A DNA stretch of 64,000 bases. It comes from an uncultured Gammaproteobacteria bacterium. GTDB taxonomy: Bacteria > Patescibacteriota > Patescibacteriia > Magasanikbacterales > UBA922. Shown piece after piece: positions 1-64,000 of this stretch. Numbering within the stretch: position 1 is the first letter of the stretch; each line of letters begins with the position of its first letter. The stretch covers positions 476,223 through 540,222 of the forward strand of contig OZ246405.1 of assembly GCA_965231005.1 (NCBI GenBank). Direction: 5' to 3'. The notes under the pieces are model-generated. The model did no database searches and was not told the origin of the DNA. It worked only from the letters and a program-made list of their open reading frames with translations. The position numbers were made by a program, and so were the translations under genes.

Positions 1-703
1 GATAAGCAGTATACTTGCTGTGTTGATTGCTGGTTGTACTGGTGTTGCTTGTTACAAGCTTGTATATCGTCCTTTAAAACATAGAAATGCATCTGCAGCA
101 ATTTTATTGATTGCAAGTCTTGCAATCATGATTTTTCTAGAAAATCTTGCTTTATTTTTTTATGGACCAGCCGTAAAAACACTAGATGCCATTCCTGTTC
201 AAGCAGGAATTGAACTGTTCGGTGCTGTAATAACACCACTGCAAATTGGAATTATAATTATTTCAGCTGTATTGCTTCTGGTTGTTTTTTTGGTTGTTCG
301 ATATACAAAAATTGGAAAAACTATGCGTGCTGTTTCTGATAATCCAGAATTAGCAGCTATTACTGGAATTGATTGTGAGCGAATCCATACGCTTGGTTTT
401 TTTGTTGGATCTGCAATTGCAGGAATTGGATCTGTTCTTATTTCATTGGAACAAAATATAAGTCCGCTTATGGGGACAGGACTTATTATAAAAGGGTTTG
501 CAGCTTCAGTGATTGGTGGAGTCACGTCTCTTCCTGGTGCTGTGCTTGGAAGCTATCTTCTGGGTATTGTTGAAAATATTGGAATTATTTGGATGCCATC
601 TGGGTACAAAGATGCGATTGCATTTTTTCTTCTTCTTATATTCCTAATTATTCGACCGCAAGGATTACTCGGTATTTCAAAAGGAATGAGGGAAACACAT
701 TAA
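1..703 (+). CDS. livH: Branched-chain amino acid ABC transporter permease (LivH-like); 5' end truncated by window edge
   Basis: Reading frame is open from position 2 with no upstream stop. Multi-TM hydrophobic product. Directly followed by LivM-, LivG- and LivF-like genes. Confidence 0.75.
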   Translation, partial: ISSILAVLIAGCTGVACYKLVYRPLKHRNASAAILLIASLAIMIFLENLALFFYGPAVKTLDAIPVQAGIELFGAVITPLQIGIIIISAVLLLVVFLVVRYTKIGKTMRAVSDNPELAAITGIDCERIHTLGFFVGSAIAGIGSVLISLEQNISPLMGTGLIIKGFAASVIGGVTSLPGAVLGSYLLGIVENIGIIWMPSGYKDAIAFFLLLIFLIIRPQGLLGISKGMRETH

Positions 704-710
704 TAATATT

Positions 711-1580
711 ATGATTAATTACGTTATACATACGCTTATTACAATAGGATATTACAGCATACTTGTTGTAAGTCTTAATCTTGCGCTTGGATATACTGGA
801 ATCATTAATTTGGGTCATGTTGCATTTTTTGCAATAGGCGCATATACAAGTGCACTCCTTACACTCTCAGGAATTCCTTTTGTACTAGCATTTTTTCTTT
901 CAGCTGTTGTTGCTGGTTTTTTTGGATATTTTCTTACTGTGCTTACAAATAGATTAAAAGGAGACTATGTGGCACTTGCAACGTTAGGGTTTAGTTTTAT
1001 TATTGGTTCTATATTATTAAACTGGACAAGTCTTACAAAAGGCGCTCTTGGTGTTCCTGGAATAGAAAAACCAAATATATTTGGTTATGCAATTATTGAT
1101 AATATTGGATATCTTATATTTACGTGGGTGGTTGCGTTGTCTGTCTATTGGATCATGTATAGGATTGTAAATTCTCGGTATGGAACGTTGCTTCAAGCTG
1201 TCAGAGACGATGCCATTGGATTAACAGCATTTGGAAAAAATATTTTTAAATTAAAATATCAAGCAATGATGGTTTCTGCTGGAATGGCAGGTATAGCAGG
1301 ATCACTCTTTGCACATTATATTACCTATATTCATCCAACAAATTTCTATCTTCCAGATATTATTTTTATGCTCAGCATGGTGATTGTCGGTGGACTTGCG
1401 TCACTCAGAGGGAGCATTGTTGCAACATTTGTCCTTGGTATTATTACTGAAATGCTTCGGTTTATTGATCTTCCGTCGCATGTTATTGGTCCATCTCGTC
1501 TTATGATTTATACTGTTATACTTATTGTAGTCTTGTTATACAAGCCGCGTGGTTTTTTTGGAAAAGTTGATCTTCATTAA
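711..1580 (+). CDS. livM: Branched-chain amino acid ABC transporter permease (LivM-like)
   Basis: 289-aa polytopic membrane protein. Tight spacing with flanking liv-type genes. Confidence 0.75.
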   Translation: MINYVIHTLITIGYYSILVVSLNLALGYTGIINLGHVAFFAIGAYTSALLTLSGIPFVLAFFLSAVVAGFFGYFLTVLTNRLKGDYVALATLGFSFIIGSILLNWTSLTKGALGVPGIEKPNIFGYAIIDNIGYLIFTWVVALSVYWIMYRIVNSRYGTLLQAVRDDAIGLTAFGKNIFKLKYQAMMVSAGMAGIAGSLFAHYITYIHPTNFYLPDIIFMLSMVIVGGLASLRGSIVATFVLGIITEMLRFIDLPSHVIGPSRLMIYTVILIVVLLYKPRGFFGKVDLH

Positions 1581-1581
1581 T

Positions 1582-2310
1582 ATGTTAGAAGTAAAACAGA
1601 TTAAAAAATCTTTTGGTGGTGTCCATGCAATAAAAGGATCTAATTTTACTATTGAAGAAAAAAAGATTACTGCACTTATTGGACCAAATGGGGCAGGAAA
1701 AACAACATTGTTTGACATTATTACTGGATTTACAAAACCAGATACTGGAGAGATTATATTTAATGGTGTCGATGTATCAGATCAATATCCATTTGTTCGT
1801 GCCAATAATGGAATGAGTCGCACATTTCAACAAGTTCGTCTTTTTCACTATCTAACAATTCTTGATCATTTGATTCTTTCTGAAAATAATGATGATACAC
1901 ATCTATTAAAAAATATGATCAAGACTGCGACTGTTGATCGAAGCAAGTATAAAAAAATATTAGAAGAATATGGAATAGAGCATGGACTGGACACACAGGT
2001 AAGTGATTTATCATATGGGCAAAGAAAGTTATTGCAAATTGCAATGGCAGTAACAAAACCACATACACTCCTTTTACTAGATGAACCTGTTGCAGGAGTA
2101 AACACTGTTGTGCAAGACAGAATTGAGCAATTACTTTTGGATTTAAAAAAACGTGGAGAAACAATTCTTATTATTGATCATGATATGAATTTTATTCGTA
2201 AACTTGCAGATCAAGTTATTGTGTTAGATGCAGGCATTGTCTTATTAGAAGGATCACCTCAAAAAGTGTTAGAAGATCCTCGCGTATTAGAAGCATATCT
2301 AGGAGAATAA
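1582..2310 (+). CDS. livG: ABC transporter ATP-binding protein (LivG-like)
   Basis: Walker A GPNGAGKTT, ABC signature LSYGQRKLL and Walker B LLLDEP are present. I placed the start at ATG 1582, immediately after the livM stop, rather than at the in-frame upstream Met at 1549. Confidence 0.85.
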   Translation: MLEVKQIKKSFGGVHAIKGSNFTIEEKKITALIGPNGAGKTTLFDIITGFTKPDTGEIIFNGVDVSDQYPFVRANNGMSRTFQQVRLFHYLTILDHLILSENNDDTHLLKNMIKTATVDRSKYKKILEEYGIEHGLDTQVSDLSYGQRKLLQIAMAVTKPHTLLLLDEPVAGVNTVVQDRIEQLLLDLKKRGETILIIDHDMNFIRKLADQVIVLDAGIVLLEGSPQKVLEDPRVLEAYLGE

Positions 2311-2316
2311 TAGTAT

Positions 2317-3039
2317 ATGAACACACTTCTTTCTTTATCAAAATTGAATGCAGGATATAAAGATCTTCAGATATTAAAAGACGTAAGTTTGGAATTGGAA
2401 AAAGGATCGATTTCAATTCTTATGGGACCCAATGGCGCAGGAAAATCAACATTGCTTAAGTCAATTTTTAATATTACTGATATAACAAGCGGATCAATTA
2501 TGTTTGAAGGAAAACATATTGAACATTGTCATACACATGAATTGTTGCATCGGGGTATTTCTTTTGTGTCACAAGGCAAAGTTAATTTTGGTATTTTGTC
2601 TGTTGAAGAAAATCTTCTTATGGGAGCGCATCACATACAAGACAACAATATTGTAAAAGAGCGTATCAAAAAGGTTTATTCGCAATTTCCTATTTTAGAA
2701 AGTAAAAAAAGTGAGTACGCGTTTAGTCTTTCCGGTGGACAACAACAGATGTTGGCAATTGGTCGAGCACTTATGAGCAGTCCAACATTACTTCTTATGG
2801 ATGAACCATCACTTGGTCTTGCACCGAAATTAGTCAAAGAGCTATTTCAGCATATTCTCGAGATAAGAAAAGAATTCAACACGACCATCTTAATTGTAGA
2901 ACATAACATTAAAAGTCTTATGGATATTGCAGATTATGGTTTTGTGCTTATGCAAGGTGAAGTTGTTGCTCATGATGCATGTGCAAGATTAAAAAATAGT
3001 GATATCATGAAGAAAGTATTTGTTGGTCACTTTGAATAA
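2317..3039 (+). CDS. livF: ABC transporter ATP-binding protein (LivF-like)
   Basis: Walker A GPNGAGKST, signature LSGGQQQML and Walker B LLMDEP are present. Confidence 0.85.
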   Translation: MNTLLSLSKLNAGYKDLQILKDVSLELEKGSISILMGPNGAGKSTLLKSIFNITDITSGSIMFEGKHIEHCHTHELLHRGISFVSQGKVNFGILSVEENLLMGAHHIQDNNIVKERIKKVYSQFPILESKKSEYAFSLSGGQQQMLAIGRALMSSPTLLLMDEPSLGLAPKLVKELFQHILEIRKEFNTTILIVEHNIKSLMDIADYGFVLMQGEVVAHDACARLKNSDIMKKVFVGHFE

Positions 3040-3045
3040 AACAGT

Positions 3046-4317
3046 ATGAAAAAGAAAATTCTTGATTTACATATTCATTCAAAATACTCTCGTGCCTGTT
3101 CAAAAAATTTAGAGCTCCCCTCTATTGCGAAAGCATGTGAAACGCGCGGGATTGATATTGTTGTTACGTCTGATTTTACACATCCGGCCTGGTTTTCTGA
3201 TATTAAAGAACAATTAGTAGAAGATACAGAAGGTGTATATAAACTAAAAGATGATTCTAGCAAAACTCGTTTTATTATTGGTACAGAGATTGCATCAATA
3301 AAAAAACATAAAGATAAGACACGACGTGTTCATCTTCTTGTGTTTGCACCGTCTATTGAAGTTGCAGAAAAATTTAATAATGCACTTGATGCCAGAGGAA
3401 TTAATCTAACTGCAGATGGAAGACCAATTATTGGGATGCCAAGTAAAGATATTTTGGAATTGATGTTAGAGATTGACGAGCGTATGGTTATGATTCCAGC
3501 ACATGCATGGACGCCGTGGTTTGGTGTATTTGGTTCAAAAGGTGGATATAATTCTATGGAAGAAGCATTTGATGATCTTGCACCACATATTTTTGCAATA
3601 GAAACTGGTTTATCGAGTGATCCACTTATGAATTGGCGATGTTCATGGCTAGATAATATTGCTCTTGTTTCAAATTCCGATGCGCATAGTACACCAAAAC
3701 TTGGTCGTGAAGCAAACGTACTCCAATTTGAAGATAATGAAGAGGTTACGTATACAGAAATAATGAGAATTATTCGGGATCAAGATAAACATAAATTTAT
3801 TGAAACATTAGAATTTTATCCTGAGGAAGGAAAGTACCACCATGATGGTCACAGGGCTTGTAATTTTTCTTGTGAACCAGAGGAAACAAAAAAAAGAGGG
3901 AACATGTGTCCTGTGTGTAAGAAGCCATTGGTTATTGGTGTGTTGAATCGTGTGCATGAATTAGCAGATAGAACAGAAGAACAAGCTCGTGCAGCTGCGC
4001 GCATTCCGTACAAAAGTATTTTTCCACTTCCAGAAGTTCTTGCAGATGTGTATCAAGTTGGACCAAATACCAAACGGGTAAAAACAGTATATGATGAACT
4101 TATTGAGAAACTTGGTTCAGAATTTCATATTTTACTAGATGCATCAATTAAAGATATAGAGAAAGCAAGCTCTGCACAAGTTGCTAGAGCAATTGATAGA
4201 ATGAGGAAAGGAGAAGTATTTTTGTCTGCAGGGTTTGATGGTGAATTTGGTGTTGTAAAAGTATTTGGAGAAGATGAAGATAGGGGATGGGGAAAGCAGA
4301 CAGAATTACTTATTTAA
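3046..4317 (+). CDS. PHP-family metal-dependent phosphoesterase with C-terminal Cys4 zinc-ribbon
   Basis: N-terminal LDLHIHSKYSRACS matches the PHP histidine motif. Internal CNFSC...CPVC cysteine pairs are present. Confidence 0.6.
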   Translation: MKKKILDLHIHSKYSRACSKNLELPSIAKACETRGIDIVVTSDFTHPAWFSDIKEQLVEDTEGVYKLKDDSSKTRFIIGTEIASIKKHKDKTRRVHLLVFAPSIEVAEKFNNALDARGINLTADGRPIIGMPSKDILELMLEIDERMVMIPAHAWTPWFGVFGSKGGYNSMEEAFDDLAPHIFAIETGLSSDPLMNWRCSWLDNIALVSNSDAHSTPKLGREANVLQFEDNEEVTYTEIMRIIRDQDKHKFIETLEFYPEEGKYHHDGHRACNFSCEPEETKKRGNMCPVCKKPLVIGVLNRVHELADRTEEQARAAARIPYKSIFPLPEVLADVYQVGPNTKRVKTVYDELIEKLGSEFHILLDASIKDIEKASSAQVARAIDRMRKGEVFLSAGFDGEFGVVKVFGEDEDRGWGKQTELLI

Positions 4318-4334
4318 AATTAATCTTAGTTCAA

Positions 4335-4372
4335 ACAAAAAACCACCCGCCAATTGGCAGGTGGGTTTTTTG
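4335..4372. terminator. Bidirectional rho-independent terminator
   Basis: Hairpin CCACCCGCC/GGCAGGTGG is flanked by an A-run on one side and a T-run on the other. It lies between convergent genes ending at 4317 (+) and 4383 (-). Coordinates approximate. Confidence 0.6.
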
Positions 4373-4382
4373 GTAGAAAAGT

Positions 4383-4958
4383 TTATCTTTTCTTACGTCT
4401 TTTAGTAGCTTTACGCTTTGCTGGCTTACGTTTCTTTGTAGCTTTACGTTTTGCAGGTTTACGCTTTTTAGCAGCTTTTCTCTTTTTAGGAGCAGCTTTC
4501 TTTTTGCGCTTTGCTGGCTTACGTTTTTTAGTAGCTTTACGTTTTGCAGGTTTACGCTTTTTCGCAGCTTTTCTCTTTTTAGGAGCAGCTTTCTTTTTGC
4601 GCTTTGCTGGCTTACGCTTTGCAACTTTACGTTTTGCAGGTTTACGCTTTTTAGCAGCTTTTCTCTTTTTAGGAGCAGCTTTCTTTTTGCGCTTTGCTGG
4701 TTTACGTTTCTTTGTAGCTTTACGTTTCGCTGGCTTACGTTTTTTAGTAGCTTTACGTTTTGCAGGTTTACGCTTTTTCGCAGCTTTTCTCTTTTTAGGA
4801 GCAGCTTTCTTTTTGCGCTTTGCTGGCTTACGCTTTGCAACTTTACGTTTTGCAGGTTTACGTTTCTTTGTAGCTTTGCGTTTCGCTGGTTTTCGTTTTG
4901 CAGCTTTTCTCTTTTTAGGAGCAGCTTTTTTACGAGTTGCGCGTTTTCGTGCTGGCAT
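4383..4958 (-). CDS. Lysine/alanine-rich histone H1-like (Hc1/AlgP-like) DNA-binding protein
   Basis: Product is MPARKRATRKKAAPKKRKAAKRKPAKRK... made of KRKPAKRKATKK-type repeats. A strong SD (GGAGGTG) sits 6 nt upstream of the ATG on the minus strand. The overlapping ORFs on other frames or strand are repeat artefacts. Confidence 0.7.
   Translation of the reverse strand: MPARKRATRKKAAPKKRKAAKRKPAKRKATKKRKPAKRKVAKRKPAKRKKKAAPKKRKAAKKRKPAKRKATKKRKPAKRKATKKRKPAKRKKKAAPKKRKAAKKRKPAKRKVAKRKPAKRKKKAAPKKRKAAKKRKPAKRKATKKRKPAKRKKKAAPKKRKAAKKRKPAKRKATKKRKPAKRKATKRRKKR
4390..4950. repeat. Tandem coding repeats (about 30-nt subunits, blocks of 90-126 nt) inside the histone-like gene
   Basis: The motif gcagcttttctctttttaggagcagctttctttttgcgctttgctgg recurs at about 4471, 4564, 4654, 4780 and 4900. 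Confidence 0.8.
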
Positions 4959-5230
4959 ATGTACACCTCCTCTCTTTTCGAGAGTATTATATATGTAACT
5001 TTGACATGACCATGGTACACACCAAATGGTATTACATACAAATTTTTTTTACATGACAAGCATTGATGTAAAAAAATTTAAAAAATAAAAAAATATTTTT
5101 CAATCGACCTTTTACAATAGTATAATTTGTTTTTTGTTTTTTTGATATAGTTTTGCGTTGAAAACTGTGTATAACTTTGCAAAAATAAAAAAAGGTTGTT
5201 TTACCTTTTTTTGTTTCTACAATTGTTTTT

Positions 5231-5875
5231 TTATTTTTTTATATCTTTTGCAAAACCTAGAATAAAAAACATCAAAATACTTCCAAAACAAATTCCTGCA
5301 AAATTAAAAAAGAAAAGAGTAAGACTACTCATTGCAAATGCCAGTTCTCCATTTGCTAATTGTAATCCACTAACTGCAAGCGGAGGTACAATGGCAACAG
5401 CGATTGCGATTCCTGTTAATGATTCAAGAACTTTTGGTCGTGCATAGCTATATGCGCCAGCAAGCCCACTAAACAGTGCCACTAAAAAATACAAAAGATT
5501 TGGATCTGTTCGAAGGAACATTTCAGTCGTGATTTTAATTGATTGTCCTTCAATAATTATTGCTATCGTTCCAAGAAGATAAGCAATTATTACTGTAAAG
5601 AAAGAACCAAGAATAACATGAAGTAATGCACGAAAGAATCTTTTTATCTCAAATGCTAAAAATGCAAGAGAAAAACTTATAATCGGAATAATAAGAGGTG
5701 CCAAAACCATGGCACCAATAATAATTGCTGTATTATCTAATAGTAATCCAAGTCCAGCGAGTGCTGCTGCAAGTCCTGTAAGCGTATAAAAGTTTGTTAC
5801 ATTATTTGTATGGTGTTCTAAACGTACTTGCGTTTTTTGTCTCATACGTGCAAATCGAGACAATGATATTCTCAT
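5231..5875 (-). CDS. Polytopic integral membrane protein (possibly DUF389-like)
   Basis: 214-aa product with at least 5 hydrophobic helices. Abuts the HD-domain gene on the same strand. Confidence 0.45.
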   Translation of the reverse strand: MRISLSRFARMRQKTQVRLEHHTNNVTNFYTLTGLAAALAGLGLLLDNTAIIIGAMVLAPLIIPIISFSLAFLAFEIKRFFRALLHVILGSFFTVIIAYLLGTIAIIIEGQSIKITTEMFLRTDPNLLYFLVALFSGLAGAYSYARPKVLESLTGIAIAVAIVPPLAVSGLQLANGELAFAMSSLTLFFFNFAGICFGSILMFFILGFAKDIKK

Positions 5876-5876
5876 A

Positions 5877-6590
5877 TTATGTTGTTAGAAGAAGATTATA
5901 AATGAGTGTTTCTCCGCGGGCTATATAATTATCAAGATCTTTTTTTGACAAAAAAGAACGGTGCCATTCGTAAATATCAATTTGCTTTATCCAAGCAATA
6001 AAGTTTTTCAAGATTTCAACAAGAAGTTGTTTTGCTTTTTTTGTTTTTAATTCAAATTGTTTTGTCATTAAAAACCACTTTACCATTATTTTATATCCAA
6101 TTTTATATAATGTTGATGACGCTGCAAGCTTTTGAATGTATTCGGTTCTGTCTACATGAAGAAGATCAAGTGCGTCTGCATCCTTTAAAATATCCAAAAG
6201 TATTCTGTTTTTCTTTCTTAAAAAGATTTTTGTTAATATTGTTCCTGTCCCCATACTTTTACAGAAAATAATTCTTGTTGCCATTCCAGCCACAGTGCCA
6301 AATAATCCATAACGAATTGTCCAATACCAAAGCATGAGTGCAGAAATAGTGTCATCGATCAGTGGCATAACAATAAAAGATGGTTTACGAGTAATTGTCC
6401 TGCCAACATCATGCCACCACGCAGAAAGCATAAGAGCCTCCCTTTGTTGTCTTGATAAATCATAACTATCAGCAATTGTCTTACAATGGCCAACGACCCG
6501 TTTTACATGGGCAAGATCATGAATAGGATCTTGGGAGCGAGACATCATTTTTTTAGCTAAAATAAGCAATTTTTTGACTTTATTTTGCAT
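5877..6590 (-). CDS. HD-domain phosphohydrolase
   Basis: H..H (HDLAHVKRV) and WWHDVGR motifs are typical of the HD superfamily. Confidence 0.7.
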   Translation of the reverse strand: MQNKVKKLLILAKKMMSRSQDPIHDLAHVKRVVGHCKTIADSYDLSRQQREALMLSAWWHDVGRTITRKPSFIVMPLIDDTISALMLWYWTIRYGLFGTVAGMATRIIFCKSMGTGTILTKIFLRKKNRILLDILKDADALDLLHVDRTEYIQKLAASSTLYKIGYKIMVKWFLMTKQFELKTKKAKQLLVEILKNFIAWIKQIDIYEWHRSFLSKKDLDNYIARGETLIYNLLLTT

Positions 6591-6876
6591 ATATGTTCAA
6601 ATAAACGTGTCTAGTATACCATGGCTGGTAGAAACACTCAATTATGGTATAGTAATAATGCCCAGTTGACCTATTGACAATATAGGAAAATATTGCTAAG
6701 ATTAGCTGTTCGTTCATTACAATGGATCAATCTCGGATCATTGTAGAGTGGCCTTGCTTAACTCATTTTTAGTGAATTGAGCAGGCCCACTCTCTTTCCT
6801 GAGTGGAATCCAAAACAAAGATGGGTAGATCTGGGTTCAGATTTGCCTACAGAACTCGAACACAAAGGGGGACATC

Positions 6877-9051
6877 ATGAAAAAGGGAAATACCTTCTGG
6901 GTATGTACACTCTTGTTGGCCGGCTGCCTGGATGGTGAGCTGGACAACGATGTGATCGGCAAGAAGCAGTGCTTGGACACGTTCCAGGCAGAAGCTCTTG
7001 TCCTGGTCGACTGCGAAGAAACTGTCACATCTTGGTGTGGTGACAATTCAGACAACGAGGATTGCAAGAAGTTCCTGTCGTCTTCGGATGCGGGCGCTGA
7101 TGCAAGCGATGCTGCTGAGGACACTGACACCAAGGTGAACAACGACAAGTGCCAGAAACACAGCGACTGTCCAACACCGAGCAACCCGTGCAAAAAAGCC
7201 GCGTGCGGCAAAGACGTGAAGTCCGGCAACATGGTCTGTACCGAGGTGGGGCCTGAAACTTGCGGCAGCGATGCCAATGGTGATGGAACTGCTGATGGAA
7301 AGGCTGAGGATGCCGATGTCACCGAAGATGTTGGTAGCGATGCAGATACTTCGGACTCTGGTAGCGATGCCAAGGACGCAGGTGACACAGAGGACGGCGG
7401 AGACGTTGCCGAAGTCAAAGACGCTGATGATGCAAGTGATGGAGGCGCTGTTGATGCTGCTGATGCTGCCACCGCAGACACGTCTATGTTCGATGCAGGT
7501 GGCCACGATACTGACGCTGGTTCGGACGACGATGGCGATGCAGCAGGAGATGTTGCTGAAGTCAAAGACGCTGATGATGCAAGTGATGGAGGCGCTGTTG
7601 ATGCTGCTGACGCTGCAACCACAGACACGTCCATGTTCGATGCAGATGGTCAAACGGATGCAGGTTCGCACGACGTTGACGCAGGTTCTGTTGACACCAG
7701 TGGTGACACAGCAGATTCTGGCGTAGACACCAAGGCTGACACAACCACGCCTGCGTGCTCGACAAAGGACTGCGACGACAAGAACCCATGTACGACTGAC
7801 TCCTGTGACAAGCTGAAGGGCTGTGTGAACTTGGCAAACACTGCCACGTGTTCGGACGCAAATCCGTGTACGGTTGGCGATGTGTGTGCTGACAAGGTCT
7901 GCAAGCCTGGCAAGCCGAATACCTGTGATGACAAACTCGCATGCACGGTTGATTCTTGTGACAAGCTGAAAGGATGTGTCCACAAGACAGACAACAGCAA
8001 GTGCGACGACGGGAAGAAATGTACCGACGATACGTGTGTTGTCACAACAGGTTGCATTCACAAGCAGAAATCCGGTTGTGCTCCGTGCACCAAGGCGACC
8101 CGAAAGAAGGACTGCGACGACGGAAATGGCTGTACAGCTGACCTCTGCGTTCAGAGCGCTTGCTACCACGAGTCACTGGACCAAAAGCCCTGTGACGATG
8201 GGAGTAAGTGTACGCAGAGTGATGTGTGTAAGGACAAGACCTGCGCCGCAGGAAAGCAACTCGACTGCAACGACAAGAACGCCTGCACGGACGACGTCTG
8301 TGACCCCAAGACCGGCTGTACGCACAAGAACAACACCAACAAGTGTGAGGACGGGAGCAAATGCACCCTTTCTGATGTCTGCAAGGATGGGAAGTGCGTG
8401 CCGGGCAAGAAGCTCGACTGCAACGACAAGAACGCCTGCACGGACGACGCCTGTAACGCCAAGGCCGGCTGCACACACAAGCAGGATGATAACAACACGT
8501 GTGATGACGGCAACAAGTGCACCAGTGATGCATGCGTTGCTGGCAAGTGCGTCAGCAAGCACATTGCCGGCTGCAAGTCGGTCTCGGTTACCCTTACGGT
8601 CGCTTTGAACACCAAGTTTCAGACGTACATGCAAAACAATCAGCAGGGGCCTTGCAACAAAGCCTTGCGCATCTTTATCGAGAAGTGCGAGGCCAAGAAC
8701 GTCTACGGCAACAAAGTGGTCATCATCCCATCCGGGTTTTATGGAGACTACGATAAAGACATCGTCAAGCTGAAGGAGATAGTGTACACACATCCTACAA
8801 AAGCCGAGGCATGGGTGAAGGGGTCTGCAGATTGTCGCATCAACATCTCGGGCTACCTATCGGAGGTCAAAGACGCACTCAAGGATTATAAGTGTTGGGC
8901 GACGGTGAATCCTCCGAAGGGTGTTAACGAGCTGAAGCCCATTCTCACGACTTCTGCCGGCTGCACGTACGAGTATTCCCTTGCAGACACCTGTCTTCCG
9001 AAGGAACTTGGTTCGCTCATCTGGTGCAACAAAAAGCCCATCTGCAAATGA
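6877..9051 (+). CDS. High-GC, Cys-rich secreted lipoprotein with acidic D/A/G-rich region and about 8 Dictyostelium-type CTDC-like Cys repeats
   Basis: Signal peptide with lipobox LLLAGC. Repeats of the form C-D-D-K-N-x-C-T-x-D-x-C-D-x-x-x-G-C-x-H-K alternate with C-x-D-G-x-K-C-T variants. G+C and codon usage differ strongly from the flanks. Confidence 0.75.
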   Translation: MKKGNTFWVCTLLLAGCLDGELDNDVIGKKQCLDTFQAEALVLVDCEETVTSWCGDNSDNEDCKKFLSSSDAGADASDAAEDTDTKVNNDKCQKHSDCPTPSNPCKKAACGKDVKSGNMVCTEVGPETCGSDANGDGTADGKAEDADVTEDVGSDADTSDSGSDAKDAGDTEDGGDVAEVKDADDASDGGAVDAADAATADTSMFDAGGHDTDAGSDDDGDAAGDVAEVKDADDASDGGAVDAADAATTDTSMFDADGQTDAGSHDVDAGSVDTSGDTADSGVDTKADTTTPACSTKDCDDKNPCTTDSCDKLKGCVNLANTATCSDANPCTVGDVCADKVCKPGKPNTCDDKLACTVDSCDKLKGCVHKTDNSKCDDGKKCTDDTCVVTTGCIHKQKSGCAPCTKATRKKDCDDGNGCTADLCVQSACYHESLDQKPCDDGSKCTQSDVCKDKTCAAGKQLDCNDKNACTDDVCDPKTGCTHKNNTNKCEDGSKCTLSDVCKDGKCVPGKKLDCNDKNACTDDACNAKAGCTHKQDDNNTCDDGNKCTSDACVAGKCVSKHIAGCKSVSVTLTVALNTKFQTYMQNNQQGPCNKALRIFIEKCEAKNVYGNKVVIIPSGFYGDYDKDIVKLKEIVYTHPTKAEAWVKGSADCRINISGYLSEVKDALKDYKCWATVNPPKGVNELKPILTTSAGCTYEYSLADTCLPKELGSLIWCNKKPICK
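7395..7650. repeat. About 115-bp near-identical direct tandem duplication inside the lipoprotein gene
   Basis: Two copies of gttgc[ct]gaagtcaaagacgctgatgatgcaagtgatggaggcgctgttgatgctgctga... differ at 6 positions. The differences are not restricted to adenines. Confidence 0.7.
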
Positions 9052-9062
9052 GTTCAACAAAC

Positions 9063-9165
9063 GATCACCACCCTCTCCTCGCGCATGGTGATCTGCTGTG
9101 GGAGGCTCCGAGCCCGCTCTCGGAGCCTCCCCGGCGCGCATCTCCGAATATTACCATATTCGGAG
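9063..9165. terminator. Cluster of three GC-rich hairpins directly after the island gene
   Basis: GATCACCA...TGGTGATC, then GGGAGGCTCCGAG-cccgct-CTCGGAGCCTCCC, then CTCCGAATAT-tacc-ATATTCGGAG. A T-rich tail follows. Coordinates approximate. Confidence 0.4.
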
Positions 9166-9346
9166 CTCCTCAATTTTCATTTTGTTTATAGAAGTGAAAT
9201 TTGTAAGAGCTTAGAGAAAATAGCTGAAAAAACAGGATTTATGAGTCTTGTTTTTTTCATCTTTATTTGCTATGCTACTGATGTTTTTATAGTGATTGAA
9301 GCACAACGCTTATTGTTCCGAGTGAGAAAAATGTAAATGGGCCTGT

Positions 9347-9419
9347 GGGCCTGTAGCTCAGTGGTTAGAGCACAACGCTTATAACGTTGGGGTCGATGGT
9401 TCAATTCCATCCAGGCCTA
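9347..9419 (+). tRNA. tRNA-Ile with anticodon UAU (gene TAT)
   Basis: Manual cloverleaf fold. Acceptor is GGGCCTG/CAGGCCT with a G1-U72 wobble. D-arm GCTC-AGTGGTTA-GAGC, anticodon stem CAACG/CGTTG with loop CTTATAA, T-arm GATGG-TTCAATT-CCATC. No CCA is encoded. Confidence 0.7.
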
Positions 9420-9464
9420 CAGGCAGATTTACATTGTTTTCGAACGACGGAACAACCTATCAGG

Positions 9465-9504
9465 ATAACGTTGGGGTCGATGGTTCAATTCCATCCAGGC
9501 CTAC
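9465..9504 (+). repeat. Exact 40-bp duplicate of the tRNA-Ile 3' half (att-like scar or tRNA pseudogene fragment)
   Basis: ataacgttggggtcgatggttcaattccatccaggcctac at 9381-9420 is repeated 44 bp downstream. A further 14-nt exact match to the anticodon-arm region (agcacaacgcttat) lies upstream at 9300-9313. Confidence 0.85.
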
Positions 9505-9524
9505 GAGCCGATTTGAATTTTTTT

Positions 9525-10496
9525 ATGACTGACACCATACATATTTCTGAAGAAAACGCAGGCAAGCGCCTGGATGTTTTTTTAGTAGAAGAGACTGGTT
9601 TGAGCAGATCTCAAGTTCAAAAGAGCATTAAAGAACAGTCTGTATTAGTTAATGATGCTCCAGCAAAAAAAACAGGGCAACTTCTACATGCTGGTGATAA
9701 TATTTCTTTTCTTAAAAAGGAAGATGGCCCAACTATTTCAGCCACAAAGGAGCCTGTGCTGCATCCTTCGGATCATCCAATACACATTATTCATGAATCA
9801 AATGATTTTCTTGTTGTAGAAAAACCTGCAGGACTTCTTGTCCATCCAACACAAGCAAGCGAAAAAGATACATTAGCAGGGAGACTGATTCATTTGTTTC
9901 CAGGATTGGCTGGAGTTGGAGATAGTCCTGTCCGTCCGGGGATTGTTCATCGTTTGGATAGAGATGCTTCTGGATTACTTGTTGTCGCAAAAACACAAAA
10001 AATGTTTGAGCACTTAAAAAGTCAATTTAAAGCACGGACAATAAAAAAAGAATATGTTGTTTTAGTGCATGGACTTGTTGAAAAAGAATATGGCTCAATT
10101 GATTTTACCATTGATAGAGGAAAAGAAGGACGTATGGTTGCTCGGCCAAAAGTAACTCTGAATTTAAAAAACGTTAATAAAATGCAGCCAGGAAAAGAAG
10201 CATTAACAGACTATTCTGTTGAAAAGAGATTTGTTCGTCATACGCTTTTGCGCGTAAGAATCCATACTGGTCGTATGCATCAAATTCGTGTACACATGTT
10301 TGCTTTTAATCATCCAGTAGTAGGTGATACACTATATATTAATAAGAAATTATCTAAAAAAAGTGATAGGCCTCTTCATAGGATGTTTTTGCATGCACAA
10401 ACATTGTGCTTCCAAGATCTTTCTGGAAAAGAAATGTGTTTTTCTTCTGAACTTCCACAAGAGCTTCAATCGTATTTAGATGAATTTGATACATAA
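9525..10496 (+). CDS. rluD: RluA-family 23S rRNA pseudouridine synthase (RluD-like) with N-terminal S4 domain
   Basis: Catalytic motif HRLDRDASGLLVVAK is present. I placed the start at ATG 9525, because the longer ORF from TTG 9387 would run through the tRNA. Confidence 0.8.
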   Translation: MTDTIHISEENAGKRLDVFLVEETGLSRSQVQKSIKEQSVLVNDAPAKKTGQLLHAGDNISFLKKEDGPTISATKEPVLHPSDHPIHIIHESNDFLVVEKPAGLLVHPTQASEKDTLAGRLIHLFPGLAGVGDSPVRPGIVHRLDRDASGLLVVAKTQKMFEHLKSQFKARTIKKEYVVLVHGLVEKEYGSIDFTIDRGKEGRMVARPKVTLNLKNVNKMQPGKEALTDYSVEKRFVRHTLLRVRIHTGRMHQIRVHMFAFNHPVVGDTLYINKKLSKKSDRPLHRMFLHAQTLCFQDLSGKEMCFSSELPQELQSYLDEFDT

Positions 10497-10498
10497 GT

Positions 10499-11068
10499 AT
10501 GAAAGCAAAAGGAAACATCATTATTATTTCAGGACCTTCTGGAGCAGGGGAAGATAGCATCATCAATGGACTTGAGAAATTGTTGCCGATTGAGCGTGTG
10601 ATAACCACCACCTCGAGAGAAAAACGTCCGGGAGAAACAGAAAAAGATCCATATTATTTTATTTCAAAAGAAGCATTTGAAAAGGGAATTAAAGATGGAG
10701 ATTTTTTTGAACATGCAAAACACTATAACGATCAATACTATGGTGTGACAACCAGTGAAATAGAACGGGTAAAACAGAGCGAGCATTTGGGGGTTTGGAA
10801 GATTGATTATAAGGGTGTTATCAAAGCAAAAGAACTTATGCCTGACATTCCTGCCATTTTTGTAAATGCTCCTCTTGAGATTCTTGAACAGCGTATTCGA
10901 GGGCGTAAAGATATCACAGAAGCATATGTTCAAGAACGGATGGCTTATACGAAAGAATGGTTACAACATTTAGATATGTATGATTATTCTGTAGTAAATG
11001 AACAAGGCAAATTGAATGAAACAATTGCTCAAATTAAGGCTATTATTGATAAGGAGTTTTCCTCTTGA
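10499..11068 (+). CDS. gmk: Guanylate kinase homolog with degenerate Walker A (GPSGAGED)
   Basis: TTTSREKRPGE...YYFISKEAFEKGIKDGDFFEHAKHYNDQYYGVT aligns with Gmk core motifs. The P-loop Lys and Ser/Thr are replaced by Glu-Asp. Confidence 0.65.
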   Translation: MKAKGNIIIISGPSGAGEDSIINGLEKLLPIERVITTTSREKRPGETEKDPYYFISKEAFEKGIKDGDFFEHAKHYNDQYYGVTTSEIERVKQSEHLGVWKIDYKGVIKAKELMPDIPAIFVNAPLEILEQRIRGRKDITEAYVQERMAYTKEWLQHLDMYDYSVVNEQGKLNETIAQIKAIIDKEFSS

Positions 11069-11151
11069 CAAAAAAGTGCCTTTCAGGTACACTGAGCCTA
11101 CTTTAAAACGTCCGATGTTGGGACCGCTCAACCTCTCGCTAAATATATACT

Positions 11152-11568
11152 ATGTCAGAAGATATTAGAAATTCTCTGAAGCCAGGCATGATTGTCAAGG
11201 TTCATCAGAAAATTAAAGAAAAAAATATTAAAGGAGAAGAAAAACAAAGAATTCAAGTATTCGAAGGTTCTGTACTTGCTGTAAAGCACGGTAGCGAACC
11301 TGGAGCAACAGTGACTGTTCGTAAAGTTTCAAATGGTGTTGGTGTAGAAAAGATTTTTCCAATTCATTCACCTGTTATCGATAAAATTGAATTGATTCGA
11401 GAAATGAAAGTGCGACAATCTCGCGCATATTACCTCCGAACACATAAGAAAAAATTGAAAGAGGTTCGAAAACCAAAAAAGGCTGCAAAGGCGAAAAAAG
11501 CTCCAACAGCTAAAAAGGCTGAACCAAAAAAAGAAGAAAAGAAAGTAGAAAAGGTTGAAGCAAAATAA
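11152..11568 (+). CDS. rplS: 50S ribosomal protein L19 with Lys-rich C-terminal tail
   Basis: FEGSVLAVKHGSEPGATVTVRKVSNGVGVEKIFPIHSPVIDKIEL matches the L19 core. Confidence 0.85.
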   Translation: MSEDIRNSLKPGMIVKVHQKIKEKNIKGEEKQRIQVFEGSVLAVKHGSEPGATVTVRKVSNGVGVEKIFPIHSPVIDKIELIREMKVRQSRAYYLRTHKKKLKEVRKPKKAAKAKKAPTAKKAEPKKEEKKVEKVEAK

Positions 11569-11582
11569 ATGTATAATAAGAA

Positions 11583-11603
11583 CCCCGGGATACCGGGGTT
11601 TTT
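11583..11603 (+). terminator. Rho-independent terminator after rplS
   Basis: CCCCGG-gata-CCGGGG followed by TTTTT. Confidence 0.7.
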
Positions 11604-11750
11604 AATTTGTAGGAATTTTAATTTTAAAAACATCCCGTGTTATCACAGGATGTTTTATGTAGTACTTCGACTTCCTAACTATCTGAACTATGTTTAGCGC
11701 AGATAGTCAGGTGAAGTCGAAGCATGGCAACTACTGCACACTGACTTGGC

Positions 11751-12212
11751 TTAAAAGAGATCAAGGTCACCGAGCTCAAGGATTCTGACTTTGTCTGGCC
11801 GTTCACGTACAAGGTAGGCATCGTAGCCGATGAAGCGTTGTTTGTCCTTCAGGAACAAGGTACGGAGCCACCAGACTTCGTCGTCTATTTGGATCGACCC
11901 GTTTGAATTAACCTTGATTGTCACGCCTTGCTTTGCTGCATTGGTCAGTGAGAAGCGAGGGCCATTTTGGCAGACAATTCCTCCGATTGGATCGCTCGGC
12001 TGAGCAGGATTGCCTTTGGCATCAACGTAGGTGAGATTGGTAGGACAGGAGAAGGCTCTGCTTGGCTCAACTCGGATGATTGGGTTCTGGTACTTACCCG
12101 GTTCAACTCGATAGTAGTGCTCGGTTCCGTCTGCTCCGATCAAGACGATTTTGTAATCGCCAGCCTCTGGGTCAACGGTTAGTCTCCATTGACCAAATTC
12201 GAAGTGTTGCAT
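11751..12212 (-). CDS. Hypothetical protein (153 aa) in a higher-GC islet
   Basis: ORF with SD AAGGGGGT upstream of the MQHFEF start. No recognisable motifs. Confidence 0.5.
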   Translation of the reverse strand: MQHFEFGQWRLTVDPEAGDYKIVLIGADGTEHYYRVEPGKYQNPIIRVEPSRAFSCPTNLTYVDAKGNPAQPSDPIGGIVCQNGPRFSLTNAAKQGVTIKVNSNGSIQIDDEVWWLRTLFLKDKQRFIGYDAYLVRERPDKVRILELGDLDLF

Positions 12213-12362
12213 GGTACCCCCTTTGCTGTGCATTTTTTTATATCATGTTTAAAACAAATGGTCAATGACAAGGATTTCAATATAGTTGTACCATTGACAG
12301 ATTTTCATTTTTGTGATAGGTTAAATCGTCGGCAATACTGCCGCTTTTACATGGAGGCTGCA

Positions 12363-12881
12363 ATGCTCAGCTCTTTGAAAAAAGGAACACTGCGGTTTCT
12401 GTTCCAAGAACTATGCAAAAAAGCTGGTATGCTTCGCAAGTGGATGCCTGCTAACGATGAAACAGCACACATCGTCCGCAAAGTGACTTTGACGTGGGCA
12501 GGAACTCGAGCAGGACAAATTCGTCCAAGCATGCGACATATCGAAATCGAAGCATCCAAACCGTTTACGGTATTGGTTGGGTTCGATCTTTCCATACCTC
12601 TGGTACTGAGCAACGGCTACGATCCATATGGCCAACTTTCTTCAGTCCGCTGTCCTGATGGAATCCACCGTGTTGTTTTCGCAACGTTTGTGGGCAGAGG
12701 ACCAAAGACGTTTGAGCTTCTGGTTCGGTTTGATGTCGATTTGTTCGACCTTGAGGTTGAGGATCTACGAACGCTTTCTTTTGAATACAAAGTAGATGCC
12801 AGATTCGACTTGAGTAACAGTCGAGAACCGCAGGCTGCCTACGAGCCACACAGTTGGCAGAAGTTTGGCTTTTTCAGCTGA
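12363..12881 (+). CDS. Hypothetical protein (173 aa) in a higher-GC islet, divergent from the previous gene
   Basis: GGAGG lies 5 nt upstream of ATG 12363. No recognisable motifs. Confidence 0.5.
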   Translation: MLSSLKKGTLRFLFQELCKKAGMLRKWMPANDETAHIVRKVTLTWAGTRAGQIRPSMRHIEIEASKPFTVLVGFDLSIPLVLSNGYDPYGQLSSVRCPDGIHRVVFATFVGRGPKTFELLVRFDVDLFDLEVEDLRTLSFEYKVDARFDLSNSREPQAAYEPHSWQKFGFFS

Positions 12882-12898
12882 GCACTACACAACAAACG

Positions 12899-12942
12899 GC
12901 CCCAGTACTGAGCGCAGTACTGGGGCCGGAGGATGATTTTTG
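12899..12942. terminator. Strong hairpin (13-bp perfect stem) plus T-run; probable bidirectional terminator between the islet and uvrA
   Basis: GGCCCCAGTACTG-agcg-CAGTACTGGGGCC followed by ...GATTTTTG. Confidence 0.55.
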
Positions 12943-12959
12943 AGCAATATGCTCTTTTT

Positions 12960-15827
12960 TTATTTCATTTCAGCTTTCAAAAATTTTCCAGTCCAACTTT
13001 CTTTTGACTTTATAATATCTTTTGGTGCGCCTTCAGCAACAAGTGTCCCACCTTTTTTTCCACCTTCTGGTCCCATATCAATAATCCAGTCAGCAGATTT
13101 AATTACATCAAGACTATGTTCAATAATTAAGACGGTGTTTCCTTTATCAACCAATTTATTGAGAACACTGAGCAGGCGTTTAATATCATCAAAATGAAGG
13201 CCAGCAGTAGGTTCATCAAGAATATACAGTGTCTTTCCTGTTGCTTTTCTTGAAAGTTCTGTTGCAAGTTTTACACGTTGTGCCTCACCACCAGAAAGGG
13301 TTGTTGCTGGTTGTCCAAGTTTAATATATCCAAGTCCAACATCGCGCAGCACTTGTAACTTATCTGCAATATTTTTTGTGTCAGAGAAAAATGAGTATGC
13401 TTGCTCAATCGTCATTTCAAGAACATTTGAAATGTCTTTTCCACGGTAGTGCACTTCAAGTGTATCTCTGTTGTATCGTGTTCCTTCACATTCATTACAT
13501 TCTACAAATACATCAGTCAAAAATTGCATTGGGATTCTCACATATCCTTCTCCAGTACATGCTTCACAACGACCACCACCTTTTACATTGAAACTAAATG
13601 TTCCAGCATCATAGTTTCGAAGTTGTGCTTCTGATTGGCTTGCAAAAAGATCACGAATACTTGTGAATACACCAGTGTACGTTGCAGGGTTACTTCGTGG
13701 TGTTCGACCAATCGGTGTTTGGTCAATCGAAATAACTTTATTAAGATTGCTTAGTCCTTTTATTTTGGTATGTTCACCTGGTTCTGTTTTTGCTCTGTGG
13801 AAATGCTTGCTGAGTGCACGACTCAAAATTTTATGAATGAGTGTTGTTTTTCCAGATCCAGATACACCTGTTACACAAATTAATTTTGCAAGTGGAATAT
13901 CAACATCAATATTTTTTAAGTTAAATGCTTTTGCTCCAGCAATAGTGATTTTCTTACCACTTCCTTTTCGCACTTTTTTTGGAATAGGAATTTTTTCTTT
14001 TCCAGTAAGGTAGTTTCCTGTTATTGATTTTGCATTTTTCTTAATTTGATTAGTACTTCCTTTTGCAATGATTTCACCACCATAGGTTCCAGCCCCTGGA
14101 CCAACATCAATCACATAGTCAGCAGCTTCAATCAATCCTTTATCATGTTCTACAACAATTACACTGTTCCCAATATCACGAAGATATTTAAGTGTCTTGA
14201 TGAGTTTTTCAGAGTCTTTTGAATGAAGACCAATAGATGGTTCATCTAATATATAAATAACACCAGTAAGACCAGCAGAAAGCTGTGTAGAAAGACGAAT
14301 ACGCTGCGCTTCACCACCAGAGAGTGTATTAAGTGATCTATCAAGAGATAAATAATTAAGTCCTACACGAACAAGATGATCCAATCGTGTTGTTATCTCG
14401 TCAACAATTGGTTTTGCAACAGCCATATGACCTTGCAAGATTGTTTCAACAAATGATGAAGTGTTCTTCGCATCTTTTGCTTTTTTCTTATCCATTGCCT
14501 TTTTTGCAGCGCTAAACAATTCAGCTGCTTCCTCAACACTCATTTCAGAAATATCTGCGATAGAGAATTCTCCAATTTTTACTGCTAAGGATTCTGGTTT
14601 CAATCGTTTTCCATCACACACAGGACATGCGCGTTCACGCATATAATGCTCAATTTCTTTTCGAATGTATTCAGAAGTTGTTTGTAAATGTCGTTGTGTC
14701 AAATTTGGAATAATTCCTTCAAAGTGAACTTTCTTTTTATCAATTTCATACACCTGTCCATCAGTTCCAAAATACAACATGTCCATAACAGATTTTGGCA
14801 AGTCTTGCACAGGAACATGCGTGCTAAAATTATGAGCTTTTGCAACAGCCTCGAGAAGTTTTTGGTAGTGTTGTTGATTTCCAACAATACGTGTCCATGG
14901 TTGAATAGCTCCTTCTGCAAGTGTAAGGCGGGGATTTGGAATAACTAGTTCAGGATCTACATCTAAAATCAATCCAAGTCCACCACATCGCTGACAAGCA
15001 CCATATGGGCTATTAAAGCTAAATGAGCGGGGTTCTATTGGTTCAAAGGTCTTTCCTGTTGCCAAACATACTGGAATGGTTGAATAGGTATGTTCTTCAC
15101 CTTCTTCTTCATTTTCAATAACAACAAAGCCATTTGAAAGATCTACAGCTTTTTCAATAAGTGGGTGAAGCGTTTTGGTTTGTTTTCCTGTTATTCTTCC
15201 GAGCACGATTTCAATATCGTAGTTTCGTGTGAGTTCAAACTTAAATTTGCTGAGTTGTGCAATACTCATTTGCACACCATTTACTCGGAATCTGTCATAT
15301 CCAGTTTGTTCCAATTTTTTGATAAGAAGTTTTGGTTTTATTTGTTGCTGTTTAATAACAGGGGACAGTACAAGTAATTCTGTTCCAGCCTTTGTCAATT
15401 TTCTGACGAGTTCTGTTATTTGCCCGATTGAATGTTGGACAACAGGCGTATTTGTTTCAGGACAAAATTGAACACCAACACGTGCAAATAATAGACGAAG
15501 ATAGTCTGCTATTTCAGTTGCTGTTCCAACAGTAGAGCGAGGATTTTGTGTGTAATTCTTTTGATCAATCGCAATAGTTGGAGAAAGACCTTGGATTTCA
15601 TCGACATCAGGTTTGTCCTGCATATCCATGAATTGTCGAGCATATGCATTTAAACTTTCTGCATATCTTCGTTGTCCTTCTGCGTAAATTGTGTCAAACG
15701 CAAGAGATGATTTTCCAGATCCGGAAAGTCCAGTGATAACAACGAGTTTATTTTTTGGAATGTCTATTGAAACGTTTTTTAAATTATGTACGCGGGCATT
15801 TTTTATGTGAATCATCTGATTGGCCAT
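12960..15827 (-). CDS. uvrA: Excinuclease ABC subunit A
   Basis: 955 aa with two ABC ATPase modules ([20 protein letters not shown]) and zinc-finger CxxC pairs. Full-length UvrA architecture. Confidence 0.95.
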
Positions 15828-15865
15828 AGTATGTTGTTCTTTCTTAGCAATAAATAATTAGTATG

Positions 15866-17272
15866 TTATCTGTATCCGAATTTTCCGTAGAATTTTCTTC
15901 GTTGTGCTGACTGACTTCCTATGTCGACATCGTGAATCAATCCGGCATTGATATTGAGTATGACACCTTTTTTAAGTTCTTCAGCAGTAAGCATGTATTT
16001 TTTATTTTCTGGAACTTTTGCCGTTTGCGAGAATGCTCCATTGTCACCAAGATCAACAATATTATTTCCTATTTTTCCAATCCAGTGGTCTTCGTCGAGA
16101 ATGAAGTCAAAGGCCTCGTTCATATCTAGGTCAAGTACAAATCCTTTGAAGCTTCCTCCAGCACAGTTTTTTACTGCTTTGTCTATTTGTGCATCAGAAG
16201 CTCTTACTGTATAAAAGATTGTTTTTGTCACATCGTCGTTTGCTGTTCCTCCTTGGACTACTTTTTTATGAGATCCATCATCACAAACTGCATATAAATG
16301 TATTGTTTTTACCCACGTCCATGTCCATGATTCTGAAAGTAATTGTCCAGTAAATGAGTCAGCATAGAGATCGCTGTTATATATCATTCCTACAATATTT
16401 GACTTATAGCATCCAGGTGTGTCCTTTGGTCGTTGGAAACACATAAAGGTTTGTCCTGGCGAAGGACCACAGTATGATCCAAGACAGCTTTGCCCTCCAC
16501 TATCTTCTACAATATATTTGCTTCCACAGAGTCCTTCCTTTGCTTCTACATCAAATTTCAATGTTGGATCTTTAGACTTTTTTTCAAGAATTTGTGCTTG
16601 CTCAGCAGCGCTTTTCTCTAAATCTTTTTTGCTTAAAGCAAGAGCAAGTCTTCCTTTTCCTTTCTCACAGAAAAGGGGAGCGTTTTGTTGCGGTTGAATT
16701 AGCCATGTTTGTGGCAATCTAAAATTCACTAAATATGGGTTAACTGTATTTAAAATGAAATAAGAAAGTGACGCTAGAAACATTCCCATGAGCGCACCAG
16801 CTATTTTTTTCTTTGCCGATGTAATTACTTCTGTATTTCCTCCAGAGGTAATCCATCCAAATCCAGCAAGCATAATTACAAGGAGTGCAATGATTCCTGC
16901 AATAACAATGCCATATCTATACATGAGTTGAATGAACTCTCCAACGTTTGCAAAAGAGGTTGTTCCACCAAAACTTGTTTGGGTTTCTGCAACAGTTGAT
17001 GGATAACAAAAACCAATTGGGAATACATCTTTTCCTATCGCTATTTCTGTTCCACCACACGCCTTTTGCGCATCTATCCCTTGGTACAGTGGATTTTGTT
17101 TTGCTTCTTCCTCACTAAGACCAAATGGACCAGACTTTCTAAGTTCAATGCAGTCGTTTAATGTAAAACAGCGGCTGTCTGTTTGTGCCGCTGCAACGTT
17201 TGGAAATATAATACCTATACTTATTGTCAGTACGAAAAGGGGAAGAATTTTTTTGAATAATTGGACAGCCAT
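15866..17272 (-). CDS. Cys-containing secreted or membrane protein with central double-TM hairpin
   Basis: Signal peptide MAVQLFKKILPLFVLTISIGIIFPNVAAAQ. Central YGIVIAGIIALLVIMLAGFGW...IAGALMGMFLASLSYFIL forms a TM-loop-TM unit. I chose the start at the internal Met that abuts the upstream stop; the alternative start at 17338 would overlap dsbA. Confidence 0.5.
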   Translation of the reverse strand: MAVQLFKKILPLFVLTISIGIIFPNVAAAQTDSRCFTLNDCIELRKSGPFGLSEEEAKQNPLYQGIDAQKACGGTEIAIGKDVFPIGFCYPSTVAETQTSFGGTTSFANVGEFIQLMYRYGIVIAGIIALLVIMLAGFGWITSGGNTEVITSAKKKIAGALMGMFLASLSYFILNTVNPYLVNFRLPQTWLIQPQQNAPLFCEKGKGRLALALSKKDLEKSAAEQAQILEKKSKDPTLKFDVEAKEGLCGSKYIVEDSGGQSCLGSYCGPSPGQTFMCFQRPKDTPGCYKSNIVGMIYNSDLYADSFTGQLLSESWTWTWVKTIHLYAVCDDGSHKKVVQGGTANDDVTKTIFYTVRASDAQIDKAVKNCAGGSFKGFVLDLDMNEAFDFILDEDHWIGKIGNNIVDLGDNGAFSQTAKVPENKKYMLTAEELKKGVILNINAGLIHDVDIGSQSAQRRKFYGKFGYR

Positions 17273-17273
17273 A

Positions 17274-18044
17274 TTACGTATTGTTGGTTGATAATTGTCC
17301 GAGTAAGAGTGTATTCCACTGATCTTCTGTGATAACACCTTCTACTTTTACATCGTTTACAAAATAGGTCGGTGTTCCACGAACACCAAGGTCAATACCA
17401 TCTTGTAAGTCTTGTTGTACATTTCTTAAATATTTTTTCGATGACAAACATGTTGAAAATGTTGTGGTGTCCAATCCTAATTGATTTGCATATTGGAAAA
17501 GAGAGGACTCACTCAAATTCTTTTTTTCAAAAAGTAACCCATAATAATTCCAGAATCTTCCTTGTTCTTGCGCACATGCTGCTGCAAGACTTGCTTGTGT
17601 TGCATTTGGATGGATACTGTCAATTGGAAAATGTTTGAATACAATGTGAACGGCAGAATTGTATTGTTTAGAAATTTTTTGAAAGATCGGATACGATTGT
17701 TGACAAAACGGACACTCAAAATCTATAAATGCAAGAATAGTTATTGGTTCGTTTCCACTACCAATCTTCGGGTCTGCTTTTCTAATCCTTTGTAATATAT
17801 CTGGAAGAGAAGCAGTACTTGTTTGATCTGAAAGACCTGGTGTTTTTGTAAATCCAGAAGAAAATTCTTTTGCAAGATCGCCGTCTGTTCCTGTCTGAAT
17901 TTTGAAGAAATAATAACCTGAGATTCCAATAAAACCGACGATAAAAAGCCCAATGATTGATGCAATACCAATCAATAATACTCCAGCAGGTCTTTTGTAA
18001 AAAGGCTTTTTTGTTTGTGTTTCTGTGCTGAAAGAAGTGCTCAT
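17274..18044 (-). CDS. dsbA: Membrane-anchored DsbA-like thiol:disulfide oxidoreductase (CPFC active site)
   Basis: N-terminal TM anchor. Thioredoxin fold with FDFECPFC and the downstream GTPTYFVN motif. Confidence 0.75.
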   Translation of the reverse strand: MSTSFSTETQTKKPFYKRPAGVLLIGIASIIGLFIVGFIGISGYYFFKIQTGTDGDLAKEFSSGFTKTPGLSDQTSTASLPDILQRIRKADPKIGSGNEPITILAFIDFECPFCQQSYPIFQKISKQYNSAVHIVFKHFPIDSIHPNATQASLAAACAQEQGRFWNYYGLLFEKKNLSESSLFQYANQLGLDTTTFSTCLSSKKYLRNVQQDLQDGIDLGVRGTPTYFVNDVKVEGVITEDQWNTLLLGQLSTNNT

Positions 18045-18264
18045 AAAGACGACAGGTCATTTGAATAAACATAGTATAGCATATTTTTTAATCTGTCAAT
18101 AGTTAGGCGGGGACACTTTTTTTCTGGCATCTTTGGACAAAAAAAATCTCGATTTTTCGAGATTTCTTTTGCAGTTTAAACACACAATATATTATATGTT
18201 TAAAGTGGGTTCGCAGTAGTGTGGGAACTACTGCGAAGACCCCCCTTCGTTCTTGTCCCTGGTC

Positions 18265-18939
18265 TTACGACGCACGCTTGTTCAAGAGTCTGTCCATGTC
18301 GTGGATTGCCTTTTTGAATGAGACAATGTCTGCTTCACTGATGTCGTCGCCAATGTCAGCTTCTCGCACTACTTGGCGCATGATCCGGAGGACTTCCTGT
18401 GGAGGATTCTGCAGAGCAGACTCAGCACCGAGCTTCTTTCTCAGACTCTCTTGGATGAAGTAGCAAAGGAGATATGTTGAAATACCTCTCATGTTCAAGT
18501 CACTGGAACTTGCGAACATGAGATATTCCAACATCTGCATGGCCTTTTTCAGGTCTTCGACGCTTTTCCAGGTTTTGTATGCCGACCAGTACAGCTTGCC
18601 AAGTTCCATGACAGCGATCTTATCGGCCCTCAGCACCTCATGTTCCAGTGGGTTCGGCGCTGCAAGCACCTGTACATCAATGGAATTCAGTGCCTCCCGG
18701 ATTTTTGCCTTTTGTGCAGCTTTTTCGACTTTGCTTCCTTTTGCTTCTGCGTTCCGTAGCGCTCTGTTAGCCTTTTCAACAATCCTGAATACGTCCTGGA
18801 TCGATTTGATTGTCAGATCGGTGAAAGGGAACAGAAAGACAGTGGCATCGTTGCCATCTCTCAAGTCAGGCTGGGTTGTGCCGCTCACAGGCGGGAGCGG
18901 AATCACATTGCCGCCCTTCCCAGATGTACACTTACTCAT
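18265..18939 (-). CDS. Hypothetical protein (225 aa), higher-GC gene
   Basis: SD GAGGAGGTG upstream of the MSKCTSG start. A hairpin terminator TTCGCAGTAGT...CTACTGCGAA lies just downstream at about 18218-18246. Confidence 0.5.
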   Translation of the reverse strand: MSKCTSGKGGNVIPLPPVSGTTQPDLRDGNDATVFLFPFTDLTIKSIQDVFRIVEKANRALRNAEAKGSKVEKAAQKAKIREALNSIDVQVLAAPNPLEHEVLRADKIAVMELGKLYWSAYKTWKSVEDLKKAMQMLEYLMFASSSDLNMRGISTYLLCYFIQESLRKKLGAESALQNPPQEVLRIMRQVVREADIGDDISEADIVSFKKAIHDMDRLLNKRAS

Positions 18940-19019
18940 GTGCACCTCCTCGTCCATATTTTTTTGGGACCCTCTATATAACCATATTTTTTGATATACG
19001 TCAAGTCCCCAAGGAAGAT

Positions 19020-19048
19020 TTGACATATATATAGGAAAGTCATACAAT
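19020..19048 (+). promoter_or_regulatory. Sigma70-like promoter (TTGACA-17-TACAAT) for the gene at 19098
   Basis: Hexamers read directly from the sequence. This is a divergent promoter region. Confidence 0.35.
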
Positions 19049-19097
19049 ATAACACATATAATATCCTTAAAAAATCCTTATATTTAACATAAATTTT

Positions 19098-20114
19098 ATG
19101 CCAGAAGCAGCACGTAAATTTCAACCAAAAGAGGGGGAAAACAAAGAAAAATTCACATTGGCAGGAGATCCAATAGCAGAAGATATTGTAGCTACTGCTA
19201 TGGGTGATGAGGCAGAATCCGTTGCGGCTGCTACTGATGAGAAGGCTGAAAAGAAGCCAAAAATTACCACTTCTGTATCAAAAGATAAACGAGGAGCAAC
19301 TGGTGGTAGAGAACACTTCAAGACGGATTTTAAGGGTGGAGAAGATGCCACAATGGAAACACTAAAAATGGCGAATCCAGCTGCTGCAGAGGCATTGGAA
19401 GCATCTCAAAAAGCTGCAGCCGCTAAGCTTGAAGAAATCAAAAAATCAGACACCCCACCGCCACTTCCACAATCAGCTGTAGACAAACATCATGCAGATT
19501 TATATGAAAAACACAAAGACAATCCAGAGGTTGTTGCATTGAAAAAACAAGAAGCACAAGAGTCGGGTTTTGCTCCAGAAGTAGACGCACATATACAAGA
19601 TTATCTTGCAGCATCATCACAAATGGAAGATGCATATATTGATTATCTTGCATTAAAGAAAGCACGTCCATGGTACAAATTGCGTGCTCCTTTGGCAGAA
19701 AAACAAGCAAAGGCTGATTGGGAAGAAGCAAAAGCAAATGTACAGGCTCTTACAGATACTCTATCTAATATTGGTGTTGATAAAGCAAGTGCAGATGAAT
19801 ATGCACAAAAAGTTAAAAGTGCTAGTGCAGGAAAAGGTGCTTCAACCATGAAAACGTACCGCCCACCAAGTTCACCAGACAGTTCTATTCCAGTAAACAC
19901 AATGTCTCCTGGAGCACGGACTGAAAAACCTATTGGTAGTCGTCCAATTGAGCCTGCAAGAACAGCTGGAGAAAAAAGAGAAGATGTAGGAGAAGAAACA
20001 TTAGAAATGATGAATCCAGACGCAGCAGAAGCATTGAAAAAGTCAAAAGAGGCCACAGCAGCAAAAGAAGCACAAAATGATGATCAAGAACAGCCTCCTG
20101 CATTAGCTGCATAA
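19098..20114 (+). CDS. Low-complexity Ala/Glu/Lys-rich, probably disordered protein
   Basis: 338-aa ORF with no TM segments and a repetitive AAEALE/KKSKEA pattern. Confidence 0.5.
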   Translation: MPEAARKFQPKEGENKEKFTLAGDPIAEDIVATAMGDEAESVAAATDEKAEKKPKITTSVSKDKRGATGGREHFKTDFKGGEDATMETLKMANPAAAEALEASQKAAAAKLEEIKKSDTPPPLPQSAVDKHHADLYEKHKDNPEVVALKKQEAQESGFAPEVDAHIQDYLAASSQMEDAYIDYLALKKARPWYKLRAPLAEKQAKADWEEAKANVQALTDTLSNIGVDKASADEYAQKVKSASAGKGASTMKTYRPPSSPDSSIPVNTMSPGARTEKPIGSRPIEPARTAGEKREDVGEETLEMMNPDAAEALKKSKEATAAKEAQNDDQEQPPALAA

Positions 20115-20134
20115 TCTTATTTATAGAGAAAACA

Positions 20135-20162
20135 AAAATCCCCTTGATTTAGGGGATTTTTT
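20135..20162 (+). terminator. Rho-independent terminator
   Basis: AAAATCCCCT-tgattt-AGGGGATTTT followed by TT. Confidence 0.7.
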
Positions 20163-20166
20163 AATA

Positions 20167-20195
20167 TTGACATATTTCCACATCTGTTGTATACT
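20167..20195 (+). promoter_or_regulatory. Sigma70-like promoter (TTGACA-17-TATACT) upstream of rpsB
   Basis: Hexamers read directly from the sequence. A small leader hairpin CCCTAT...ATAGGG follows. Confidence 0.4.
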
Positions 20196-20284
20196 CTTTC
20201 CATCTTAATTTATCCCTTATTTTTGCGTTTTTTTCCTCCCTATCCACGTATAGGGCTTGCAAAAAGAGGTTAAAAGGAAAATAT

Positions 20285-21019
20285 ATGAAAATACCTAGTA
20301 TCATGGAGATGCTACAGGCCGGAGTCCACTTTGGACACCAAACGTCTCGTTGGCACCCAAAAATGAAGCCATTCATCTTTACAGAAAGAAATGGTGTTCA
20401 TGTTATTGATTTAGAAAAAACACAGGAGAAAGCAAAAGAGACATACGAAGCAGTAAAAAAACTTGCTGCACAAGGAAAGAAAATCGTATTTGTCTCAACA
20501 AAACCACAAGCACGTGAAATTGTAAAAGCAGCTGCAATTGACTGTGGTATGCCATACCTTATCGATCGATGGGTTGGTGGTTTTCTTACAAACTTTCCTG
20601 AGATCAAAAAATTGATTAAAGGATATGTTGACATGAAAGAAAAGCAACGAACAGGTGAACTTGAAAAATATACAAAAAAAGAACAACTCACCATCAAAAA
20701 AGATTTAGAAAAAAAGGATGTTCTTCTTGCAGGACTTGCAGAAGTAACAGAAATGCCAGAAGCAATTTTTCTTCCTGCACTTCAAAGAGAAAAAACAGCA
20801 GTGACCGAAGCAAACAGAACCGGTGTTACTGTTATTGGAATTGCTGATACAAATGCAAATCCATTGAAGTCAAATCATTTTATTCCTGCAAATGATGATG
20901 CAGTAAAAGCAATTACCATGATGGTAAATCTTATTGCAGAAGCAGTAAAAGAGGGAACAAAAGAATTCGAAAAAAGTAAATTAGCCGAAGTAAAACTTCC
21001 AGAAAAGGCTACAGCATAA
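20285..21019 (+). CDS. rpsB: 30S ribosomal protein S2
   Basis: MLQAGVHFGHQTSRWHPKM is the canonical S2 N-terminus. Confidence 0.95.
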   Translation: MKIPSIMEMLQAGVHFGHQTSRWHPKMKPFIFTERNGVHVIDLEKTQEKAKETYEAVKKLAAQGKKIVFVSTKPQAREIVKAAAIDCGMPYLIDRWVGGFLTNFPEIKKLIKGYVDMKEKQRTGELEKYTKKEQLTIKKDLEKKDVLLAGLAEVTEMPEAIFLPALQREKTAVTEANRTGVTVIGIADTNANPLKSNHFIPANDDAVKAITMMVNLIAEAVKEGTKEFEKSKLAEVKLPEKATA

Positions 21020-21039
21020 AAAAATAACATAAAAATACT

Positions 21040-21684
21040 ATGGGAATCAATACATCTGACATTGCAAAACTTCGTGATATCACAGGTGCTGGAATGCTTG
21101 ATTGTAAAAAAGCACTAGATGAAGCACAAGGTGATTATGAAAAAGCACTTGAATTACTACGTAAAAAAGGAATTGCAAAAGCTGCAAAGCGTGCTGGAAA
21201 AGTTGCGGCAGAAGGAATTGTTTCAAGTTATATTCATGGTTCAAAAATTGGTGTTCTTGTTGAAGTAAATAGTGAGACAGATTTTGTTGCAAAGAATGAC
21301 ACATTCAAAGCATTGGTAAATGATATTGCAATGCATATTGCAGCAGCTGCGCCACAATATGTTTCTCGTGACGAAGTTCCAGCAGATGTGATTGCAAAAG
21401 AAAAAGATATCTATGCTGAACAAATGAAAAATGAAGGAAAACCAGCAGAGATGATTGAAAAAATTACAGAAGGGAAAATGAATAAGTTTTATTCTGAAAT
21501 TTGTTTACTTGAACAATCATACATTAAAGACGAAGAAAAAACAGTTGAACAAATGCTTACTGAAAAGACTGCAGAAATCGGAGAAAAACTTTCTATTCGT
21601 CGTTTTGCCCGTTTTGTTGTAGGGGAAGGAATCGAAAAAGAAAGTGCAGATTTTGTTTCAGAAGTACAAGAACAGCTTGGATAA
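21040..21684 (+). CDS. tsf: Elongation factor Ts (short form)
   Basis: ITGAGMLDCKKAL and TDFVAKND motifs are present. Gene follows rpsB. Confidence 0.9.
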   Translation: MGINTSDIAKLRDITGAGMLDCKKALDEAQGDYEKALELLRKKGIAKAAKRAGKVAAEGIVSSYIHGSKIGVLVEVNSETDFVAKNDTFKALVNDIAMHIAAAAPQYVSRDEVPADVIAKEKDIYAEQMKNEGKPAEMIEKITEGKMNKFYSEICLLEQSYIKDEEKTVEQMLTEKTAEIGEKLSIRRFARFVVGEGIEKESADFVSEVQEQLG

Positions 21685-21707
21685 AATAAAAATAAAATTT
21701 TATACAC

Positions 21708-21732
21708 AAACCCCGGTAAAACGGGGTTTTTT
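21708..21732 (+). terminator. Rho-independent terminator after tsf
   Basis: CCCCG-gtaaaa-CGGGG followed by TTTTTT. Confidence 0.7.
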
Positions 21733-21773
21733 GGTGTACAAAAATATGCTAAAATAAGAGCACAATAAGTGTT

Positions 21774-24700
21774 ATGACGCGACTCGTCCGAACATACAAG
21801 TTTTTAGGTATTTTAGCATTCCTATGTTTTGCATTGGTGTGGTATTTTACTATTGGTTATGGACAACTTTTTGCACCAAAAGCAAAAGGAGTTGTGAAGC
21901 AATGGGCAACAGGTGCAAATGGAAACTGGAATGTTGCTGCAAACTGGGAACCATCTGGAATTCCTACAGCAACCGACGATGTTGATTTAACAACAACAAC
22001 TGGAAGTTATGTTATTACTATCCCAGACGGATATACAGCAGAGTTTGCAAGTTTTAATGCAAATTCAGGCCAAGGACTCAATGTTCGTTTAATAATGTCA
22101 GGAGATATTAGTACAAATGGTAACGTGACATTTGGTTCAAGCTCAACGTTTACGCTTGCCACATCTTCTCCTATTTCAATTGGTGGAAATTTAACAGTTG
22201 AAAGTGGTGGTGATATTCAAACAGATGGAACGGTTACAAATATTGTTCATTTGACTGCAGCAAATATTGATATTCAAGCTGGTGGTGAAGTCGATGTTGA
22301 TGGTCTTGGACATGCAGGTGGAACCTTTACAAATAATGGAGATGGCCCAGGGGGAGGAATATATGGTTCAGAAGATGCCGGTTCTGGTGGTGGGCATGGT
22401 GGTCTTGGTGGAAAGGATGCAACAGCAGCTTCTCCGGGTGGAGGAGGATATTGTGATATTACTGCACCAACGACAGCTGGTTCTGGTGGTGGTGGAGGAG
22501 GAAATCAAACTGGTGGTTCTGGAGGAGGAATTATTCAGCTTGTGACTGCGGGCTCGTTAACTATTGATGGAACCATAACTTCAAATGGAGATAATGGTGG
22601 GACAGAATCAAGCAGAGATGCTGGTGGTGGGGCTGGTGGAAGTGTTTTCCTTCTTGCATCAACAACAGTTGGTACTGCTGGTACTGTACGAGCAAATGGA
22701 GGAAATAGTGGAAATGGAAATGATTCTGGAGGTGGTGGAGCTGGCGGATGTGTTAAATTGCAATTTAATACCAATTCTTTTCCTATAACAAGTATCCAGG
22801 CTTACGGTGGAACAGGAAATCAGTATGGTGGTGCTGGACAAATTTATATTAAAAATGATGTTTTGTCAGACGATGATCTTTATATTATTAATGATGGAAA
22901 TAATGGGACAACACCTGCAGATACGCAGCAGATTGCTGCCTCTTTGACAATGGATTCTCTAACACTTGCGAGTTCTTCAGTCTATGCTGTGACAAGTACA
23001 AATGCTTTGACACTTAATGATGCCGATCCACTTACTGGAGGAAATACGTCTGGAACGTTACGTATTGATAATACTGCAACGTTCACTCCTCCAGCGGCAT
23101 TTACTCTTTCAAACGCTACATTAGAATTTACAGAAGGAGCAACTTGGACTGCCTCTTCGACTTCAGATCTTACGATTGGGTCAAATGGAACATTGGATTT
23201 GCGTAACTTTACAACAACGACTGGTTTGACATTAGATGATTTTACTATCAATTCTGGCGGAACAGGAACACATGGGGCAAATACAACTGCACAAACGCAT
23301 GTATTTCATATATCGGCAACAACAACAAATATTCTAGCAGGTGGAACTATTGATGTAGACGGAAAAGGATATACAGGTGGTTCCACAACAAACGATGGTA
23401 ATGGACCTGGTCCAGGACAGTTTGGTCCAATAGAATCAGGTTCTGGAGGTGGACATGCGGGTGCTGGAGGTTCAAATGAACAAAATACTGCTGGTGGTAG
23501 TGCATATTGTGTTACAAATAATCCTGGAACAATTGGTTCTGGTGGAGGTGGTGGTGGAAATGTATCTGGTGGAGCTGGTGGTGGACTTATCAAGCTTGAT
23601 ATGTCCTCTACGCTTGTTGTTGCTGGAACACTTACTGCAGATGGTGCTGTTGGTGGAGATGAAGCTGGTCGAGATGGTGGAGGAGGGGGTGGAGGGGCCG
23701 TCTATCTTTCTGGAACAATGCTAACACTTAATGGATCAACCATTACGTTAGATGGTGGAAATGCTGCAAATGGAGATAATTCTGGTGGTGGAGGTGGTGG
23801 TGGATGTTTTTATGCTTTGTATGACACATATTCAGACGATACTGCAACAACAAGTACGGCTGCAGGTACTGGGCAGACCTCTGCTGGCTCTGTTGCTGTT
23901 GCTGGGACATGGACTTTGGCAGTAAACAATAATGCTCCATCAGTGACTGCATTTACTGCTTTGGCAATAACAGATGGTACAGGCTTGGTCAGGATTTCAA
24001 CCACAACAGTTAGTGATGCAGATGATGATGCTGTTACGCTTATCGTTGATTATTCTATTGATAATGGCACAACCTGGGCATCATCATCAATTAGAGAAGC
24101 GTCTGCAGATGCAGGTGGAACTCCAGCAACCTCTACTGGTTCAATTGGTCCAATTAGTATTGCCACTTCAAATAACGTAAGTTTTGAGTGGCATTCGAGG
24201 AATGATAGTGTTGTTACAAGTACAGAGGTTTGGATAAGAATAAGTCCAAATGATGGAACAGAGTATGGGACAGCCGTAACAAGCACACTTGCGTTTGAAG
24301 TGGACAATGAGGATCCGACTGTTCCAGAAAATCTTACTATATTTAATACATCGACAACGAGCGTCATATTTGGTTTAGGAACAACATCAACCGATAGCAA
24401 TTTTCTTGAATATAAAATATTTTATAAACAAGGTGCATCTGGTGTTACAGAATCTGATACTGCATACACGTCTACGACAGATGCTAATTTTGGTGATTCT
24501 AATTTTAACTCAGCAGTTGTGTCCACTAGTATTGGAGGCTTGTCTGTAAATACACAGTATGTTGCTGCGCTGTATGCGTATGACAGTTTTGGAAATAGCA
24601 CGTCAACTGCAGGAGAAATTTCATTTTACACATTAGCAAGTGCGCATGGCACACCAACTGTTGCAACTCCTGGAATAACAGACATGCAAATTAATTTTGT

Positions 24701-27700
24701 TGATACATTAAATAGTACAACGACAGAACTTTCTATTTATAACATCACTGATGCACAATATGTCAATGCATTTGGTCTATCATCTGCTACACCAGTTTGG
24801 CAGACAACTTCTACATGGGATTTAAATTTTGAAATAAGCGGTCTTAGCACAAGTACTCCATATCAATTTGAAATAGTTGCAAGAAATGGAGACGGCATTC
24901 CCACAGTAAGCTCATCTGCAAGTCTGCCGCTATATACGCTTGCTGAAACTCCTGGGACTCCTACAATTGGTTCTGTAGCAACGACAACAATGCCGATTAC
25001 CATTGCACCGAAAGGGAATTCTACATCAACAGAGTACGCAATTTATAATACATCAGATGATAATTTCTTATCAGCAACTGGGGCATCTACAGCAAGTCCT
25101 GTTTATCAAACAACATCTACATGGGGGACATCATTTGCTGCAATAGGATTGAACACAAGTACACCATATACATTTGAAGTACTGGCAAGAAATGGTGATC
25201 AAGTTCTCACTGCAAGTTCTACAGTGAGTGCAGGAACATATACATTGGCAGAGGCAGCTGGTGCTGCAACAATAAGTTCTCCTACGCTCACTACACTTCA
25301 GATTGCATTAGATGACGTGGGGAATTCAACATCTACTTCTTATGCGGTTTATAGTTTAACTGACTCGGCCTATGTTGGTGCAAACGGTGTTTCAAGCACA
25401 ACAGCTGTATTTATGACAACGTCAACATGGGCAACTGTTTCTTCAACAAGTTTGACTGCAAATACATCATATTCGTATGAGGTTGTTGCCCGAAATGGTG
25501 ACTCAGTTGATGCTCCATCGTCAACAGCAAGTACTGGTGTGTTTACACTAGCAAATGTCCCATCTCTTGGTTCAGTTTCAAGTAATGGAGATCAAATTAC
25601 AGTGTCTTTCTCTGGTGATGCAACACAGTATTCTGTTGAAAGTACAAGTGGTGGACTAAGTTCAGGATGGATTAGTGGCTCATCATATGATTTCACAAGT
25701 TTAGATTGTGGCCAGACATATACATTTAGAATTAAAGGACAAAATGGTGATGCAGTAGAAACAGGTTATTCAGGAACTGACACTGGAGAAACAGCAGGTT
25801 GTGGTGGAGGTGCTGCAGCTGCTGCTACAGTTACAAAAACAGTAAAAAAGACAGTTGAAAAAGTAGAAAAAGTTAAAGAAGAAGTGAAAGAAAAAGTTGT
25901 CGAAGTAAAGAAAAAGGTTACTGATGTCGTGAAAAAAATATTTTCAAAGAATAAAACATCAGCCCCAGCTACAGGGAATACTGCAGGTGCAGGAGGAGCG
26001 AGTGGTGGCGCTTCTGGTGGAGGATCAGCAGGTGGTAGTTCAGGAGGTCAAGCAAGTGCACCACCAACAATAGATGCTGCTGTTTCTTTGGCAAAAGAAG
26101 GTCGTGTTGTTGAAGCAACAAATAGTCGACAAGTAGACATTGTTCTTGAAACAGGATTTTCAAAAGTGACATTGCTTGATGATGCAGGAAATATTTTAGA
26201 AAATATTGATATCAACCCAATTATTCCTTGGCAGCTTGCTGCAGGTGATGGAGAAAAATGTGTGACAGCAGTATTTTATGATGCGCTTGGCAATGAAGCA
26301 GGAAGAAAAGTAACATGTGTAAATTTAGATACAACACCACCTCGAGCACCATTCATTCAAAATGCTCAGACAAAGATTGCACTGACAGATATTTCAACGG
26401 GGCGTCTGGTCACTGTAAGAGGTACGAGCGAACCAAATATTGGTATTCTTATTTCTGCAGTACGCACAGGTGACATTTCAGAAAGTGATTTATCTGTGAA
26501 CATAAATCCTTTCCACATATATACAGTACATGCTGCTGGCACACAGACATTTAGAACCCAGTCCGATGACAAAGGTTTTTGGTCATTTACATTCCCAGAA
26601 TCGTTTGACGTTGGAAAATATTCCATTTCTGTTCAAGCAGAAGATAAGGCAGGAAATGTTTCTGAACCTGCGACTGCACAAATTTCTGTCTTACCAAAAA
26701 ATATTGCAAAAGTTATAAAAGCGGTTATTGATAATCCAGAAGTTGAACGTATTAATGAAACAATTGTTGCACCTGCTGTTATTGCAGTTGGTGGTGCAAA
26801 TGTCGTGGCAACTGGTTTCCAATTACCACAAGTATTCATGTTCTTAAAATATTTGTTCTTGCAACCAGTTCTCTTGTTTAGAAGAAGAAAACACAAAGGA
26901 TGGGGAACAGTATACGATGGATTTACAAAAAAACCTGTTGACTTAGCAAGTGTTCGGTTTGTTGATGCAAAAACAGGTGCTATCCGACGTTCACAAGTAA
27001 CAGATGTCCAAGGAAGATACTTCCTTATGGCTGACCCAGGATCGTATAAGATAGAAGTAGATAAGCATGGATTTGGTGGTATTAGTAAGCATTTAGAAGG
27101 GATTGAAACAGATGGAGATTATGCACGTGTGTATCATGGCGAAGAATTGACAATCAGTGAAGGTCAAACAGAAATTAATTATAGTGTGCCAATTGATCCA
27201 GAAGGAAAAGAAGTACCAGCTCCAAAATTAATTCGTAAGAGTATTGTTCGTGCAGTGCAACATATTATAAGTATTGTTGGTATGGGATCAACATTCTTAT
27301 CATTTGTTATTTCTCCAACGCCAACAATTGGTGGTTTCCTTGTTCTCCATGTTGGATTTTATGCATTGTCACATAGATTTTCAAAGAGCAAATTGCCAGA
27401 CTCATTTGGTGTTGTATATGATGATAAAAAGGAAGCGCTCCGTAGAGTTGTTATTCGGGTATTTGATTCTGCCTACAATAAATTAGTCGATACACAACTT
27501 ACTGATGCAAAAGGAAGATACGCATTGCTTGTTGGTCCAAGTAAGTATTATGTGACCTATGAAAAACCTGGATATGAAAAGAAACAAACAAAAGAAATGG
27601 ACTTTTCAAAAGAGCATGGCGGTATGATTACAACAGACGAACGTCTTAGAAGAAGTGGGAAACCAATGTCCAAGAAGGAAAAAGAGGCATTTGAAAAAGA

Positions 27701-27866
27701 GCAAAAAGAAATGCGTGATGCCGCAAAGGAATCAATTGCCAAAAGAAAAGCAGAAGGAGAAGCTGGGGAAGCAACAGGGGAACACGTTGATCCTGAAAAA
27801 CTTATTGCACAGTGGAAGCAAGACCATGGACAAACGCAGGACGATGGTGTACAGTCACAGGAGTAG
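21774..27866 (+). CDS. Giant (2030 aa) surface protein with Gly-rich beta-helix-like region, about 5 FN3-like ~100-aa repeats, internal TM segments and carboxypeptidase-regulatory-like domains
   Basis: N-terminal signal or TM. Repeats of the form YTLAE.PG.PT...NSTSTEY.IYN...TTSTW...TSTPY.FEV.ARNGD. Two copies of a GTVYDGFTKKPVD...DV(Q/K)GRY pattern after a TM helix. Confidence 0.65.
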   Translation: MTRLVRTYKFLGILAFLCFALVWYFTIGYGQLFAPKAKGVVKQWATGANGNWNVAANWEPSGIPTATDDVDLTTTTGSYVITIPDGYTAEFASFNANSGQGLNVRLIMSGDISTNGNVTFGSSSTFTLATSSPISIGGNLTVESGGDIQTDGTVTNIVHLTAANIDIQAGGEVDVDGLGHAGGTFTNNGDGPGGGIYGSEDAGSGGGHGGLGGKDATAASPGGGGYCDITAPTTAGSGGGGGGNQTGGSGGGIIQLVTAGSLTIDGTITSNGDNGGTESSRDAGGGAGGSVFLLASTTVGTAGTVRANGGNSGNGNDSGGGGAGGCVKLQFNTNSFPITSIQAYGGTGNQYGGAGQIYIKNDVLSDDDLYIINDGNNGTTPADTQQIAASLTMDSLTLASSSVYAVTSTNALTLNDADPLTGGNTSGTLRIDNTATFTPPAAFTLSNATLEFTEGATWTASSTSDLTIGSNGTLDLRNFTTTTGLTLDDFTINSGGTGTHGANTTAQTHVFHISATTTNILAGGTIDVDGKGYTGGSTTNDGNGPGPGQFGPIESGSGGGHAGAGGSNEQNTAGGSAYCVTNNPGTIGSGGGGGGNVSGGAGGGLIKLDMSSTLVVAGTLTADGAVGGDEAGRDGGGGGGGAVYLSGTMLTLNGSTITLDGGNAANGDNSGGGGGGGCFYALYDTYSDDTATTSTAAGTGQTSAGSVAVAGTWTLAVNNNAPSVTAFTALAITDGTGLVRISTTTVSDADDDAVTLIVDYSIDNGTTWASSSIREASADAGGTPATSTGSIGPISIATSNNVSFEWHSRNDSVVTSTEVWIRISPNDGTEYGTAVTSTLAFEVDNEDPTVPENLTIFNTSTTSVIFGLGTTSTDSNFLEYKIFYKQGASGVTESDTAYTSTTDANFGDSNFNSAVVSTSIGGLSVNTQYVAALYAYDSFGNSTSTAGEISFYTLASAHGTPTVATPGITDMQINFVDTLNSTTTELSIYNITDAQYVNAFGLSSATPVWQTTSTWDLNFEISGLSTSTPYQFEIVARNGDGIPTVSSSASLPLYTLAETPGTPTIGSVATTTMPITIAPKGNSTSTEYAIYNTSDDNFLSATGASTASPVYQTTSTWGTSFAAIGLNTSTPYTFEVLARNGDQVLTASSTVSAGTYTLAEAAGAATISSPTLTTLQIALDDVGNSTSTSYAVYSLTDSAYVGANGVSSTTAVFMTTSTWATVSSTSLTANTSYSYEVVARNGDSVDAPSSTASTGVFTLANVPSLGSVSSNGDQITVSFSGDATQYSVESTSGGLSSGWISGSSYDFTSLDCGQTYTFRIKGQNGDAVETGYSGTDTGETAGCGGGAAAAATVTKTVKKTVEKVEKVKEEVKEKVVEVKKKVTDVVKKIFSKNKTSAPATGNTAGAGGASGGASGGGSAGGSSGGQASAPPTIDAAVSLAKEGRVVEATNSRQVDIVLETGFSKVTLLDDAGNILENIDINPIIPWQLAAGDGEKCVTAVFYDALGNEAGRKVTCVNLDTTPPRAPFIQNAQTKIALTDISTGRLVTVRGTSEPNIGILISAVRTGDISESDLSVNINPFHIYTVHAAGTQTFRTQSDDKGFWSFTFPESFDVGKYSISVQAEDKAGNVSEPATAQISVLPKNIAKVIKAVIDNPEVERINETIVAPAVIAVGGANVVATGFQLPQVFMFLKYLFLQPVLLFRRRKHKGWGTVYDGFTKKPVDLASVRFVDAKTGAIRRSQVTDVQGRYFLMADPGSYKIEVDKHGFGGISKHLEGIETDGDYARVYHGEELTISEGQTEINYSVPIDPEGKEVPAPKLIRKSIVRAVQHIISIVGMGSTFLSFVISPTPTIGGFLVLHVGFYALSHRFSKSKLPDSFGVVYDDKKEALRRVVIRVFDSAYNKLVDTQLTDAKGRYALLVGPSKYYVTYEKPGYEKKQTKEMDFSKEHGGMITTDERLRRSGKPMSKKEKEAFEKEQKEMRDAAKESIAKRKAEGEAGEATGEHVDPEKLIAQWKQDHGQTQDDGVQSQE

Positions 27867-27893
27867 TATTTATTATCAATAATTTACATATAT

Positions 27894-28895
27894 ATGAGCA
27901 CAAAAGTAGCCATCAATGGTTTTGGGAGAATTGGTCGTCATGCCTTTAAAGTGGCGCAAAAAAATAAGGATATTGAAATTGTCGGCATTAATGATTTAAC
28001 TGACAATCGTACACTTGCTCATTTATTAAAATACGATACTGCATATCCAGATTTTGCAGGTGATGTTACACATGATGATGAATATTTAATTATTGATGGA
28101 AAAAAGATTCCAGCTTTTTCAGAAAAAGACCCAACAAAACTTCCATGGAAAGACTTAGGAGTTGATATTGTTCTTGAATGTACAGGTGTATTTCGAACGA
28201 AAGAAAAGGCATCTCTTCACATAGAGGCTGGAGCAAAAAAAGTATTAATTTCTGCTCCTGGAAAAGGGGAAGGAATCAAGTCATATGTCCGTGGAGTAAA
28301 TTGTGAATCATACGATGGTGCAGACATTATTGATAATGCATCTTGCACAACAAATTGTACTGCTCCTGTTATGCAAGTTATGGAATCTACATTTGGTGTA
28401 GAAAAAGGAATTCTTACAACAGTACATGCATATACTGCAGACCAACGATTGCAAGATGCTCCTCACAAGGATTTGCGTCGTGCACGTGCAGCGGCACAAA
28501 ATATTGTTCCTACAACAACTGGGGCAGCTATTGCTACAACAAAAACAATTCCAGCACTCGAAGGAAAATTCGATGGGATTGCAATTCGTGTTCCAACCAT
28601 TACTGTTTCATTGGTTGATTTTTCATTAGTCCTTTCAAAAGATGTTACTGTCGAACAAGTAAATGACGCATTGCGAAAAGCTGCAGATTCACAATTCAAA
28701 GGAATCTTACATGTGAACGATGAACCACTTGTTTCGACCGACTTTATTGGAAATCCATATTCATCTGTTGTTGATTCAGAGTTTACAAAAGTTGTTGGTG
28801 GAAATTTAGTTAAGATTCTCTCTTGGTATGACAATGAGTGGGCGTATGCAACACGACTTGTCGAAATGATGGGAATTGTTGCAAAAACACTGTAA
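27894..28895 (+). CDS. gap: Glyceraldehyde-3-phosphate dehydrogenase
   Basis: NGFGRIGR Rossmann motif and the ASCTTNC active-site Cys region. Confidence 0.95.
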   Translation: MSTKVAINGFGRIGRHAFKVAQKNKDIEIVGINDLTDNRTLAHLLKYDTAYPDFAGDVTHDDEYLIIDGKKIPAFSEKDPTKLPWKDLGVDIVLECTGVFRTKEKASLHIEAGAKKVLISAPGKGEGIKSYVRGVNCESYDGADIIDNASCTTNCTAPVMQVMESTFGVEKGILTTVHAYTADQRLQDAPHKDLRRARAAAQNIVPTTTGAAIATTKTIPALEGKFDGIAIRVPTITVSLVDFSLVLSKDVTVEQVNDALRKAADSQFKGILHVNDEPLVSTDFIGNPYSSVVDSEFTKVVGGNLVKILSWYDNEWAYATRLVEMMGIVAKTL

Positions 28896-28898
28896 TTT

Positions 28899-30077
28899 AT
28901 GAAATCAATAAAAGAAGCTGGAGATCTTAACGGAAAACGAGTGTTGGTTCGTGTAGATTTTAATGTTCCAATCAAAGATGGTGTTGTAGAAGATAATACA
29001 AGATTACGGACAGCACTTCCTACAATTCAATATCTTATTGAGCAAGGTGCAAAAGTAATGTTGATAACTCATCTGGGACGACCAAAAGGACAAGTTGTTG
29101 AGGAACTCCGAGTTGATCTTGTGGCAAAAGAACTCAGTAGCCTGCTGAAAAAAGAAGTAAAAAAGTTAGATGATTATCTAGGAAAGGAAGTGAAAGATGT
29201 CATTGAAGCAATGGAATCTGGAGATGTTGTTTTGCTTGAAAATATTCGTTTTTCTCCAGAAGAAAAAGATAATACTGGAACACTTGGAAAAGATTTGTCT
29301 ACCCTTGCAGACATGTTTGTTCTTGATGGATTTGGTGTTGCGCATCGAGCTGATGCATCAGTCGTGGGTGTTGCAGCATTTATTCCAGCGTATGCAGGAC
29401 TTCTTTTGGATAAAGAAATTTCAGCACTTTCAGACGTGTTAAATAACCCAGAGCGTCCATTTGTCGTGCTCCTTGGAGGAAAAAAGATTGGAACAAAAAT
29501 TTCTGTTCTTGAAAATCTTATAAAACATGCAGACACCATTCTCATGGGGGGTGCGCTTATTAATACATATCTTCAGGCAAAGGGGTACGATGTTTGTGAA
29601 TCTATTGTTGATCCAAAGTATGCAGATAAAGCACTTGAGTATATGGAGGCGCCAAATGTTGTCACTCCAGTTGACTGGATTGTGGGTCAAATGGATGGAT
29701 CATCACACCGTGTTGCTGGAAAGGATGATGAAAAAAGAGAACTTTGTAAACCTGGGGAGGCTATTTTTGATATAGGTCCAGCTACAATAGATATGTATAA
29801 GAATATTATCAAAGACGCAAAATTGATTGTCTGGAATGGAGCCATGGGATATTTTGAACAACCGATTTATGCGAAAGGAACAAAAGAAATGACAGAGACC
29901 GTTGCTGCAGCATCAAAACAAGGGACCTATACAGTTATTGGCGGTGGGGAGACATTGCAAATGGTTGAATCTTTTGGTCTTACTGATGATATAAATCATG
30001 TGTCAACTGGTGGTGGTGCCATGCTCGAATTATTAGCAGGAAATAAACTACCAGGAATTGCAGCGTTAGAAAAATAA
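28899..30077 (+). CDS. pgk: Phosphoglycerate kinase
   Basis: RVDFNVP, ITHLGRP and GGGA motifs. 392 aa. Confidence 0.95.
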   Translation: MKSIKEAGDLNGKRVLVRVDFNVPIKDGVVEDNTRLRTALPTIQYLIEQGAKVMLITHLGRPKGQVVEELRVDLVAKELSSLLKKEVKKLDDYLGKEVKDVIEAMESGDVVLLENIRFSPEEKDNTGTLGKDLSTLADMFVLDGFGVAHRADASVVGVAAFIPAYAGLLLDKEISALSDVLNNPERPFVVLLGGKKIGTKISVLENLIKHADTILMGGALINTYLQAKGYDVCESIVDPKYADKALEYMEAPNVVTPVDWIVGQMDGSSHRVAGKDDEKRELCKPGEAIFDIGPATIDMYKNIIKDAKLIVWNGAMGYFEQPIYAKGTKEMTETVAAASKQGTYTVIGGGETLQMVESFGLTDDINHVSTGGGAMLELLAGNKLPGIAALEK

Positions 30078-30121
30078 GTATGGTATAATACCACCATAAA
30101 AATACACAATAACAAAAATGT

Positions 30122-30991
30122 ATGCCTGTCAAAAAAACATCAAAAAAAGCAAAACGCACTTTTACAAAAAAAACAGTTCCACAAGATTCTGCACCTCACT
30201 GTGCAATGTGCGAGTCAGTAAATCCAATGCATCATGTTGGTGAGCATGCAAGAAGAATTTTTCTAACATTATTTGGAATTTTATTGGTATATATTATTGT
30301 ATGGATGGCAAGTTTGATTCGAAATAATTTACAAGAATTTAATTACATTGGACAGGCAGGAAGAATGGAAAGAACAATAACTGTTTCTGCATCAGACAAA
30401 GTGACAATTGCACCAGATACAGCAGTTACAACTATTGGCATGAACACAAATGCAAGCACTGTTGCAGCGGCACAGGCAAAAAATTCTGCTGTGATGAATA
30501 CATTGATTACAAAATTAAAAAGTGCTGGCGTAGATGAAGCAGACATTCAAACACAAAATTATAATATTTATCCACGATACAATTACACAGAAGAAGACGG
30601 TCGAGTGTTGAATGGATATGATGTAAATCAGCAAGTAAAAATTAAAATTAGAGATTTAGACAAAGCAAATAGTATTTTGGCACTTGCTGGAGAAGTGGGC
30701 GCAAATACTGTAAGTGGTCTTCAGTTCATTGTTGATGATCCTGATATATATAAGATGCAGGCACGAGAAAAAGCACTCTTAAAAGCAAGAATTAAGGCAT
30801 TGCGTTTGGCAGATTCCCTTGGCGTAGACATTGTTGGCATTGTGTCATACAATGAATTTGGCGCTGGAAATGACAGTGCATTGCCATACAAAGCATACGC
30901 AGAAGTTGGATTTGGTGGGGCAGCTCCTCAAATTGAATCAGGAAGTTCAGAAATTGAAATGAACGTAAATGTAACATACGAAATTAGATAA
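30122..30991 (+). CDS. SIMPL/DUF541 (YggE/BP26-like) membrane-anchored protein
   Basis: The segment RTITVSASDKVTIAPDTAVTTIG...DIQTQNYNIYPRYNY...GANTVSGLQFIVDDP aligns with the YggE family along its length. N-terminal TM anchor. Confidence 0.75.
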   Translation: MPVKKTSKKAKRTFTKKTVPQDSAPHCAMCESVNPMHHVGEHARRIFLTLFGILLVYIIVWMASLIRNNLQEFNYIGQAGRMERTITVSASDKVTIAPDTAVTTIGMNTNASTVAAAQAKNSAVMNTLITKLKSAGVDEADIQTQNYNIYPRYNYTEEDGRVLNGYDVNQQVKIKIRDLDKANSILALAGEVGANTVSGLQFIVDDPDIYKMQAREKALLKARIKALRLADSLGVDIVGIVSYNEFGAGNDSALPYKAYAEVGFGGAAPQIESGSSEIEMNVNVTYEIR

Positions 30992-31020
30992 TTTTTATAT
31001 ACGTTCCGATGTAAACTCTT

Positions 31021-32277
31021 ATGAAAAAAACCGCGATTAAACACATAACAGCAAGAGAAATCATTGATTCTCGCGGAAATCCAACCGTCGAAGCAACTGT
31101 TGTCCTCGCAGATGGATCAACTGGAGTTGCAAAAGTTCCAAGTGGTGCTTCAACAGGAATTCATGAAGCGCTTGAGCTGCGGGATGGATCTCAAAAACGG
31201 TATGGAGGGAAAGGAGTGCTTAAAGCAGTAAAACGTGTTAATACGCTTATTGCAAAAGCATTAAAAGGAAAAGATGCAACTAAGCAACGCATGGTTGACC
31301 AAATCATGCTTGATTTGGATGGAACAGAAAATAAAAAGAAGTTGGGTGCAAATGCCATTCTTTCTGTGTCACTGGCAACAGCGCGTGCAGCCGCAGTATC
31401 GACAAAAAAACCATTGTACAAATATTTGCGTACAACATTTCGATTGAAAGAAAAAGGATGGCGCATGCCAATTGCAACTATGAATGTGTTAAATGGTGGT
31501 CGTCATGCAGACAATGGATTATCAATTCAAGAATTTATGATTGTCCCAATGCACAGACGTTTTTCAGAACGTGTGCGCATGGGATCACAAATCTTTCATT
31601 CACTCAAACATATTTTGCACAAGAAACGATTAAACGCTGGTGTTGGAGATGAAGGTGGCTTTGCTCCTGAACTCGCAAATAATGAACAGGCACTAAAATT
31701 GCTTATGCAAGCAATAAAATTATCAGGGTTTGTACCTGGGAAACATGTATTTCTTGCTATGGACATGGCTGCGTCTGAATTTTTTAGAAAAGGAAAATAT
31801 TATTTGAACAATCCAAGTCAACCGTCTTCAGCAAATAAACTCATGCGTGTTGTAGAATCTTGGGTGAAAAAATATCCATTCATTTCAATTGAAGATCCAC
31901 TTGCAGAAGATGATTGGGAAAACTGGGCATTGTTTACAAAAAAGTTTGGGAAAAAAATAGCGGTTGTAGGAGATGATTTATTTGTAACAAATGTCGAGCG
32001 AGTTCAAAAAGGTATTGATGAAAAAGTTGGGAATGCGGTTCTTATTAAGCTGAATCAAATTGGTACTTTGTCAGAAACAATTGATGCAATTTATCTTGCA
32101 AAGAAACATAAATATAAAACATCTATCTCTCATCGGTCAGGAGAAACATCAGATACATTTATTGCAGACTTAGCAGTAGCAGTAAATTCAGAATTTATAA
32201 AAACAGGATCCATGTCTCGGTCCGAGCGGGTTGAAAAGTATAATCGCTTGATGCAGATTGAGAACGAAGTTTTGTAA
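31021..32277 (+). CDS. eno: Enolase
   Basis: REIIDSRGNPTVE N-terminus and the SHRSGETED catalytic motif. Confidence 0.95.
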   Translation: MKKTAIKHITAREIIDSRGNPTVEATVVLADGSTGVAKVPSGASTGIHEALELRDGSQKRYGGKGVLKAVKRVNTLIAKALKGKDATKQRMVDQIMLDLDGTENKKKLGANAILSVSLATARAAAVSTKKPLYKYLRTTFRLKEKGWRMPIATMNVLNGGRHADNGLSIQEFMIVPMHRRFSERVRMGSQIFHSLKHILHKKRLNAGVGDEGGFAPELANNEQALKLLMQAIKLSGFVPGKHVFLAMDMAASEFFRKGKYYLNNPSQPSSANKLMRVVESWVKKYPFISIEDPLAEDDWENWALFTKKFGKKIAVVGDDLFVTNVERVQKGIDEKVGNAVLIKLNQIGTLSETIDAIYLAKKHKYKTSISHRSGETSDTFIADLAVAVNSEFIKTGSMSRSERVEKYNRLMQIENEVL

Positions 32278-32344
32278 ATAACAAGGAACAAAGAACAAAA
32301 AACAAGGCATCAGAAAGTCTTGTTTTTTTATTCCAAAAATCAAA

Positions 32345-32480
32345 CCAGAAATCAGGGACTAAGGTCTAATCTAGGAACTGCTAAATAGAACACAGATTTC
32401 CAGGATTTATACAGATTGACACAGATCAGATCTGTGAAAATCCTGGTCAATCATGGTAATCTGTGTCCTATCTAATCTTT
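32345..32480. repeat. Imperfect-palindrome intergenic repeat, copy A (family shared with 37290 and 49993)
   Basis: Arms aatagaacacagatt...ccaggattt and aaatcctgg...aatctgtgtcctatctaat. About 70% similar to the reverse complement of copy C. Confidence 0.5.
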
Positions 32481-32561
32481 CTTAAAAAAATAGTTAGATC
32501 TCTAATTCTTATTTTTTACAATATTGATTTGAATCTCTACATGCCGTATACTAATGATGCT

Positions 32562-34124
32562 ATGAATCAAGAAAAAGACAAAAAAGCACCAGGAGTCCTT
32601 ATGATTTTGGATGGTTTTGGCCTTGCAAATCCAAAAGAAAAAGGCAATGCCATTACACCAAAAACAGCTCCACATATTTTTCAGCTCATGAATGAGTATC
32701 CTCATTCAAAACTTAAAGCACATGGAAAAGCAGTTGGATTATTCCCAAACCAGTCTGGAAATTCTGAAGCTGGTCATTTTAATATTGGTGCAGGAAGAGT
32801 AGTAAAGCAGGATTTACTTATGATAAGTGAAGCCATCAAAGATGGAACATTTTATAAGAACACAGCATTTCAACAAGCACTTGAGCACACCAAAAAATAT
32901 AAGAGTGCTGTACATGTTATGGGATTACTTACTGATGGACAAAGTGCTCATACTCATCCAGATCATCTGTATGCTATGCTCGAATATTTGCGTAGAAAAA
33001 AAGTAAAACAAGTGTATATTCATTTGTTTACAGACGGTCGTGACTCTTCACCACATAGTGCACTTACGTTTTTGAATGATTTGCGCATGTACATGAAGAA
33101 TGGAGAGAAGATTGCTAGTGTCATGGGGCGTTTTTATGCAATGGACAGAGATAAACAATGGGAACGAACTGAAAAAGCCTACAATACACTTGTGCTTGGA
33201 AAAGGAGAAAAAGCAGCAAGTGCTGAAGAGGCTATGACACAGGCATACAATCGTGATGAAACAGATGAATACGTAAGTCCAACAATTATTACTGACAAGA
33301 AAAAGCCAGTTGGTCTTATACAAGAAAACGATACTATTTTCTTTTTTAATGCACGCAGTGATAGGGCAAGACAACTTACAAAAGCATTTGTACAAAAAGA
33401 TTTTCTTGCAAAAAATACGGGTGCGTTTAAGAGAAAAAAATTTCCTAAAAATATTTGTTTTGTTGCCATGACAGATTTTGGTCCAGATCTTGATTCTATT
33501 TTTACAGCATTTCCAAGTCCAGATATTCATAACTCACTTGCAAAAGCAGTTGGGGAGTCTCGAAAACAGTTGTATATTTCAGAAACAGAAAAGTACGCTC
33601 ATATGACATTCTTTTTGAACGGGGGTTTTCCAGAACCAATCAATGGTGAAAAAAGAGAACTTGTTCAGTCAACAGGACATCATAGTTACAAAGATTACCC
33701 ACAAATGTCTTGTAAAAAAATTGCAAACATAATTATTAAATATATAAAAAATGAGGCGTACGATTTCATTGTAGTTAATTTTCCAAATGCAGATATGGTT
33801 GGTCATACCGGTGACTTTAAAGCAACAAAAAAAGCAGTAAAGATTATGGATAAACAGGTTCAAAGGATTGTTTCCGAAGTTCAGAAAAAAAACGGTTTTG
33901 TACTAATAACAGGGGACCATGGCAATGCAGAACAAATGCTCAATACAAAAACAGGTGAAGTCATGACAGAACATACGACAAATCCAGTTCCGTGCATTAT
34001 TGTTTCAGAAGATCTTAAAAAAGTGAAATTACGCTCAGGAAAACTTGCAGACGTCGCACCGACATTGCTCAAAATTATGGGTCTTAAAAAACCGAGCGAT
34101 ATGACTGGACGAGCACTCTACTAG
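32562..34124 (+). CDS. gpmI: 2,3-bisphosphoglycerate-independent phosphoglycerate mutase (iPGM), copy 1
   Basis: ILDGFG, GNSEAGHFNIGAGR and DGRD motifs. The start is ambiguous, with in-frame ATGs at 32463, 32541 and 32562. Confidence 0.85.
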   Translation: MNQEKDKKAPGVLMILDGFGLANPKEKGNAITPKTAPHIFQLMNEYPHSKLKAHGKAVGLFPNQSGNSEAGHFNIGAGRVVKQDLLMISEAIKDGTFYKNTAFQQALEHTKKYKSAVHVMGLLTDGQSAHTHPDHLYAMLEYLRRKKVKQVYIHLFTDGRDSSPHSALTFLNDLRMYMKNGEKIASVMGRFYAMDRDKQWERTEKAYNTLVLGKGEKAASAEEAMTQAYNRDETDEYVSPTIITDKKKPVGLIQENDTIFFFNARSDRARQLTKAFVQKDFLAKNTGAFKRKKFPKNICFVAMTDFGPDLDSIFTAFPSPDIHNSLAKAVGESRKQLYISETEKYAHMTFFLNGGFPEPINGEKRELVQSTGHHSYKDYPQMSCKKIANIIIKYIKNEAYDFIVVNFPNADMVGHTGDFKATKKAVKIMDKQVQRIVSEVQKKNGFVLITGDHGNAEQMLNTKTGEVMTEHTTNPVPCIIVSEDLKKVKLRSGKLADVAPTLLKIMGLKKPSDMTGRALY

Positions 34125-34255
34125 TATGATATTATGTGGTTCTAGGGAGCTATCTGTTTGGCATAAACTAGTGTGATTTTAGGTGATTTTGGAAATAAAG
34201 AAATAGCGAAATTAAGAAATAAGGGGAAAAATTTTTTAGTAATTATAAGGGGGGT

Positions 34256-34630
34256 ATGAGTAATTATTTGAGGTTAGAAGATTTAGAAGTATATCGTATT
34301 TCACTTGAGTACGGTAAACTCGGGTGGAATATTTATTCTGGATTTAATTGGAGGATCCAGAAGGTTATGGGAGACCAAATGATCAGAAGTGTTGATTCAG
34401 TTGCAGCGAATATAGCTGAGGGATATGGAAGGTTTCATTATTTAGACAAAAATAAGTTTTACTACAACGCACGAGGGTCTCTACTAGAATCTTCTCATTG
34501 GTTTACTGTGATGGAGCAGAGAGAGTTGATAGATAAGCAAGTATTTGATAAATCGAAAGATTTTTTTTCCGCAATATTGGTCATGCTTAACAAATTGATC
34601 AATTCACAGTTGAAAAGGAAAAACAAGTAA
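34256..34630 (+). CDS. Four-helix-bundle protein (23S rRNA intervening-sequence protein family)
   Basis: AANIAEGYGR motif. 124-aa helical product. Confidence 0.6.
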   Translation: MSNYLRLEDLEVYRISLEYGKLGWNIYSGFNWRIQKVMGDQMIRSVDSVAANIAEGYGRFHYLDKNKFYYNARGSLLESSHWFTVMEQRELIDKQVFDKSKDFFSAILVMLNKLINSQLKRKNK

Positions 34631-34668
34631 CCCTTAATTTCTCAATTTCATTATTTCTTTAAGATTTT

Positions 34669-36249
34669 ATGGAAAAACGTCCTAAACCACTTGTATTGGC
34701 AGTCCTAGACGGTTTTGGTGTTGCCCCAGACAATGAAGGAAATGCAATCACCAAGGCAAAGACGCCAAGTATAGATAAATTCATAGCAGAATTTCCTGTT
34801 ATGACTGTTCATGCATCTGGAACAGAAGTTGGTTTATCATACGGAGAAATGGGGAATTCAGAAGTGGGGCATCTTAATATTGGAGCTGGACGAATCTACT
34901 ATCAAACATTGCCTCGTATCAATAAGGCAATTCAAGGAGGAGATTTTTTTGAAAATAAAGCACTCCTCAGTGCGATTGAACAAGCAAAAAAGAACAAATC
35001 TGCACTTCATCTTATTGGCCTGGTTAGTCCAGGAAATATTCATGCTGCACAAGATCATTTATTTGCATTGCTTGAATTGTGTAAAAAAGAAAAAATAAAA
35101 AAGGTATTTATTCATGCCTGTCTAGATGGTCGTGATACTGGAGCGCAAACTGCAAAAGATTTTATTGGTTTGTTGCAAGAAAAAATGAAAAAACTTAAAA
35201 TTGGAAAGATTGCAACACTCTCCGGAAGGTACTATGCCATGGATAGAGATAATCGTTGGGACAGAATTGAAAAGGCATACAACGCAATGGCTCTAGGGGT
35301 GTCAGATGAATATGCAAGTGATCCTATCAAAGCAATTGATGAATCATATAAGAAAAAAGTTTTTGATGAAGAATTTGTTCCTACTGTTATTGGAAAAGAA
35401 GGAAGTCCAACAACAACGATTCAACCAAAAGATGCTTGTATTTTTTTCAATTTCCGACCAGATAGAGCCCGTGAACTTACAAAAGCATTTGTCCTTCCTG
35501 CATTTGAAAAGTTTAAACGAACATATTTGAAAGGACTCCATTTTGTCACCATGACAGAGTATGAAAAAGATCTCCCTGTAACCGTTGCATTTCCTCCAGT
35601 AGTTATTACAAACTGTCTTGCAGAGGTCATTAGTAATCAAGGATTAAAACAGTTTCATATTGCTGAGACAGAAAAATACGCACACATTACCTTTTTCCTA
35701 AATGGGACAATTGAAGAACCATTTAAAGGTGAAGAAAGAAAAATTGTTCCTTCGCCAAAGGTTGCTTCCTATGACAAGGCGCCTGAAATGTCTGCACCAC
35801 AAATTACAAAGGAAGTTGTGAAAGCAATTGAATCAGATACCTATGACGTTATTATGCTAAATTATGCAAATGCAGACATGGTAAGTCATACTGGAAATTT
35901 TGCTGCAGCAAAAAAGGGGATAGAAGCAGTAGATAAAGGCCTTGGCGAAATTGCTGACCATGTGCTTGCAAAGGGCGGCGTTATGGTGATTACAGCAGAT
36001 CATGGAAATGGAGAAGAAATGGTCAATTTACAAACAGGAGACAAGGTAAAAGAGCATAGCACAAATATTGTCCCGCTCTTCATCATTAGTAGTGAGTTGA
36101 AAGGACATGCTGGTCCGTCTGGTGATCCACCAAATGGTGATTTGAGTTTATTGAATCCAGTTGGTATGCTTGCAGATGTTGCGCCAACCATATTAAAATT
36201 TTTGAATATTCCAAAACCAGACGAAATGACCGGTCGGGCACTCATGTAA
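34669..36249 (+). CDS. gpmI: iPGM, divergent paralog (copy 2)
   Basis: VLDGFG, GNSEVGHLNIGAGR and LDGRDT motifs. Roughly 40% identical to copy 1. Confidence 0.85.
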   Translation: MEKRPKPLVLAVLDGFGVAPDNEGNAITKAKTPSIDKFIAEFPVMTVHASGTEVGLSYGEMGNSEVGHLNIGAGRIYYQTLPRINKAIQGGDFFENKALLSAIEQAKKNKSALHLIGLVSPGNIHAAQDHLFALLELCKKEKIKKVFIHACLDGRDTGAQTAKDFIGLLQEKMKKLKIGKIATLSGRYYAMDRDNRWDRIEKAYNAMALGVSDEYASDPIKAIDESYKKKVFDEEFVPTVIGKEGSPTTTIQPKDACIFFNFRPDRARELTKAFVLPAFEKFKRTYLKGLHFVTMTEYEKDLPVTVAFPPVVITNCLAEVISNQGLKQFHIAETEKYAHITFFLNGTIEEPFKGEERKIVPSPKVASYDKAPEMSAPQITKEVVKAIESDTYDVIMLNYANADMVSHTGNFAAAKKGIEAVDKGLGEIADHVLAKGGVMVITADHGNGEEMVNLQTGDKVKEHSTNIVPLFIISSELKGHAGPSGDPPNGDLSLLNPVGMLADVAPTILKFLNIPKPDEMTGRALM

Positions 36250-36367
36250 TTTGCAATAGTAATTTTAATTCTTAATTACAAAATCTTATGGAGGGGAAAA
36301 TGTAGCAACTTGAGTACTTTGAGTTGTTTTTTTGTTCTTTTAAATTAATTAATGTACTATATGTGAT

Positions 36368-37234
36368 ATGGATATAGATTTATTTAAACCAACAATTATT
36401 AAGCATTTGTGTGCAGAGTCTCGTATTCGACCAAGTAAGAAATACGGGCAAAATTATCTTACATCAAAGCATGTTGTAGAAAAAATGCTTAATGGAGCCG
36501 AACTTCAGTCATCAGATACTATTCTTGAAATTGGGCCTGGATTTGGTTGTCTCACGTTTGCACTTGCTCCAAAAGTCAAAAAAGTGATTGCTTTTGAAAT
36601 TGAAAAAAAATTGCAAAAATTTTGGCAAGGGCAAGTCTCAGATACAGAAGGAAATCGGCTTGTCATACCTAAAAATGTAGATATTGTTTGGGGAAATGCA
36701 CTTGCATCATTTTTAGACATCCAGTCATCATTACCAAAAGGATACAAAGTGGTTGCAAATTTACCATATCAAATTTCCTCACACGTATTGCGCTTGTTTC
36801 TCGATGCAAAGAAAAAACCAGAACGTATGGTGGTTATGCTCCAAAAAGAAGTTGTTGATCGCATTCGTGCCAAACCAGGGGATATGAGTTTGCTTTCAGT
36901 TGCAGTTCAATATTATGGAGATGTTCGTGTGGTGACAAAAGTATCCAGTGGAAGTTTTTGGCCTCAGCCAAAAGTACATTCAGCTGTCATTTCTATTTCA
37001 GATATCAAAGAAAGGCCAAATGCAGCAATATTTTTTAAGGTCGTGCGTGCAGGTTTTACAAACAAGCGAAAGCAGTTGTGGAGGAATCTTCAGCAAGAAT
37101 TAGGGCTTGAAAGAGATGTTATTCAGGATATTCTTAAGACATTATTAGGTAATGAAAAGGTTCGAGCTCAAGAATTATCTATAACACAATGGGAAGATCT
37201 TGTAGAGATTCTGAAAAGTAAAAAGATGGTCTAA
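36368..37234 (+). CDS. rsmA: 16S rRNA (adenine1518/1519-N6)-dimethyltransferase
   Basis: YGQNYL and ILEIGPGFGCLT SAM-binding motifs. 288 aa. Confidence 0.9.
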   Translation: MDIDLFKPTIIKHLCAESRIRPSKKYGQNYLTSKHVVEKMLNGAELQSSDTILEIGPGFGCLTFALAPKVKKVIAFEIEKKLQKFWQGQVSDTEGNRLVIPKNVDIVWGNALASFLDIQSSLPKGYKVVANLPYQISSHVLRLFLDAKKKPERMVVMLQKEVVDRIRAKPGDMSLLSVAVQYYGDVRVVTKVSSGSFWPQPKVHSAVISISDIKERPNAAIFFKVVRAGFTNKRKQLWRNLQQELGLERDVIQDILKTLLGNEKVRAQELSITQWEDLVEILKSKKMV

Positions 37235-37289
37235 TTTGGAGTAAATAGTAATAAAAAGTCTCGGTTTTTTCCGGGATTTTTTGATAGAT

Positions 37290-37400
37290 ATCTGATAGAA
37301 CACGGATTTAACTGATTGAATAGATCAAAACGGATCTAATTCGTGGAAATCCGTGTTCTATCTATATAAATCCTAGTTGATTTGTAGCTGTTATGTTAAC
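37290..37400. repeat. Imperfect-palindrome intergenic repeat, copy B
   Basis: ATAGAACACGGATTT (37295-37309) and its exact reverse complement AAATCCGTGTTCTAT (37347-37361) flank a nested AGATC...GATCT hairpin. The tail ctatctatataaatcctag matches copy C. Confidence 0.55.
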
Positions 37401-37420
37401 TAATAAAACCAAGATAATTT

Positions 37421-37520
37421 GTTAATTGTTTCAGCCAAAGGCTGATCCGCCTCTGGCGGAAATTGCTGATTGTTTATTATACACATATTTATTCATTTTC
37501 TCTCTCTATTATGGTATAAT
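37421..37520 (+). promoter_or_regulatory. Conserved 56-nt upstream block (TTGTTAATTG motif plus two short hairpins) followed by extended -10 TGGTATAAT (37512-37520)
   Basis: About 89% identical to 50160-50215, which is also followed by TGGTATAAT. The TTG 'start' at 37426 lies inside this block, so I treat that N-terminal extension as non-coding. Confidence 0.5.
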
Positions 37521-37536
37521 TTACCTAACAAATCAT

Positions 37537-38229
37537 ATGCAGGATCCATCCTCAACGCACGACTTTTCGAAAGAGCAAAAGACTGGTTTTGTCTTACTGC
37601 TTATTTTTGGTGTATTAACTGTTGCTCTTGGTTTTTTACAAATTAGAAACACAATTTATAAGCCATTTATTATCAGTTCATCACAGACAGAGGACGGTTC
37701 AGATGTAACAGCACTTTTAGATGAAACAACACGGTTACAAACCATTGATACAGATCAAGATGGGCTCAATGATTATCAAGAGTTACATTTTTTTCAAACA
37801 AGTCCATATATTCCAGACACAGATTCAGATGGGTTAACTGACAAGCAAGAATTAGATGGCGGAACTGACCCACTTTGTCCACGAGGAGAGGATTGTTCAA
37901 AAAGTCAGCTTCCAACCGAGCAAGAAAAAGCACCAATTGGTATTTCTGATCTTGCAAATGTTCCAACAGCACAAGATCTTGTGAATAGTGCTGCTCCGCA
38001 GCTTCCAAATGCTCCAGCAAATACAGCAAATGCAAATTCAGAAGGTATTGCACAATTAAAAGAATTATTAAAAGATCCAGCAAAATTGCGTGCATCACTC
38101 GTACAAAGTGGTCAGGTTTCAGAAAGTGATCTTGCACAATTTGATGATGCAACACTTGTAAAAACATTTGAAGATATTCTTGCAAAACAACAGGCGGCTG
38201 TTCCAGCAGGCGCAACACCTCAACCATAA
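37537..38229 (+). CDS. Single-TM protein with thrombospondin-type-3/dockerin-like Ca-binding motifs (DTDQDGLNDYQE, DTDSDGLTDKQE)
   Basis: Start placed at ATG 37537, downstream of the extended -10. TM helix GFVLLLIFGVLTVALGFL, two D-x-D-x-D-G-x-x-D motifs and a Pro/Ala-rich tail. Confidence 0.55.
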   Translation: MQDPSSTHDFSKEQKTGFVLLLIFGVLTVALGFLQIRNTIYKPFIISSSQTEDGSDVTALLDETTRLQTIDTDQDGLNDYQELHFFQTSPYIPDTDSDGLTDKQELDGGTDPLCPRGEDCSKSQLPTEQEKAPIGISDLANVPTAQDLVNSAAPQLPNAPANTANANSEGIAQLKELLKDPAKLRASLVQSGQVSESDLAQFDDATLVKTFEDILAKQQAAVPAGATPQP

Positions 38230-38247
38230 GGCGTAGATTTCCAGATT

Positions 38248-41200
38248 ATGCTTTTCAACACAAAGCACAAAAAAACAAAATCAGTATTTCTCAGTATCTT
38301 TCTTGGAGTGTTTTTGGCTGTTGAAATAGTTGGATTTACATTTTTAGCAAAACCTGCACATGCTGCTGGACTTCCTGTTGTCGATGCTGTTGCCTCTGGA
38401 CAACGTGCAAGTAGTAGTGTGTGGGATACGATTTTGAAAACACTCTATGCAACTGGGTTGAGTGCGCTTATGACAGGTGTTTCGTATATGACACGTAAGA
38501 TCGCATACGACACAGCAGTCTATGCGGCAACAGGATTTAAAGGGCAAAAGCCACTTATCTTTACAGATAGATGGGATGAATATTTAGCAACCGAAGGTGG
38601 AAATGCAGCTGCAACAGCCATTGATCAATTTGGAGAGTCGTTTGGGTTGAATCTTTGTGGTTTCCCGAATGTGAGATTGCAGGCACAAGTCCAAATTGGA
38701 CTTCGAACATTGTACGATCAAGATCAGTTTGGTGTTTCAGGACCACAACCGACCTGTTCTTGGCAACAAGTTTCAGAGCTTTGGGATGCAGAAAATTATA
38801 CCAAGCTTGGAGATTCCGCATTAAATGTCTTTAGTGATGCAATAAGTGTACGAGAAAGTGACTTTGGTATTACACTTGCAGCAATTGAAAAAATCGATCG
38901 ATTCCAAGCAGTACAACAACAAGCAAAATTTTTAGAACGACTTGAAGGAAAAGGATATAAAGCTGTGAAAGGTCTTATTTCAGATAATATCAGAACACCA
39001 GCAAACATTGTTGAAGAAGAAACAAAGGTCCTTACAGCAAAACATCAAGGAGAAATAACATATAGTCAAATTTCTGGTATTTATGGTTCAGGAGCATTGG
39101 AAATTTTACCACAGGCTGCATCTGTCTTTATTAACACATTTTTGAGTCAAGGATTAAATAATTTATTGACAGAGGGACTTGTTCCAGACAAAGCACCTTC
39201 AGAATCAGGAGATGGTGTTGGCAGTTATTATGCTGAGTCAATTGTCAGTAGGAAAAAAGCAACAGAACAAGCATTTAGTTACTTATTTACTGCAGTTCCA
39301 AAGAAACAACTTGGTGCATACGATGCACTTGCAGAGCTTGCAGCATGTCCAAAAAACAGTACAGGCTTAAACAACTGTGTAATTGACGAAGGATTAAAAC
39401 AAGCAATCACTCGTGCAAAGCAGGGTGAGGCACTCACCATAGAAGAAGCAATGGCACCCAATGTTGGGTTGCTCAATGGAGACTGGCCACTTATTTCACC
39501 ACTTCGTATTGCAGATAATACAGATCTTGATTGTAGGTTAAAAGGATATTGTTATTCAAATATTCAAAAATTGAGAAAACTTCGTGTGCTTCCAACAGGG
39601 TTTGAAATTGCAGCACTGCGATCTGATCCAGACAAGCCATGGACACTTCGGCAAGTTGTTGAAGGATATAACAACTGTGATTTTCTTGATCCACCAAAAA
39701 ATACAAAAGTAAAATACAATCCAAAAAAACCATTTTGCCGACTTATTGATCCAAATTGGATTATTCGTCTTCCAGAAACACGTTGTGAATCAACAGTGTT
39801 TGGACCTGAGCTTGTAACAGATGGTTCTCCAGATCGACGAGAAGAATGTGTTGATATTTCTACCTGTATTACAGAGGGACCAAATGGAGAGTGTATTGGA
39901 GATGAATATTATGGATACTGTACGCGAGAACAAAATATCTGGCATATTGGACAAGAATCATGTCCTGCACAATTTAATACATGTAAAACATTTGTTGATG
40001 CTGGTGGTTCTGCTCGTTCTTATTTATCACGAACCATAGATTATGGTGCATGTAATATTGATACGGTTGGTTGTCGTGCATATAGCTTGGAAAGAAAAAA
40101 TGTTGGTCAAGCAGCGTCTCCATGGAAACACAGTGACGAGGTAAATCTTGAATTGAAAAAATTGGGGCGGAATCAAGTCATGTACTTTAATAGTAAAGTT
40201 GCAAACTTCTCATGTCAGGGTGGAGAAGGATGTAATGCGTTCTACCAAGCAGAAGAGACAGATACAGGATATAAAAAACCTGCACAACCAAAACCTATTT
40301 ATTTGAAAAAAGCACCAGACTATCTAGGTTGTTACGATACAAACCCAACACAGCTTGGTATTCAATGGCCAAAAACAAAGAGTGATCTTGCAGCGCTGCC
40401 AGGTCATCCAGCATGTAATTCATTTGCAAATGTTTGTCTTCCAGAAGAAGTAGAATGTCAACAATACAATGCCGTTGCATCTGGCAATGTTGTTTCTGGA
40501 ATTATTGGAACCAAGTTTGCATGTGACGAAGTCTGTGTTGGTTATGATGCATTTAAACAAGAAGCATCATCATTTGAAAAAGACAAATATCCATTGTACT
40601 TCATCCCAGACAATGCAAGATCATTTATGGAAATAAATAATCTTTCTTGTTCTGCAGCAGAAGTCGGATGTGAAGAATTTACGAATCTAAATACAGAAGA
40701 TCTTGAATACTACACAAACATTAAATACTGTGAACAACCAGATGGAAATAATGAAAAAGCATTTTATTCTTGGGAAGGGGATCAGGCAACAGGATTTGTA
40801 TTGAAGACTCATAAATTACTACAAATTGACCAAGAAGAATTTAGCTATATCAATGACAATGCAAAGCCAGCACTTGGAGCATCGAGCGTTGCAAAAGTAT
40901 TCCCTATTGGTTCTCCAGCATATGCAGAAGATAGTAAGAAAAAACTAGAAGCACAGTATGCTATTTGTAATGAAACATTGTACAAGAATTTGGTGAACAA
41001 TGTTCCAAATGCACCAAAAGCTGATGCAGATTGTCGAGCACTATATGACGATGATGGAAAAGTATTTTATCGTTTGTTAGCAAATACTGTCGTTGTTTCA
41101 GATCAATGTCAGGACTTAAGAAGGACAACAGCAACATTTGAAGTTGATACAGACATTGCTTCAAAACAAGCATGTGATAACAAAGCAGGTGTGTGGCAAA

Positions 41201-44200
41201 ATAATCAGTGTCAACGATGTATGGGCGGTGGTGAATTTAAGAATGGAAGTTGTGTCTACGCTGCAATTACTGGTGTAGGCCAATCAACATCATGTACACC
41301 AGCTGCAAATGGATGTCGAAAATATGTTGGAAGCACTGGAAATAATACTGGTGACATATTTAAAGATGAATTTGAACCAAATACTCCTGATGATATAAAT
41401 AAAGCAGTTGAAGGATATGCTGCAACAGGAGGCAATGGAGTTGCAAAGATGGCAACAGAATCAATTCAGGTTGGACTTCATTCTCTTCAAGTTGATGCAA
41501 AAACACTCACACGAACAGTGCCAGTTGCTTCTATTCTTCCAGGAGAAGATGATTTATATGAAATTTCATTCTGGGCAAAAGGTGGACCACTTGCTCTTAC
41601 AATAGAATTAAAAGGTGAAGGCAATGTTTCATATACACTCACACAAAATAATCAAACTGGTCAGGCATCATCTGCATCTGTTGGAAATGAGTGGCGACAA
41701 TACAAATATGGCCCAGTTCGAATTGATAAAGAAGTGAAAAAACCAACACTTGTATTTACATCAAAAGTAAATGGCATTGGTTCAACATACTTCTTGGACA
41801 ACCTCCGCTTTACTCGAATTACAGACACATATTATCTTGTAAAAGATTCATGGAAAACACCAGAAGGATATGATGTTCCATTGATTTGTGATGCAAAACC
41901 AAATGATCCATTCCCAGGTACAGCTCTTGGCTGTCAGGCATATACCTTTACAAATAGTGATGGAAATACACAGCAAGCATTTGCAACTGGTTTTGAAAAA
42001 CTTTGTCGACAAGATGCTATTGGATGTGAAGCACTGTATGACACATATAACACTGTTGAAATTCCATTTGCAGAAGATGCACATATTTATAAATTAGAAT
42101 GTAGCAATACAAATACACCTGTTACAAAAAATACAACATGTGAACTTACCTTTGGTGGAAAGAACCTCGATGATGGATCTTGTACAATTGGCGTTGGTGA
42201 AACAACCTGTCTTGTTGACCACATTACACTTGAAAAAGCTACAGATGTAGATAAGGTTGGAAATGGAAAAGTAGTAAAATCAACAATTATTGTTCCAGAA
42301 GATACACCAGAAAGTGATCCTATTTTCCTTACAAATCGTGATGAATTTACCTGCCAAGGAACACAGCAAGGATGTCAGCGTGTTGCACTTGAAGAGCAAA
42401 AGGTAAAAGCGACCAGTACGACATATTCATTCCCAAGTGAAGCAACAGTACTCAATAACCCAGACACATACTTAGACAACAATAACAGTATTTTATGTTC
42501 ACAAGATACTGTGGGATGTTCACAATTTGGTGGAAGTGCTGGTACATCATTTTTCAAAGATCCACTCCTTACAGGAAATAGAATTTGTGATTATAGAAAA
42601 GATGTTGAAAAAGATGGTGAACTTGTCAGTGGTTGGTTTAGATCAAATTCAGAAGGCAATGTTCCATGTTATGACAAATTCTTAGAAGAAAGTGGTGTCT
42701 ATGGTATTAATTCAAACAAGTCAACATTTTATGAGGGATTTGTAGGAGCATGTCCTGCACAGTTTGATCAATGTACAGAATTGGTCGACAGATATGATAT
42801 AAGTGAAGAATTTCCAAAAGGAAAACCATATTATTCATTATTCAATGCTCAACTTCTCAAGAGTATTGATGAATGTGGTGGACAAGCAAGTTTGAAAGAA
42901 GGATGTGTCTTGTTCGACAGGACAGAAGATCCAAAGAAATCATACAATGCTTCTGCCACATATGACGCAAGTGAACAAAAAGGATTTATTTCAGTTCCTC
43001 CAATTTCTTCTGCAATACAAGGCAATGATTCAAATGTTATTTTGAAAGTTGGTCGTGACAGAGCATGTAGTGAATGGCTTGCATGTAAAACTGCAGTAAC
43101 CAAGAAAGATGATAAAGGTGTGCCACAGCGACTGTGTTATGACTTCCGTGCTTGTGACGAAGTGAGTGGGGGAGAGTGTGCAAATTGGAAAGATTATGGA
43201 TTTGGAGATGAACTCTTAACTGATGAAAAATATGTCACACGAGATGCGTCGTGGCATGGTGAAGACTATACTGGATACTCATTATTGAACAAATATCAAA
43301 TTACCTATTATGATTATATTGTAACGGGGACTCCGTTTATGGTGTATAAAATGCATCCAGATTACTTTGCAGACAATGAACAGTTTGATTGTATTGAAAA
43401 TGGACAAGCAAAGACGGACTGGAGTGTATGTGGATTTGCTCCAAATAAGGGACGTTGTTTTGACGGACAATGTATTCAACCTGTTGCAGCACCGTTCCCT
43501 ATTGATGCTGATGAAAATTCTCCTGGAAAAGTACTAAAAGCGCTTGGTGATAATACTCAATGTAAGGCATATCCAGAGAAAACAGCACCATTTCCACAAT
43601 CAGTGCTAAAGCAGGTTGCAACTGAAAAGAAAAATGAAGCCAAAAAACAAAATCCAAAAGCGCAAAGTGGACAAGACAGCATGATACCACTTGTTGAAGA
43701 TAATAATGTTATAAAAAAGCAAGTTCGATATGAATTTCCATATCGAAAAGCAGGATTTAGTCAGGTGGGCATCTGTCAAGGAAAGGATGATTGTTCTTGT
43801 AGCTATACAAAGGTTGAATATGGTAGTCCACTTGATGTAGATTATTGGAGTGCAAAACAAAAACAAGAAAAAAGTATTCCTCCAGGACAATGTGTTGGTG
43901 GAGACAACGCAGGTGATCCTTGTTCAGAAGATAGTCATTGTTTCTCAGGAACATGTGGAAAAATAACACGACAAGAAGATCATCTTGGTTTGACTGGTTT
44001 CTGTTTAGAACGAGACCTAAGTCGTCCAATTGATGGGGGAGAAGATCTAAATGGAGATAAAAAGTTCGCATGTCTTACTTGGCTTCCAATTGATGTAAAT
44101 CCTGCAGGACTAGATAATTATAATTTATTCCAAGGTGCTGGATATTCACCATCACTTGATGCTGTGACAGAGAAAAAACAGATTGGTGGGGAAGTTATGT

Positions 44201-47200
44201 GTAGACGTTCAACTGCTATTGGTGCTGGACCGTATGATAAAGCGCTATTGCCTGTATTTAAGGATACATCTGGTACATATTTCAACAAGCAATATCCAAT
44301 TTGTTATGATGATAGTAGTGATCCAAACCAGAATTTGCCTGTTCAAAATCTTTGTGGTGCTCCACAGCCATTTGCAAATGATTCGGATAAATTCAACAAT
44401 AAGGGGGCTGTAATTCAGTATAGCTGTGATTCATCTGATCATAGTGATTTTAATAGATATAGAATGGTCGCATGTAATGCAACAGGAAATAAGAGGAAAG
44501 ATTTCTATGAAGCAATTTTGAGTTGGGCACGGAAAGATGGTTTTGGATTAGTAGGGTCTGGACAAAATGTTGTTGTGCTTAGGACAGAAACAGGGCATGA
44601 GAGTAAATTGACTTCTAAAAATGAGGGAAAAGATATCTATCCTACTAAATTGATACCAATAGATGAGTGGGATGGTATGACCAAAAAAACAGATGGTTCT
44701 TGTTTCACAAACCAACCACAGGCTGGAGGGACAGAAGGAAAGCTCATTGTCCGTCATCCTCCACGGTTATGGAACGAAGAACAAGGAAAATTTAAACAAA
44801 TAAAATACTTTACTCAGGGACCAAATGCAGAGGTCTGGCATCATGAGGGTAATTATTACCAGGATGAGAAGGGTTGTAAGTCGTTTGACGGAAAACTAAA
44901 TGTCTCTGGTGTTGCGGCGTATCCAGGCGAAGTATTTTATGATGAACAGCGAACAAAGGATTATTTATATCGTTCGCCATATGAACTTGTGATGAATCGA
45001 CGTGATTTGAATAAAGTATTCTTTGTTCCAACACTGTTCCCAGGAGGTGCAGAAGGAAATAATCCATTACTCCTTTCAAAGCAAGTGTACATTGATTTCG
45101 CAGAGCTTGATGCACGACTTGATAAGTATACAAAAGGTGAAGCGCAAACATTGAGCATGAAGAATTCTGTGAAAGGATTCCCAAATGATAGTGTACTTGA
45201 TGAAGACGATGGAGAATACAAATATAAAAATGCTGGTGATAATTTTAATGGTAAGTTTATTGATGCTGAAGTGTTATTTGCACCAGAGGATTCATCGCAA
45301 TTAGCACCTGGAGGTTTCAAACCAACAGTTAACAAAGATAATGCCGTCTACACATATGTAGTTACTCCATCACAAGATAATGATTTGAATAAAAAACACT
45401 ATGAGTTATATGAAGGTTCGGGAAGCGATCCAAAGTTTGCAAAAGCTGCAAAGGACTCCAGAAATTATATTGATCGCCGGTATGTATTGGTGTATCACAA
45501 TGATCACAATGCAAAGAAGACAAAAGCAGGCATGAATAATAAGTTGCGGAATTTGGAGTGGATAAGAAATAATTTAGATAAAAATACTGGAATTCCGAAA
45601 GCAGATCCGTTTACTGAGAAGGTTGTTTGTGATAAACGTTTGGCTTTTCCAACAGATGATAAATCTGATGAGACAGATGAAGATCGATATGGAGGAAACA
45701 ATTGGTTTGCTATTGGTATGGACTTTAATAAGAATGGAGAATTTCTTGGCTATGTTTCTCGATGGTGCATGCAAACAAACAACAATGCTTTAGAAGATGG
45801 TGGAATTAACATGGCCGTCATTGCACAAGTGAAAGATCAATGTGTTGACTATGTTCAGGTCAGTGATACAACAAAAGATGGAGTAGAAGATGTTCCAAAT
45901 AAAGCATGGACAAATCGTGTATGGATAGACGCTCCGTGGCAAGCCGGTATTAGTGGAAGACTTTTGCCAGATGTTGATATACGACCATTTGGTAGTACAG
46001 AATTAACTGGAAAAGATCTTCAAGTTTATAAGAAAGAGAAACCTAATGAAATTAATGTAGATGTTGTAAAAGCTTTATCAGAAAGAAGAATTACAAATCC
46101 GAAAGTCGATGGGTATCCGTTTGTCTGTATGAATCCTCTCATCAAGGGATTTGGTTTTGCAAACATAAATGCATTTGGTAGTGATAATGCATGTGGTGGT
46201 GTAGAGCTTGGTGTTGGTAGTAATTCAAAAAGTGGTATTAAAAATCCTGAAAAGGAATTCAATGATGCTTCGACAAGACTGTATAATTTATTTGCTCGTT
46301 CATACAAAGTTGTACAACGTGCAGGAGATGTAGGATTTGCAAACAAGAGTCAGTGGAATACGTGGGATGGAACTGACTATGCAAAGGATTCTAAAAAGTG
46401 GCTTGCAGGCTCAAATGTGATTGGTGGAATAGAAGACAGAGGAAACAAGGTTGGAAAAGATTTGAGTCCACCAGTTATTTATTCATTAAACCCACAGACA
46501 TGTTTCAGAGAAACTGGTGCTACATGTGGTGTTGGTGAAAAAGACAATATTACAGTTTCAGAAAAGAATGGAACAAGAACAGATTATAATGGTGATGAGA
46601 TTTCTGACGAAGACCCACAAGGAATAGGACTTCATGAAGCAATTATTAGAAACAAGAACTTTGGTGCAGTAGTAAACTTCTATGCTGCTGCAGACGACAA
46701 TAGAATGCCACTACGTCGTGTTATGATGAATTGGGACGATGGATCATTTACCAATGATGAAACATTTGGTCGATACAAAAACCACAAACCATATTGTGAT
46801 ACAGCAGAGGCTGCGCAAAAAGATAAGAAAGATCCAGACAACAGAAAACCAGATGTTGGTCTTTGTATGAGAAAGTCAGATACGATTCCTTCGCTTATGA
46901 CATGTCAGGAAGACAAGGATTGTCCTGTTGTAGCAGAAGGTCAAGAGCCGTATGAATGTGCAAAAGCAGATGCTGGGCAAGGTGAATTAAAACTTCCAGG
47001 ATATATTAAAAAAGGTGTGTCAGATCATGGTACATACCAAGAACCGCGATTTGGAAATGCACCACGTGCATGTGAAGACAATTTCTTCGAATTCAGACAT
47101 GGGTACACGTGTCCAAAAGATTTCCAACAAAAAGTAAATCAAACAGCGTTTGGTGGAAAGCATGGATATGTTCTTTCTCCAGATACAATTGCAAGACTTG

Positions 47201-47403
47201 AAGCGCTGGGTGTAAAAGCAGATGCAAATGTATGTGTGTTTAAACCAAAAGTTCAGGCGCTTGATTACTGGGGTTGGTGTAATGGAACATGTGCTGGTGG
47301 AAAAGGTTGTTATAATAATGTTGCTGGTATTCAAGACCAATGTGATAAAGATAACGCAGAACCGTGGACTGAATATAATGGAAGTATTATTATTATTCCG
47401 TAA
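38248..47403 (+). CDS. Giant (3051 aa) Cys-rich secreted or surface protein
   Basis: Single uninterrupted ORF. N-terminal signal or anchor FLSIFLGVFLAVEIVGFTFLAKPAHAAG. Cysteines occur throughout and there are no further TM helices. Confidence 0.7.
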   Translation: MLFNTKHKKTKSVFLSIFLGVFLAVEIVGFTFLAKPAHAAGLPVVDAVASGQRASSSVWDTILKTLYATGLSALMTGVSYMTRKIAYDTAVYAATGFKGQKPLIFTDRWDEYLATEGGNAAATAIDQFGESFGLNLCGFPNVRLQAQVQIGLRTLYDQDQFGVSGPQPTCSWQQVSELWDAENYTKLGDSALNVFSDAISVRESDFGITLAAIEKIDRFQAVQQQAKFLERLEGKGYKAVKGLISDNIRTPANIVEEETKVLTAKHQGEITYSQISGIYGSGALEILPQAASVFINTFLSQGLNNLLTEGLVPDKAPSESGDGVGSYYAESIVSRKKATEQAFSYLFTAVPKKQLGAYDALAELAACPKNSTGLNNCVIDEGLKQAITRAKQGEALTIEEAMAPNVGLLNGDWPLISPLRIADNTDLDCRLKGYCYSNIQKLRKLRVLPTGFEIAALRSDPDKPWTLRQVVEGYNNCDFLDPPKNTKVKYNPKKPFCRLIDPNWIIRLPETRCESTVFGPELVTDGSPDRREECVDISTCITEGPNGECIGDEYYGYCTREQNIWHIGQESCPAQFNTCKTFVDAGGSARSYLSRTIDYGACNIDTVGCRAYSLERKNVGQAASPWKHSDEVNLELKKLGRNQVMYFNSKVANFSCQGGEGCNAFYQAEETDTGYKKPAQPKPIYLKKAPDYLGCYDTNPTQLGIQWPKTKSDLAALPGHPACNSFANVCLPEEVECQQYNAVASGNVVSGIIGTKFACDEVCVGYDAFKQEASSFEKDKYPLYFIPDNARSFMEINNLSCSAAEVGCEEFTNLNTEDLEYYTNIKYCEQPDGNNEKAFYSWEGDQATGFVLKTHKLLQIDQEEFSYINDNAKPALGASSVAKVFPIGSPAYAEDSKKKLEAQYAICNETLYKNLVNNVPNAPKADADCRALYDDDGKVFYRLLANTVVVSDQCQDLRRTTATFEVDTDIASKQACDNKAGVWQNNQCQRCMGGGEFKNGSCVYAAITGVGQSTSCTPAANGCRKYVGSTGNNTGDIFKDEFEPNTPDDINKAVEGYAATGGNGVAKMATESIQVGLHSLQVDAKTLTRTVPVASILPGEDDLYEISFWAKGGPLALTIELKGEGNVSYTLTQNNQTGQASSASVGNEWRQYKYGPVRIDKEVKKPTLVFTSKVNGIGSTYFLDNLRFTRITDTYYLVKDSWKTPEGYDVPLICDAKPNDPFPGTALGCQAYTFTNSDGNTQQAFATGFEKLCRQDAIGCEALYDTYNTVEIPFAEDAHIYKLECSNTNTPVTKNTTCELTFGGKNLDDGSCTIGVGETTCLVDHITLEKATDVDKVGNGKVVKSTIIVPEDTPESDPIFLTNRDEFTCQGTQQGCQRVALEEQKVKATSTTYSFPSEATVLNNPDTYLDNNNSILCSQDTVGCSQFGGSAGTSFFKDPLLTGNRICDYRKDVEKDGELVSGWFRSNSEGNVPCYDKFLEESGVYGINSNKSTFYEGFVGACPAQFDQCTELVDRYDISEEFPKGKPYYSLFNAQLLKSIDECGGQASLKEGCVLFDRTEDPKKSYNASATYDASEQKGFISVPPISSAIQGNDSNVILKVGRDRACSEWLACKTAVTKKDDKGVPQRLCYDFRACDEVSGGECANWKDYGFGDELLTDEKYVTRDASWHGEDYTGYSLLNKYQITYYDYIVTGTPFMVYKMHPDYFADNEQFDCIENGQAKTDWSVCGFAPNKGRCFDGQCIQPVAAPFPIDADENSPGKVLKALGDNTQCKAYPEKTAPFPQSVLKQVATEKKNEAKKQNPKAQSGQDSMIPLVEDNNVIKKQVRYEFPYRKAGFSQVGICQGKDDCSCSYTKVEYGSPLDVDYWSAKQKQEKSIPPGQCVGGDNAGDPCSEDSHCFSGTCGKITRQEDHLGLTGFCLERDLSRPIDGGEDLNGDKKFACLTWLPIDVNPAGLDNYNLFQGAGYSPSLDAVTEKKQIGGEVMCRRSTAIGAGPYDKALLPVFKDTSGTYFNKQYPICYDDSSDPNQNLPVQNLCGAPQPFANDSDKFNNKGAVIQYSCDSSDHSDFNRYRMVACNATGNKRKDFYEAILSWARKDGFGLVGSGQNVVVLRTETGHESKLTSKNEGKDIYPTKLIPIDEWDGMTKKTDGSCFTNQPQAGGTEGKLIVRHPPRLWNEEQGKFKQIKYFTQGPNAEVWHHEGNYYQDEKGCKSFDGKLNVSGVAAYPGEVFYDEQRTKDYLYRSPYELVMNRRDLNKVFFVPTLFPGGAEGNNPLLLSKQVYIDFAELDARLDKYTKGEAQTLSMKNSVKGFPNDSVLDEDDGEYKYKNAGDNFNGKFIDAEVLFAPEDSSQLAPGGFKPTVNKDNAVYTYVVTPSQDNDLNKKHYELYEGSGSDPKFAKAAKDSRNYIDRRYVLVYHNDHNAKKTKAGMNNKLRNLEWIRNNLDKNTGIPKADPFTEKVVCDKRLAFPTDDKSDETDEDRYGGNNWFAIGMDFNKNGEFLGYVSRWCMQTNNNALEDGGINMAVIAQVKDQCVDYVQVSDTTKDGVEDVPNKAWTNRVWIDAPWQAGISGRLLPDVDIRPFGSTELTGKDLQVYKKEKPNEINVDVVKALSERRITNPKVDGYPFVCMNPLIKGFGFANINAFGSDNACGGVELGVGSNSKSGIKNPEKEFNDASTRLYNLFARSYKVVQRAGDVGFANKSQWNTWDGTDYAKDSKKWLAGSNVIGGIEDRGNKVGKDLSPPVIYSLNPQTCFRETGATCGVGEKDNITVSEKNGTRTDYNGDEISDEDPQGIGLHEAIIRNKNFGAVVNFYAAADDNRMPLRRVMMNWDDGSFTNDETFGRYKNHKPYCDTAEAAQKDKKDPDNRKPDVGLCMRKSDTIPSLMTCQEDKDCPVVAEGQEPYECAKADAGQGELKLPGYIKKGVSDHGTYQEPRFGNAPRACEDNFFEFRHGYTCPKDFQQKVNQTAFGGKHGYVLSPDTIARLEALGVKADANVCVFKPKVQALDYWGWCNGTCAGGKGCYNNVAGIQDQCDKDNAEPWTEYNGSIIIIP

Positions 47404-47530
47404 ACCCCACCCCTGTGTCTGACCTGAAGGTCAGACCGCCCTCCCCTTGGCAGGGGAGGGAACGGTATAAACCCTCCCCCTGCTAAGGGGGAGGTGGCCA
47501 AAGGCCGGAGGGGGTTAACTACAAAACAGT
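47404..47530. repeat. Cluster of GC-rich palindromic (REP-like) units immediately after the giant gene stop
   Basis: GTCTGACC-tgaa-GGTCAGAC, CCCTCCCC-ttggca-GGGGAGGG and CCTCCCCC-tgctaa-GGGGGAGG are adjacent. Composition differs abruptly from the AT-rich gene. Confidence 0.5.
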
Positions 47531-47536
47531 AAAACA

Positions 47537-47567
47537 AAAAATCTGGCTTAAAGCCAGATTTTTTATA
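47537..47567 (+). terminator. Rho-independent terminator
   Basis: AAAATCTGGCTT-TAAGCCAGATTTT with flanking T-run. Confidence 0.7.
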
Positions 47568-47599
47568 CGCTTGAACATATAAAATTTATATACTCAAGT

Positions 47600-47633
47600 G
47601 CGTCCCTGACAGTCTAGGAAAGTCAGGGGACGC
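47600..47633 (-). terminator. Hairpin terminator for the minus-strand lipoprotein gene
   Basis: GCGTCCCTGAC-agtctaggaaa-GTCAGGGGACGC lies just past the stop at 47665. Confidence 0.45.
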
Positions 47634-47664
47634 GAGTGTGAAAGTTGCCTTGTGGCAGGTGGAA

Positions 47665-48243
47665 CTACTCGTAGATGTGAGAGGTCTCGGTCAGGAGTTC
47701 GCCGTCGGCGCTGTATCGCTGCTGGTAGAGCAGACCGTCGTCCTTCTTCTCGATGCAGGCGTCTTCGTTGATCTCGTCGATGTGCAGACAGGCTTTGGAC
47801 TCAGCATGGTCAGGATCGACTTCGATGGTCATCTTGTTGAAGAGCAGGTGTTTGCCCACGAGGTTGACGTAGCACTTGCCGTTTTCGACTTTGCAGCTGA
47901 TCTCGCCCTTACCGAGCTTGGAGCCCTTGCGGCGGAACTTGCCGTCCATGGCCAGGATCGCATCCGAGCAGGTGACCATCGGGTCCGTGACCTCAATGGC
48001 CTCGCACACGCCGTCGGACTGACGACAGGTCTTGCCCATGGGGCAGCCCACGGTCTCATCGCGGCAGTCGGTCGTCTTGGTCGTGTCGGGCTTCGTGGTG
48101 TCGTCGGGGGTCGTCTTGGTCAGATCGGTCTTGGCGACATCGGTCGAAGTCGGGTTGGTGTTGCTGGACTCATCGGCGCTGCAGCCGAACGTGAACGTCG
48201 CGACCACCAGGGCCGCAACGAGAGAGGTCATGACCTTGTACAT
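47665..48243 (-). CDS. High-GC small secreted lipoprotein, Thr/Asp/Lys-rich linker plus Cys-containing domain
   Basis: SD GAAGGAGA upstream of MYKVMTSLVAALVVATFTFGC. Start placed at the internal Met, as the upstream extension lacks an RBS. G+C by eye is in the high 50s %. Confidence 0.6.
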   Translation of the reverse strand: MYKVMTSLVAALVVATFTFGCSADESSNTNPTSTDVAKTDLTKTTPDDTTKPDTTKTTDCRDETVGCPMGKTCRQSDGVCEAIEVTDPMVTCSDAILAMDGKFRRKGSKLGKGEISCKVENGKCYVNLVGKHLLFNKMTIEVDPDHAESKACLHIDEINEDACIEKKDDGLLYQQRYSADGELLTETSHIYE

Positions 48244-48738
48244 GGTCGTCTCCTTCTCGCTCCGTCGGAGCGAATGTGCTCCAGATCGGAGCTGGTGGCT
48301 TTGGTGGTGTCCGCGGAAATGCGAACAAAGGGCGTCCACTACCTATGTCGAGGACTCAATTTCCGTACAACTTTGCACGAGAATTGTCTCCTCAACATAG
48401 GAGTATTTCACACACGCGTATGATGTTATATATTCGCTTGATTGAGCAAAGATATAAACATGTAAAAGAGCAATTTATCTACTAAATTCGGAGGGTATAC
48501 TCCATCTAAAACATACCATAAAATAGGCAAAATGTCAAATGTCAAGAGGTGCTTGTGGATAAGTTTTCTCTCTTCGCAGACCCTAAATTAGGGGTAAAAA
48601 ACAGTGAAATACAGAAATAGTGCGAAAATTTGCTAAAACAAGGGTTAAAATGCGTGGAGTGGGTTTTATCTTTATTTTATTTTTTCTATGGTAGTATCTC
48701 AGTGTTTTTCCACAGCGGACTACACAAAGGAGGTCCAC

Positions 48739-49686
48739 ATGAGAACGTTCATTACACTACTAGCTTTTCTGCTTTTCTGTGCCTGTCAGTCCACAGACGA
48801 GGCTTCAGGATCATCAGACGGCTCTGGCAAGTCCGGTCCAACAGTCCACCAGGCGTACAAGCCCCTGTTCAACTGGGGGCCGAAGCGGATGAAGAATTAT
48901 GGCGACAAGCCATTATCTGAATTGGATACTGCGCTCGAATATAAATACGACGAGCATGGACGCCTCATCAGATTTTTTGGTGAGTTTGATTTTCCAACCA
49001 AGACGTACTATCCAATTCTTTTTTTCTATGGAAAGAATGGTCTTCTTTCCAGAGTTGAAGGCAAAGGGCATTTCGAATATACGTACCAATACAACGATCA
49101 ACTTCAATTGGTTAGGCTTGTATTTTCCTATTATGATTCAGATACAGGAAAATACAGTAACGTAGCGAGCGTTTTGGTTTACACATACGATGAAAATGGT
49201 CGTCTCGCAACTGTTATTGATTATGAGTCTAGCGAAAACTCAGAGCCAGAAGAGAAAGCTGTTTACTCTTGGAATTCTGCAACTGGAGGGCTTGCTCGCG
49301 TAGAGGAGTACAGATATTCAAAAGGTACATGGAAAACCTACAGTGTTGACGAGTACACGTATGAGTCTGGGAAACTCAAGTCACTCAAGAGTAAGTTCGA
49401 AAATTTTACTAGGTCCTGGGTATACACTTGGCGCCCTGATGGATTTTTGGATACAAGGACATTCGATGATAAAGATCAATCAAGATACATCTATCACGAT
49501 GGCAAGTTAGTAAAGGAGTGTCGGTACGTCTGGAAAAACGACAAGTGGAACGACAAGTCTGACTGTAGAGAAATGGAGCATTCTGAGGAAGGATCATCAT
49601 ATACATTTGAGCGTGATTGGTGGCCATCAATGCCTGGGATAAATTCATACATGCTCCTACACTACGGCCACCTGTCCTGGAAGTAG
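48739..49686 (+). CDS. Lipoprotein with YD-type (RHS-like) repeats
   Basis: SD AAGGAGGT 5 nt upstream of MRTFITLLAFLLFCAC. Repeated YKYDEHGRL, YTYDENGRL and YTYESGKL motifs. Confidence 0.65.
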   Translation: MRTFITLLAFLLFCACQSTDEASGSSDGSGKSGPTVHQAYKPLFNWGPKRMKNYGDKPLSELDTALEYKYDEHGRLIRFFGEFDFPTKTYYPILFFYGKNGLLSRVEGKGHFEYTYQYNDQLQLVRLVFSYYDSDTGKYSNVASVLVYTYDENGRLATVIDYESSENSEPEEKAVYSWNSATGGLARVEEYRYSKGTWKTYSVDEYTYESGKLKSLKSKFENFTRSWVYTWRPDGFLDTRTFDDKDQSRYIYHDGKLVKECRYVWKNDKWNDKSDCREMEHSEEGSSYTFERDWWPSMPGINSYMLLHYGHLSWK

Positions 49687-49716
49687 GAAAGCGCAACAGA
49701 ACGAAAAGGGGGAACA

Positions 49717-49760
49717 GGGCTCATTAGGTTTAACACCCTAGTCGAGCCCTTTTATTTTTT
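49717..49760 (+). terminator. Hairpin plus T-run (long loop) after the YD-repeat gene
   Basis: GGGCTC...GAGCCC followed by TTTTATTTTTT. Confidence 0.4.
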
Positions 49761-49952
49761 CCTCTTGCCATTTAAAGCCTTTATAGCCTTTACGGCATTT
49801 ATGGCCTTTTTTATTTTTTCTTTATCTATTTCCCTTAGAATTGCTTATTTTTTTCACGGTCAAAAACCGACTTTTTATTTTCTTCATATCCATCTTGATA
49901 TCTTTGCTCTGTGGGGCGCGACTGCGTTCATCTATGTTTGGAGGAAATACAA

Positions 49953-49982
49953 GACAGGGTTTGGACCCTGTCTTTTTTTTCA
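49953..49982 (+). terminator. Rho-independent terminator
   Basis: GACAGGGT-ttgg-ACCCTGTC followed by TTTTTTTT. Confidence 0.7.
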
Positions 49983-49992
49983 ATAAAAAAAA

Positions 49993-50150
49993 TGGAACAC
50001 GGATTGAACGGATTAAATGGATACAGAAGGATCAAATCAGTGAAAATCCGTTCAATCTGTGTACTATCTAAATAGATCCTAGAAAACCCCTGATTCCAGG
50101 TTTCTGATTTCTGATCCCTACTTCCTCAATTTTTAGTTCTTTTTTTACCT
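49993..50150. repeat. Imperfect-palindrome intergenic repeat, copy C
   Basis: ggaacacggattgaacgg ... ccgttcaatctgtgtac arms. The tail ctatctaaatagatcctag...cagaaatcag is homologous to copy B and to the reverse complement of copy A. Confidence 0.55.
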
Positions 50151-50159
50151 CCATTTTTT

Positions 50160-50249
50160 GTTAATTGTTTCAGCCAGAGGCTGATCCGCCTTTGGCGGAA
50201 GTTGTTAGTTGTTTTTCCGCTAGGTTTCCACACAATCCTATGGTATAAT
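50160..50249 (+). promoter_or_regulatory. Second copy of the conserved 56-nt block plus extended -10 TGGTATAAT (50241-50249)
   Basis: gttaattgtttcagccagaggctgatccgcctttggcggaagttgttagttgttt matches 37421-37476. Confidence 0.5.
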
Positions 50250-50281
50250 ATACAGCATAATATACATGGAACTCTTGATAA

Positions 50282-53200
50282 ATGATTGAGTTCATAATTA
50301 CACAATTACACCGACTGAAACGGTTGATTTCTTGGTTTATCCCAAGGACAAAGAAGCAGTTCTTCATAACTGCATTTTTCGGTATTCTCAGCCTTGCTGT
50401 GTTTTTTGGTCTTGCCGACGGAGTAAGTGCACAAAATACTGCAGTTAATGTGGGTGCGCAAGGAGTAAACTGGATTATTCGTCTCATGTCAGAGATCTTG
50501 CTTTGGCTTGCAAGAATTTTTATTTCAATGACCGTCTTTGGTTTGAAATTGTTTATTGAAGTAGCAAAATATAATGGATATGTAGATGCTCCAATCGTTA
50601 TTATTGGGTGGACAATGGTTCGAGATATTGCAAACATGTTCTTTGTGGTTGTCATGCTCTTGATTGCCTTTGGAACGATTCTAGGACTTGAGCAATATGA
50701 ATGGAAAAAAACATTGGTCAATTTTATTCTTGCTGCCGTGTTTGTTAATTTCAGTAAATTGATTGCAGGATTAATTATTGATATTGCTCATGTCTTCACT
50801 ATTACATTTTTGAACGCAATTGTTGCAACAGCTGGTGGAAATTTGGTGAACATGTTGCACTTGGATCAGATCCTTCAAATTGTTGGAAATGATTTATCGT
50901 ATGGACAAGATATAGGGTGGGAAGTATTTGGTGGTGCTGTTATGGCCATGACTTTTGCTGGAATTGCCATGATGGCAATTGGTGGATACACGATTGTTAT
51001 GGTTATGCGGTTGGTCTTACTCTGGGTTGCAATTATTCTTTCTCCACTTGCATACATTTTTGCAGTTATTCCACAAACAAAATCATATGCAGACGAATGG
51101 TGGAGTGAATTTGGAAAACACGTGTTAGTTGCACCAGTCATTGTATTCTTTATGTGGCTGGCCTTTTCGGCTCTGGGGCAAGGAAATTTTGCCGGAGCCG
51201 ATCTCAACCTGTCGCTTGAAGGAGAAAAACAAGCAGCCGCTGCTGTTGGTATTCAAGACACTGGTGGTCCAACATCGGTAAGTATTAGTAAAGTTTCCAG
51301 TTGGGAAAACATGGCAAACTTTTTTATTGCAGTTGCCTTTTTGATTGTTGGTCTTGAACGAGTCCAAAAGATTGGTGCTCGTGGTTCTTCATTTGCAGGA
51401 GATGCAGTTGACTTTGGAAAGAAAGCAGCATTATACGGAAGTTTGGTTGGTGCAGGATTGTGGGCAAGTCGTGGTGCAAGAGATTTAGCTACCAAGGGGG
51501 CTGAAGGTGCTGCTGTTGGTACATTGAAACATTTACCTGTTGTTGGTGGAGAGAAAATCAAACGGTATGCAGCAACAGCTGGTCAGGGTATAAGAGGTCT
51601 GTACTATGGAAAAGGTATGGAAGTCACAGAAAAAGGTGAGGAAATTCGAGATGCATTGCAAAAAGATCATGAGACACTAGCAAACCTTAAAGACGGTGGA
51701 GCAGGTTTGAAAAAAGAAATTGCAACACTTGAAAAAGCAAGAGAAAGTGCAGAAGGTGATCAGGCAGCTGAAATTGAAAAGAAACTTGGTGAGAAAAAAT
51801 CTGAACTTGCACAAGTGGCAAGTATGGGAGAAGAACAAAAGCAAGCATTGCAAGAAAAAATTGCAACACAGGAAAAAGAACTTTCCAAAGAAATGGGTGG
51901 AGGATTTATTGGTTGGATGGCTCGAAAAAATATCCAATCACAAAAACGTCTTGGAAAAACAGAAAAGCAGGCAGACGTTCGTCGAGATCTTCTTTGGAAA
52001 CGAACAGGATCACAAGCTGGAGGATACTTTATTGGTCTTGGAAAAATTGGAGATCGTTACAAAGGTGTTGATGCGCAAGATCGTATTGAGCGTGGATGGT
52101 TGGCTGCTGAGTCTATGCGGTCAAAAGCAAAAGATGAAGAATTTGAAAATCTTGGTCGCGGACAGGTTCTTGCAAATGCACGGTATAAGTTTGACGTGAA
52201 TGGATCAAAATTCTTTGGGATGTTTGGAACTACTCCAAAGTATGAATTTTCCAAAGGAACCATGGCAGAACGTATTTCTGAGAGAAAAAATCGTGCAGAA
52301 CGAATTGATAGTACAATACGAAAAATAGAAGGGGAAGCACATCTAAGAATGAGTCTTGGAAAGGTAAAGTTGCAACGTCAGTATAAAGATATAGATGGAG
52401 GTGGAAAACGAGTTGTGAAGCCAGATGGTTCTGTCATGTATGAATTTACAGACGACGATACCATGCGTGCAAAAGCAGAAGCAAAAATGATTGCAGATAC
52501 TGTTAGCGCAGTGGAAGAGAGAGAAATTGAAGAGCATCTTATAGACATGTACCAAGATGGTGATTTGTTGGACAAAGGTGCACAAGATATTGAGCGTGGT
52601 CGATTTAGTGAAGATATGAAAGCTGCACTTGCAAGAGAAGATGAATTGGGCGAAGAGCTTAGTACTATTCAGGCAAGAGAAGTGACTGTAGAAGGTGTTG
52701 ATGGTCCTACTTCTGTAGCTAATTTAATTGAACTAGAAAAAACAGCACGAAAAGCACAAGTAGATGCACAAGTTGCTGCAAAAAATAAAAAGAGTGAACT
52801 TACAAAAAATGCTGCAGATAGACTCATTCAAAGAGATGCAGATTTGAAGGAAATTATAAAACAAGGAAATGATGACAAGAAAAAAAGAGCTGAAATTGAA
52901 AAGAAAGACAAACGAACAAAATCAGATAAAGCATGGTTGCAGACACCTGCTGCTGCTTCAAATCCAGATAGGGTGACTCAGATTGAAGATAAAGATAATA
53001 GAACAGAAGAAGAAATAGCTTGGCTTGCTGCTAACACGGTTCAGGAAATAGAAGATCGTATTACAGCAGCAAAGACCGAGCTCGAAGCTATTGATACAGA
53101 TGAAAAGAAAAAGGAGTTGATCAAAGCTGAAGTAGAAGCAGATAATGAACTTACTGCTTTAAATACAGATGTTACTGACAAGAAAGACGCTGCGCGTGAA

Positions 53201-55288
53201 CAATCAAGAATCAGACGTGCAGCAGAAGAAGTGCTTAAAGAGGAAACTGCAGGAGAGTATGACACAGCAAAGCAAAAATTAAAGAACCATGAAAAAGAAA
53301 TGAATGAATTGCGTGAAAAGTTAAAAGAACAAGGTGAAATGGTTCGACTAGGTGATACAAAGACCATTCAGGAAATTATTGATACACTTACAAGTTCTCT
53401 TACTGGAAAGTCAGAAGCAGCTCAAGTAGATATTCAAAAAGATATTAAAGCATGGCAAAAGTTGTTAAAAGGTGCAAGCTCTGGAAGTCTTGCATGGCGC
53501 TATGGTGCACAAAAAGGATTGCAAAAAGACAGAAAAGATGGATACACATATCAACACAATTATCTTTTGAGTGAAGCAGAGCAGCGTGTTGTGCATGATG
53601 AACGTGGACTTGATACACCAAAAAGTACACTTACAGAATTGATTGAACAATATACAAAGAGCTTTTCAGAAATGTCTATTGAAAGTTTTGTTGCAAATGC
53701 AGGAGACATGCTTGTGAAAATGCTTGACAAACAAGAAAAAGAGACATTGACCAGTCAAGACAAGGCAGTGATGATGGGATTGTTTAAACGTGGATTTGAC
53801 CGTGCATGGATTGATGATGCAATTTATGCTATTACTGGGAACAAAGAAGCGAATAGGTTGATTGGTGAAAAACTTGGTTGGGACGATGATGAATATGTTG
53901 ATGACAAGATTCGAGATATCCAAATGCTTTTGGCTAGTGGGGTGGATGTTGACTTTGTTCGTAACAATGGTGTTATTTCACAAATTAAAGATGTGGCAGA
54001 AATGGACTTTAAGTTGAATATGAAACAGATGGAAAAAGGATTGACAACAGGAAAATTTGTAGACAAAGCAGGAAAAGATATTACAAAAGCTATTCATGAT
54101 AAAGTTCTTTCATTTATGAAAGACAATGACATGAAATTCAATGTTGACCAGGAAATGATGTTTGCCGACTTTTTTTCTGGAGTAGAAGAGGCACAAACAA
54201 AGGCAAGGGAACGTATAGACAAACGCCTTGCAAATATGGGTGAATTAGGAAAAAGTGAAGAATTTATTGCTGAGGTAACAAAAAGGCATAATGCATGGAG
54301 CAGCCGCACAGATAATGCGAGTGCAGCAGCAGCAGTTCGAGAATCTACATATAAGGGTTGGATTCGAAAACATATGGAAAGCCAATCAGAAATGCAGTTC
54401 TTGGGTAACTTGCGTCCCGATGCACTAAAAGTTGGACATGCAGAAAATGCTGGGTGGGCACTCAGTAGTAAAATGGCAGATGGAAGTAATTTATATTTAG
54501 GAACAGGTATGCGTCGTGCACGTCGGCATGTGATGGGAGATGCGCTCAAGATGAGAGCAACAGACAGAACATCTTTCCAAACGCATAGTTATGCAAACTT
54601 AACAGAAAGTCAGTGGGGACAAATGATTACAAGTTTGCGTTTAGATGATTATCTTGCAATTCGTGGAAATACAACAGATCCAAATACATTTCGTAACACA
54701 AATGCGCGTGATCGGTTGCTTCGTGCTGGTTTGAGTAGTATTGATAAAGTAGATGATTATACAGACGAGAATAATACATTTGAGGTTGCCATGCTTCGAC
54801 ATAAAAAAGGTGCGAAAAAAGGACAACTAACAAATTTGGCCCAAAACTGGGCAGTAAAATATAAACAATGGACAGGAAATAATTTTGATGAACTTTCAGA
54901 CGACATGAAGCAAGCATTTATTGTGCAACAAACAATGCAAAAGAATTTTGGAAAGCAAATGAGTGGAAATATTAAAGATTTCTTAATGACACTTTCAGAA
55001 ATGGGTGGAGTAGACATGCTTGAAGCATTTCAACAAGGAAAAATGAATATACGAATGTACAATCCAGCAAAAGGAGAAATGGTAAAATACGACAATGTTC
55101 AAAAATTGATTGAACATTATAATAATGGTGATTTCCATGGCAAGGTAAACCATGAGACACAAGATTACGAAAAAGTTTCTGGACAAATTGCTGATCGTAT
55201 TTCCAAATTTATTCCGAAAAAAGCAGGAAAGGGCGGAGATGATGCATCTGATCGATTAGCAATGGGTCTAGATGATGATGCCGCATAA
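50282..55288 (+). CDS. Giant (1668 aa) polytopic membrane protein, VirB6/TrbL-like N-terminal domain plus about 1200-aa charged coiled-coil/globular extension
   Basis: Signal-like N-terminus, then 6 or more TM helices (for example MFFVVVMLLIAFGTILGL and VMVMRLVLLWVAIILSPLAYIFAVIP). A long E/K-rich region follows. The gene lies next to VirB3/VirB4-like genes. Confidence 0.5.
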   Translation: MIEFIITQLHRLKRLISWFIPRTKKQFFITAFFGILSLAVFFGLADGVSAQNTAVNVGAQGVNWIIRLMSEILLWLARIFISMTVFGLKLFIEVAKYNGYVDAPIVIIGWTMVRDIANMFFVVVMLLIAFGTILGLEQYEWKKTLVNFILAAVFVNFSKLIAGLIIDIAHVFTITFLNAIVATAGGNLVNMLHLDQILQIVGNDLSYGQDIGWEVFGGAVMAMTFAGIAMMAIGGYTIVMVMRLVLLWVAIILSPLAYIFAVIPQTKSYADEWWSEFGKHVLVAPVIVFFMWLAFSALGQGNFAGADLNLSLEGEKQAAAAVGIQDTGGPTSVSISKVSSWENMANFFIAVAFLIVGLERVQKIGARGSSFAGDAVDFGKKAALYGSLVGAGLWASRGARDLATKGAEGAAVGTLKHLPVVGGEKIKRYAATAGQGIRGLYYGKGMEVTEKGEEIRDALQKDHETLANLKDGGAGLKKEIATLEKARESAEGDQAAEIEKKLGEKKSELAQVASMGEEQKQALQEKIATQEKELSKEMGGGFIGWMARKNIQSQKRLGKTEKQADVRRDLLWKRTGSQAGGYFIGLGKIGDRYKGVDAQDRIERGWLAAESMRSKAKDEEFENLGRGQVLANARYKFDVNGSKFFGMFGTTPKYEFSKGTMAERISERKNRAERIDSTIRKIEGEAHLRMSLGKVKLQRQYKDIDGGGKRVVKPDGSVMYEFTDDDTMRAKAEAKMIADTVSAVEEREIEEHLIDMYQDGDLLDKGAQDIERGRFSEDMKAALAREDELGEELSTIQAREVTVEGVDGPTSVANLIELEKTARKAQVDAQVAAKNKKSELTKNAADRLIQRDADLKEIIKQGNDDKKKRAEIEKKDKRTKSDKAWLQTPAAASNPDRVTQIEDKDNRTEEEIAWLAANTVQEIEDRITAAKTELEAIDTDEKKKELIKAEVEADNELTALNTDVTDKKDAAREQSRIRRAAEEVLKEETAGEYDTAKQKLKNHEKEMNELREKLKEQGEMVRLGDTKTIQEIIDTLTSSLTGKSEAAQVDIQKDIKAWQKLLKGASSGSLAWRYGAQKGLQKDRKDGYTYQHNYLLSEAEQRVVHDERGLDTPKSTLTELIEQYTKSFSEMSIESFVANAGDMLVKMLDKQEKETLTSQDKAVMMGLFKRGFDRAWIDDAIYAITGNKEANRLIGEKLGWDDDEYVDDKIRDIQMLLASGVDVDFVRNNGVISQIKDVAEMDFKLNMKQMEKGLTTGKFVDKAGKDITKAIHDKVLSFMKDNDMKFNVDQEMMFADFFSGVEEAQTKARERIDKRLANMGELGKSEEFIAEVTKRHNAWSSRTDNASAAAAVRESTYKGWIRKHMESQSEMQFLGNLRPDALKVGHAENAGWALSSKMADGSNLYLGTGMRRARRHVMGDALKMRATDRTSFQTHSYANLTESQWGQMITSLRLDDYLAIRGNTTDPNTFRNTNARDRLLRAGLSSIDKVDDYTDENNTFEVAMLRHKKGAKKGQLTNLAQNWAVKYKQWTGNNFDELSDDMKQAFIVQQTMQKNFGKQMSGNIKDFLMTLSEMGGVDMLEAFQQGKMNIRMYNPAKGEMVKYDNVQKLIEHYNNGDFHGKVNHETQDYEKVSGQIADRISKFIPKKAGKGGDDASDRLAMGLDDDAA

Positions 55289-55466
55289 TTTATTATCTAA
55301 AATCTATTATTTATAATCTAATATATGGAATTGTTAATATCCTGCTCAGTATAATGATATTAAAAGGTTATATGGCTATATTGCTACTCTATCCTACGCA
55401 ACTAACAATTTAGCAATAAAGCAATATAACAATATATTAGATAGTAGATATTAAATATTAGTCAGT

Positions 55467-56642
55467 ATGATGGATCTTAGCGTAATGATAATACAATTAT
55501 ATGCAGAAAAAACTCCTGAAGAGATTGAGAAGTTGTTAGCATTGGTTGAAACAAAATCAACAGAATATTATGCACATACATGGCAAGATGTCACAGTTGA
55601 ACTCTTAGCAGATCAAGAAGTGCAATTAAATCTTATTAGAACTCTGTATCAGTCTTCTTTTTCTTATTCTGGTGTTGTAGATGAAATTCTTCGTTCGTTA
55701 GATGAATGGTCAGAACGAACATTAATTTTTGAACATCTTTCCTCAAATGATAATATTTTTTATCGAAGATTTTATACATTTTTAGGATTTTTGAATTTTG
55801 CAGATATTGAATTTAAGCGAAAAATGAGATTGCTTGATTCAGAATTGCTTGTACTGGCATGCCATTGGGATATTCCTATATATGTAAATGTTCAGTCACA
55901 CTTTGCAGAATTTGCACAAATAAATGCACTCAAAAAAGAAGCGCTTCTTTTTGCAAATGCTATTGCTGCAAATCAAACAGAGCTAGGTGAAGAAAGAAAA
56001 GAATTAAAAACAATTGCGCAGTGGGTAAAAGCATTTGACGAGCATGAAGGTGCTACGTTTGAAGAGCGAGTAGACACATTTTTATCTGAACAGTTTGAGG
56101 CAACACGTTTGTCAGAAGCAGACTCAAATATTTTAGGGAAAATTCTTTCATTGTACTGGAGTTTAAAAGGATCTTTTATTTGGCAAGAAATTGTTAACAG
56201 CCATACTGCTGGTTATGAGCAAGTAGAAAAGAAAAATGTTCGTTCGGTTGATGATCATTATATTCAGTTATTATACGAAGGAACAGAACAAGACATTGTG
56301 GAATGGTTGCAAGATTATGAAGAAACAGTTCATTGGATAGATCTAACTGGAAAGTCAGAAGCATTTGTAAAGAAAATCTTGTTTGTGCTATCAGAAAAAG
56401 TTGATTTACAAAATCAGCAGCAGGTAGAACTTGTTATTAAATTTATTAATAAGTTAAAAGAACGAGGACTCGAGCTTATTGATGAAGTACTGTACTTTGA
56501 TGAAGAAGATCATTCGTTCCACTGGGATGAAGAACTTATTTTTGCAGAGAGCGAGGAAGAAACCCCAGCTTCCTCTGAAGGTGCAGATGATAATAAGGAA
56601 TCAGATGAGTTAAAGAAACTAAAAGATTCATTCGCACAATAA
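55467..56642 (+). CDS. Acidic cytoplasmic hypothetical protein (391 aa)
   Basis: ORF only; no motifs recognised. Confidence 0.5.
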   Translation: MMDLSVMIIQLYAEKTPEEIEKLLALVETKSTEYYAHTWQDVTVELLADQEVQLNLIRTLYQSSFSYSGVVDEILRSLDEWSERTLIFEHLSSNDNIFYRRFYTFLGFLNFADIEFKRKMRLLDSELLVLACHWDIPIYVNVQSHFAEFAQINALKKEALLFANAIAANQTELGEERKELKTIAQWVKAFDEHEGATFEERVDTFLSEQFEATRLSEADSNILGKILSLYWSLKGSFIWQEIVNSHTAGYEQVEKKNVRSVDDHYIQLLYEGTEQDIVEWLQDYEETVHWIDLTGKSEAFVKKILFVLSEKVDLQNQQQVELVIKFINKLKERGLELIDEVLYFDEEDHSFHWDEELIFAESEEETPASSEGADDNKESDELKKLKDSFAQ

Positions 56643-56644
56643 TA

Positions 56645-56786
56645 ACTAACAATTAACAAAAAACAATTAACAAGTTTTCTTGGTTCTTTATGCGAATATA
56701 TCTCGTGTGAATTTTCAAAAGAACATTTAGACGCTCACCGCACCTAAATAGTTTGTTAATTGTTAATTGCTAGTTGTTAATTGCTA
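56645..56786. repeat. About 145-bp MITE-like element with TTGTTAATTG-type terminal inverted repeats, copy D
   Basis: Its reverse complement is about 90% identical to 62281-62421 over roughly 140 bp, as judged by manual alignment. Confidence 0.6.
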
Positions 56787-56790
56787 AGAT

Positions 56791-58314
56791 ATGGCAAAGA
56801 AAACTCCACAACAAAATGATCAGCCAAGTGCACAACGTCCACCATCTGGTGCGCCGGTTATTCGAATTAAAAAAGCAGACGGAAGTATTGCGACTGTTCC
56901 ATTGGATCAGTTTAAAAAACAATATACTGATTCTTCAAAACAGGCACCTACTACAAGTCCATCAGCCACTCCTGCCTCACCGGCAGGCAGGCCTTCTCCA
57001 TCGGCAGCTGAATCAACTCCACCGGCAGCTCCTGCCTACGCCAAGGTTTCGGCAGGTAAACCAGCCTCACCGGCAGGCAGGCCTGCAGTTGCTGTTCCAC
57101 CACCATTGCAACGGGTAAAAAATAAATTGAAACTTAATTTTTCATCTTCATCTAAAAAGAGTGTTGCTCCTACGCCTCCAGATGTTGAAAAAGAATCACC
57201 AAAAGAAATACCAACGCCAGAAAAAAAGGTTGTTCCTCCAGCTCCTATGCCTGCGAAAGAAAAGGTTTCAAAAGAGTTGCCAAAAAAGATTGAAACACCT
57301 CAAGCTGTTCCAGCACAAGAAGATGAATTTCTTTCTTTTGAAGGACAAGTTCCGCCTCCACCTCCTGTTCGCATGACAAAAGAAAAGGTAGAACGTTCTC
57401 CTACAGATATGCTTGCAGAAACAGCAACGCATGCACTATCTACAACAACTCCTGTTGCACATGCCTTTGTTGATGCTGCTGCAGCAAAAGCATGGGACAA
57501 AGAAGATCATAGTTCTCCTTTGGAAATGTCTATGCACGAGCACGAGGAAGTTCCAGATCATCTTCCAGCACTGCCTGAACAACACGACGAAGTATTAGAT
57601 GAAGTATTGCATTCTCTTTCTTTTCAGATTAGTGAAGAGCTTCATAGCCGTGTAAAATCACTTATTCAGTCGCGGTTAAAAGAAATTAGAACTGATGATC
57701 AGATAATTGCCTATGGAGTTAGACCTGCACAGCAGGGTGGTCTTGGATTAAAACAAGAAGAAGCAAAGATACTTCTCGATGCAATATTGAACGCATTGCA
57801 CCTTCCTCATCAGAAACGAAAAAAAGAAGAAAAAAGAAAACAGGTAAAATCATCTATACCTATTGCGCCACCGATACAAACATCTCAAAAAGCTCCAGTT
57901 GCAAATGTTGCACCACGTCCGCGTGCAGTTCCTTTGAAAAGTACAGGTAAACCAATGGTACATGATGTGCAACATCCAGAACCTGTTACTCATATGCAAA
58001 CAGTCGGACCCATTGATGAACTTCGTATGTTTTCATTAGAAGATTTACGACGTCTTGGGACTACTCCAGATGCGATGTATCAAAAATTATTAGAGAAATT
58101 TACTATTTTGCAAAAAGAATCATATTTACTGTATATCGATGCTGTACAAGCATGGTATCACAGTCCGTTGTATCGTTTGTATCAGTCGCTTTTGCAACAA
58201 GCAATTAACAATGAAAAACCAATGAAAGATATTATTCAGTCACAGGGAAAGGGAAGCATCACAATGGATGAATTTTTACATATTGCAGAACTAGGAAAAA
58301 ATATTAGTTATTAA
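56791..58314 (+). CDS. Pro/Ala/Ser-rich protein (507 aa) with globular C-terminal domain
   Basis: ASPAGRP tandem motif, PPPPP runs and a KRKKEEKRK stretch. Confidence 0.55.
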   Translation: MAKKTPQQNDQPSAQRPPSGAPVIRIKKADGSIATVPLDQFKKQYTDSSKQAPTTSPSATPASPAGRPSPSAAESTPPAAPAYAKVSAGKPASPAGRPAVAVPPPLQRVKNKLKLNFSSSSKKSVAPTPPDVEKESPKEIPTPEKKVVPPAPMPAKEKVSKELPKKIETPQAVPAQEDEFLSFEGQVPPPPPVRMTKEKVERSPTDMLAETATHALSTTTPVAHAFVDAAAAKAWDKEDHSSPLEMSMHEHEEVPDHLPALPEQHDEVLDEVLHSLSFQISEELHSRVKSLIQSRLKEIRTDDQIIAYGVRPAQQGGLGLKQEEAKILLDAILNALHLPHQKRKKEEKRKQVKSSIPIAPPIQTSQKAPVANVAPRPRAVPLKSTGKPMVHDVQHPEPVTHMQTVGPIDELRMFSLEDLRRLGTTPDAMYQKLLEKFTILQKESYLLYIDAVQAWYHSPLYRLYQSLLQQAINNEKPMKDIIQSQGKGSITMDEFLHIAELGKNISY

Positions 58315-58447
58315 CTATTAGTTACTAGTTAATAGACAAGAAAAGAATTTTATTGTAAATCATGTCAAAGCAAGTGGAATCATATTGGTAGTAAATATTG
58401 ATGGATTCTAATAGCTAATAACTAGTAACTACTAACTAGTAAAAGGT

Positions 58448-58918
58448 ATGCAACAATTTGTTGTTCCACAATTTATTGATGTTGAAGATAAAATTTTTGG
58501 TCCAATTACCACAAGACAATTTTTAATTTTGCTCGTTGGGAGTTTAATTATTTTTGTTGGATACAGACTTGCAGATTTTACATTATTTATTTTTATTGTG
58601 GCTATTATTGGGGGTCTTTCACTAATATTTGCGTTTGTAAAAATAAATGGACAAGATTTTCATTATTTTTTGTTAAATATTTTTCAGACAATGCGGCGTC
58701 CTGGACTTCGAGTATGGAGAAAAGCATATACAAAAGACGAATTAAATTTTTTGCGCAAACGTGACATGGAAATAGAGGTAGTCGAGGTACAAACAAGAAA
58801 GAAAGCAAAGCAATCACATATTCGAGATCTTTCATTAATTGTAAACACTGGTGGATATTATCGACCACTCGATGGAATTACACCCCAAGAAAAAACAACA
58901 CTCCCTCCACTTCATTAG
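58448..58918 (+). CDS. PrgI/VirB3-like small membrane protein
   Basis: The N-terminus FIDVEDKIFGPITTRQFLILLVGSLIIF followed by a second TM helix resembles the PrgI/TcpE family. It sits immediately upstream of VirB4. Confidence 0.5.
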   Translation: MQQFVVPQFIDVEDKIFGPITTRQFLILLVGSLIIFVGYRLADFTLFIFIVAIIGGLSLIFAFVKINGQDFHYFLLNIFQTMRRPGLRVWRKAYTKDELNFLRKRDMEIEVVEVQTRKKAKQSHIRDLSLIVNTGGYYRPLDGITPQEKTTLPPLH

Positions 58919-58976
58919 TTTGGGAGTTGTGTTCATGGTATAATGAATTAACAAAAGATTAATATCTGTTCTGATT

Positions 58977-59687
58977 ATGGCAAAGGAAAAGAAACAAAAA
59001 AAAGGACAAACAAAAAAGAAAAAGAAAAAACCAAGTCGTCCATCTACACAGACATATTTGCCGATTGCAGAAATTCGAGACGGTGTTTTAGTGTTGAAAG
59101 ATGGAACACTCCGAAAAGTAATGCTTACATCGAGTATTAATTTTGCCCTAAAGTCTGAAGATGAACAAAACGCACTTATTTCTTCGTATGTTGGCTTTTT
59201 AAATTCCTTAGATTTTCCATTGCAGATTGTTATTCAGTCTCGCAAATTACAGACGCGACCGTATTTAGACAAATTGGTTGCTGCAGAAAAAGAGCAACAA
59301 AATGAGTTGCTTCGAGTGCAGATTGCAGATTACAGGGCATTTATTGAAGAACTCGTTGAGATTGGTCAAATTATGACAAAGCGTTTTTATGTTGTTGTAT
59401 CATATGATCCTGCATCAAATAAGAAAAAAGGATTTTTTACACGCATGAAAGAAGTTATAAAACCAGCATCTGCCATTCGTTTAAAACAATCACGATTTAA
59501 TCAACGAAAAGAAGATTTGGATTTACGCGTCCGACAAGTTTCTGGTGGATTGCAAAGTATTGGTTTGCAAGTTGTTGAACTAGACACACAAGCATTGATT
59601 GAATTATTTTATTCAACCTATAATCCAGATATTTCTTTTGATCAGGGATTAGGAAAAATAGAAGATCTCAGAGTTGAGAATCTCTAA
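58977..59687 (+). CDS. VirB4/TraC N-terminal domain encoded as a separate ORF
   Basis: LPIAEIRDGVLVLKDGTLRKVMLTSSINFALKSEDEQNALISSYVGFLNSL is the typical VirB4 N-domain. A stop falls at 59685-59687, and the next ORF begins 13 nt later in the +1 frame. Confidence 0.6.
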   Translation: MAKEKKQKKGQTKKKKKKPSRPSTQTYLPIAEIRDGVLVLKDGTLRKVMLTSSINFALKSEDEQNALISSYVGFLNSLDFPLQIVIQSRKLQTRPYLDKLVAAEKEQQNELLRVQIADYRAFIEELVEIGQIMTKRFYVVVSYDPASNKKKGFFTRMKEVIKPASAIRLKQSRFNQRKEDLDLRVRQVSGGLQSIGLQVVELDTQALIELFYSTYNPDISFDQGLGKIEDLRVENL

Positions 59688-59700
59688 TATTACGTAGTGT

Positions 59701-61575
59701 ATGCCATTTAAGCCAGAATCCGCAGGAGCGGGCAGACAACGTTCCGGAAAACTGCAGAAGAAGCAGGGAAAGGAACAAGAATTGAAAAAAGAATTGATTT
59801 CGATTGAAGAAGAACGAACCTACCGAGAGGGAACTGTTGCTATCCGTGACTTGATCGCTCCATCTACATTTCGTGTTGAATCAAACTTTATCCAGCTTGG
59901 TGATGTTTTTTTGCGCACCATTTTTGTTATTAGTTATCCACGGTATATTTCTGTTGGATGGAGTTCTCCACTCCTCAACTTAAATATGACAATGGATGTT
60001 TCAATGTTTTTCTATCCTGTTCCATCGCCAATTATTTTAAAACAATTAAAAAAGAAGGTTGGAGCACTGCAAGCACAGCTCAGTGCAGATGCAGAAAAAG
60101 GTGCGCCACGAGATCCAATTCGTGAAACGGCTCTTCGTGACATTGAACAGCTTCGTGACGATCTTACCCAAGGAATTGAACATTTTTTCCAATTTGGATT
60201 TTATGTCACTATTTATGCAAAAGAAAAAGAACAGCTCGAGCAAATAAGTGAAGATATTGAAAATATTTTTGGTTCAAAACTTATTTATACAAAAAATGTT
60301 TTGTTCCAGGCTGAACAAGGATTTACATCAACACTGCCACTTGGAATAGATGAACTTATGGTTGGATTTAATATGAATTCTTCACCAATTGCATCATCGT
60401 TTCCATTTATGTCTTCAGAACTTACCAGTGACGATGGTATTTTGTATGGAGTAAATAGACATAATAATAGTTTGATATTATTTGATAGATTTACCATGCA
60501 AAATGCAAATATGGTTGTGTTTGCTACATCTGGTGCTGGTAAATCATACGCAGTGAAACTCGAAGTGCTTCGAAGTCTGATGCTTGGAACAGAAGTGATT
60601 ATTATTGATCCAGAAATGGAATATGTGCACCTTACAGAAGCGGTTGGTGGAACATTTGTGAATATTTCTCTTGCATCTGAAAGTAAAGTAAACCCATTTG
60701 ACTTGCCACGACCAGTTGGTCAGCAGATTTCAACAGAAGATGTTATTCGTAGTGCAGTTATTACAGTAAAAGGAATGCTTCGGATTATGTTTGGCAAGAT
60801 TACACCGCAAGAAGATTCTATTTTGGATCGTGCACTCCTTGAAACATATGCAAAAAAAGATATTACACCAGCAAGTGATTTGGCAACAGTTGAATCTCCA
60901 ATTATGCAAGACTTGCTTGATGTGCTCGAAGGAATGGATGGTGCAAGTACCCTTGCATTAAAATTGAGAAAATATACAGAAGGGACATTTGCAGGATTGT
61001 TCAATGCACCAACAAATGTGAATATGGATAATCAATTGGTTGTATTTAGTGTGCGTGATCTAGAAGATGAGTTACGTCCAATGGCAATTTACTCTCTGAT
61101 TAGTTATATTTGGAATATTGTCCGAAGTGAACGAAAAAAACGTATTCTCATTATTGATGAGGCGTGGTGGCTTATGACGCACGAAGATAGTGCAAAGTTT
61201 GTCTATGCACTTGTAAAACGATGCAGAAAATATTATCTTGGAATTACAACAATTACACAAGATGTTAATGACTTTTTGCGATCTCAGTATGGTCAGGCAA
61301 TTGTGACAAATTCATCCATGCAGTTGCTGTTGAAACAATCTCCATCTGCCATTGAAACAATTCAAAAAACATTCCTTTTAACCGAAGGAGAAAAATTCTT
61401 ACTTCTTGAAAGTGCTGTTGGAGAAGGAATTTTCTTTGCGGGATTGAAACATGCAGCGATTAAAGTTGTTGCATCGTACACAGAAGACCAACTTATTACG
61501 TCAGATCCACAGCAACTTCTTGAAATAGAAAAAGCAAAAGCAGAATATGAAGCAGAGATTGCAGGACGGGGGTAA
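59701..61575 (+). CDS. virB4: VirB4/TraC/PrgJ-like type IV secretion ATPase (central and C-terminal domains)
   Basis: Walker A SGAGKSY and Walker B LIIDEAWW are present. The conserved segment GDVFLRTIFVISYPRYISVGW is also found. Confidence 0.85.
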   Translation: MPFKPESAGAGRQRSGKLQKKQGKEQELKKELISIEEERTYREGTVAIRDLIAPSTFRVESNFIQLGDVFLRTIFVISYPRYISVGWSSPLLNLNMTMDVSMFFYPVPSPIILKQLKKKVGALQAQLSADAEKGAPRDPIRETALRDIEQLRDDLTQGIEHFFQFGFYVTIYAKEKEQLEQISEDIENIFGSKLIYTKNVLFQAEQGFTSTLPLGIDELMVGFNMNSSPIASSFPFMSSELTSDDGILYGVNRHNNSLILFDRFTMQNANMVVFATSGAGKSYAVKLEVLRSLMLGTEVIIIDPEMEYVHLTEAVGGTFVNISLASESKVNPFDLPRPVGQQISTEDVIRSAVITVKGMLRIMFGKITPQEDSILDRALLETYAKKDITPASDLATVESPIMQDLLDVLEGMDGASTLALKLRKYTEGTFAGLFNAPTNVNMDNQLVVFSVRDLEDELRPMAIYSLISYIWNIVRSERKKRILIIDEAWWLMTHEDSAKFVYALVKRCRKYYLGITTITQDVNDFLRSQYGQAIVTNSSMQLLLKQSPSAIETIQKTFLLTEGEKFLLLESAVGEGIFFAGLKHAAIKVVASYTEDQLITSDPQQLLEIEKAKAEYEAEIAGRG

Positions 61576-61694
61576 TAGTTATTAGTTACTAGCTATTAGT
61601 TATTAGGTCATAGATAATCTGACTTACAATTACTAGATGAACGTACCAAGATTTTTAGTAACTATTAACTAATAACTATTAACTAGTAGAGAAT

Positions 61695-62276
61695 ATGTTA
61701 GATATTCGAAAAAGACTTTTCATCATTTTAGGTCTTGGAGCAGGGCTGATTCTTGTTGTTATTTTGATAATTATGTTTGCTTCAAAGTCTCCTGATGGGG
61801 AAAAAGATATTACAGTAGACACGTTTGTTCCTCAGCAAGTCATCAATACAGATTCAGATGATGCAAAAAGTGATGTGATTGTTCCACCAGACGTTACCAG
61901 TCCTTCTGTTGTGGAAGATGAAAATGAATTATACGCACGGCAAACTGCACGACTTTTTGTTGAAAGATTTTTAAGTTATTCAAATCAAAATAGTAATAAA
62001 CATATTGAAGACGTTCTTCCACTTGCAACAGCGCGGATGAAGCAGTGGATTGCTTCACAAGAAGTGGACGAAGGCACTGCATATGAAGGTGTAACAACAA
62101 AAGTTATTGCAAGTAGTATAAAATCAATTAGTAGTAACCAAGCAATAGTAAATTTTGGTGTGCAGCAAACAATTCAAACAATTACAAAAAAAGATATTAA
62201 GACTCGTGATGGACAACTTTACTTACTAAGGTCTGGCAGTGACTGGAAGGTAGATGGGTTGTTCTGGGATCGGTAA
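61695..62276 (+). CDS. Bitopic membrane protein (N-terminal TM plus about 165-aa extracytoplasmic domain); possible VirB8-like
   Basis: Topology and size only; no motif match. Confidence 0.35.
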   Translation: MLDIRKRLFIILGLGAGLILVVILIIMFASKSPDGEKDITVDTFVPQQVINTDSDDAKSDVIVPPDVTSPSVVEDENELYARQTARLFVERFLSYSNQNSNKHIEDVLPLATARMKQWIASQEVDEGTAYEGVTTKVIASSIKSISSNQAIVNFGVQQTIQTITKKDIKTRDGQLYLLRSGSDWKVDGLFWDR

Positions 62277-62280
62277 AAAA

Positions 62281-62421
62281 ACAATTAACAACTAACAATT
62301 AACAAACTATTTGGGTGCGGTAAGCCTCTGAATGTTCTTTTGAAGATTTACACGAACTGGATTCGTATAAAGAACCAAGAAAACTTGTTAATTGTTTTTT
62401 GTTAATTGCTAATTGTTTTAT
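62281..62421. repeat. MITE-like element, copy E (inverted relative to copy D)
   Basis: acaattaacaactaacaattaacaaac ... cttgttaattgttttttgttaattgctaattg terminal inverted repeats. The core matches the reverse complement of copy D. Confidence 0.6.
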
Positions 62422-62423
62422 AT

Positions 62424-63128
62424 ATGAAGGGGGGAATAAAAAGAATTTTTGAATTGTTGAAAGATTATATCTTTCCGCTATTTTGTCTGGGTTGTAAAAA
62501 AGAAGGAATGTGGGTGTGCAAAGATTGTTTGAATCAGATTGAAACTGTTGGGATATTTCAGTGTCCTGTTTGTGAAAAAGAAAATAAGAATGGACGATGT
62601 TGTGATAATTGTAAAACATCGTCTTTTTTGTTTTGGCATATTGCTGCGGGAAAATATAATGAAGATGAATTATTGGGAAAAATTATTTATCAACTTAAAT
62701 ATCAGTACGTCGAAGAAATGGGGGAGTATGTTTCTTTTTTTATAGAATCTTTTTTAGAAGCAAGAAAAAAAGATTTTTCTTCATTTGATTATATTATCCC
62801 AGTTCCATTGCATAAACGGCGTTTTGCAGAAAGGGGATTTAATCAAGCTGAACTGATTGCAAAGATATTTTCAGAACAAACAAACGTCCCTATTCTTGAT
62901 TGCTTAAAACGACAACGATATACAAAACAGCAAGCACGATTGGATCGTGATAAACGTCAAAAAAATCTTGATAATGCATTTTTGCTTCATTCTCTTGAAC
63001 TAAAAAACAAAAAAATCATCCTTGTAGATGATGTGTTTACAACAGGGAGCACAATGCAAAGTTGTGCAAGGGTTTTAAAAGATGCTGGAGCAGGGGAGGT
63101 TGTTGGATTCACCTTAGCAAGAGGGTAA
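62424..63128 (+). CDS. comFC: ComF-family phosphoribosyltransferase with N-terminal double zinc-ribbon
   Basis: CLGC..C..C, CPVC and CCDNC cysteine pairs, plus the PRTase motif IILVDDVFTTGST. I chose ATG 62424; the longer ORF from TTG 62406 would extend into the repeat. Confidence 0.8.
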   Translation: MKGGIKRIFELLKDYIFPLFCLGCKKEGMWVCKDCLNQIETVGIFQCPVCEKENKNGRCCDNCKTSSFLFWHIAAGKYNEDELLGKIIYQLKYQYVEEMGEYVSFFIESFLEARKKDFSSFDYIIPVPLHKRRFAERGFNQAELIAKIFSEQTNVPILDCLKRQRYTKQQARLDRDKRQKNLDNAFLLHSLELKNKKIILVDDVFTTGSTMQSCARVLKDAGAGEVVGFTLARG

Positions 63129-63205
63129 TAAAAAACATGAACCCCGCGACGTGATAGTGCGAGGCCATGCCTTGCGTTCGCGTGCGGGGTGGTGAGTACG
63201 TTCTC

Positions 63206-63598
63206 CTAATTGGTTTCACGTTGTTCTTTTTGTTCTTTGTGAAGTCTTCTGACGAGCTCAGCGAGCTGAGATTTTTCGCAGGCGTGGCTACATCCTCGTT
63301 TGGTCATTTCATTCCTCAGGTTTTCCAAACCTGAAATCGCCACCATCGGTCCTGTGAATCCACGTCTTTTTCGAAGGTTTTTGATCAGCCAGAAGGAGTC
63401 AACGGTCAAGCTGTTGATGAGTCCGTCGACAGCAACGAGCCAGGGATTTTTGTGCGTCTCATCGAGCGCGTGGCTTGCCTCGCGAGCATCAACGGCGATC
63501 ACAACAGTGAAATCACCTGAAAGCGCGTCTCTGAAACGCGCATGCCATCCGCCTTCATCCTCTAGAATGAGAACAATGGGTTTGCGTTGTGTTGGCAT
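63206..63598 (-). CDS. High-GC stand-alone receiver (CheY-like REC) domain protein
   Basis: SD GGAGGT upstream of MPTQRKPIVLILEDE. Acidic pocket EDE, VAVDG and AISG beta-strand motifs are present. The 220-aa ORF extension beyond this start overlaps the tRNA genes and is rejected. Confidence 0.45.
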   Translation of the reverse strand: MPTQRKPIVLILEDEGGWHARFRDALSGDFTVVIAVDAREASHALDETHKNPWLVAVDGLINSLTVDSFWLIKNLRKRRGFTGPMVAISGLENLRNEMTKRGCSHACEKSQLAELVRRLHKEQKEQRETN

Positions 63599-63696
63599 GT
63601 CTACCTCCGAAAGAGTGTACTGGTAATCAGTACAATCATACCGAAGGAAGAAATTTACAATATGAAGATAGCAAAATATGAGTAAAAAGTCAATAA

Positions 63697-63722
63697 TAAA
63701 AACATCTTTTAAGATGTTTTTA
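63697..63722 (-). terminator. Rho-independent terminator downstream of tRNA-Ser(UGA)
   Basis: AAAACATCTT-ttaa-AAGATGTTTT with a T-rich tail on the minus strand. Confidence 0.6.
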
Positions 63723-63727
63723 TTTTG

Positions 63728-63814
63728 CGGAGAGGGAGGGATTCGAACCCTCGAAGGACTTTCATCCTTAACAGTTTTCAAGACTGCCGCCTTCAACCAC
63801 TCAGCCACCTCTCC
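63728..63814 (-). tRNA. tRNA-Ser (anticodon UGA), type II with long variable arm
   Basis: Reverse complement reads GGAGAGG-TG-GCT-GAGTGGTTGAA-GGC, anticodon loop CTTGAAA, variable arm TAAGGATGAAAGTCCTTC, T-arm GAGGG-TTCGAAT-CCCTC, acceptor CCTCTCC, discriminator G. Confidence 0.85.
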
Positions 63815-63889
63815 GTAATAAATTGTCTCGCCTCCCGCTTTCGCTCGTCTGCGGACTGCGTCCGCCATAGCCGAGCTACAGCGAGGCGA

Positions 63890-63979
63890 TGGCGGAGAGG
63901 AAGGGATTCGAACCCCCGGTACCCGTAAAGGTACAACACCTTAGCAAGGTGCCGCTTTCGACCACTCAGCCACCTCTCC
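63890..63979 (-). tRNA. tRNA-Ser (anticodon GCU), CCA encoded
   Basis: Reverse complement reads GGAGAGGTGGCTGAGTGGTCGAAAGCGGCACC, anticodon loop TTGCTAA, long variable arm, GGGGG-TTCGAAT-CCCTT, acceptor CCTCTCC and GCCA. Confidence 0.85.
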
Positions 63980-64000
63980 GTAAAGGAATATATATAGAAA

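Follow-up and report, generated by a model that had tools for sequence, protein, structure and literature searches.

The 64,000-nt stretch of DNA analyzed here (the window) is part of a Magasanikbacteria-like chromosome (Patescibacteria, class ABY1). Between positions 37290 and 63128, a first-pass annotation had listed a series of surface-protein and T4SS-like genes; all of these genes exist where they were placed, and almost all of their family assignments hold. Housekeeping genes (i.e., rpsB, tsf, gap, pgk, eno, gpmI, and ksgA) lie upstream of the locus, tRNA-Ser lies downstream, and the GC content of the T4SS locus is that of the genome. In gene order, the components are an extended VirB6, a pair of cytoplasmic proteins specific to the lineage, VirB3/PrgI, TrsD and VirB4, a VirB8-fold bitopic protein, and comF.

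The surface-protein genes begin with one for a 230-aa single-pass membrane protein (37537..38229, + strand; one transmembrane segment) carrying the TSP3 repeat, a Ca-binding motif (TSP3_bac, E = 1.8e-7). This ORF was first called at 37426-38229 from a TTG start, but that codon falls within a repeat and precedes a -10 box, so translation probably begins at the ATG at 37537. The next gene (38248..47403, +) encodes a Cys-rich secreted giant of 3051 aa with 100 Cys (3.3%) and a signal-like segment at aa 13-31 that is followed by AHA. Searches with the 3051-aa protein gave no Pfam or PDB sequence match. A CBM4/9-like domain was weakly detected near aa 1052-1154 (CBM_4_9, E = 0.0096 in the window copy; matches in 3 of 10 homologues, best E = 1.7e-5). 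The giant is conserved end to end, with about 70 invariant Cys, and its family comprises 1381 clusters at 50% identity, mostly of 2500-3300 aa. We did not find a family of this kind (>1000 clusters; CBM4/9-like domain, weakly detected) in the literature searched.

The gene order given previously passed over 2.9 kb of inserted DNA (47404-50281) that separates the giant gene from VirB6. Just past the giant gene are a run of GC-rich hairpins (47404..47566, +) and a terminator-like hairpin (47534-47566, minus strand). These are followed by a foreign Cys-rich lipoprotein-like gene of 224 aa (47665..48339, -) with a lipobox-like N terminus, 11 Cys, a GC content of 0.60, and a GC3 of 0.83 (versus 0.25 in virB4). 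It had no homologue in 140 related loci, was found in independent assemblies, and belongs to a strain-specific insert; it is probably no component of the machine. The insert also holds a YD/RHS-repeat lipoprotein-like gene of 332 aa (48688..49686, +; Pfam RHS_repeat, E = 3.5e-5; lipobox LLFCAC), which is absent from the related loci.

Two similar noncoding blocks precede the two halves of the locus. The intergenic region after ksgA (37235..37536, +) contains a long palindrome with a 16-bp stem (37294-37362), a double hairpin (37432-37460), and a TATGGTATAAT -10-like box; the region upstream of VirB6 (49937..50281, +) contains a terminator (49951-49974), a long palindrome, a double hairpin (50171-50199), and a TATGGTATAAT box. 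The blocks (37235-37530 and 49937-50245) are 76% identical, with a 58-nt core at 90%. The double-hairpin motif occurs twice in the window (0 copies expected), and the hairpins have folding z-scores of -5 to -7.5. These blocks had been read as shared promoter elements tying the halves together. They are real, but they belong to generic families of palindromic repeats, with further copies in the eno-gpmI interval of the window, after a tRNA in locus L036, and inside coding sequence in locus L073. Given these copies at unrelated sites, the shared blocks are weak evidence for coregulation, and the tie between the halves rests better on synteny.

The T4SS genes proper start with that of an extended VirB6/TrbL-like polytopic membrane protein of 1668 aa (50282..55288, +), in which an N-terminal domain of ~370 aa is followed by a charged, Cys-free, coiled-coil-like tail of ~1200 aa. 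The window protein scored 17.9-20.6 bits against the TrbL Pfam model (gathering cut-off, 25.9), and TrbL matches at E <= 0.01 were obtained for 6 of 16 homologues (best, 1.6e-6); precomputed PF19590/PF04610 matches also exist for homologues. No VirB6 emerged when PDB sequences were searched with a profile, and the polytopic membrane domain is predicted by modeling to adopt a VirB6-like fold.

Two cytoplasmic proteins follow. The first, an acidic protein of 391 aa (55467..56642, +) without a Pfam or NCBIfam match, belongs to a T4SS-linked family that jackhmmer recovered in 51 loci; in most cases its gene directly follows that of VirB6 (median gap, 22 nt) and precedes that of the second family (5 nt). 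The second, of 507 aa (56791..58314, +) and without a Pfam or PDB profile match, is likewise T4SS linked; its alignment shows a short N-terminal motif, a Pro-rich linker, a middle domain that is conserved, and ~110 aa of C-terminal domain. The family was found in 74 loci, and the gene mostly lies just upstream of that for PrgI (median gap, 11 nt). Both families are conserved, match no known domain, and were not found in the literature searched.

The PrgI/VirB3-like protein (58448..58918, +) is a small protein encoded beside VirB4, with two transmembrane segments (residues 20-38 and 46-64) and a Pfam PrgI score above the gathering cut-off (E = 4.3e-9; 37.2 bits versus 27). A TrsD-like protein of 236 aa (58977..59687, +) represents the VirB4 N-terminal domain as its own gene (VirB4_plasma, 9.8e-9; CD1110, 1.7e-7; TrsD NF041427, 3e-6 at 27 bits, below the NCBIfam cut-off of 200; also PF26593 TraC-like). 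virB4 begins 13 nt past its end (59701..61575, +) and encodes the middle and C-terminal domains of the ATPase (NF045971 conju_CD1110, 3.6e-103; 346.3 bits versus a cut-off of 325; PDB 4ag5, 5.3e-49), with intact Walker A (GAGKS in FATSGAGKSY) and Walker B (IIDEA in RILIIDEAWW) motifs. A single CD1110-family VirB4 model spans both proteins (positions 9-127 on the TrsD-like protein and 176-728 on VirB4). The "split VirB4" described earlier is thus real as a two-gene VirB4 of the TrsD/TrsE type, but it is not a broken gene: every one of the 67 related loci in which both were found encodes TrsD and VirB4 in two ORFs, and a fusion was never seen.

The VirB8-like protein (61695..62276, +) consists of a transmembrane helix, a disordered linker, and an NTF2-like domain; its topology is bitopic, and its C-terminal domain is modeled with a VirB8 (NTF2-like) fold. 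No VirB8-type sequence match was obtained in Pfam or NCBIfam at E values up to 0.1. The last gene (62424..63128, +) encodes a ComF(C)-type protein with an N-terminal zinc ribbon and a phosphoribosyltransferase domain, supported by matches to TIGR00201 comF (3.2e-34; 118 bits, where the strict cut-off is 233), GntX (1.5e-28), Pribosyltran (3e-8), and DZR_2 (2.4e-4) and by four CxxC pairs and a VDDVFTTGST motif; a PDB search gave no ComFC sequence match. In all 54 loci with both genes, comF follows the VirB8-like gene in the same orientation (median gap, 34 nt); in the window the gap is about 130-150 nt, without tight overlap. The HMM and fold comparisons that had been proposed bore out the VirB3, split VirB4, and ComF identities and, at the level of fold, those of VirB6 and the VirB8-sized protein.

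The block from VirB6 through ComF (VirB6, the two cytoplasmic proteins, PrgI, TrsD, VirB4, VirB8-like, and ComF) is tightly spaced, with median intergenic gaps of 5-34 nt in related loci, and the proposed synteny comparison showed it to be conserved across >60 species. Family counts were 51 loci for the 391-aa protein, 74 for the 507-aa protein, 69 for PrgI, 71 for TrsD, 70 for VirB4, 62 for the VirB8-like protein, and 54 for ComF, and independent assemblies carry the same gene set. The 62 relatives from species-representative genomes (VirB4 identity, 66-86%) are Patescibacteria wherever the taxon label is informative; many other records are labeled uninformatively or, it seems, wrongly. Among window ORFs of >=100 aa, none matched a relaxase, T4CP, VirB11, or integrase, and no VirB2-like pilin was matched inside the T4SS locus. 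The earlier statement that relaxase, VirD4 coupling protein, and VirB11 are lacking thus stands for these ORFs across the 64 kb. Regarding mobility, no mobile-element signature was seen at the locus (native GC, no integrase match in the window, and a constant chromosomal context in >60 species). The locus is chromosomal and very probably vertically inherited; the plasmid-like setting with relaxase and T4CP, named beforehand as counterevidence, was not what we found.

Systems of this type have been described for Patescibacteria (McLean 2020; Wang 2023; Quiñonero-Coronel 2025). In the last of these studies, the Patescibacteria VirB4 clade falls inside MPF-FATA, TrsD adjoins VirB4 in 1664 cases, VirB8 homologues occur mainly in ABY1, comF is linked to virB4 in ABY1 and ksgA across Patescibacteria, and relaxase is absent (PMC12102498). 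The window combines the ABY1 features, i.e., TrsD adjoining virB4, a VirB8 homologue, comF and ksgA nearby, chromosomal location, and no relaxase. We conclude that the locus is very probably a chromosomal relaxase-less T4SS cluster typical of ultra-small Patescibacteria (CPR) in its Magasanikbacteria/ABY1 form, a statement about architecture and identity and not about cargo. The machine is of the monoderm, MPF-FATA-like type and has no outer-membrane parts, and in the form seen here comF is attached and a giant Cys-rich surface protein lies upstream. The Gram-positive-type, nonconjugative assignment made at first pass agrees with this and with published conclusions (PMC12102498, PMC10633639), and its choice between DNA uptake and host contact is a matter of inference. 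Since the Patescibacteria T4SS, the TrsD/VirB4 pair, and the comF neighborhood were already published, the call was correct, but "poorly described system" does not apply and no new kind of machine is involved.

Compared with the Patescibacteria-clade T4SS (e.g., Saccharibacteria SEML1_0006-0019 of Wang et al. 2023; Quiñonero-Coronel et al. 2025), the locus is likewise chromosomal, relaxase-less, monoderm, and MPF-FATA derived, has separate adjacent TrsD and VirB4, PrgI/VirB3, VirB6, and ksgA nearby, and shares the comF and VirB8 homologue reported for ABY1. It differs in lacking a pilin array in the locus and any peptidase or lysozyme gene after virB4, and in having a ~1200-aa VirB6 extension; the two cytoplasmic families and the upstream TSP3/3000-aa Cys-rich module are unmentioned in the literature searched. 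Among conjugative systems, the adhesin genes prgA-C lie beside the T4SS genes on pCF10. The order VirB6, VirB3, VirB4, VirB8-like follows prgH-I-J-(K)-L of pCF10 (PrgH-PrgI-PrgJ-PrgK-PrgL), and the separate VirB4 N-domain gene follows TrsD of pGO1 (TrsC-TrsD-TrsE); for the gene orders of both systems, see also PMC12102498. Like these systems, our locus lacks an outer-membrane core and encodes adhesins (putative ones here) ahead of the channel proteins. Unlike them, it has no relaxase, T4CP, or VirB1-type hydrolase and is not on a mobile element, and its putative adhesin is unrelated to PrgB. A VirB6 membrane domain with a very large hydrophilic extension is also known from Rickettsiales (Anaplasma/Rickettsia paralogues; PMC7648143; PMC12857230); here the extension has no detectable sequence relation to those and forms a Cys-free coiled-coil-like tail, and the protein is present as a single copy, in a monoderm.

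From this architecture we infer that VirB6, VirB3, and VirB8 would form a membrane channel powered by TrsD/VirB4, and that the VirB6 extension, together with the 391-aa and 507-aa proteins, may build a cytoplasmic platform that replaces the coupling protein. The whole would act as a host-contact translocon and not as a conjugation apparatus. The TSP3 membrane protein and the disulfide-rich, CBM-like 3051-aa exoprotein would be an ancestral neighbor, most likely a host-surface-binding module functionally analogous to the adhesins encoded beside Gram-positive conjugation systems.

The synteny of giant and T4SS is frequent but not universal. In all 22 metagenomic loci with coverage, the gene immediately before the giant encodes a TSP3 homologue, and ksgA lies upstream in 20 of the 22. 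Downstream, VirB6 was detected in 22 of 43 loci, with other T4SS genes following in two more (L094 and L075). The order ksgA-TSP3-giant-VirB6 recurs in at least 22 metagenomic loci, eight of them with gaps of -26 to 200 nt, a recurrent order from ksgA to the T4SS that we did not find in the literature searched. It speaks against the alternative that TSP3 and giant are a unit of their own, i.e., a general surface structure (an S-layer-like or glycan-binding coat) placed between ksgA and the T4SS by ancestral order. So do reports that Gram-positive conjugation systems need surface adhesins for cell contact and that no other adhesin was found for the Patescibacteria T4SS (PMC12102498). Two independent units nevertheless have a substantial chance of being correct, somewhat short of even: in 19-21 of 43 giant homologue loci, no T4SS gene was detected in the 10 kb that follow, and among 27 species-representative loci a giant-like gene is present in the visible 1-4 kb upstream of VirB6 in only 8 and absent in 19. 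In the window itself, terminator-like hairpins and the 2.9-kb insert with its own terminators part the giant from the T4SS, the shared upstream blocks are generic repeats, and further giant surface proteins are encoded elsewhere (2030 aa, fn3/Big_13; 724 aa, Dicty_CTDC).

As for cargo, we tentatively favor, over effector export, the import of host nucleic acid, which would be passed to ComF at the cytoplasmic face, because comF is operonic in this class; this reading is plausible rather than probable. In H. pylori, where DNA uptake runs through a T4SS, DNA transport requires ComFC, a membrane-associated protein that binds ssDNA (PMC9005727; PMC13395361). Like H. pylori ComB with ComEC/ComFC, the locus would pair a VirB4-powered T4SS with a ComF(C) zinc-finger/PRT protein handling incoming ssDNA, and DNA-uptake T4SSs (ComB and archaeal Ced) also need no relaxase. 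In contrast, ComB is diderm and of the VirB2-10 type, the match to the CedB model covers the P-loop region only (E = 1.5e-13, far below the cut-off), comEC and comEA are not in the window, and uptake here is putative. The comF adjacency could also be gene order frozen in a reduced genome.

Export of effectors, other proteins, or pilus subunits into or onto the host cell to co-opt it, with ComF as an unrelated neighbor, appears rather unlikely. Wang et al. suggested protein export or an alternative capacity for the coupling-protein- and relaxase-less Saccharibacteria T4SS (PMC10633639), some T4SSs (e.g., Ptl and Brucella VirB) secrete proteins without a T4CP (PMC12102498), and the 391-aa and 507-aa families could be substrates or chaperones. 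Nevertheless, the block holds no candidate effector with a recognizable toxin or enzyme domain, and chance alone is hard to credit for a comF that is co-oriented and close in every locus with both genes. A conjugative element or remnant (an ICE-borne Gram-positive-type T4SS exporting DNA, its relaxase and coupling protein encoded elsewhere) is very improbable, for although the best VirB4 matches are conjugation families (CD1110 and Mbov_0397 ICE), two tRNA-Ser genes (a classic site of integration) mark the end of the locus, and T4CP genes are often far from virB4 in Patescibacteria (PMC12102498), the window's ORFs of >=100 aa yielded no relaxase, T4CP, VirB11, or integrase match, GC is native, the chromosomal context is shared by >60 species, and only 103 of 3035 Patescibacteria genomes have relaxases (PMC12102498).

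Returning to nucleic acid import, the most far-reaching version would make TSP3 and the disulfide-rich, CBM-containing exoprotein of ~3000 aa the dedicated host-cell-wall-binding head of the ABY1 T4SS and the "missing adhesin" of Patescibacteria T4SSs, which together with the extended VirB6, the two cytoplasmic families, and the operonic ComF would form a contact-dependent machine pulling in host nucleic acid. We consider this combination doubtful. If true, the nucleic acid would nourish a cell that probably shares with other Patescibacteria an inability to synthesize nucleotides. No T4SS before that of Patescibacteria had been shown to be required for growth of the bacterium that carries it; the requirement is for epibiotic growth in a Saccharibacterium (PMC10633639; PMC12857230). 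Deletion of comEC in Saccharibacteria abolished competence and kept viability, so classical transformation does not account for this essentiality (PMC12857230). ABY1 offers handles on the system that we did not find in the literature searched, i.e., the operonic comF, a subunit with a clear VirB8 fold, two conserved cytoplasmic families as possible replacements for the coupling protein, and a very large Cys-rich exoprotein family, often just upstream, that may bind host glycans.

VirB2-like pilin genes near virB4 have been reported for 1135 assemblies (PMC12102498). The window had been described as free of pilin genes; it does contain one T4SS_pilin-domain gene (15866..17338, -), the sole such gene found, 33 kb upstream of VirB6 and 42 kb from virB4. 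Its secreted product (468-490 aa, i.e., ~470 aa) has a VirB2-like T4SS_pilin hairpin at about aa 145-198 (this segment matches PF18895 at E = 9.3e-5), and its C-terminal domain is rich in Cys. We did not find this DsbA-adjacent gene in the literature searched. It is possibly a distant partner of the T4SS: PF18895 matched 8 of 24 homologues, one homologue is named pilin, and the order DsbA-pilin-UvrA is conserved, with DsbA (17274..18044, -) as the paired neighbor.

The span from 37.3 to 63.1 kb of the window carries all of its genes on the plus strand, except for a minus-strand gene in a 2.9-kb insert. In order, it encodes a TSP3-repeat membrane protein (37537-38229), a Cys-rich secreted protein of 3051 aa (here, the giant; 38248-47403), a 2.9-kb two-gene stretch, and a polytopic protein of 1668 aa (VirB6; 50282-55288). 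These are followed by proteins of 391 aa (55467-56642), 507 aa (56791-58314), 156 aa (PrgI, with two transmembrane [TM] segments; 58448-58918), 236 aa (TrsD; 58977-59687), 624 aa (VirB4; 59701-61575), and 193 aa (bitopic and VirB8-like; 61695-62276) and by a ComF-type protein (62424-63128). The upstream neighbors are rpsB, tsf, a gene for a 2030-aa fn3/Big_13 protein, gap, pgk, eno, two gpmI copies, and ksgA, and two tRNA-Ser genes lie downstream. The G+C content of the T4SS genes (0.33 to 0.41) agrees with the window mean (0.386), indicating that the locus is native chromosome and not a plasmid or island. A proposed 12.7-kb insertion duplicating the 3' end of ksgA was unsupported, as the similarity begins only past the ksgA stop codon.

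HMM searches bore out the VirB4, VirB3, and ComF identities proposed in the first-pass annotation. VirB4 scored 346 bits against the CD1110 VirB4 family (curated cut-off, 325). Its Walker motifs are intact, and 4ag5, a solved C-terminal domain of VirB4, was matched at 5e-49. PrgI (VirB3) scored above the Pfam cut-off, and the ComF-type protein has zinc-ribbon and PRTase domains (TIGR00201 at 3e-34). Neither the full-length VirB6 nor a VirB6 profile had a PDB match in sequence-only searches, and the VirB6 tail had no Pfam or NCBIfam match. The inner-membrane core of a monoderm T4SS (VirB3, VirB4 plus TrsD, VirB6, and VirB8) is complete at this chromosomal locus, with no DNA-processing genes nearby. 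VirB4 had been described as split, and the homology part of that description holds: TrsD matches the N-terminal 120 to 170 positions of the same VirB4 models, as well as the TrsD model. The gene is not damaged, however. TrsD and VirB4 were separate ORFs in all 67 related loci with both genes, with no single ORF matched by both, and the same two ORFs occur in independent assemblies, which rules out a frameshift or assembly error. The TrsD-VirB4 pairing is known from 1664 Patescibacteria cases (PMC12102498).

The arrangement was surveyed by tblastn and jackhmmer over approximately 140 fetched loci. The order VirB6, 391-aa family, 507-aa family, PrgI, TrsD, VirB4, VirB8-like protein, and ComF was conserved across the related genomes, with median gaps of 5 to 34 nt. 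VirB6 was extended in every case (900 to 1640 aa), and its tail was kept only among close relatives. No TM segment was detected in the 391-aa or 507-aa family, and both are predicted to be cytoplasmic; neither had a Pfam, NCBIfam, or PDB sequence match (including a profile search for the 507-aa family). In the latter family, a short N-terminal motif and a Pro-rich linker precede a middle domain and a C-terminal domain of approximately 110 aa. VirB4-like relatives numbered 62 in species-representative genomes (66 to 86% identity), and those with informative record titles were Magasanik-, Uhr-, Buchanan-, or Parcubacteria or "Patescibacteria group," lineages that make up class ABY1 in GTDB; many others bear the title "uncultured Gammaproteobacteria," apparently a deposition label. 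The protein set of the window recurred unchanged in two separately assembled ENA metagenomes and on a 1.23-Mb contig. The short intergenic spacers of the T4SS block (56638-56666, 58309-58335, 61573-61613, 61663-61689, and 62277-62305) share AT-rich motifs of the TTAGTTACTAG/AACAATTAACAA type directly past stop codons; a similar motif follows eno (32277).

The locus had been put forward as a poorly described system. Patescibacteria T4SSs are already documented, so the core of the finding is a correct rediscovery. They were noted in Saccharibacteria genomes (PMC7427843), and the T4SS of Southlakia epibionticum, in which neither a relaxase nor a coupling protein was recognized, is essential for epibiotic growth (PMC10633639). 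A survey of 3035 Patescibacteria genomes placed their VirB4 clade within MPF-FATA, reported TrsD, PrgI, and VirB6, found "nearly all" VirB8 homologues in ABY1, located ksgA near virB4 and, in ABY1, comF, recG, and radA near the T4SS, and found no PrgB-type adhesin (PMC12102498). In the literature searched, we found no description of a recurrent TSP3-giant module or of the size of the giant family, of the 391-aa and 507-aa cytoplasmic families, or of a universal long VirB6 tail in ABY1, and no direct examination of the fold of the VirB8-like protein. The original observation of a T4SS-like neighborhood is confirmed and its interpretation partly supported: the identities were right, and the claims of novelty, of an absent pilin, and of shared promoters were not borne out.

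The giant has a signal-like N-terminus and 100 Cys residues. Ten full-length homologues aligned end to end, with approximately 70 invariant Cys residues. An exhaustive search with the first 1200 residues as the query yielded 1381 clusters at the 50% identity level, 1048 of them with E ≤ 1e-30; the majority of the 1381 were 2500 to 3300 aa long and collinear from the N-terminus. A carbohydrate-binding module (CBM_4_9) was detected in 3 of the 10 homologues (best, 1.7e-5) and weakly in the giant itself (E = 0.0096; aa ~1052 to 1154), which had no PDB match in a sequence-only search. Metagenomes were scanned with an alignment of the giant C-terminus, a single C-terminal sequence having given no matches. 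TSP3 lay directly upstream of the giant in all 22 loci with coverage, and ksgA lay upstream in 20 of these 22. Among the 43 loci whose sequence extended 4 kb or more past the giant, 22 had VirB6 after it (gaps, -26 to ~7200 nt); T4SS genes also followed the giant in two further loci missed by the VirB6 filter (L075 and L094), the latter encoding a divergent 1599-aa protein with eight TM segments downstream of the giant. Viewed from the T4SS side, a giant-like gene was found in 8 of 27 species-representative loci, within the 1 to 4 kb visible upstream of VirB6. On the basis of these counts, ksgA-TSP3-giant-T4SS-comF is a frequent, probably ancestral order that has since often been broken. Its recurrence supports a functional link between the giant and the T4SS as moderate evidence, not proof.

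The strain-specific insert between the giant and VirB6 (47404-50281), which was missing from the first-pass gene list, was present in independent assemblies and absent from every related locus. Its first gene (47665-48339, minus strand) encodes a 224-aa Cys-rich lipoprotein-like protein, with a G+C content of 0.60 and a GC3 of 0.83 (virB4 GC3, 0.25; genome G+C content, 0.39), indicating recent foreign DNA beside the T4SS. It had no homologue in 140 related loci and no plasmid match. The ENA record instead gives an antisense 261-aa ORF (47638-48423, plus strand) as the gene, which looks spurious. The second gene (48688-49686, plus strand; G+C content, 0.435), also absent from all related loci, encodes a lipoprotein-like protein of 332 aa whose repeats are of the YD/RHS type (Pfam RHS_repeat, 3.5e-5). 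Directly after the giant, many related loci carry small, oppositely oriented Cys-rich ORFs (150 to 280 aa), most of them predicted to have a TM or signal segment (L004, 1902-2381; L080, 3990-4697; L094, 11376-11834; L110, 11559-12188; L119, 8078-8914; L127, 8872-9477; L131, 10796-11506; L133, 1902-2429; all minus strand). The foreign lipoprotein gene occupies the same position, with no detectable similarity, which suggests a variable cassette after the giant.

The regions upstream of TSP3 (37235-37530) and VirB6 (49937-50245), previously interpreted as shared promoter elements tying the two halves of the locus together, do align (76% identity over ~300 nt; 90% in a 58-nt core; same TATGGTATAAT box), but their conserved pieces are palindromic repeat families that also occur elsewhere and are thus weak evidence for a common regulator. 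One is a double hairpin of 30 to 37 nt, CAGCCnnnGGCTGATCCGCCnnnGGCGGA (37432-37460 and 50171-50199), that is 91 to 97% identical across different ABY1 genomes. In locus L036, two tandem copies (11649-11685 and 11704-11740) follow a tRNA whose 3' end is duplicated around the element; in L073, a copy falls within a coding sequence (11121-11150), where it is read as QPKADPPVAE. The double hairpin appears to be a very small mobile palindrome. The other is a palindrome of 70 to 90 nt with three copies, all intergenic (37294-37362, 49997-50062, and, between eno and gpmI, 32385-32471). The stems, of 16 to 18 bp, vary among copies while pairing is kept, and the folding z-scores range from -5.9 to -7.5. 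No Rfam family matched these elements at the gathering score. The copies in L036, in L073, and between eno and gpmI, together with the Rfam result, led us to reject these blocks as an operator particular to the T4SS or as a known RNA.

The window had also been reported to lack a pilin. A 468-490-aa protein (15866-17338, minus strand) contains a hairpin matching T4SS_pilin, itself below the cut-off (E = 9.3e-5 on the segment); 8 of its 24 homologues match this Pfam family, and one of them is annotated by NCBI as "pilin." The gene lies 33 kb from VirB6 and 42 kb from virB4. The protein has a Cys-rich C-terminal domain, and a DsbA-like oxidoreductase gene lies directly upstream (17274-18044, minus strand); the order DsbA-pilin-UvrA is kept in other Patescibacteria (L146 and L147).

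We propose that TrsD/VirB4 would power the T4SS channel, for which the VirB6 tail may form a docking platform together with the 391-aa and 507-aa proteins. The secreted giant may bind host surface glycans and could perhaps be held by the Ca-binding TSP3 protein and oxidized by DsbA. That the giant is an adhesin of the T4SS is unproven and would, if true, be the more interesting outcome. Regarding the cargo, we tentatively favor import of host nucleic acid that is passed to ComF, because comF was co-oriented and close in all 54 loci with both comF and the VirB8-like gene and because ComFC is a membrane-associated handler of single-stranded DNA in Helicobacter pylori, which takes up DNA through a T4SS (PMC9005727 and PMC13395361). 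Two observations count against import: comF adjacency is specific to ABY1, and in Saccharibacteria comEC is dispensable for viability and the T4SS is not (PMC12857230). Export of effectors by the T4SS is a serious rival, which we consider somewhat less probable than import. Conjugation is very improbable.

Another giant surface protein besides the Cys-rich one, to which it is unrelated, is encoded elsewhere in the window: the 2030-aa fn3 and Big_13 protein (21774-27866, plus strand; between tsf and gap), which has Gly-rich internal repeats. The 724-aa product of 6877-9051 (plus strand) contains six copies of the Cys-rich Dicty_CTDC repeat (E = 1.4e-31) and is probably extracellular; its gene, which lies in a stretch of raised G+C content (0.46 to 0.48), was possibly acquired from elsewhere. 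ARAGORN identified a tRNA-Ile with the anticodon TAT (UAU), an isoacceptor that is unusual in bacteria, at 9347-9420 (plus strand); a pseudouridine synthase ORF (9387-10496) overlaps it, and its start is therefore probably further downstream. A 23S rRNA-intervening-sequence-protein gene (34256-34630) separates the tandem genes for two cofactor-independent phosphoglycerate mutases (553 and 526 aa; within 32463-36249). Finally, a 220-aa ORF called as a gene in public records (63206-63868, minus strand), which has no Pfam domain, crosses a tRNA-Ser (63727-63814), and its "conserved" N-terminus in tblastn is tRNA DNA. A guessed receiver domain in 63206-63598 (minus strand) was unsupported; any genuine gene here probably begins at Met91 (63598).

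Follow-up and report, generated by a model that had tools for sequence, protein, structure and literature searches.

A GC-rich lipoprotein gene behind a giant secreted-protein gene is probably a native, position-conserved part of a type IV secretion locus in Magasanikbacteria

We found that the GC-rich islet lying directly behind a giant secreted-protein gene in a genome of Candidatus Magasanikbacteria (CPR) is probably a native, position-conserved part of the giant-protein/type IV secretion system (T4SS) locus of these bacteria, with its GC-richness actively maintained and a YD-repeat lipoprotein gene as a later occupant. The analysis covered a window of 64,000 nucleotides with a GC3 of about 0.23; the features discussed are collected in Table 1. 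The giant protein belongs to a conserved family of 2800-3250 aa with 191 homologs, all from Magasanikbacteria wherever the source names them, and the order KsgA-TSP3-giant is maintained in relatives. The 1668-aa membrane protein, whose orthologs in relatives give weak TrbL_3 matches, is followed downstream by PrgI and VirB4 genes, and the lipoprotein slot is the space between the giant gene and these VirB6-like, PrgI and VirB4 genes. The Patescibacteria system is related to the monoderm T4SS classes, which are devoid of the outer-membrane core VirB7/9/10 (PMC12102498). In one genetically tractable relative, Ca. Southlakia epibionticum, the secretion locus is required for epibiotic growth, and the VirB4-associated TrsD, PrgI and VirB6 homologues are listed as essential (PMC12102498).

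Table 1. Features of the islet and of its two large neighbours (positions in the window)
Feature	Position	Strand	Remarks
Giant secreted-protein gene, 3051 aa	38248..47403	+	islet begins at its stop codon
GC hairpin 1	47417..47436	.	perfect 9-bp stem, GTCTGACCT / AGGTCAGAC
GC hairpin 2	47439..47460	.	perfect 9-bp stem, CCCTCCCCT / AGGGGAGGG
GC hairpin 3	47473..47494	.	perfect 9-bp stem, CCTCCCCCT / AGGGGGAGG
Bidirectional intrinsic terminator	47536..47564	.	A-run, 14-bp stem, T-run; common to both convergent genes
AT-rich palindrome	47570..47598	.	CTTGAACATATAAA / TTTATATACTCAAG
GC-rich hairpin directly 3' of the lipoprotein stop	47600..47633	-	3' end of the GC-rich unit
GC-rich lipoprotein gene, 192 aa	47665..48243	-	GC 0.599; GC1/2/3 0.52/0.42/0.86
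GC-rich 5' leader of the lipoprotein gene	48244..48345	-	SD AAGGAG at 48250-48255
AT-rich divergent intergenic region	48346..48738	.	presumed promoters of both lipoprotein genes
YD-repeat lipoprotein gene, 315 aa	48739..49686	+	about 8 YD-like repeats
Terminator-like hairpin, then T-run	49713..49753	+	downstream of the YD gene
Polytopic membrane protein gene, 1668 aa	50282..55288	+	VirB6/TrbL-like component; follows the slot in relatives

The abrupt change of composition predicted at the stop codon of the 3051-aa gene was confirmed, GC per 100 nt stepping from 0.32 (47300-47399) to 0.64 (47400-47499) at 47403. The GC-rich DNA is confined to 47404-47520 and 47600-48345, with AT-rich terminator hairpins in between, and the stretch 47404-47664 folds much more strongly than its shuffles (z = -8.96). 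Both islet genes had been expected to look foreign: this was borne out for the GC-rich lipoprotein gene (GC3 0.86; window median 0.232, MAD 0.025), whose unit lies at the 98.6th percentile of dinucleotide delta* in the window, while the YD gene proved only moderately deviant (84th percentile, GC 0.434, GC3 0.46). Over the islet, a 30.7-kb MEGAHIT contig matches at 100% identity, and an independent Logan contig crosses its right junction; as these two independent assemblies agree and the pattern is seen in dozens of unrelated assemblies, an artefact or chimera was ruled out. Rfam models at gathering thresholds matched three tRNAs only in the window and nothing in the islet, the nearest tRNAs (9347 and 63727) leaving no tRNA target close to it. 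The flanking genes scanned contained no integrase and gave no other Pfam match, and no direct repeats flanking the GC unit were seen.

The minus-strand lipoprotein gene, anticipated at roughly 58% GC, is present at slightly above that value. Its product is laid out as a predicted signal peptide ending in ...TFTFGC, with the lipobox Cys at position 21, a T/D/P/K-rich acidic linker to about residue 58 and a C-terminal domain that contains Cys; the AAGGAG motif lies 6 nt upstream of the ATG. The signal peptides of the two islet lipoproteins read MYKVMTSLVAALVVATFTFG and MRTFITLLAFLLFCA, each followed by the lipobox Cys, and their lipoboxes are somewhat atypical at -3/-2, whereas those of the slot orthologs are canonical (LLAAC, FVGC, LSGC). 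A promoter scan of the divergent region returned matches not above chance. The gene caller of the public assembly annotated an antisense ORF (47638-48423) instead of the lipoprotein gene, a warning that such programs mis-call the slot gene. The 192-aa protein had no match among 5.8 billion clustered proteins, and a HMMER search of 1.84 billion representative proteins returned only one weak repetitive match and P0002 (E 3e-5, 34% identity), the gene for which occupies the identical slot on a related 85.7-kb contig. The proposed check of the protein's taxonomy led, among those representatives and apart from the weak match, to a syntenic relative. Scanning metagenomes with the two-sequence lipoprotein alignment gave no confirmed locus, phmmer searches of the PDB with the islet lipoproteins found nothing, and the single-sequence AlphaFold models (pLDDT 45.4 and 51.8) were too poor to use.

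By tblastn, neither the GC-rich lipoprotein nor the YD protein, a 724-aa lipoprotein or three other GC3 outliers had a match in 80 related loci, and the slot was therefore compared by position. Among the related species-level loci, the giant is followed first by a small lipoprotein gene in convergent orientation in 39 of 56 cases, and the same GC-rich convergent gene fills the slot in 21 of 30 further, independent metagenome loci; the closest relative, too, has the lipoprotein gene there. Its whole transcription unit has a GC of 55-69% in genomes of 33-47%. A GC block begins within 1.5 kb past the giant stop in 39 of the 56 loci and is found in the closer relatives L085-L087 as well; the remaining 955 kb contain 10 such blocks. 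The block is missing from 17 loci, nine of them in a background whose GC is at or above about 0.50 (0.496-0.64); in four of these nine, the giant and VirB6-like genes are adjacent. The slot proteins (107-320 aa) share one layout: the gene has a strong SD, and the product begins with a lipoprotein signal peptide, continues in a long acidic linker of low complexity and ends in a small C-terminal domain that contains Cys. The original prediction had read the islet as foreign cargo added behind the giant gene, and had itself named homologs of similar GC at the same position in all related genomes as an observation that would speak against this. Because the GC-rich convergent lipoprotein gene is conserved at the slot in most relatives, this core claim fails; the idea of an addition fits the YD gene, which behaves as lineage-specific.

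A meta-profile of 38 loci shows GC climbing about 75 nt ahead of the ATG and dropping within 50 nt past the stop; in slot genes, the first, second and third codon positions all have the excess, and so do the short untranslated stretches on either side. Third codon positions of slot genes are C.49, G.28, T.14 and A.10, those of giant genes T.41 and A.26. In slot genes, NNC codons make up 79% against 21%, and NNG codons 70% against 29%; slot-gene codon usage is a mirror image of the host genome's. Slot lipoprotein GC3 (0.62-0.91) has no evident relation to background GC3 (0.14-0.64). The identity of the lipoproteins follows that of the giants, with four-fold sites near saturation in both genes, and for giants with an identity of 41% or more, the neighbour closest in giant sequence always gives the best lipoprotein match too. 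One exception, the pair L033/L048, in which the lipoproteins are more alike than the giants, hints at some lateral exchange. Sequence homology among slot lipoproteins is detectable within small clusters only, many of them without any detectable link; the case for a common origin therefore draws on position, orientation, architecture and composition instead of sequence. Pfam recognised PEGA only, in 2 of 36 slot lipoproteins, and no homologs of the 192-aa protein outside the clade were found among the 5.8 billion clustered proteins and 1.84 billion representatives. Parallel divergence of lipoprotein and giant, near saturation of synonymous sites and the lack of a homolog outside the clade are the reasons why the slot gene looks native.

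Comparison of close strains showed that recombination swaps the C-domain of the lipoprotein jointly with an internal stretch of about 600 aa in the giant, between nearly identical flanks. In the flanks of strain pairs, pS is 0-0.3 and pN at most 0.02 (single 100-codon bins up to 0.05), against a pS of.5-.8 and a pN of.3-.46 in the giant internal region and the lipoprotein C-domain. The variable region of the giant has an ordinary low GC3 (0.12-0.34). The lipoprotein region is unalignable between L055 and L136, with flanks that are 81-94% identical, and the swapped alleles of L084/L128 and L029/L114 have the signal peptide, linker and C-terminal motifs in common. Since close strains exchange the two parts jointly, the pattern suggests that the lipoprotein and the internal region of the giant form a variable surface pair adjoining the type IV secretion genes. 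In the model that we propose from these close strains, the lipoprotein would be anchored in the cell membrane by its lipid and the linker would let the C-domain reach the cell surface; there the C-domain may cooperate with the secretion machinery and the giant in host-cell contact. As the locus is needed for epibiotic growth in a relative and the domain co-varies with the giant region, the pair is a concrete candidate for host recognition in these uncultivated bacteria.

Several other origins of the GC-rich gene were weighed against native descent. Recent horizontal acquisition, by which the gene would have come from a high-GC donor and been placed as cargo behind the giant gene, is extremely unlikely. 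A GC3 and dinucleotide signature so far from the window's, abrupt boundaries and codon usage typical of a high-GC organism would all fit it, but a like gene in like orientation and with a like GC excess occupies the same slot in the majority of related loci, the sole homolog, P0002, comes from that slot in a relative, and no donor-like homolog was found among the 1.84 billion representatives; divergence is congruent with that of the flanking giant gene, and the tRNA, integrase or flanking direct repeat looked for at the GC unit was not seen. An unlikely alternative is a fixed slot whose content is renewed time and again from an unsampled GC-rich pool (host bacteria, plasmid or phage) and never ameliorates. 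Allele swapping in strain pairs, the unalignable lipoprotein region of L055/L136, the closeness of the L033/L048 lipoproteins relative to their giants and the many unlinked lipoprotein clusters are what such renewal would produce. However, the swapped alleles of L084/L128 and L029/L114 stay within one subfamily, no non-CPR homolog of the 192-aa lipoprotein of the window was found, and the co-swapped giant region has a GC3 of 0.12-0.34, so the imported DNA came from AT-rich relatives.

A recombination hot spot at which biased mismatch repair raises GC, that is, GC-biased gene conversion, would fit the recombination tracts that end in or near the lipoprotein gene, and likewise an excess that spares no codon position and takes in the short untranslated stretches on either side. 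The variable region of the giant belongs to the same recombining module and yet has no GC excess, and the GC block matches the transcription unit, not the recombination tracts; to our knowledge, no gene conversion effect in bacteria comes near 50-60 GC3 points. We consider this explanation very unlikely. We give next to no credence to the possibility that the GC-rich stretch is a structured RNA instead of a protein gene, or an assembly chimera. The opposite-strand call at 47638-48423 and the strong structure of the intergenic part (47404-47664) would agree with it, but the GC excess peaks at the third position of the minus-strand reading frame (0.52/0.42/0.86), and the SD, the lipobox and the protein-level homology to P0002 favour coding; the transcript itself folds no more strongly than its shuffles (z = -0.64), the islet has no Rfam match, and the concordance of two assemblies and recurrence in dozens of others argue against a chimera.

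The GC-richness of the gene looks actively maintained. Because the GC-richness has outlasted synonymous saturation and is independent of host-genome GC, we infer that it may be held by a force on the nucleotide composition of the gene, through selection on mRNA, DNA or decoding. Tests for biased gene conversion, housekeeping-gene codon usage or extra RNA structure gave no support, and none of the mechanisms considered for keeping GC high found positive support. RNA structure was rejected as the cause by the z-score of the lipoprotein transcript, and the usual translational selection by the GC3 of 0.15-0.26 that the window's genes for translation factors, ribosomal proteins and glycolysis have. 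An effect of strand or head-on orientation was likewise discarded: the remaining minus-strand genes are at background GC3, and the GC-rich gene of the 724-aa lipoprotein sits on the plus strand. Compositional outliers are usually taken as horizontal transfer; the slot gene is a clean counter-example and points to a force on the synonymous sites of one gene class. We advance only tentatively the wider proposal, which we consider doubtful, that throughout a class of ultra-small bacteria dependent on hosts, selection on composition itself keeps a single hypervariable T4SS-linked surface lipoprotein gene GC-inverted, and apparently further lipoprotein genes as well. Translation might then be gated by the tRNA pool or the tRNA modification state, perhaps host-supplied, or the transcript or DNA might have to escape AT-directed nucleases or silencers; if true, inverted codon usage would be a codon-coded regulatory switch for host contact. 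We found no description of a GC-inverted lipoprotein gene in the literature.

The slot gene recalls several known systems. It is similar to the genes of VirB7-like T4SS lipoproteins in being a small lipoprotein gene within a T4SS-associated cluster that evolves too fast for profile recognition, but the slot proteins are 107-320 aa long with a long acidic linker, lie beside a giant protein instead of VirB9, and do not resemble VirB7 in sequence. We know of no counterpart of their GC anomaly among VirB7-like lipoproteins. Moreover, the VirB7/9/10 core is absent from the monoderm T4SS classes to which the Patescibacteria system is related (PMC12102498). With horizontally acquired genomic islands the islet shares a composition that deviates strongly and abruptly and a codon usage that looks foreign; unlike them, the slot gene is conserved in position across the whole class and diverges congruently with its neighbour, and neither donor, integrase, tRNA nor flanking repeats were found for the GC unit. 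Mycoplasma Vsp/Vlp and Borrelia Osp/Vls are variable surface lipoproteins of host-dependent, reduced-genome bacteria. The slot gene resembles them as a putative surface lipoprotein of a small-genome, host-associated bacterium with a strain-hypervariable domain exchanged by recombination, but is single-copy, has neither silent cassettes nor phase-variation repeats, co-varies with part of the adjacent giant protein and carries inverted codon usage.

Between the giant and the lipoprotein genes, a set of hairpins is kept: the bidirectional terminator, found in nearly all related loci, the AT-rich palindrome, which stands at the equivalent place in relatives with a differing sequence, and the GC hairpin next to the lipoprotein stop, which has a counterpart there. 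Upstream of this set, three tandem palindromes of one kind, called REP-like, had been described. Three hairpins are indeed present, but the CCCTCCCC/GGGGAGGG type is common to two of them only, hairpin 1 being GTCTGACCT/AGGTCAGAC. Short GC-rich perfect stem-loops grouped between convergent genes are also what REP/BIME elements look like; those, however, come in many dispersed copies, whereas the CCCTCCCC motif has no copy in the 64-kb window outside 47439-47494, and the REP-like reading was rejected for the window because of this absence. Of about 160 related loci, only L008, in the same intergenic region, and L016 have the exact motif too. The CCCTCCCC palindromes may be additional stem-loops inserted into the common terminator region.

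The divergent YD-repeat lipoprotein gene was present as predicted; its consensus SD, AAGGAGGT, lies at 48727-48734, and the signal peptide of its product ends in ...LLFCAC. The proposed check with RHS/YD models was positive, the protein scoring 24.9 bits with PF05593 (Pfam RHS_repeat; cut-off 22) and 18.2 bits with TIGR01643 (cut-off 15.8), and beyond these two it had no Pfam or NCBIfam match. Like Rhs/YD-repeat proteins, it has about eight repeats of the Y-x-Y-D-x-x-G-[RK]-L type, and a model predicts an all-beta hairpin secondary structure; unlike Rhs proteins, it is a 315-aa, predicted lipid-anchored protein without an Rhs core, a C-terminal toxin or an adjacent immunity gene, and stands alone in sequence space. 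A search of 5.8 billion proteins returned nothing but the protein itself, tblastn against 80 genome-collection relatives gave no match, and the gene is missing from the locus of the closest relative. By these comparisons, the YD lipoprotein behaves as an orphan, lineage-specific addition in a variable accessory slot, and its gene would be a later arrival in the variable space between the GC-rich lipoprotein and VirB6-like genes. The sole direct repeat around the YD gene is a T-rich 12-mer at 48675 and 49750.

The abrupt switch in composition that the original prediction placed at the end of the 3051-aa secreted-protein gene (hereafter the giant gene) was observed: in a window of about 38.6% GC, the GC content jumps from 0.32 to 0.64 immediately 3' of the stop codon at 47403. 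The GC-rich, minus-strand lipoprotein gene described there was also present (GC 0.599), directly after the giant gene and before a VirB6/TrbL-like gene, a place that we call the slot. The product consists of a signal peptide ending in TFTFG|C, a linker rich in T, D, P and K, and a C-terminal domain with Cys. GC at codon positions 1/2/3 of this frame is 0.52/0.42/0.86 and the coding strand is therefore the minus strand; the public assembly annotation calls an antisense ORF (47638-48423) instead. The islet sequence is not chimeric, since a 30.7-kb MEGAHIT contig (run ERR2281800) is 100% identical across 34971-57403 and an independent Logan contig spans 48065-50086.

Features of the islet, GC3 outliers of the window and extra lipoprotein genes of related loci
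Feature	Position	Strand	Details
Hairpin 1	47417-47436		perfect 9-bp stem; not of CCCTCCCC/GGGGAGGG type
Hairpin 2	47439-47460		perfect 9-bp stem; CCCTCCCC/GGGGAGGG type
Hairpin 3	47473-47494		perfect 9-bp stem; CCCTCCCC/GGGGAGGG type
Bidirectional terminator	47536-47564		A-run/stem/T-run
AT-rich palindrome	47570-47598
GC hairpin	47600-47633
Slot lipoprotein gene	47665-48243	-	192 aa; AAGGAG 6 nt upstream of ATG; GC3 0.86
YD gene	48739-49686	+	315 aa; divergent from slot lipoprotein; AAGGAGGT at 48727-48734; GC3 0.46
724-aa protein gene	6877-9051	+	GC3 0.62
GC3 outlier	18265-19047	-	GC3 0.55
GC3 outlier	11751-12233	-	GC3 0.55
GC3 outlier	12189-12881	+	GC3 0.44
GC-shifted extra lipoprotein gene, locus L006	19258-19848	-	GC3 0.85 vs 0.31
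GC-shifted extra lipoprotein gene, locus L060	18991-19596	-	GC3 0.54 vs 0.42
GC-shifted extra lipoprotein gene, locus L010	12008-12523	-	GC3 0.87 vs 0.28

The 261-nt spacer after the giant gene folds far more strongly than shuffled controls (z = -8.96). Three tandem palindromes of a single type had been described in it; three hairpins are indeed there, only the second and third being of that type, and the CCCTCCCC motif has no other copy anywhere in the 64-kb window. The terminator, AT-rich palindrome and GC hairpin form a plan common to relatives. The CCCTCCCC hairpins are extras of the window rather than general, the motif recurring in related loci L008, in the same spacer, and L016, at another place. 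The corresponding spacers of L009, L013 and L070 contain different long palindromic insertions rich in GC, e.g. GTCATTGCGAGG... and GATCCCTCGACTTCGCTTCGCTACGCTCGGGATGAC, with the look of small palindromic elements dispersed in those genomes.

The window contains housekeeping genes (ribosomal proteins S2 and L19, UvrA, enolase, two phosphoglycerate mutases and KsgA), with GAPDH, PGK and EF-Ts annotated on an identical ENA contig, and genes of the PrgI family and VirB4/TraG type lie downstream. Homologs of the giant protein number 191 (2500-3350 aa) and, where the source gives a name, are mostly from Candidatus Magasanikbacteria; an identical copy lies on a 1.23-Mb NCBI contig. The gene order KsgA, TSP3-like, giant, small gene, VirB6/TrbL-like membrane protein, PrgI, VirB4 recurs in relatives and agrees with the Patescibacteria type IV secretion system of PMC12102498.

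The conserved C-terminus of the giant was aligned, and the alignment served to fetch 80 species-representative loci. The 56 loci, counting the window, that extend 1.2 kb or more past the giant gene were scored for a GC block, defined as 300 bp at least 0.15 above locus GC that begin no more than 1.5 kb after the giant's stop. Such a block follows the giant gene in 39 of the 56 loci, with only 10 equivalents in the remaining 955 kb; among the 17 block-less loci, nine have a background GC near or above 0.50 (0.496-0.64). Metagenomes supplied a second, independent set, in which 21 of 30 non-duplicate loci have the block. Every block examined contained a minus-strand coding frame of 107-320 aa. 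It comes with an AGGAGG-type ribosome-binding site, and its product has a lipoprotein signal peptide, an acidic linker rich in D/T/S/P/G/E and a C-domain with Cys. In the mean profile of 38 loci, GC rises from 0.36 to about 0.6 from around 75 nt before the ATG and drops within about 50 nt past the stop, and the block thus corresponds to a transcription unit. This recurrence at one position contradicts the claim that the GC-rich core is foreign cargo.

The window's slot lipoprotein itself had no match among 5.8 billion clustered proteins and no recognised domain in Pfam, nor a match in a PDB search; the structure models were of unusable quality. HMMER, run exhaustively over 1.84 billion representatives, returned a single true homolog, P0002 (E 3e-5, 34% identity), and none outside the clade. 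The two proteins have the lipobox, linker and a DCRD..GCPMG..C..DG.CEAI motif in common, and the P0002 gene occupies the identical slot of an 85.7-kb contig, on the opposite strand, between a 2914-aa giant gene and membrane-protein/PrgI/VirB4 genes.

Taken alone, the codon usage of the slot genes looks foreign, being the mirror image of the host's. Slot lipoproteins use NNC in 79% of two-fold pyrimidine codons and NNG in 70% of two-fold purine codons, against 21% and 29% in giant genes, and their third positions (C/G/T/A) are.49/.28/.14/.10 against.16/.17/.41/.26. Where lipoproteins could be aligned, their identity follows that of the adjacent giants (0.68 vs 0.76, 0.55 vs 0.67 and 0.45-0.49 vs 0.54), four-fold sites being near saturation in both genes alike. 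For giants at least 41% identical, the best lipoprotein match is the nearest neighbour by giant, and slot GC3 (0.62-0.91) has no evident relation to background GC3 (0.14-0.64). Together with the lack of a homolog outside the clade, the identity tracking, nearest neighbours and GC3 independence argue for a vertical descent of the slot lipoprotein. The original observation was largely right; its reading as foreign cargo does not hold for the GC-rich core and is plausible only for the YD gene. Since composition has not drifted to the host's despite inheritance through such divergence, something maintains the slot gene's GC. What stands out is a position-conserved, hypervariable lipoprotein gene held at inverted codon usage throughout a class-level lineage, of which our literature searches found no description.

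Several causes of this GC content were considered. The excess is greatest at synonymous sites, positions 1 and 2 being shifted as well, with P, D and T up and K, N, Y and F down in the protein. An effect of mRNA structure was rejected, since the slot transcript folds no better than expected from its composition (z = -0.64). Nor is it the genome's usage for housekeeping genes, which are presumably highly expressed, because GC3 is 0.15-0.26 in the window's genes for translation factors, ribosomal proteins and glycolysis. Orientation is not the cause, as other minus-strand genes do not depart from the background and the 724-aa lipoprotein gene, on the plus strand, is GC-rich. Biased gene conversion is disfavoured by strain comparisons, because the giant's variable region, described below, keeps a low GC3 (0.12-0.34). 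The shift may characterise a class of lipoprotein genes: all three lipobox-bearing proteins of the window (724-aa, slot and YD) are GC3 outliers, and when about 1.4 Mb of related loci were scanned strictly for a lipobox plus an SD, 33 lipoprotein genes came up, 29 of them in the slot, with GC3 above locus background in all but one doubtful case (L067). The extra genes of L006, L060 and L010, which lie outside the slot or are duplicated within it, hint that lipoprotein genes of this bacterial class have the shift in common.

The divergent YD-repeat lipoprotein gene was found with its SD as described. The protein has a signal peptide ending in LLFCA|C and about eight YD-type repeats, scoring 24.9 bits against Pfam RHS_repeat (cut-off 22) and 18.2 bits against TIGR01643 (15.8). 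It shares YD repeats with Rhs toxins but has no Rhs-toxin feature. Both islet genes had been called compositionally deviant; by dinucleotide signature in 900-bp windows this is strong for the slot unit (98.6th percentile) and weaker for the YD gene (84th), whose GC3 is intermediate and uneven along the gene. Database searches retrieved nothing but the protein itself, from the same sample, and tblastn gave no match in the 80 genome-collection loci. In the closest relative, no gene lies between the slot lipoprotein and membrane-protein genes; in other relatives this space is empty, or is taken up by a second, tandem copy of the GC-rich lipoprotein (L010), by another kind of Cys-rich lipoprotein (L087) or by further small ORFs, some transposase- or toxin-antitoxin-like by eye. 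A T-rich 12-mer occurs on both sides of the gene (48675 and 49750), similar runs being common there. We read the product as a putative lineage-specific surface protein.

Closely related locus pairs are mosaics. The giant gene, over most of its length, and the membrane-protein gene differ little in L084/L128 and L029/L114, with pS 0-0.3 and pN up to 0.02 (up to 0.05 in single 100-codon bins), whereas an internal region of the giant of about 600 aa, ending about 250 aa before the conserved C-terminus, has pS 0.5-0.8 and pN 0.3-0.46. The lipoprotein's C-terminal domain is similarly elevated, while its signal peptide, linker and terminal motifs are retained. The lipoprotein DNA of L055 and L136 cannot be aligned, although the flanks are 81-94% identical. 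Synonymous and non-synonymous divergence jump together, with a dN/dS of about 0.3-0.6, a pattern that marks the import of divergent alleles by recombination rather than positive selection on point mutations. In the giants of all three pairs, the hypervariable module of about 600 aa is exchanged between close strains, and the N-terminal two thirds and last 250 aa or so are near-identical; by homology, its counterpart in the window would lie within the giant gene (38248-47403). The slot lipoprotein would be anchored in the membrane, its linker displaying the variable C-domain at the cell surface, where it might act jointly with the giant's variable part, beside the secretion machinery, at host-cell contact.

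GC3 over 41 genes of the window has a median of 0.232 (MAD 0.025), with six clear outliers. The 724-aa protein, in the first GC-rich islet, just upstream of tRNA-Ile(UAU) (9347-9420), is a lipoprotein (signal peptide MKKGNTFWVCTLLLAG|C). Its long, acidic D/A/G/T linker includes an internal duplication, and the protein has seven Cys-rich Dicty_CTDC repeats (Pfam E 1.4e-31); architecture and kind of GC shift are those of the slot lipoprotein. The three remaining outliers have no lipobox, and the one scanned, 18265-19047, had no Pfam match. A 129-bp inverted repeat (56650-56778 and 62280-62408, 89% identity) encloses genes for a 507-aa protein, PrgI, a 236-aa protein, VirB4 and a 193-aa protein. 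At 32463-36249, two paralogous phosphoglycerate mutase (iPGM) genes lie on either side of a 23S-rRNA-intervening-sequence-protein gene, and the public MEGAHIT assembly is split into two contigs within the second copy (about 34968-34971). Finally, 4331-5059 is tandem-repetitive, with long ORFs on both strands (LRFAGLRF... and KLQRNVNLQNV... repeats), an extreme AT skew (-0.60) and the top dinucleotide deviation of the window.

Follow-up and report, generated by a model that had tools for sequence, protein, structure and literature searches.

Transcribed palindromic repeats include the Correia or NEMIS elements of Neisseria, ERIC or IRU of enterobacteria, RUP and BOX of pneumococcus, and RPE of Rickettsia. 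Units of the Correia/ERIC type are non-coding, 100-160 nt long and bounded by terminal inverted repeats, and they lie in either orientation between the genes of operons. They are co-transcribed and form long hairpins, which RNase III or RNase E can cleave, altering mRNA stability. Correia cores carry an IHF-binding consensus. Heptamers are the units of the cyanobacterial STRR repeats (CCCCAGT, TTGGTCA and CAACAGT). Xanthomonas genomes each hold 70-75 cases of two arrays in inverted orientation that are able to form stem-loops (PMC4692102). In the cip-cel operon of Clostridium cellulolyticum, stem-loops have been proposed to set subunit stoichiometry (PMC4423207, PMC10311766). A chromosomal, relaxase-less T4SS has also been described in Patescibacteria, where it neighbours comF in class ABY1 (PMC12102498).

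The locus analysed here comes from a host belonging to Candidatus Magasanikbacteria (CPR) with a genome of 1.23 Mb, and lies in a stretch of 64,000 nt that we refer to as the window. The operon of interest is the known chromosomal Patescibacteria T4SS cluster, and comprises the following genes.

50282-55288, g1668, upstream of the series that runs from g391 to ComF
55467-63128, + strand, conserved co-directional series of g391, g507, PrgI, VirB4N (TraC-like), VirB4, g193 and ComF
58448-58918, the PrgI match within this series
58977-59687, the TraC-like VirB4N
59701-61575, the VirB4/TraG P-loop ATPase

The order g1668-g391-g507-PrgI-VirB4N-VirB4-g193-ComF was collinear and co-oriented in about 60 related loci, ranging from Magasanikbacteria to Uhrbacteria and Buchananbacteria. 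Proline makes up 12% of g507, and g193 has a single, N-terminal hydrophobic segment. The GC content of the block (0.34-0.40) resembled that of its surroundings, and use of Shine-Dalgarno sequences in the window was low (5 of 43 ORFs).

An earlier note on this DNA had described an inverted pair of ~145-bp MITE-like repeats at 56645-56786 and 62281-62421, with TTGTTAATTG/CAATTAACAA as terminal inverted repeats and with a Pro-rich protein (g507), a PrgI-like protein, both VirB4 ORFs and a bitopic protein (g193) between them. The pair proved to be real, the coordinates were right to within a few bases, and the gene content was as described. We call the two repeats D and E.

56641-56786, + strand, copy D, filling the 148-nt gap from the g391 stop (56640-56642) to the g507 ATG (56791)
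about 56640-56673, left arm of D, (TTAACAA)n
56674-56752, core of D, a pair of small hairpins separated by a T/A-run
56753-56786, right arm of D, five units of (TTGTTAA)n
62278-62421, - strand, copy E, the D unit in the opposite orientation, filling the 147-nt gap from the g193 stop (62274-62276) to the ComF ATG (62424)
62278-62305 and 62385-62419, the two arms of E
62306-62384, core of E

A repeat search paired 56641-56778 with 62280-62417 as inverted arms of 138 nt, 88% complementary and 5501 nt apart, and blastn aligned the two copies at 89% over 129 nt. In MAFFT alignments, the arms as well as the core of D matched the reverse complement of E; aligned directly, the two copies matched at the ends only. 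The longest exact block common to the two was 42 nt. Each unit is ~140 nt long, with a 79-nt core between terminal inverted arms of 27-35 nt that are 80-86% complementary and consist of 4-5 tandem 7-nt units with the consensus TTGTTAA. Only spurious ORFs overlap either copy. It is the whole unit, and not the core alone, that is inverted between the two sites: in D and E alike, the A-rich arm (CAATTAACAAAAAACAATTAACAAG) adjoins the core at its GTTTTCTTGG end. Where D and E differ, six changes fall in the loops of the two core hairpins and five in their stems, and four of these five preserve the pairing as G-U/A-U exchanges.

The flanks of D (TAATAAC / AGATATG) and E (CGGTAAA / ATATATG) share no direct repeat longer than TA, which is uninformative in AT-rich DNA, and the heptamer register blurs the ends of the elements. 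Mobility of the D/E family rests on two copies, with no target-site duplication recognised and no transposase among the ~40 ORFs of the window.

D and E have company in the same operon, where three other junctions carry similar structures.

55297-55461, unstranded, g1668/g391 junction hairpin in a 178-nt spacer, with 30-nt arms of CTAWWAT/ATAKTAG heptamers, an arm family different from that of D/E
58302-58442, unstranded, g507/PrgI junction hairpin in a 133-nt spacer, with TTAGTTA/CTAGTAA arms (family 2)
61571-61695, unstranded, VirB4/g193 junction hairpin in a 119-nt spacer, with family-2 arms (TTAGTTA/TAACTAT)

The last two have unrelated cores despite their common arms. All five spacers are predicted to fold as one hairpin each (folding z of -5.95 for D and -4.6 to -7.3 for E), and in all five the lag-7 autocorrelation of the best 28-nt window was 0.81-0.86. 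The significance that the earlier note attached to the bracketing of a 5.6-kb block does not hold up. The block occupies the central part of a longer g1668-ComF cluster with five hairpins, and because D and E are only two of these five, their pairing is incidental to a broader spread of such elements over the junctions. That D and E flank five genes is most likely without functional meaning in itself.

We then compared the operon with its relatives. The closest relatives for which DNA was compared (five loci, L006 and L068-L071) have a VirB4 that is 86% identical, and their gene junctions measure 1-18 nt; in a relative at 88%, known from gene calls only, they measure 1-59 nt. Where the closest relatives read ...KLKGSFAS* AAAAAT MPAPKK... 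and ...DGLFLDD* CT MKIRRG..., the window reads ...KLKDSFAQ* [148 nt] MAKKTP... and ...DGLFWDR* [147 nt] MKGGIK.... D and E are insertions relative to these relatives, and the flanking protein termini are unaltered. Median junction lengths were 6-36 nt in the relatives and 119-178 nt at the five junctions here. The D/E repeats themselves were found in none of the relatives' loci. Exact copies of TTGTTAATTG in L007, L026 and L028 were discarded as elements, being coding (a QNTINKTQ motif in g507 homologues).

The design, however, recurs where the sequence does not. Whole-spacer hairpins with heptamer arms showed a patchy recurrence in Magasanikbacteria and Uhrbacteria relatives. Two further sister elements, at L001:21767 (a ClpP-DHH junction) and L074:8922, belong to the 1.23-Mb genome of the window. 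Across 1.07 Mb, a detector for such elements returned 25 elements at lag 7, compared with 3, 2, 7 and 1 at lags 5, 6, 8 and 9; the periodicity of the arms is specific to 7 nt. In most elements the arms begin -9 to +19 nt from the stop codon and end 2-16 nt before the ATG. We place the D/E unit in a broader, patchily spread class, in which a hairpin with tandem-repeat arms takes up the entire spacer at gene junctions of Magasanikbacteria and Uhrbacteria relatives. An explanation of the heptamer arms by stop codons in every reading frame was dropped, because several heptamers of the relatives (CAGCTTC, GCGAAAT) contain none.

Folding of the relatives' expanded junctions also exceeded that of shuffled sequence. 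Of the real spacers, 34% were predicted to form at least 18 end-to-end pairs, compared with 7% after shuffling, and the mean dG was -37 against -22 kcal/mol. This pair count, which beats shuffles, replaced a test for the juxtaposition of the widest base pair with both stop and ATG, which did no better than shuffles (14 of 59 real and 16 of 59 shuffled). Orthologous junction hairpins in L026 and L028 were 82-89% identical, compared with 70% at four-fold sites of VirB4.

Synteny with the relatives bears on two proposals of the earlier note. The first was a phase-variation-like switch. Recombination between D and E would flip 56790-62280 and turn the T4SS genes off or on. The geometry of the repeats (138 nt, 88%, inverted) would allow this, and the 42-nt exact block would suffice for occasional RecA-dependent exchange. 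Yet the ~60 relatives keep the same order and strand in the absence of the repeats, none of them being inverted, and no recombinase, integrase or transposase Pfam family, tyrosine and serine recombinases included, was found among the ~40 ORFs of the window. One and the same orientation is seen in the 1.23-Mb record to which the window belongs and in two metagenome contigs, which is weak evidence, as all stem from a single project. Five conserved core genes are co-oriented with their flanks, and the only promoter-like box of the segment (58936) points inward and downstream; flipping would leave these genes antisense to the flanks with no outward promoter. Nor would a switch explain the similar hairpins at three other junctions. 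We consider inversion very unlikely; had it held, an epibiotic CPR bacterium would be phase-varying an essential T4SS, which the evidence does not bear out.

The second proposal, that D and E are the ends of a composite mobile unit carrying T4SS-like genes, draws on inverted repeats that flank genes of conjugation-type ancestry. These genes, however, form the chromosomal relaxase-less cluster known from Patescibacteria (PMC12102498), synteny of the block and of the genes on either side of it is kept in all relatives, where the repeats are lacking, and its GC content does not set it apart. A D-block-E unit was not found in plasmid or phage collections. Because the 145-nt unit has no ORF, D and E are not the IS arms of a composite transposon, and we regard this origin as next to impossible.

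The distribution of the arm sequence was examined within and beyond the window. Within the window there are 12 exact occurrences of the 10-mer TTGTTAATTG, where shuffles predict 0.65 and none of 100 shuffles reached 12. Nine of the 12 lie within D or E; of the other three, those at 37419 and 50158 are intergenic and the one at 58202 falls within the g507 gene. The features concerned are as follows.

37392-37431, - strand, degenerate partial third copy (an arm and the initial ~15 nt of the core), matching D 56661-56700 at 78% over 40 nt, nhmmer E=0.016, holding one exact TTGTTAATTG (37419-37428)
50158-50167, + strand, solitary TTGTTAATTG inside a duplicated promoter-upstream module at 49992-50214, homologous to 37295-37475
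58936-58944, + strand, TGGTATAAT extended -10 box in the PrgI/VirB4N spacer, the sole canonical promoter-like box inside the block

The TGGTATAAT 9-mer is also present at 30081, 37512 and 50241 (5 found against 0.45 expected). The search for further copies that the earlier note had advised yielded the one degenerate partial copy, and no further full copy, in the ~81 kb of the 1.23-Mb genome represented by the window, L001 and L074. No member of the D/E family was found elsewhere in genome contigs, metagenome contigs, plasmid or phage collections, and core 22-mers and 20-mers had no match in genome contigs, a collection from which the source genome itself is absent. Two metagenome-contig matches to these words were set aside as chance, lying inside unrelated coding sequence, and three viral-contig matches to a gapped TIR pattern were judged coincidental, since they share the same 13-nt inverted repeat around unrelated cores. 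By blastn, plasmids gave one 35-nt low-complexity match and phages none. Rfam 15 at gathering score reported only tRNAs in the window, and at E<=1 one spurious lncRNA match in 55200-62500.

The enrichment of TTGTTAATTG raises the question of whether it and TTGTTAA are sites of a DNA- or RNA-binding regulator that controls the giant surface-protein genes, g507 and ComF together, with D and E as duplicated regulatory modules. Bar the coding copy at 58202, the 10-mer is confined to four intergenic sites between 37 and 62 kb, all upstream of + strand genes, and those at 37419 and 50158 sit in the duplicated module, ~85-90 nt upstream of TGGTATAAT -10 boxes. There is precedent in the TAACTGA arrays just upstream of Beggiatoaceae starts, which have been proposed as sites of a post-transcriptional regulator (PMC4679880). 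D and E, however, contain neither a TGnTATAAT nor a TTGACA box, a sigma-70 promoter scan returned no site in either copy and a regional count at the shuffle level, and no regulator gene was identified. Moreover, a directional signal in a core that is inverted between the copies cannot serve both downstream genes. The same architecture is built from unrelated heptamers at other junctions of the operon and in relatives, and on this ground we favour a structural rather than a sequence-specific role. Duplicated promoter or operator modules, also offered in the earlier note, gained no positive support and are unlikely; the IHF consensus WATCAANNNNTTR, a check it had proposed, was absent from both strands of all five spacers.

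The core invites a reading as a bidirectional intrinsic terminator, with hairpin 1 followed by TTTTC on one strand and hairpin 2 by TTCTTTTG on the other, so that D and E would insulate transcription and cut the operon into separate units. One terminator-like site was predicted at 56750-56724 (- strand), the G-U pairs of each hairpin can pair only on the strand where the T-run follows, and the orientation of E sets the better hairpin and TTCTTTTG directly after g193. At -6.4 to -9.3 kcal/mol the stems are nevertheless weak, the T-runs are short and contain interruptions, and neither D nor E offers a downstream promoter-like box from which transcription of the conserved genes g507, PrgI and ComF could restart. 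The cores of the sister elements are unrelated and lack terminator features. An insulator is, in our estimate, improbable.

The weak terminator-like hairpins of the cores (-6 to -9 kcal/mol) count against co-transcription across the elements, as they could instead mean that the elements split the operon. The core also includes TGCGAATA/TACGAAT, which resembles the streptococcal competence cin-box; that reading was dropped, as TACGAAT was only 2.8-fold enriched in the intergenic DNA of the loci, far below tRNA and promoter words. The core further matches the Haemophilus uptake sequence, AAGTGCGGT, at 8 of 9 positions, with a chance expectation at the ~5% level.

Taken together, these results suggest with moderate confidence that a single non-coding palindromic repeat of ~140 nt is present twice, as the oppositely oriented D and E, each copy having inserted exactly into a very short stop-to-start junction of the conserved chromosomal T4SS-comF operon, and that it would be co-transcribed as hairpins. 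Transcribed together with the operon, each copy would form a long AU-rich hairpin of a predicted -36 to -42 kcal/mol, whose base would come within ~12 nt of the stop codon before it and of the start codon after it. Such a hairpin would sequester the initiation region of a downstream gene that has no Shine-Dalgarno sequence, and that gene would be translated only as the ribosome arriving from upstream opens the stem, a form of translational coupling by unmasking. The hairpin stem may also act as a point of processing, stability or weak termination that tunes subunit ratios. That the arms fit closely between stop and start codons would be expected from survivorship alone, too, the other junctions of the genome being 1-20 nt.

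A wider proposal, which we put forward only tentatively and consider rather doubtful, is that stop-to-start hairpins with arms of 7-nt repeats, D and E among them, are an architecture that selection maintains throughout the lineage of ABY1-class Patescibacteria. No transposase would be needed for their spread or regeneration, which could proceed for example through slippage and template switching. At the RNA level, they would preserve or gate translational coupling in low-Shine-Dalgarno operons, or set T4SS subunit ratios. If true, this would amount to a new class of post-transcriptional operon punctuation in reduced genomes.

Palindromic repeats have settled in five of the seven junctions of a highly conserved operon in a reduced 1.2-Mb genome and left the protein ends untouched. 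In relatives the heptamer-armed design is built from unrelated sequences, and the conservation of some of these elements exceeds that of synonymous sites. The locus offers a testable case of how translational coupling and selfish or structural hairpins can exist side by side where Shine-Dalgarno sequences are largely absent, and of why 7-nt units prevail among bacterial intergenic repeats. For annotation it carries a warning, as large inverted repeats that flank CPR gene blocks are not necessarily mobile or invertible DNA.

The heptamers of D/E and family 2 differ from those of the described families compared here, TAACTGA, GGGAATC and the cyanobacterial STRR units. The GGGAATC arrays of Xanthomonas are likewise tandem 7-nt units, typically in ~4 copies; they are overwhelmingly intergenic, mostly between co-directional ORFs and near the end of the upstream ORF, and vary in length and sequence among close relatives (PMC4692102). 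Their heptamer, however, is G-rich and quadruplex-prone, whereas here it is AT-rich (TTGTTAA or TTAGTTA), their host has a large proteobacterial genome, and they are not described as filling the space from stop to start or as having a common 79-nt core (PMC4692102). The TAACTGA direct repeats of marine Beggiatoaceae, cyanobacteria and Bacteroidetes share heptamers that contain stop codons, and lie a few nucleotides upstream of starts without a Shine-Dalgarno sequence in organisms that make little use of it; the family-2 unit (TAACTAG/TAACTAT) is 1-2 bases from TAACTGA (PMC4679880). Unlike the inverted pairs around a core seen here, those arrays are almost all direct, with no inverted partner (one 'indirect' case in 170), and are not predicted to fold (PMC4679880). 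The cip-cel stem-loops are, like the folds predicted here, stable junction hairpins in the operon of a multiprotein machine, although they are single-copy evolved structures and not repeated elements (PMC4423207, PMC10311766). D and E have no sequence similarity to units of the Correia/ERIC type, no IHF site and no recognisable TA duplication; their arms are tandem heptamer arrays, and family 2 conserves the arms only and not the core. The design of D and E is best read as that of a MITE/REP/Correia-like element with arms of heptamer simple-sequence repeats.

An inverted-repeat search recovered two complementary segments, copies D (56641-56778) and E (62280-62417), of 138 nt, 88% complementary and with 5501 nt between them, and blastn aligned the copies over 129 nt at 89%. 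The two inverted repeats reported in the earlier note are indeed present at the positions given there, and their description there as MITE-like is supported by the ~138-nt inverted copies and by the inverted arms of 27-35 nt within each copy. Copy D lies in the junction between ORFs g391 and g507, and copy E in that between g193 and the ComF-like gene. Alignment of D with the reverse complement of E takes in both arms and core, with a longest exact block of 42 nt, whereas alignment in direct orientation is limited to the ends. Each arm is made of 4-5 tandem 7-nt units; the right arm of D reads TTGTTAA TTGTTAA TTGCTAG TTGTTAA TTGCTAA, and the matching arm of E is shorter by one unit. Left and right arms within one copy differ from each other, and in D and E alike the core end with GTTTTCTTGG is the one next to the AAAAAA-bearing arm, indicating that the whole unit has been inverted and not the core alone. 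There are 12 occurrences of the 10-mer TTGTTAATTG in the window, where 0.65 would be expected, and no shuffle reached that count.

The core of D and E contains two small, weak hairpins (-6 to -9 kcal/mol), each accompanied by a T-run on its own strand. Four of the five stem changes between the copies retain pairing and six changes fall in loops, a pattern that, in a comparison of two sequences, hints at structural constraint. A promoter scan revealed no canonical promoter in either copy. The local consensus TGGTATAAT is present on the + strand at 30081, 37512, 50241 and 58936; its single - strand occurrence, at 38795, falls within the giant 3051-aa ORF. Searches of genome, metagenome, plasmid and phage collections gave no match to the D/E family outside this genome, and our reading of the host genome itself covers ~81 kb.

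The genes around the repeats that were assigned by Pfam match are as follows.

58448-58918, PrgI
58977-59687, TraC-like (VirB4N)
59701-61575, TraG/VirB4 P-loop ATPase (VirB4)
62424-63128, ComF-like (Pribosyltran and double zinc ribbon)

An NCBI contig of 1,232,850 bp and two ENA metagenome contigs each encode a protein with 100% identity to VirB4, which has hundreds of further homologues at 80-88% identity labelled Candidatus Magasanikbacteria or Patescibacteria. A survey from 2025 described a chromosomal relaxase-less T4SS of Patescibacteria whose cluster adjoins comF in class ABY1 (PMC12102498), and the cluster in the window is exactly this system.

In the closest relatives whose DNA was compared (L006 and L068-L071; VirB4 86% identical), the junctions orthologous to those of D and E measure 6 and 2 nt. 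At the g391-g507 junction these relatives pass from ...ELDKLKGSFAS and the stop codon through AAAAAT to MPAPKK..., and the window from ...ELKKLKDSFAQ and the stop through 148 nt to MAKKTP.... At the g193-ComF junction, ...DGLFLDD, stop, CT and MKIRRG... in the relatives correspond to ...DGLFWDR, stop, 147 nt and MKGGIK... in the window. Since the junctions are so short in relatives and both protein termini are intact, D and E are insertions occupying the interval between stop and start. A relative at 88% has junctions of 1-59 nt, as judged from gene calls only. The median spacer per junction across relatives is 6-36 nt, and the operon spacers of the window measure, in order, 178, 148, 133, 58, 13, 119 and 147 nt.

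The earlier note had suggested that D and E could form an inversion switch or may mark the ends of a composite mobile unit. Analysis of 62 related GTDB loci by tblastn showed the order g1668-(g391)-g507-PrgI-VirB4N-VirB4-g193-ComF on a single strand in every locus holding the genes, across Magasanikbacteria, Uhrbacteria and Buchananbacteria, and neither blastn nor nhmmer detected D/E sequence in these loci. Some 40 window ORFs gave no match to a recombinase, integrase or transposase family, and D is located within the conserved cluster and not at its boundary. Taken together, these results speak against an invertible segment as well as a composite unit, though RecA may on rare occasions cause inversion through the exact block of 42 nt. 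The ENA contigs show 0 or 1 mismatch to the window across 14 kb and share its orientation, which is weak evidence on orientation because a single project supplied them.

Elsewhere in the operon, the remaining three long spacers are also palindromic, with arms that are likewise arrays of 7-nt units. The further elements in the window and in two contigs of the same genome (L001 and L074) are the following.

37392-37431, partial and degenerate copy of one end of D (inverted-repeat search and nhmmer)
55297-55461, junction hairpin, arms of CTAWWAT/ATAKTAG units
58302-58442 and 61571-61695, junction hairpins, arms of TTAGTTA/TAACTAG units
L001:21767-21848, element outside the operon, between clpP and a DHH gene, TTAGTTA/TAACTAG-type arms
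L074:8922-9061, element outside the operon, TTAGTTA/TAACTAG-type arms

The four TTAGTTA/TAACTAG elements have arms that are 90-97% identical and cores that are unrelated.

The interest lies in the wider class of junction hairpins and not in the D/E pair itself. We searched 1.07 Mb of CPR loci for runs of three units with a periodicity of at least 80% and a reverse-complement partner no more than 200 nt away, and obtained 25 elements at period 7 as against 3, 2, 7 and 1 at periods 5, 6, 8 and 9. The heptamers vary between genomes (e.g., TAGCTAG, ATTACGA, CAGCTTC, TCGTATC, TTCCAAA and GTCGTGA). The majority of elements bridge the stop-to-start gap between co-directional genes, the left arm beginning between -9 and +19 nt relative to the stop, and the right arm ending 2-16 nt short of the ATG. 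When pairing was scored between the first and last 35 nt of expanded junction spacers in relatives (60-260 nt, n=59), 34% showed at least 18 end-to-end base pairs, in comparison with 7% of shuffled sequences, and mean dG was -37 as against -22 kcal/mol. Period 7 was the most frequent top periodicity (25 of 62), and element density in relatives was ~3-fold higher in the operon span than in the flanks (12 vs 8 elements, p=0.01). The hairpins are scattered patchily over the VirB4 tree, and the nearest neighbours of the window have none; in five sister genomes (L042, L043, L047, L048 and L063), the VirB4N-VirB4 junction holds hairpins whose heptamers are unrelated. In one species pair, L026 and L028, identity is 82-89% between orthologous junction hairpins and 70% at the four-fold degenerate sites of VirB4, which reflects either constraint or concerted evolution.

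The orthologous hairpins just compared belong to a house family distinct from D/E, present in L026 and L028 as well as in L027 and L033, with ~45-nt arms of ATACTAAT-type 8-9-nt units. It fills two to three junctions per genome among PrgI-VirB4N, VirB4N-VirB4, VirB4-g193 and g193-ComF, and in L028 is also seen as a lone arm with a terminator.

For each of the five window spacers the predicted fold is a single hairpin (-28 to -42 kcal/mol) with outer pairs no more than ~12 nt from the stop and from the ATG, and the folds of D and E are much stronger than those of shuffles (z -4.6 to -7.3). A Shine-Dalgarno-like duplex is present upstream of only ~5 of 43 window ORFs, suggesting an apparently low-SD organism, and none was found for the genes downstream of the five spacers. 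In relatives the operon genes abut or overlap, the classic arrangement for translational coupling. D/E-type elements would be co-transcribed with the operon, and the stem would mask the downstream initiation region; it would be unfolded by ribosomes that finish translation at its base, so that downstream translation would stay tied to upstream translation. The position of the elements is explained equally well if selfish palindromes persist solely in the few nucleotides where they are harmless, and a 'widest pair' test of stop/start juxtaposition did not pass its shuffle control. A 30-bp AU-rich stem is also plausible as an RNase III or stability determinant that could tune subunit ratios, a role described for intergenic stem-loops of the cip-cel operon (PMC4423207).

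Several other features of the window and of related sequences were seen. A second palindrome family, ATAGAACACGGATT...AATCCGTGTTCTAT, is present at 32382-32474, 37295-37360 and 49992-50067, and each time precedes a + strand gene, namely iPGM, g230 (after which comes the giant 3051-aa ORF) and g1668. Two copies sit in a ~180-nt duplicated module (37295-37475 and 49992-50214) that also has one TTGTTAATTG and two GC-rich hairpins, lies directly upstream of TGGTATAAT extended -10 boxes, and is a candidate shared regulatory module for giant surface-protein genes. Two paralogous cofactor-independent phosphoglycerate mutase genes (32541-34124 and 34669-36249, ~0.5 kb apart) are housed in a glycolysis cluster with GAPDH, PGK and enolase, redundancy that is unusual in a genome of 1.2 Mb. 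A segment made up of the 3' portion of a tRNA gene (9347-9419) and ~20 nt beyond it (9381-9440) recurs 84 nt later, at 9465-9524 (60 nt, 90% identical), and this duplicate may be an integration/excision scar. A coding tandem repeat (period ~93 nt, 4410-4877) lies within a - strand ORF at 4383-4958; L074, an ENA contig from another sample, diverges from the window beyond 4647, and the copy number looks to vary between samples, the indel being deduced and not aligned. Across related loci, the most enriched intergenic words were tRNA T-loop words, CTTGACA (-35-like) and TATACTA/TAGTATA (-10-like). Three AT-rich IMG/VR contigs (L003:11701-11791, L004:9745-9850 and L005:7864-7954) have a 13-nt inverted repeat, AACAATTAACAAG...CTTGTTAATTGTT, enclosing 65-80-nt cores unlike those of D/E; the end motif is identical, a match judged coincidental.

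Among transcribed palindromic repeats, the Correia, ERIC, RUP and RPE elements insert into operons in either orientation. Of the long simple-sequence repeats in bacterial intergenic DNA, heptamers show the strongest over-representation (Mrazek et al. 2007, as cited in PMC4679880 and PMC4692102). In Xanthomonas, GGGAATC arrays lie between co-directional ORFs as convergent pairs, 70-75 of them per genome (PMC4692102), and TAACTGA arrays lie directly upstream of SD-less start codons in Beggiatoaceae, cyanobacteria and Bacteroidetes (PMC4679880). We found no published description of junction-filling heptamer-armed repeats in Patescibacteria. D and E unite traits of these elements, with heptamer arrays serving as the inverted arms of a repeated, junction-filling unit, and are a variant on known repeat types and not a separate category.
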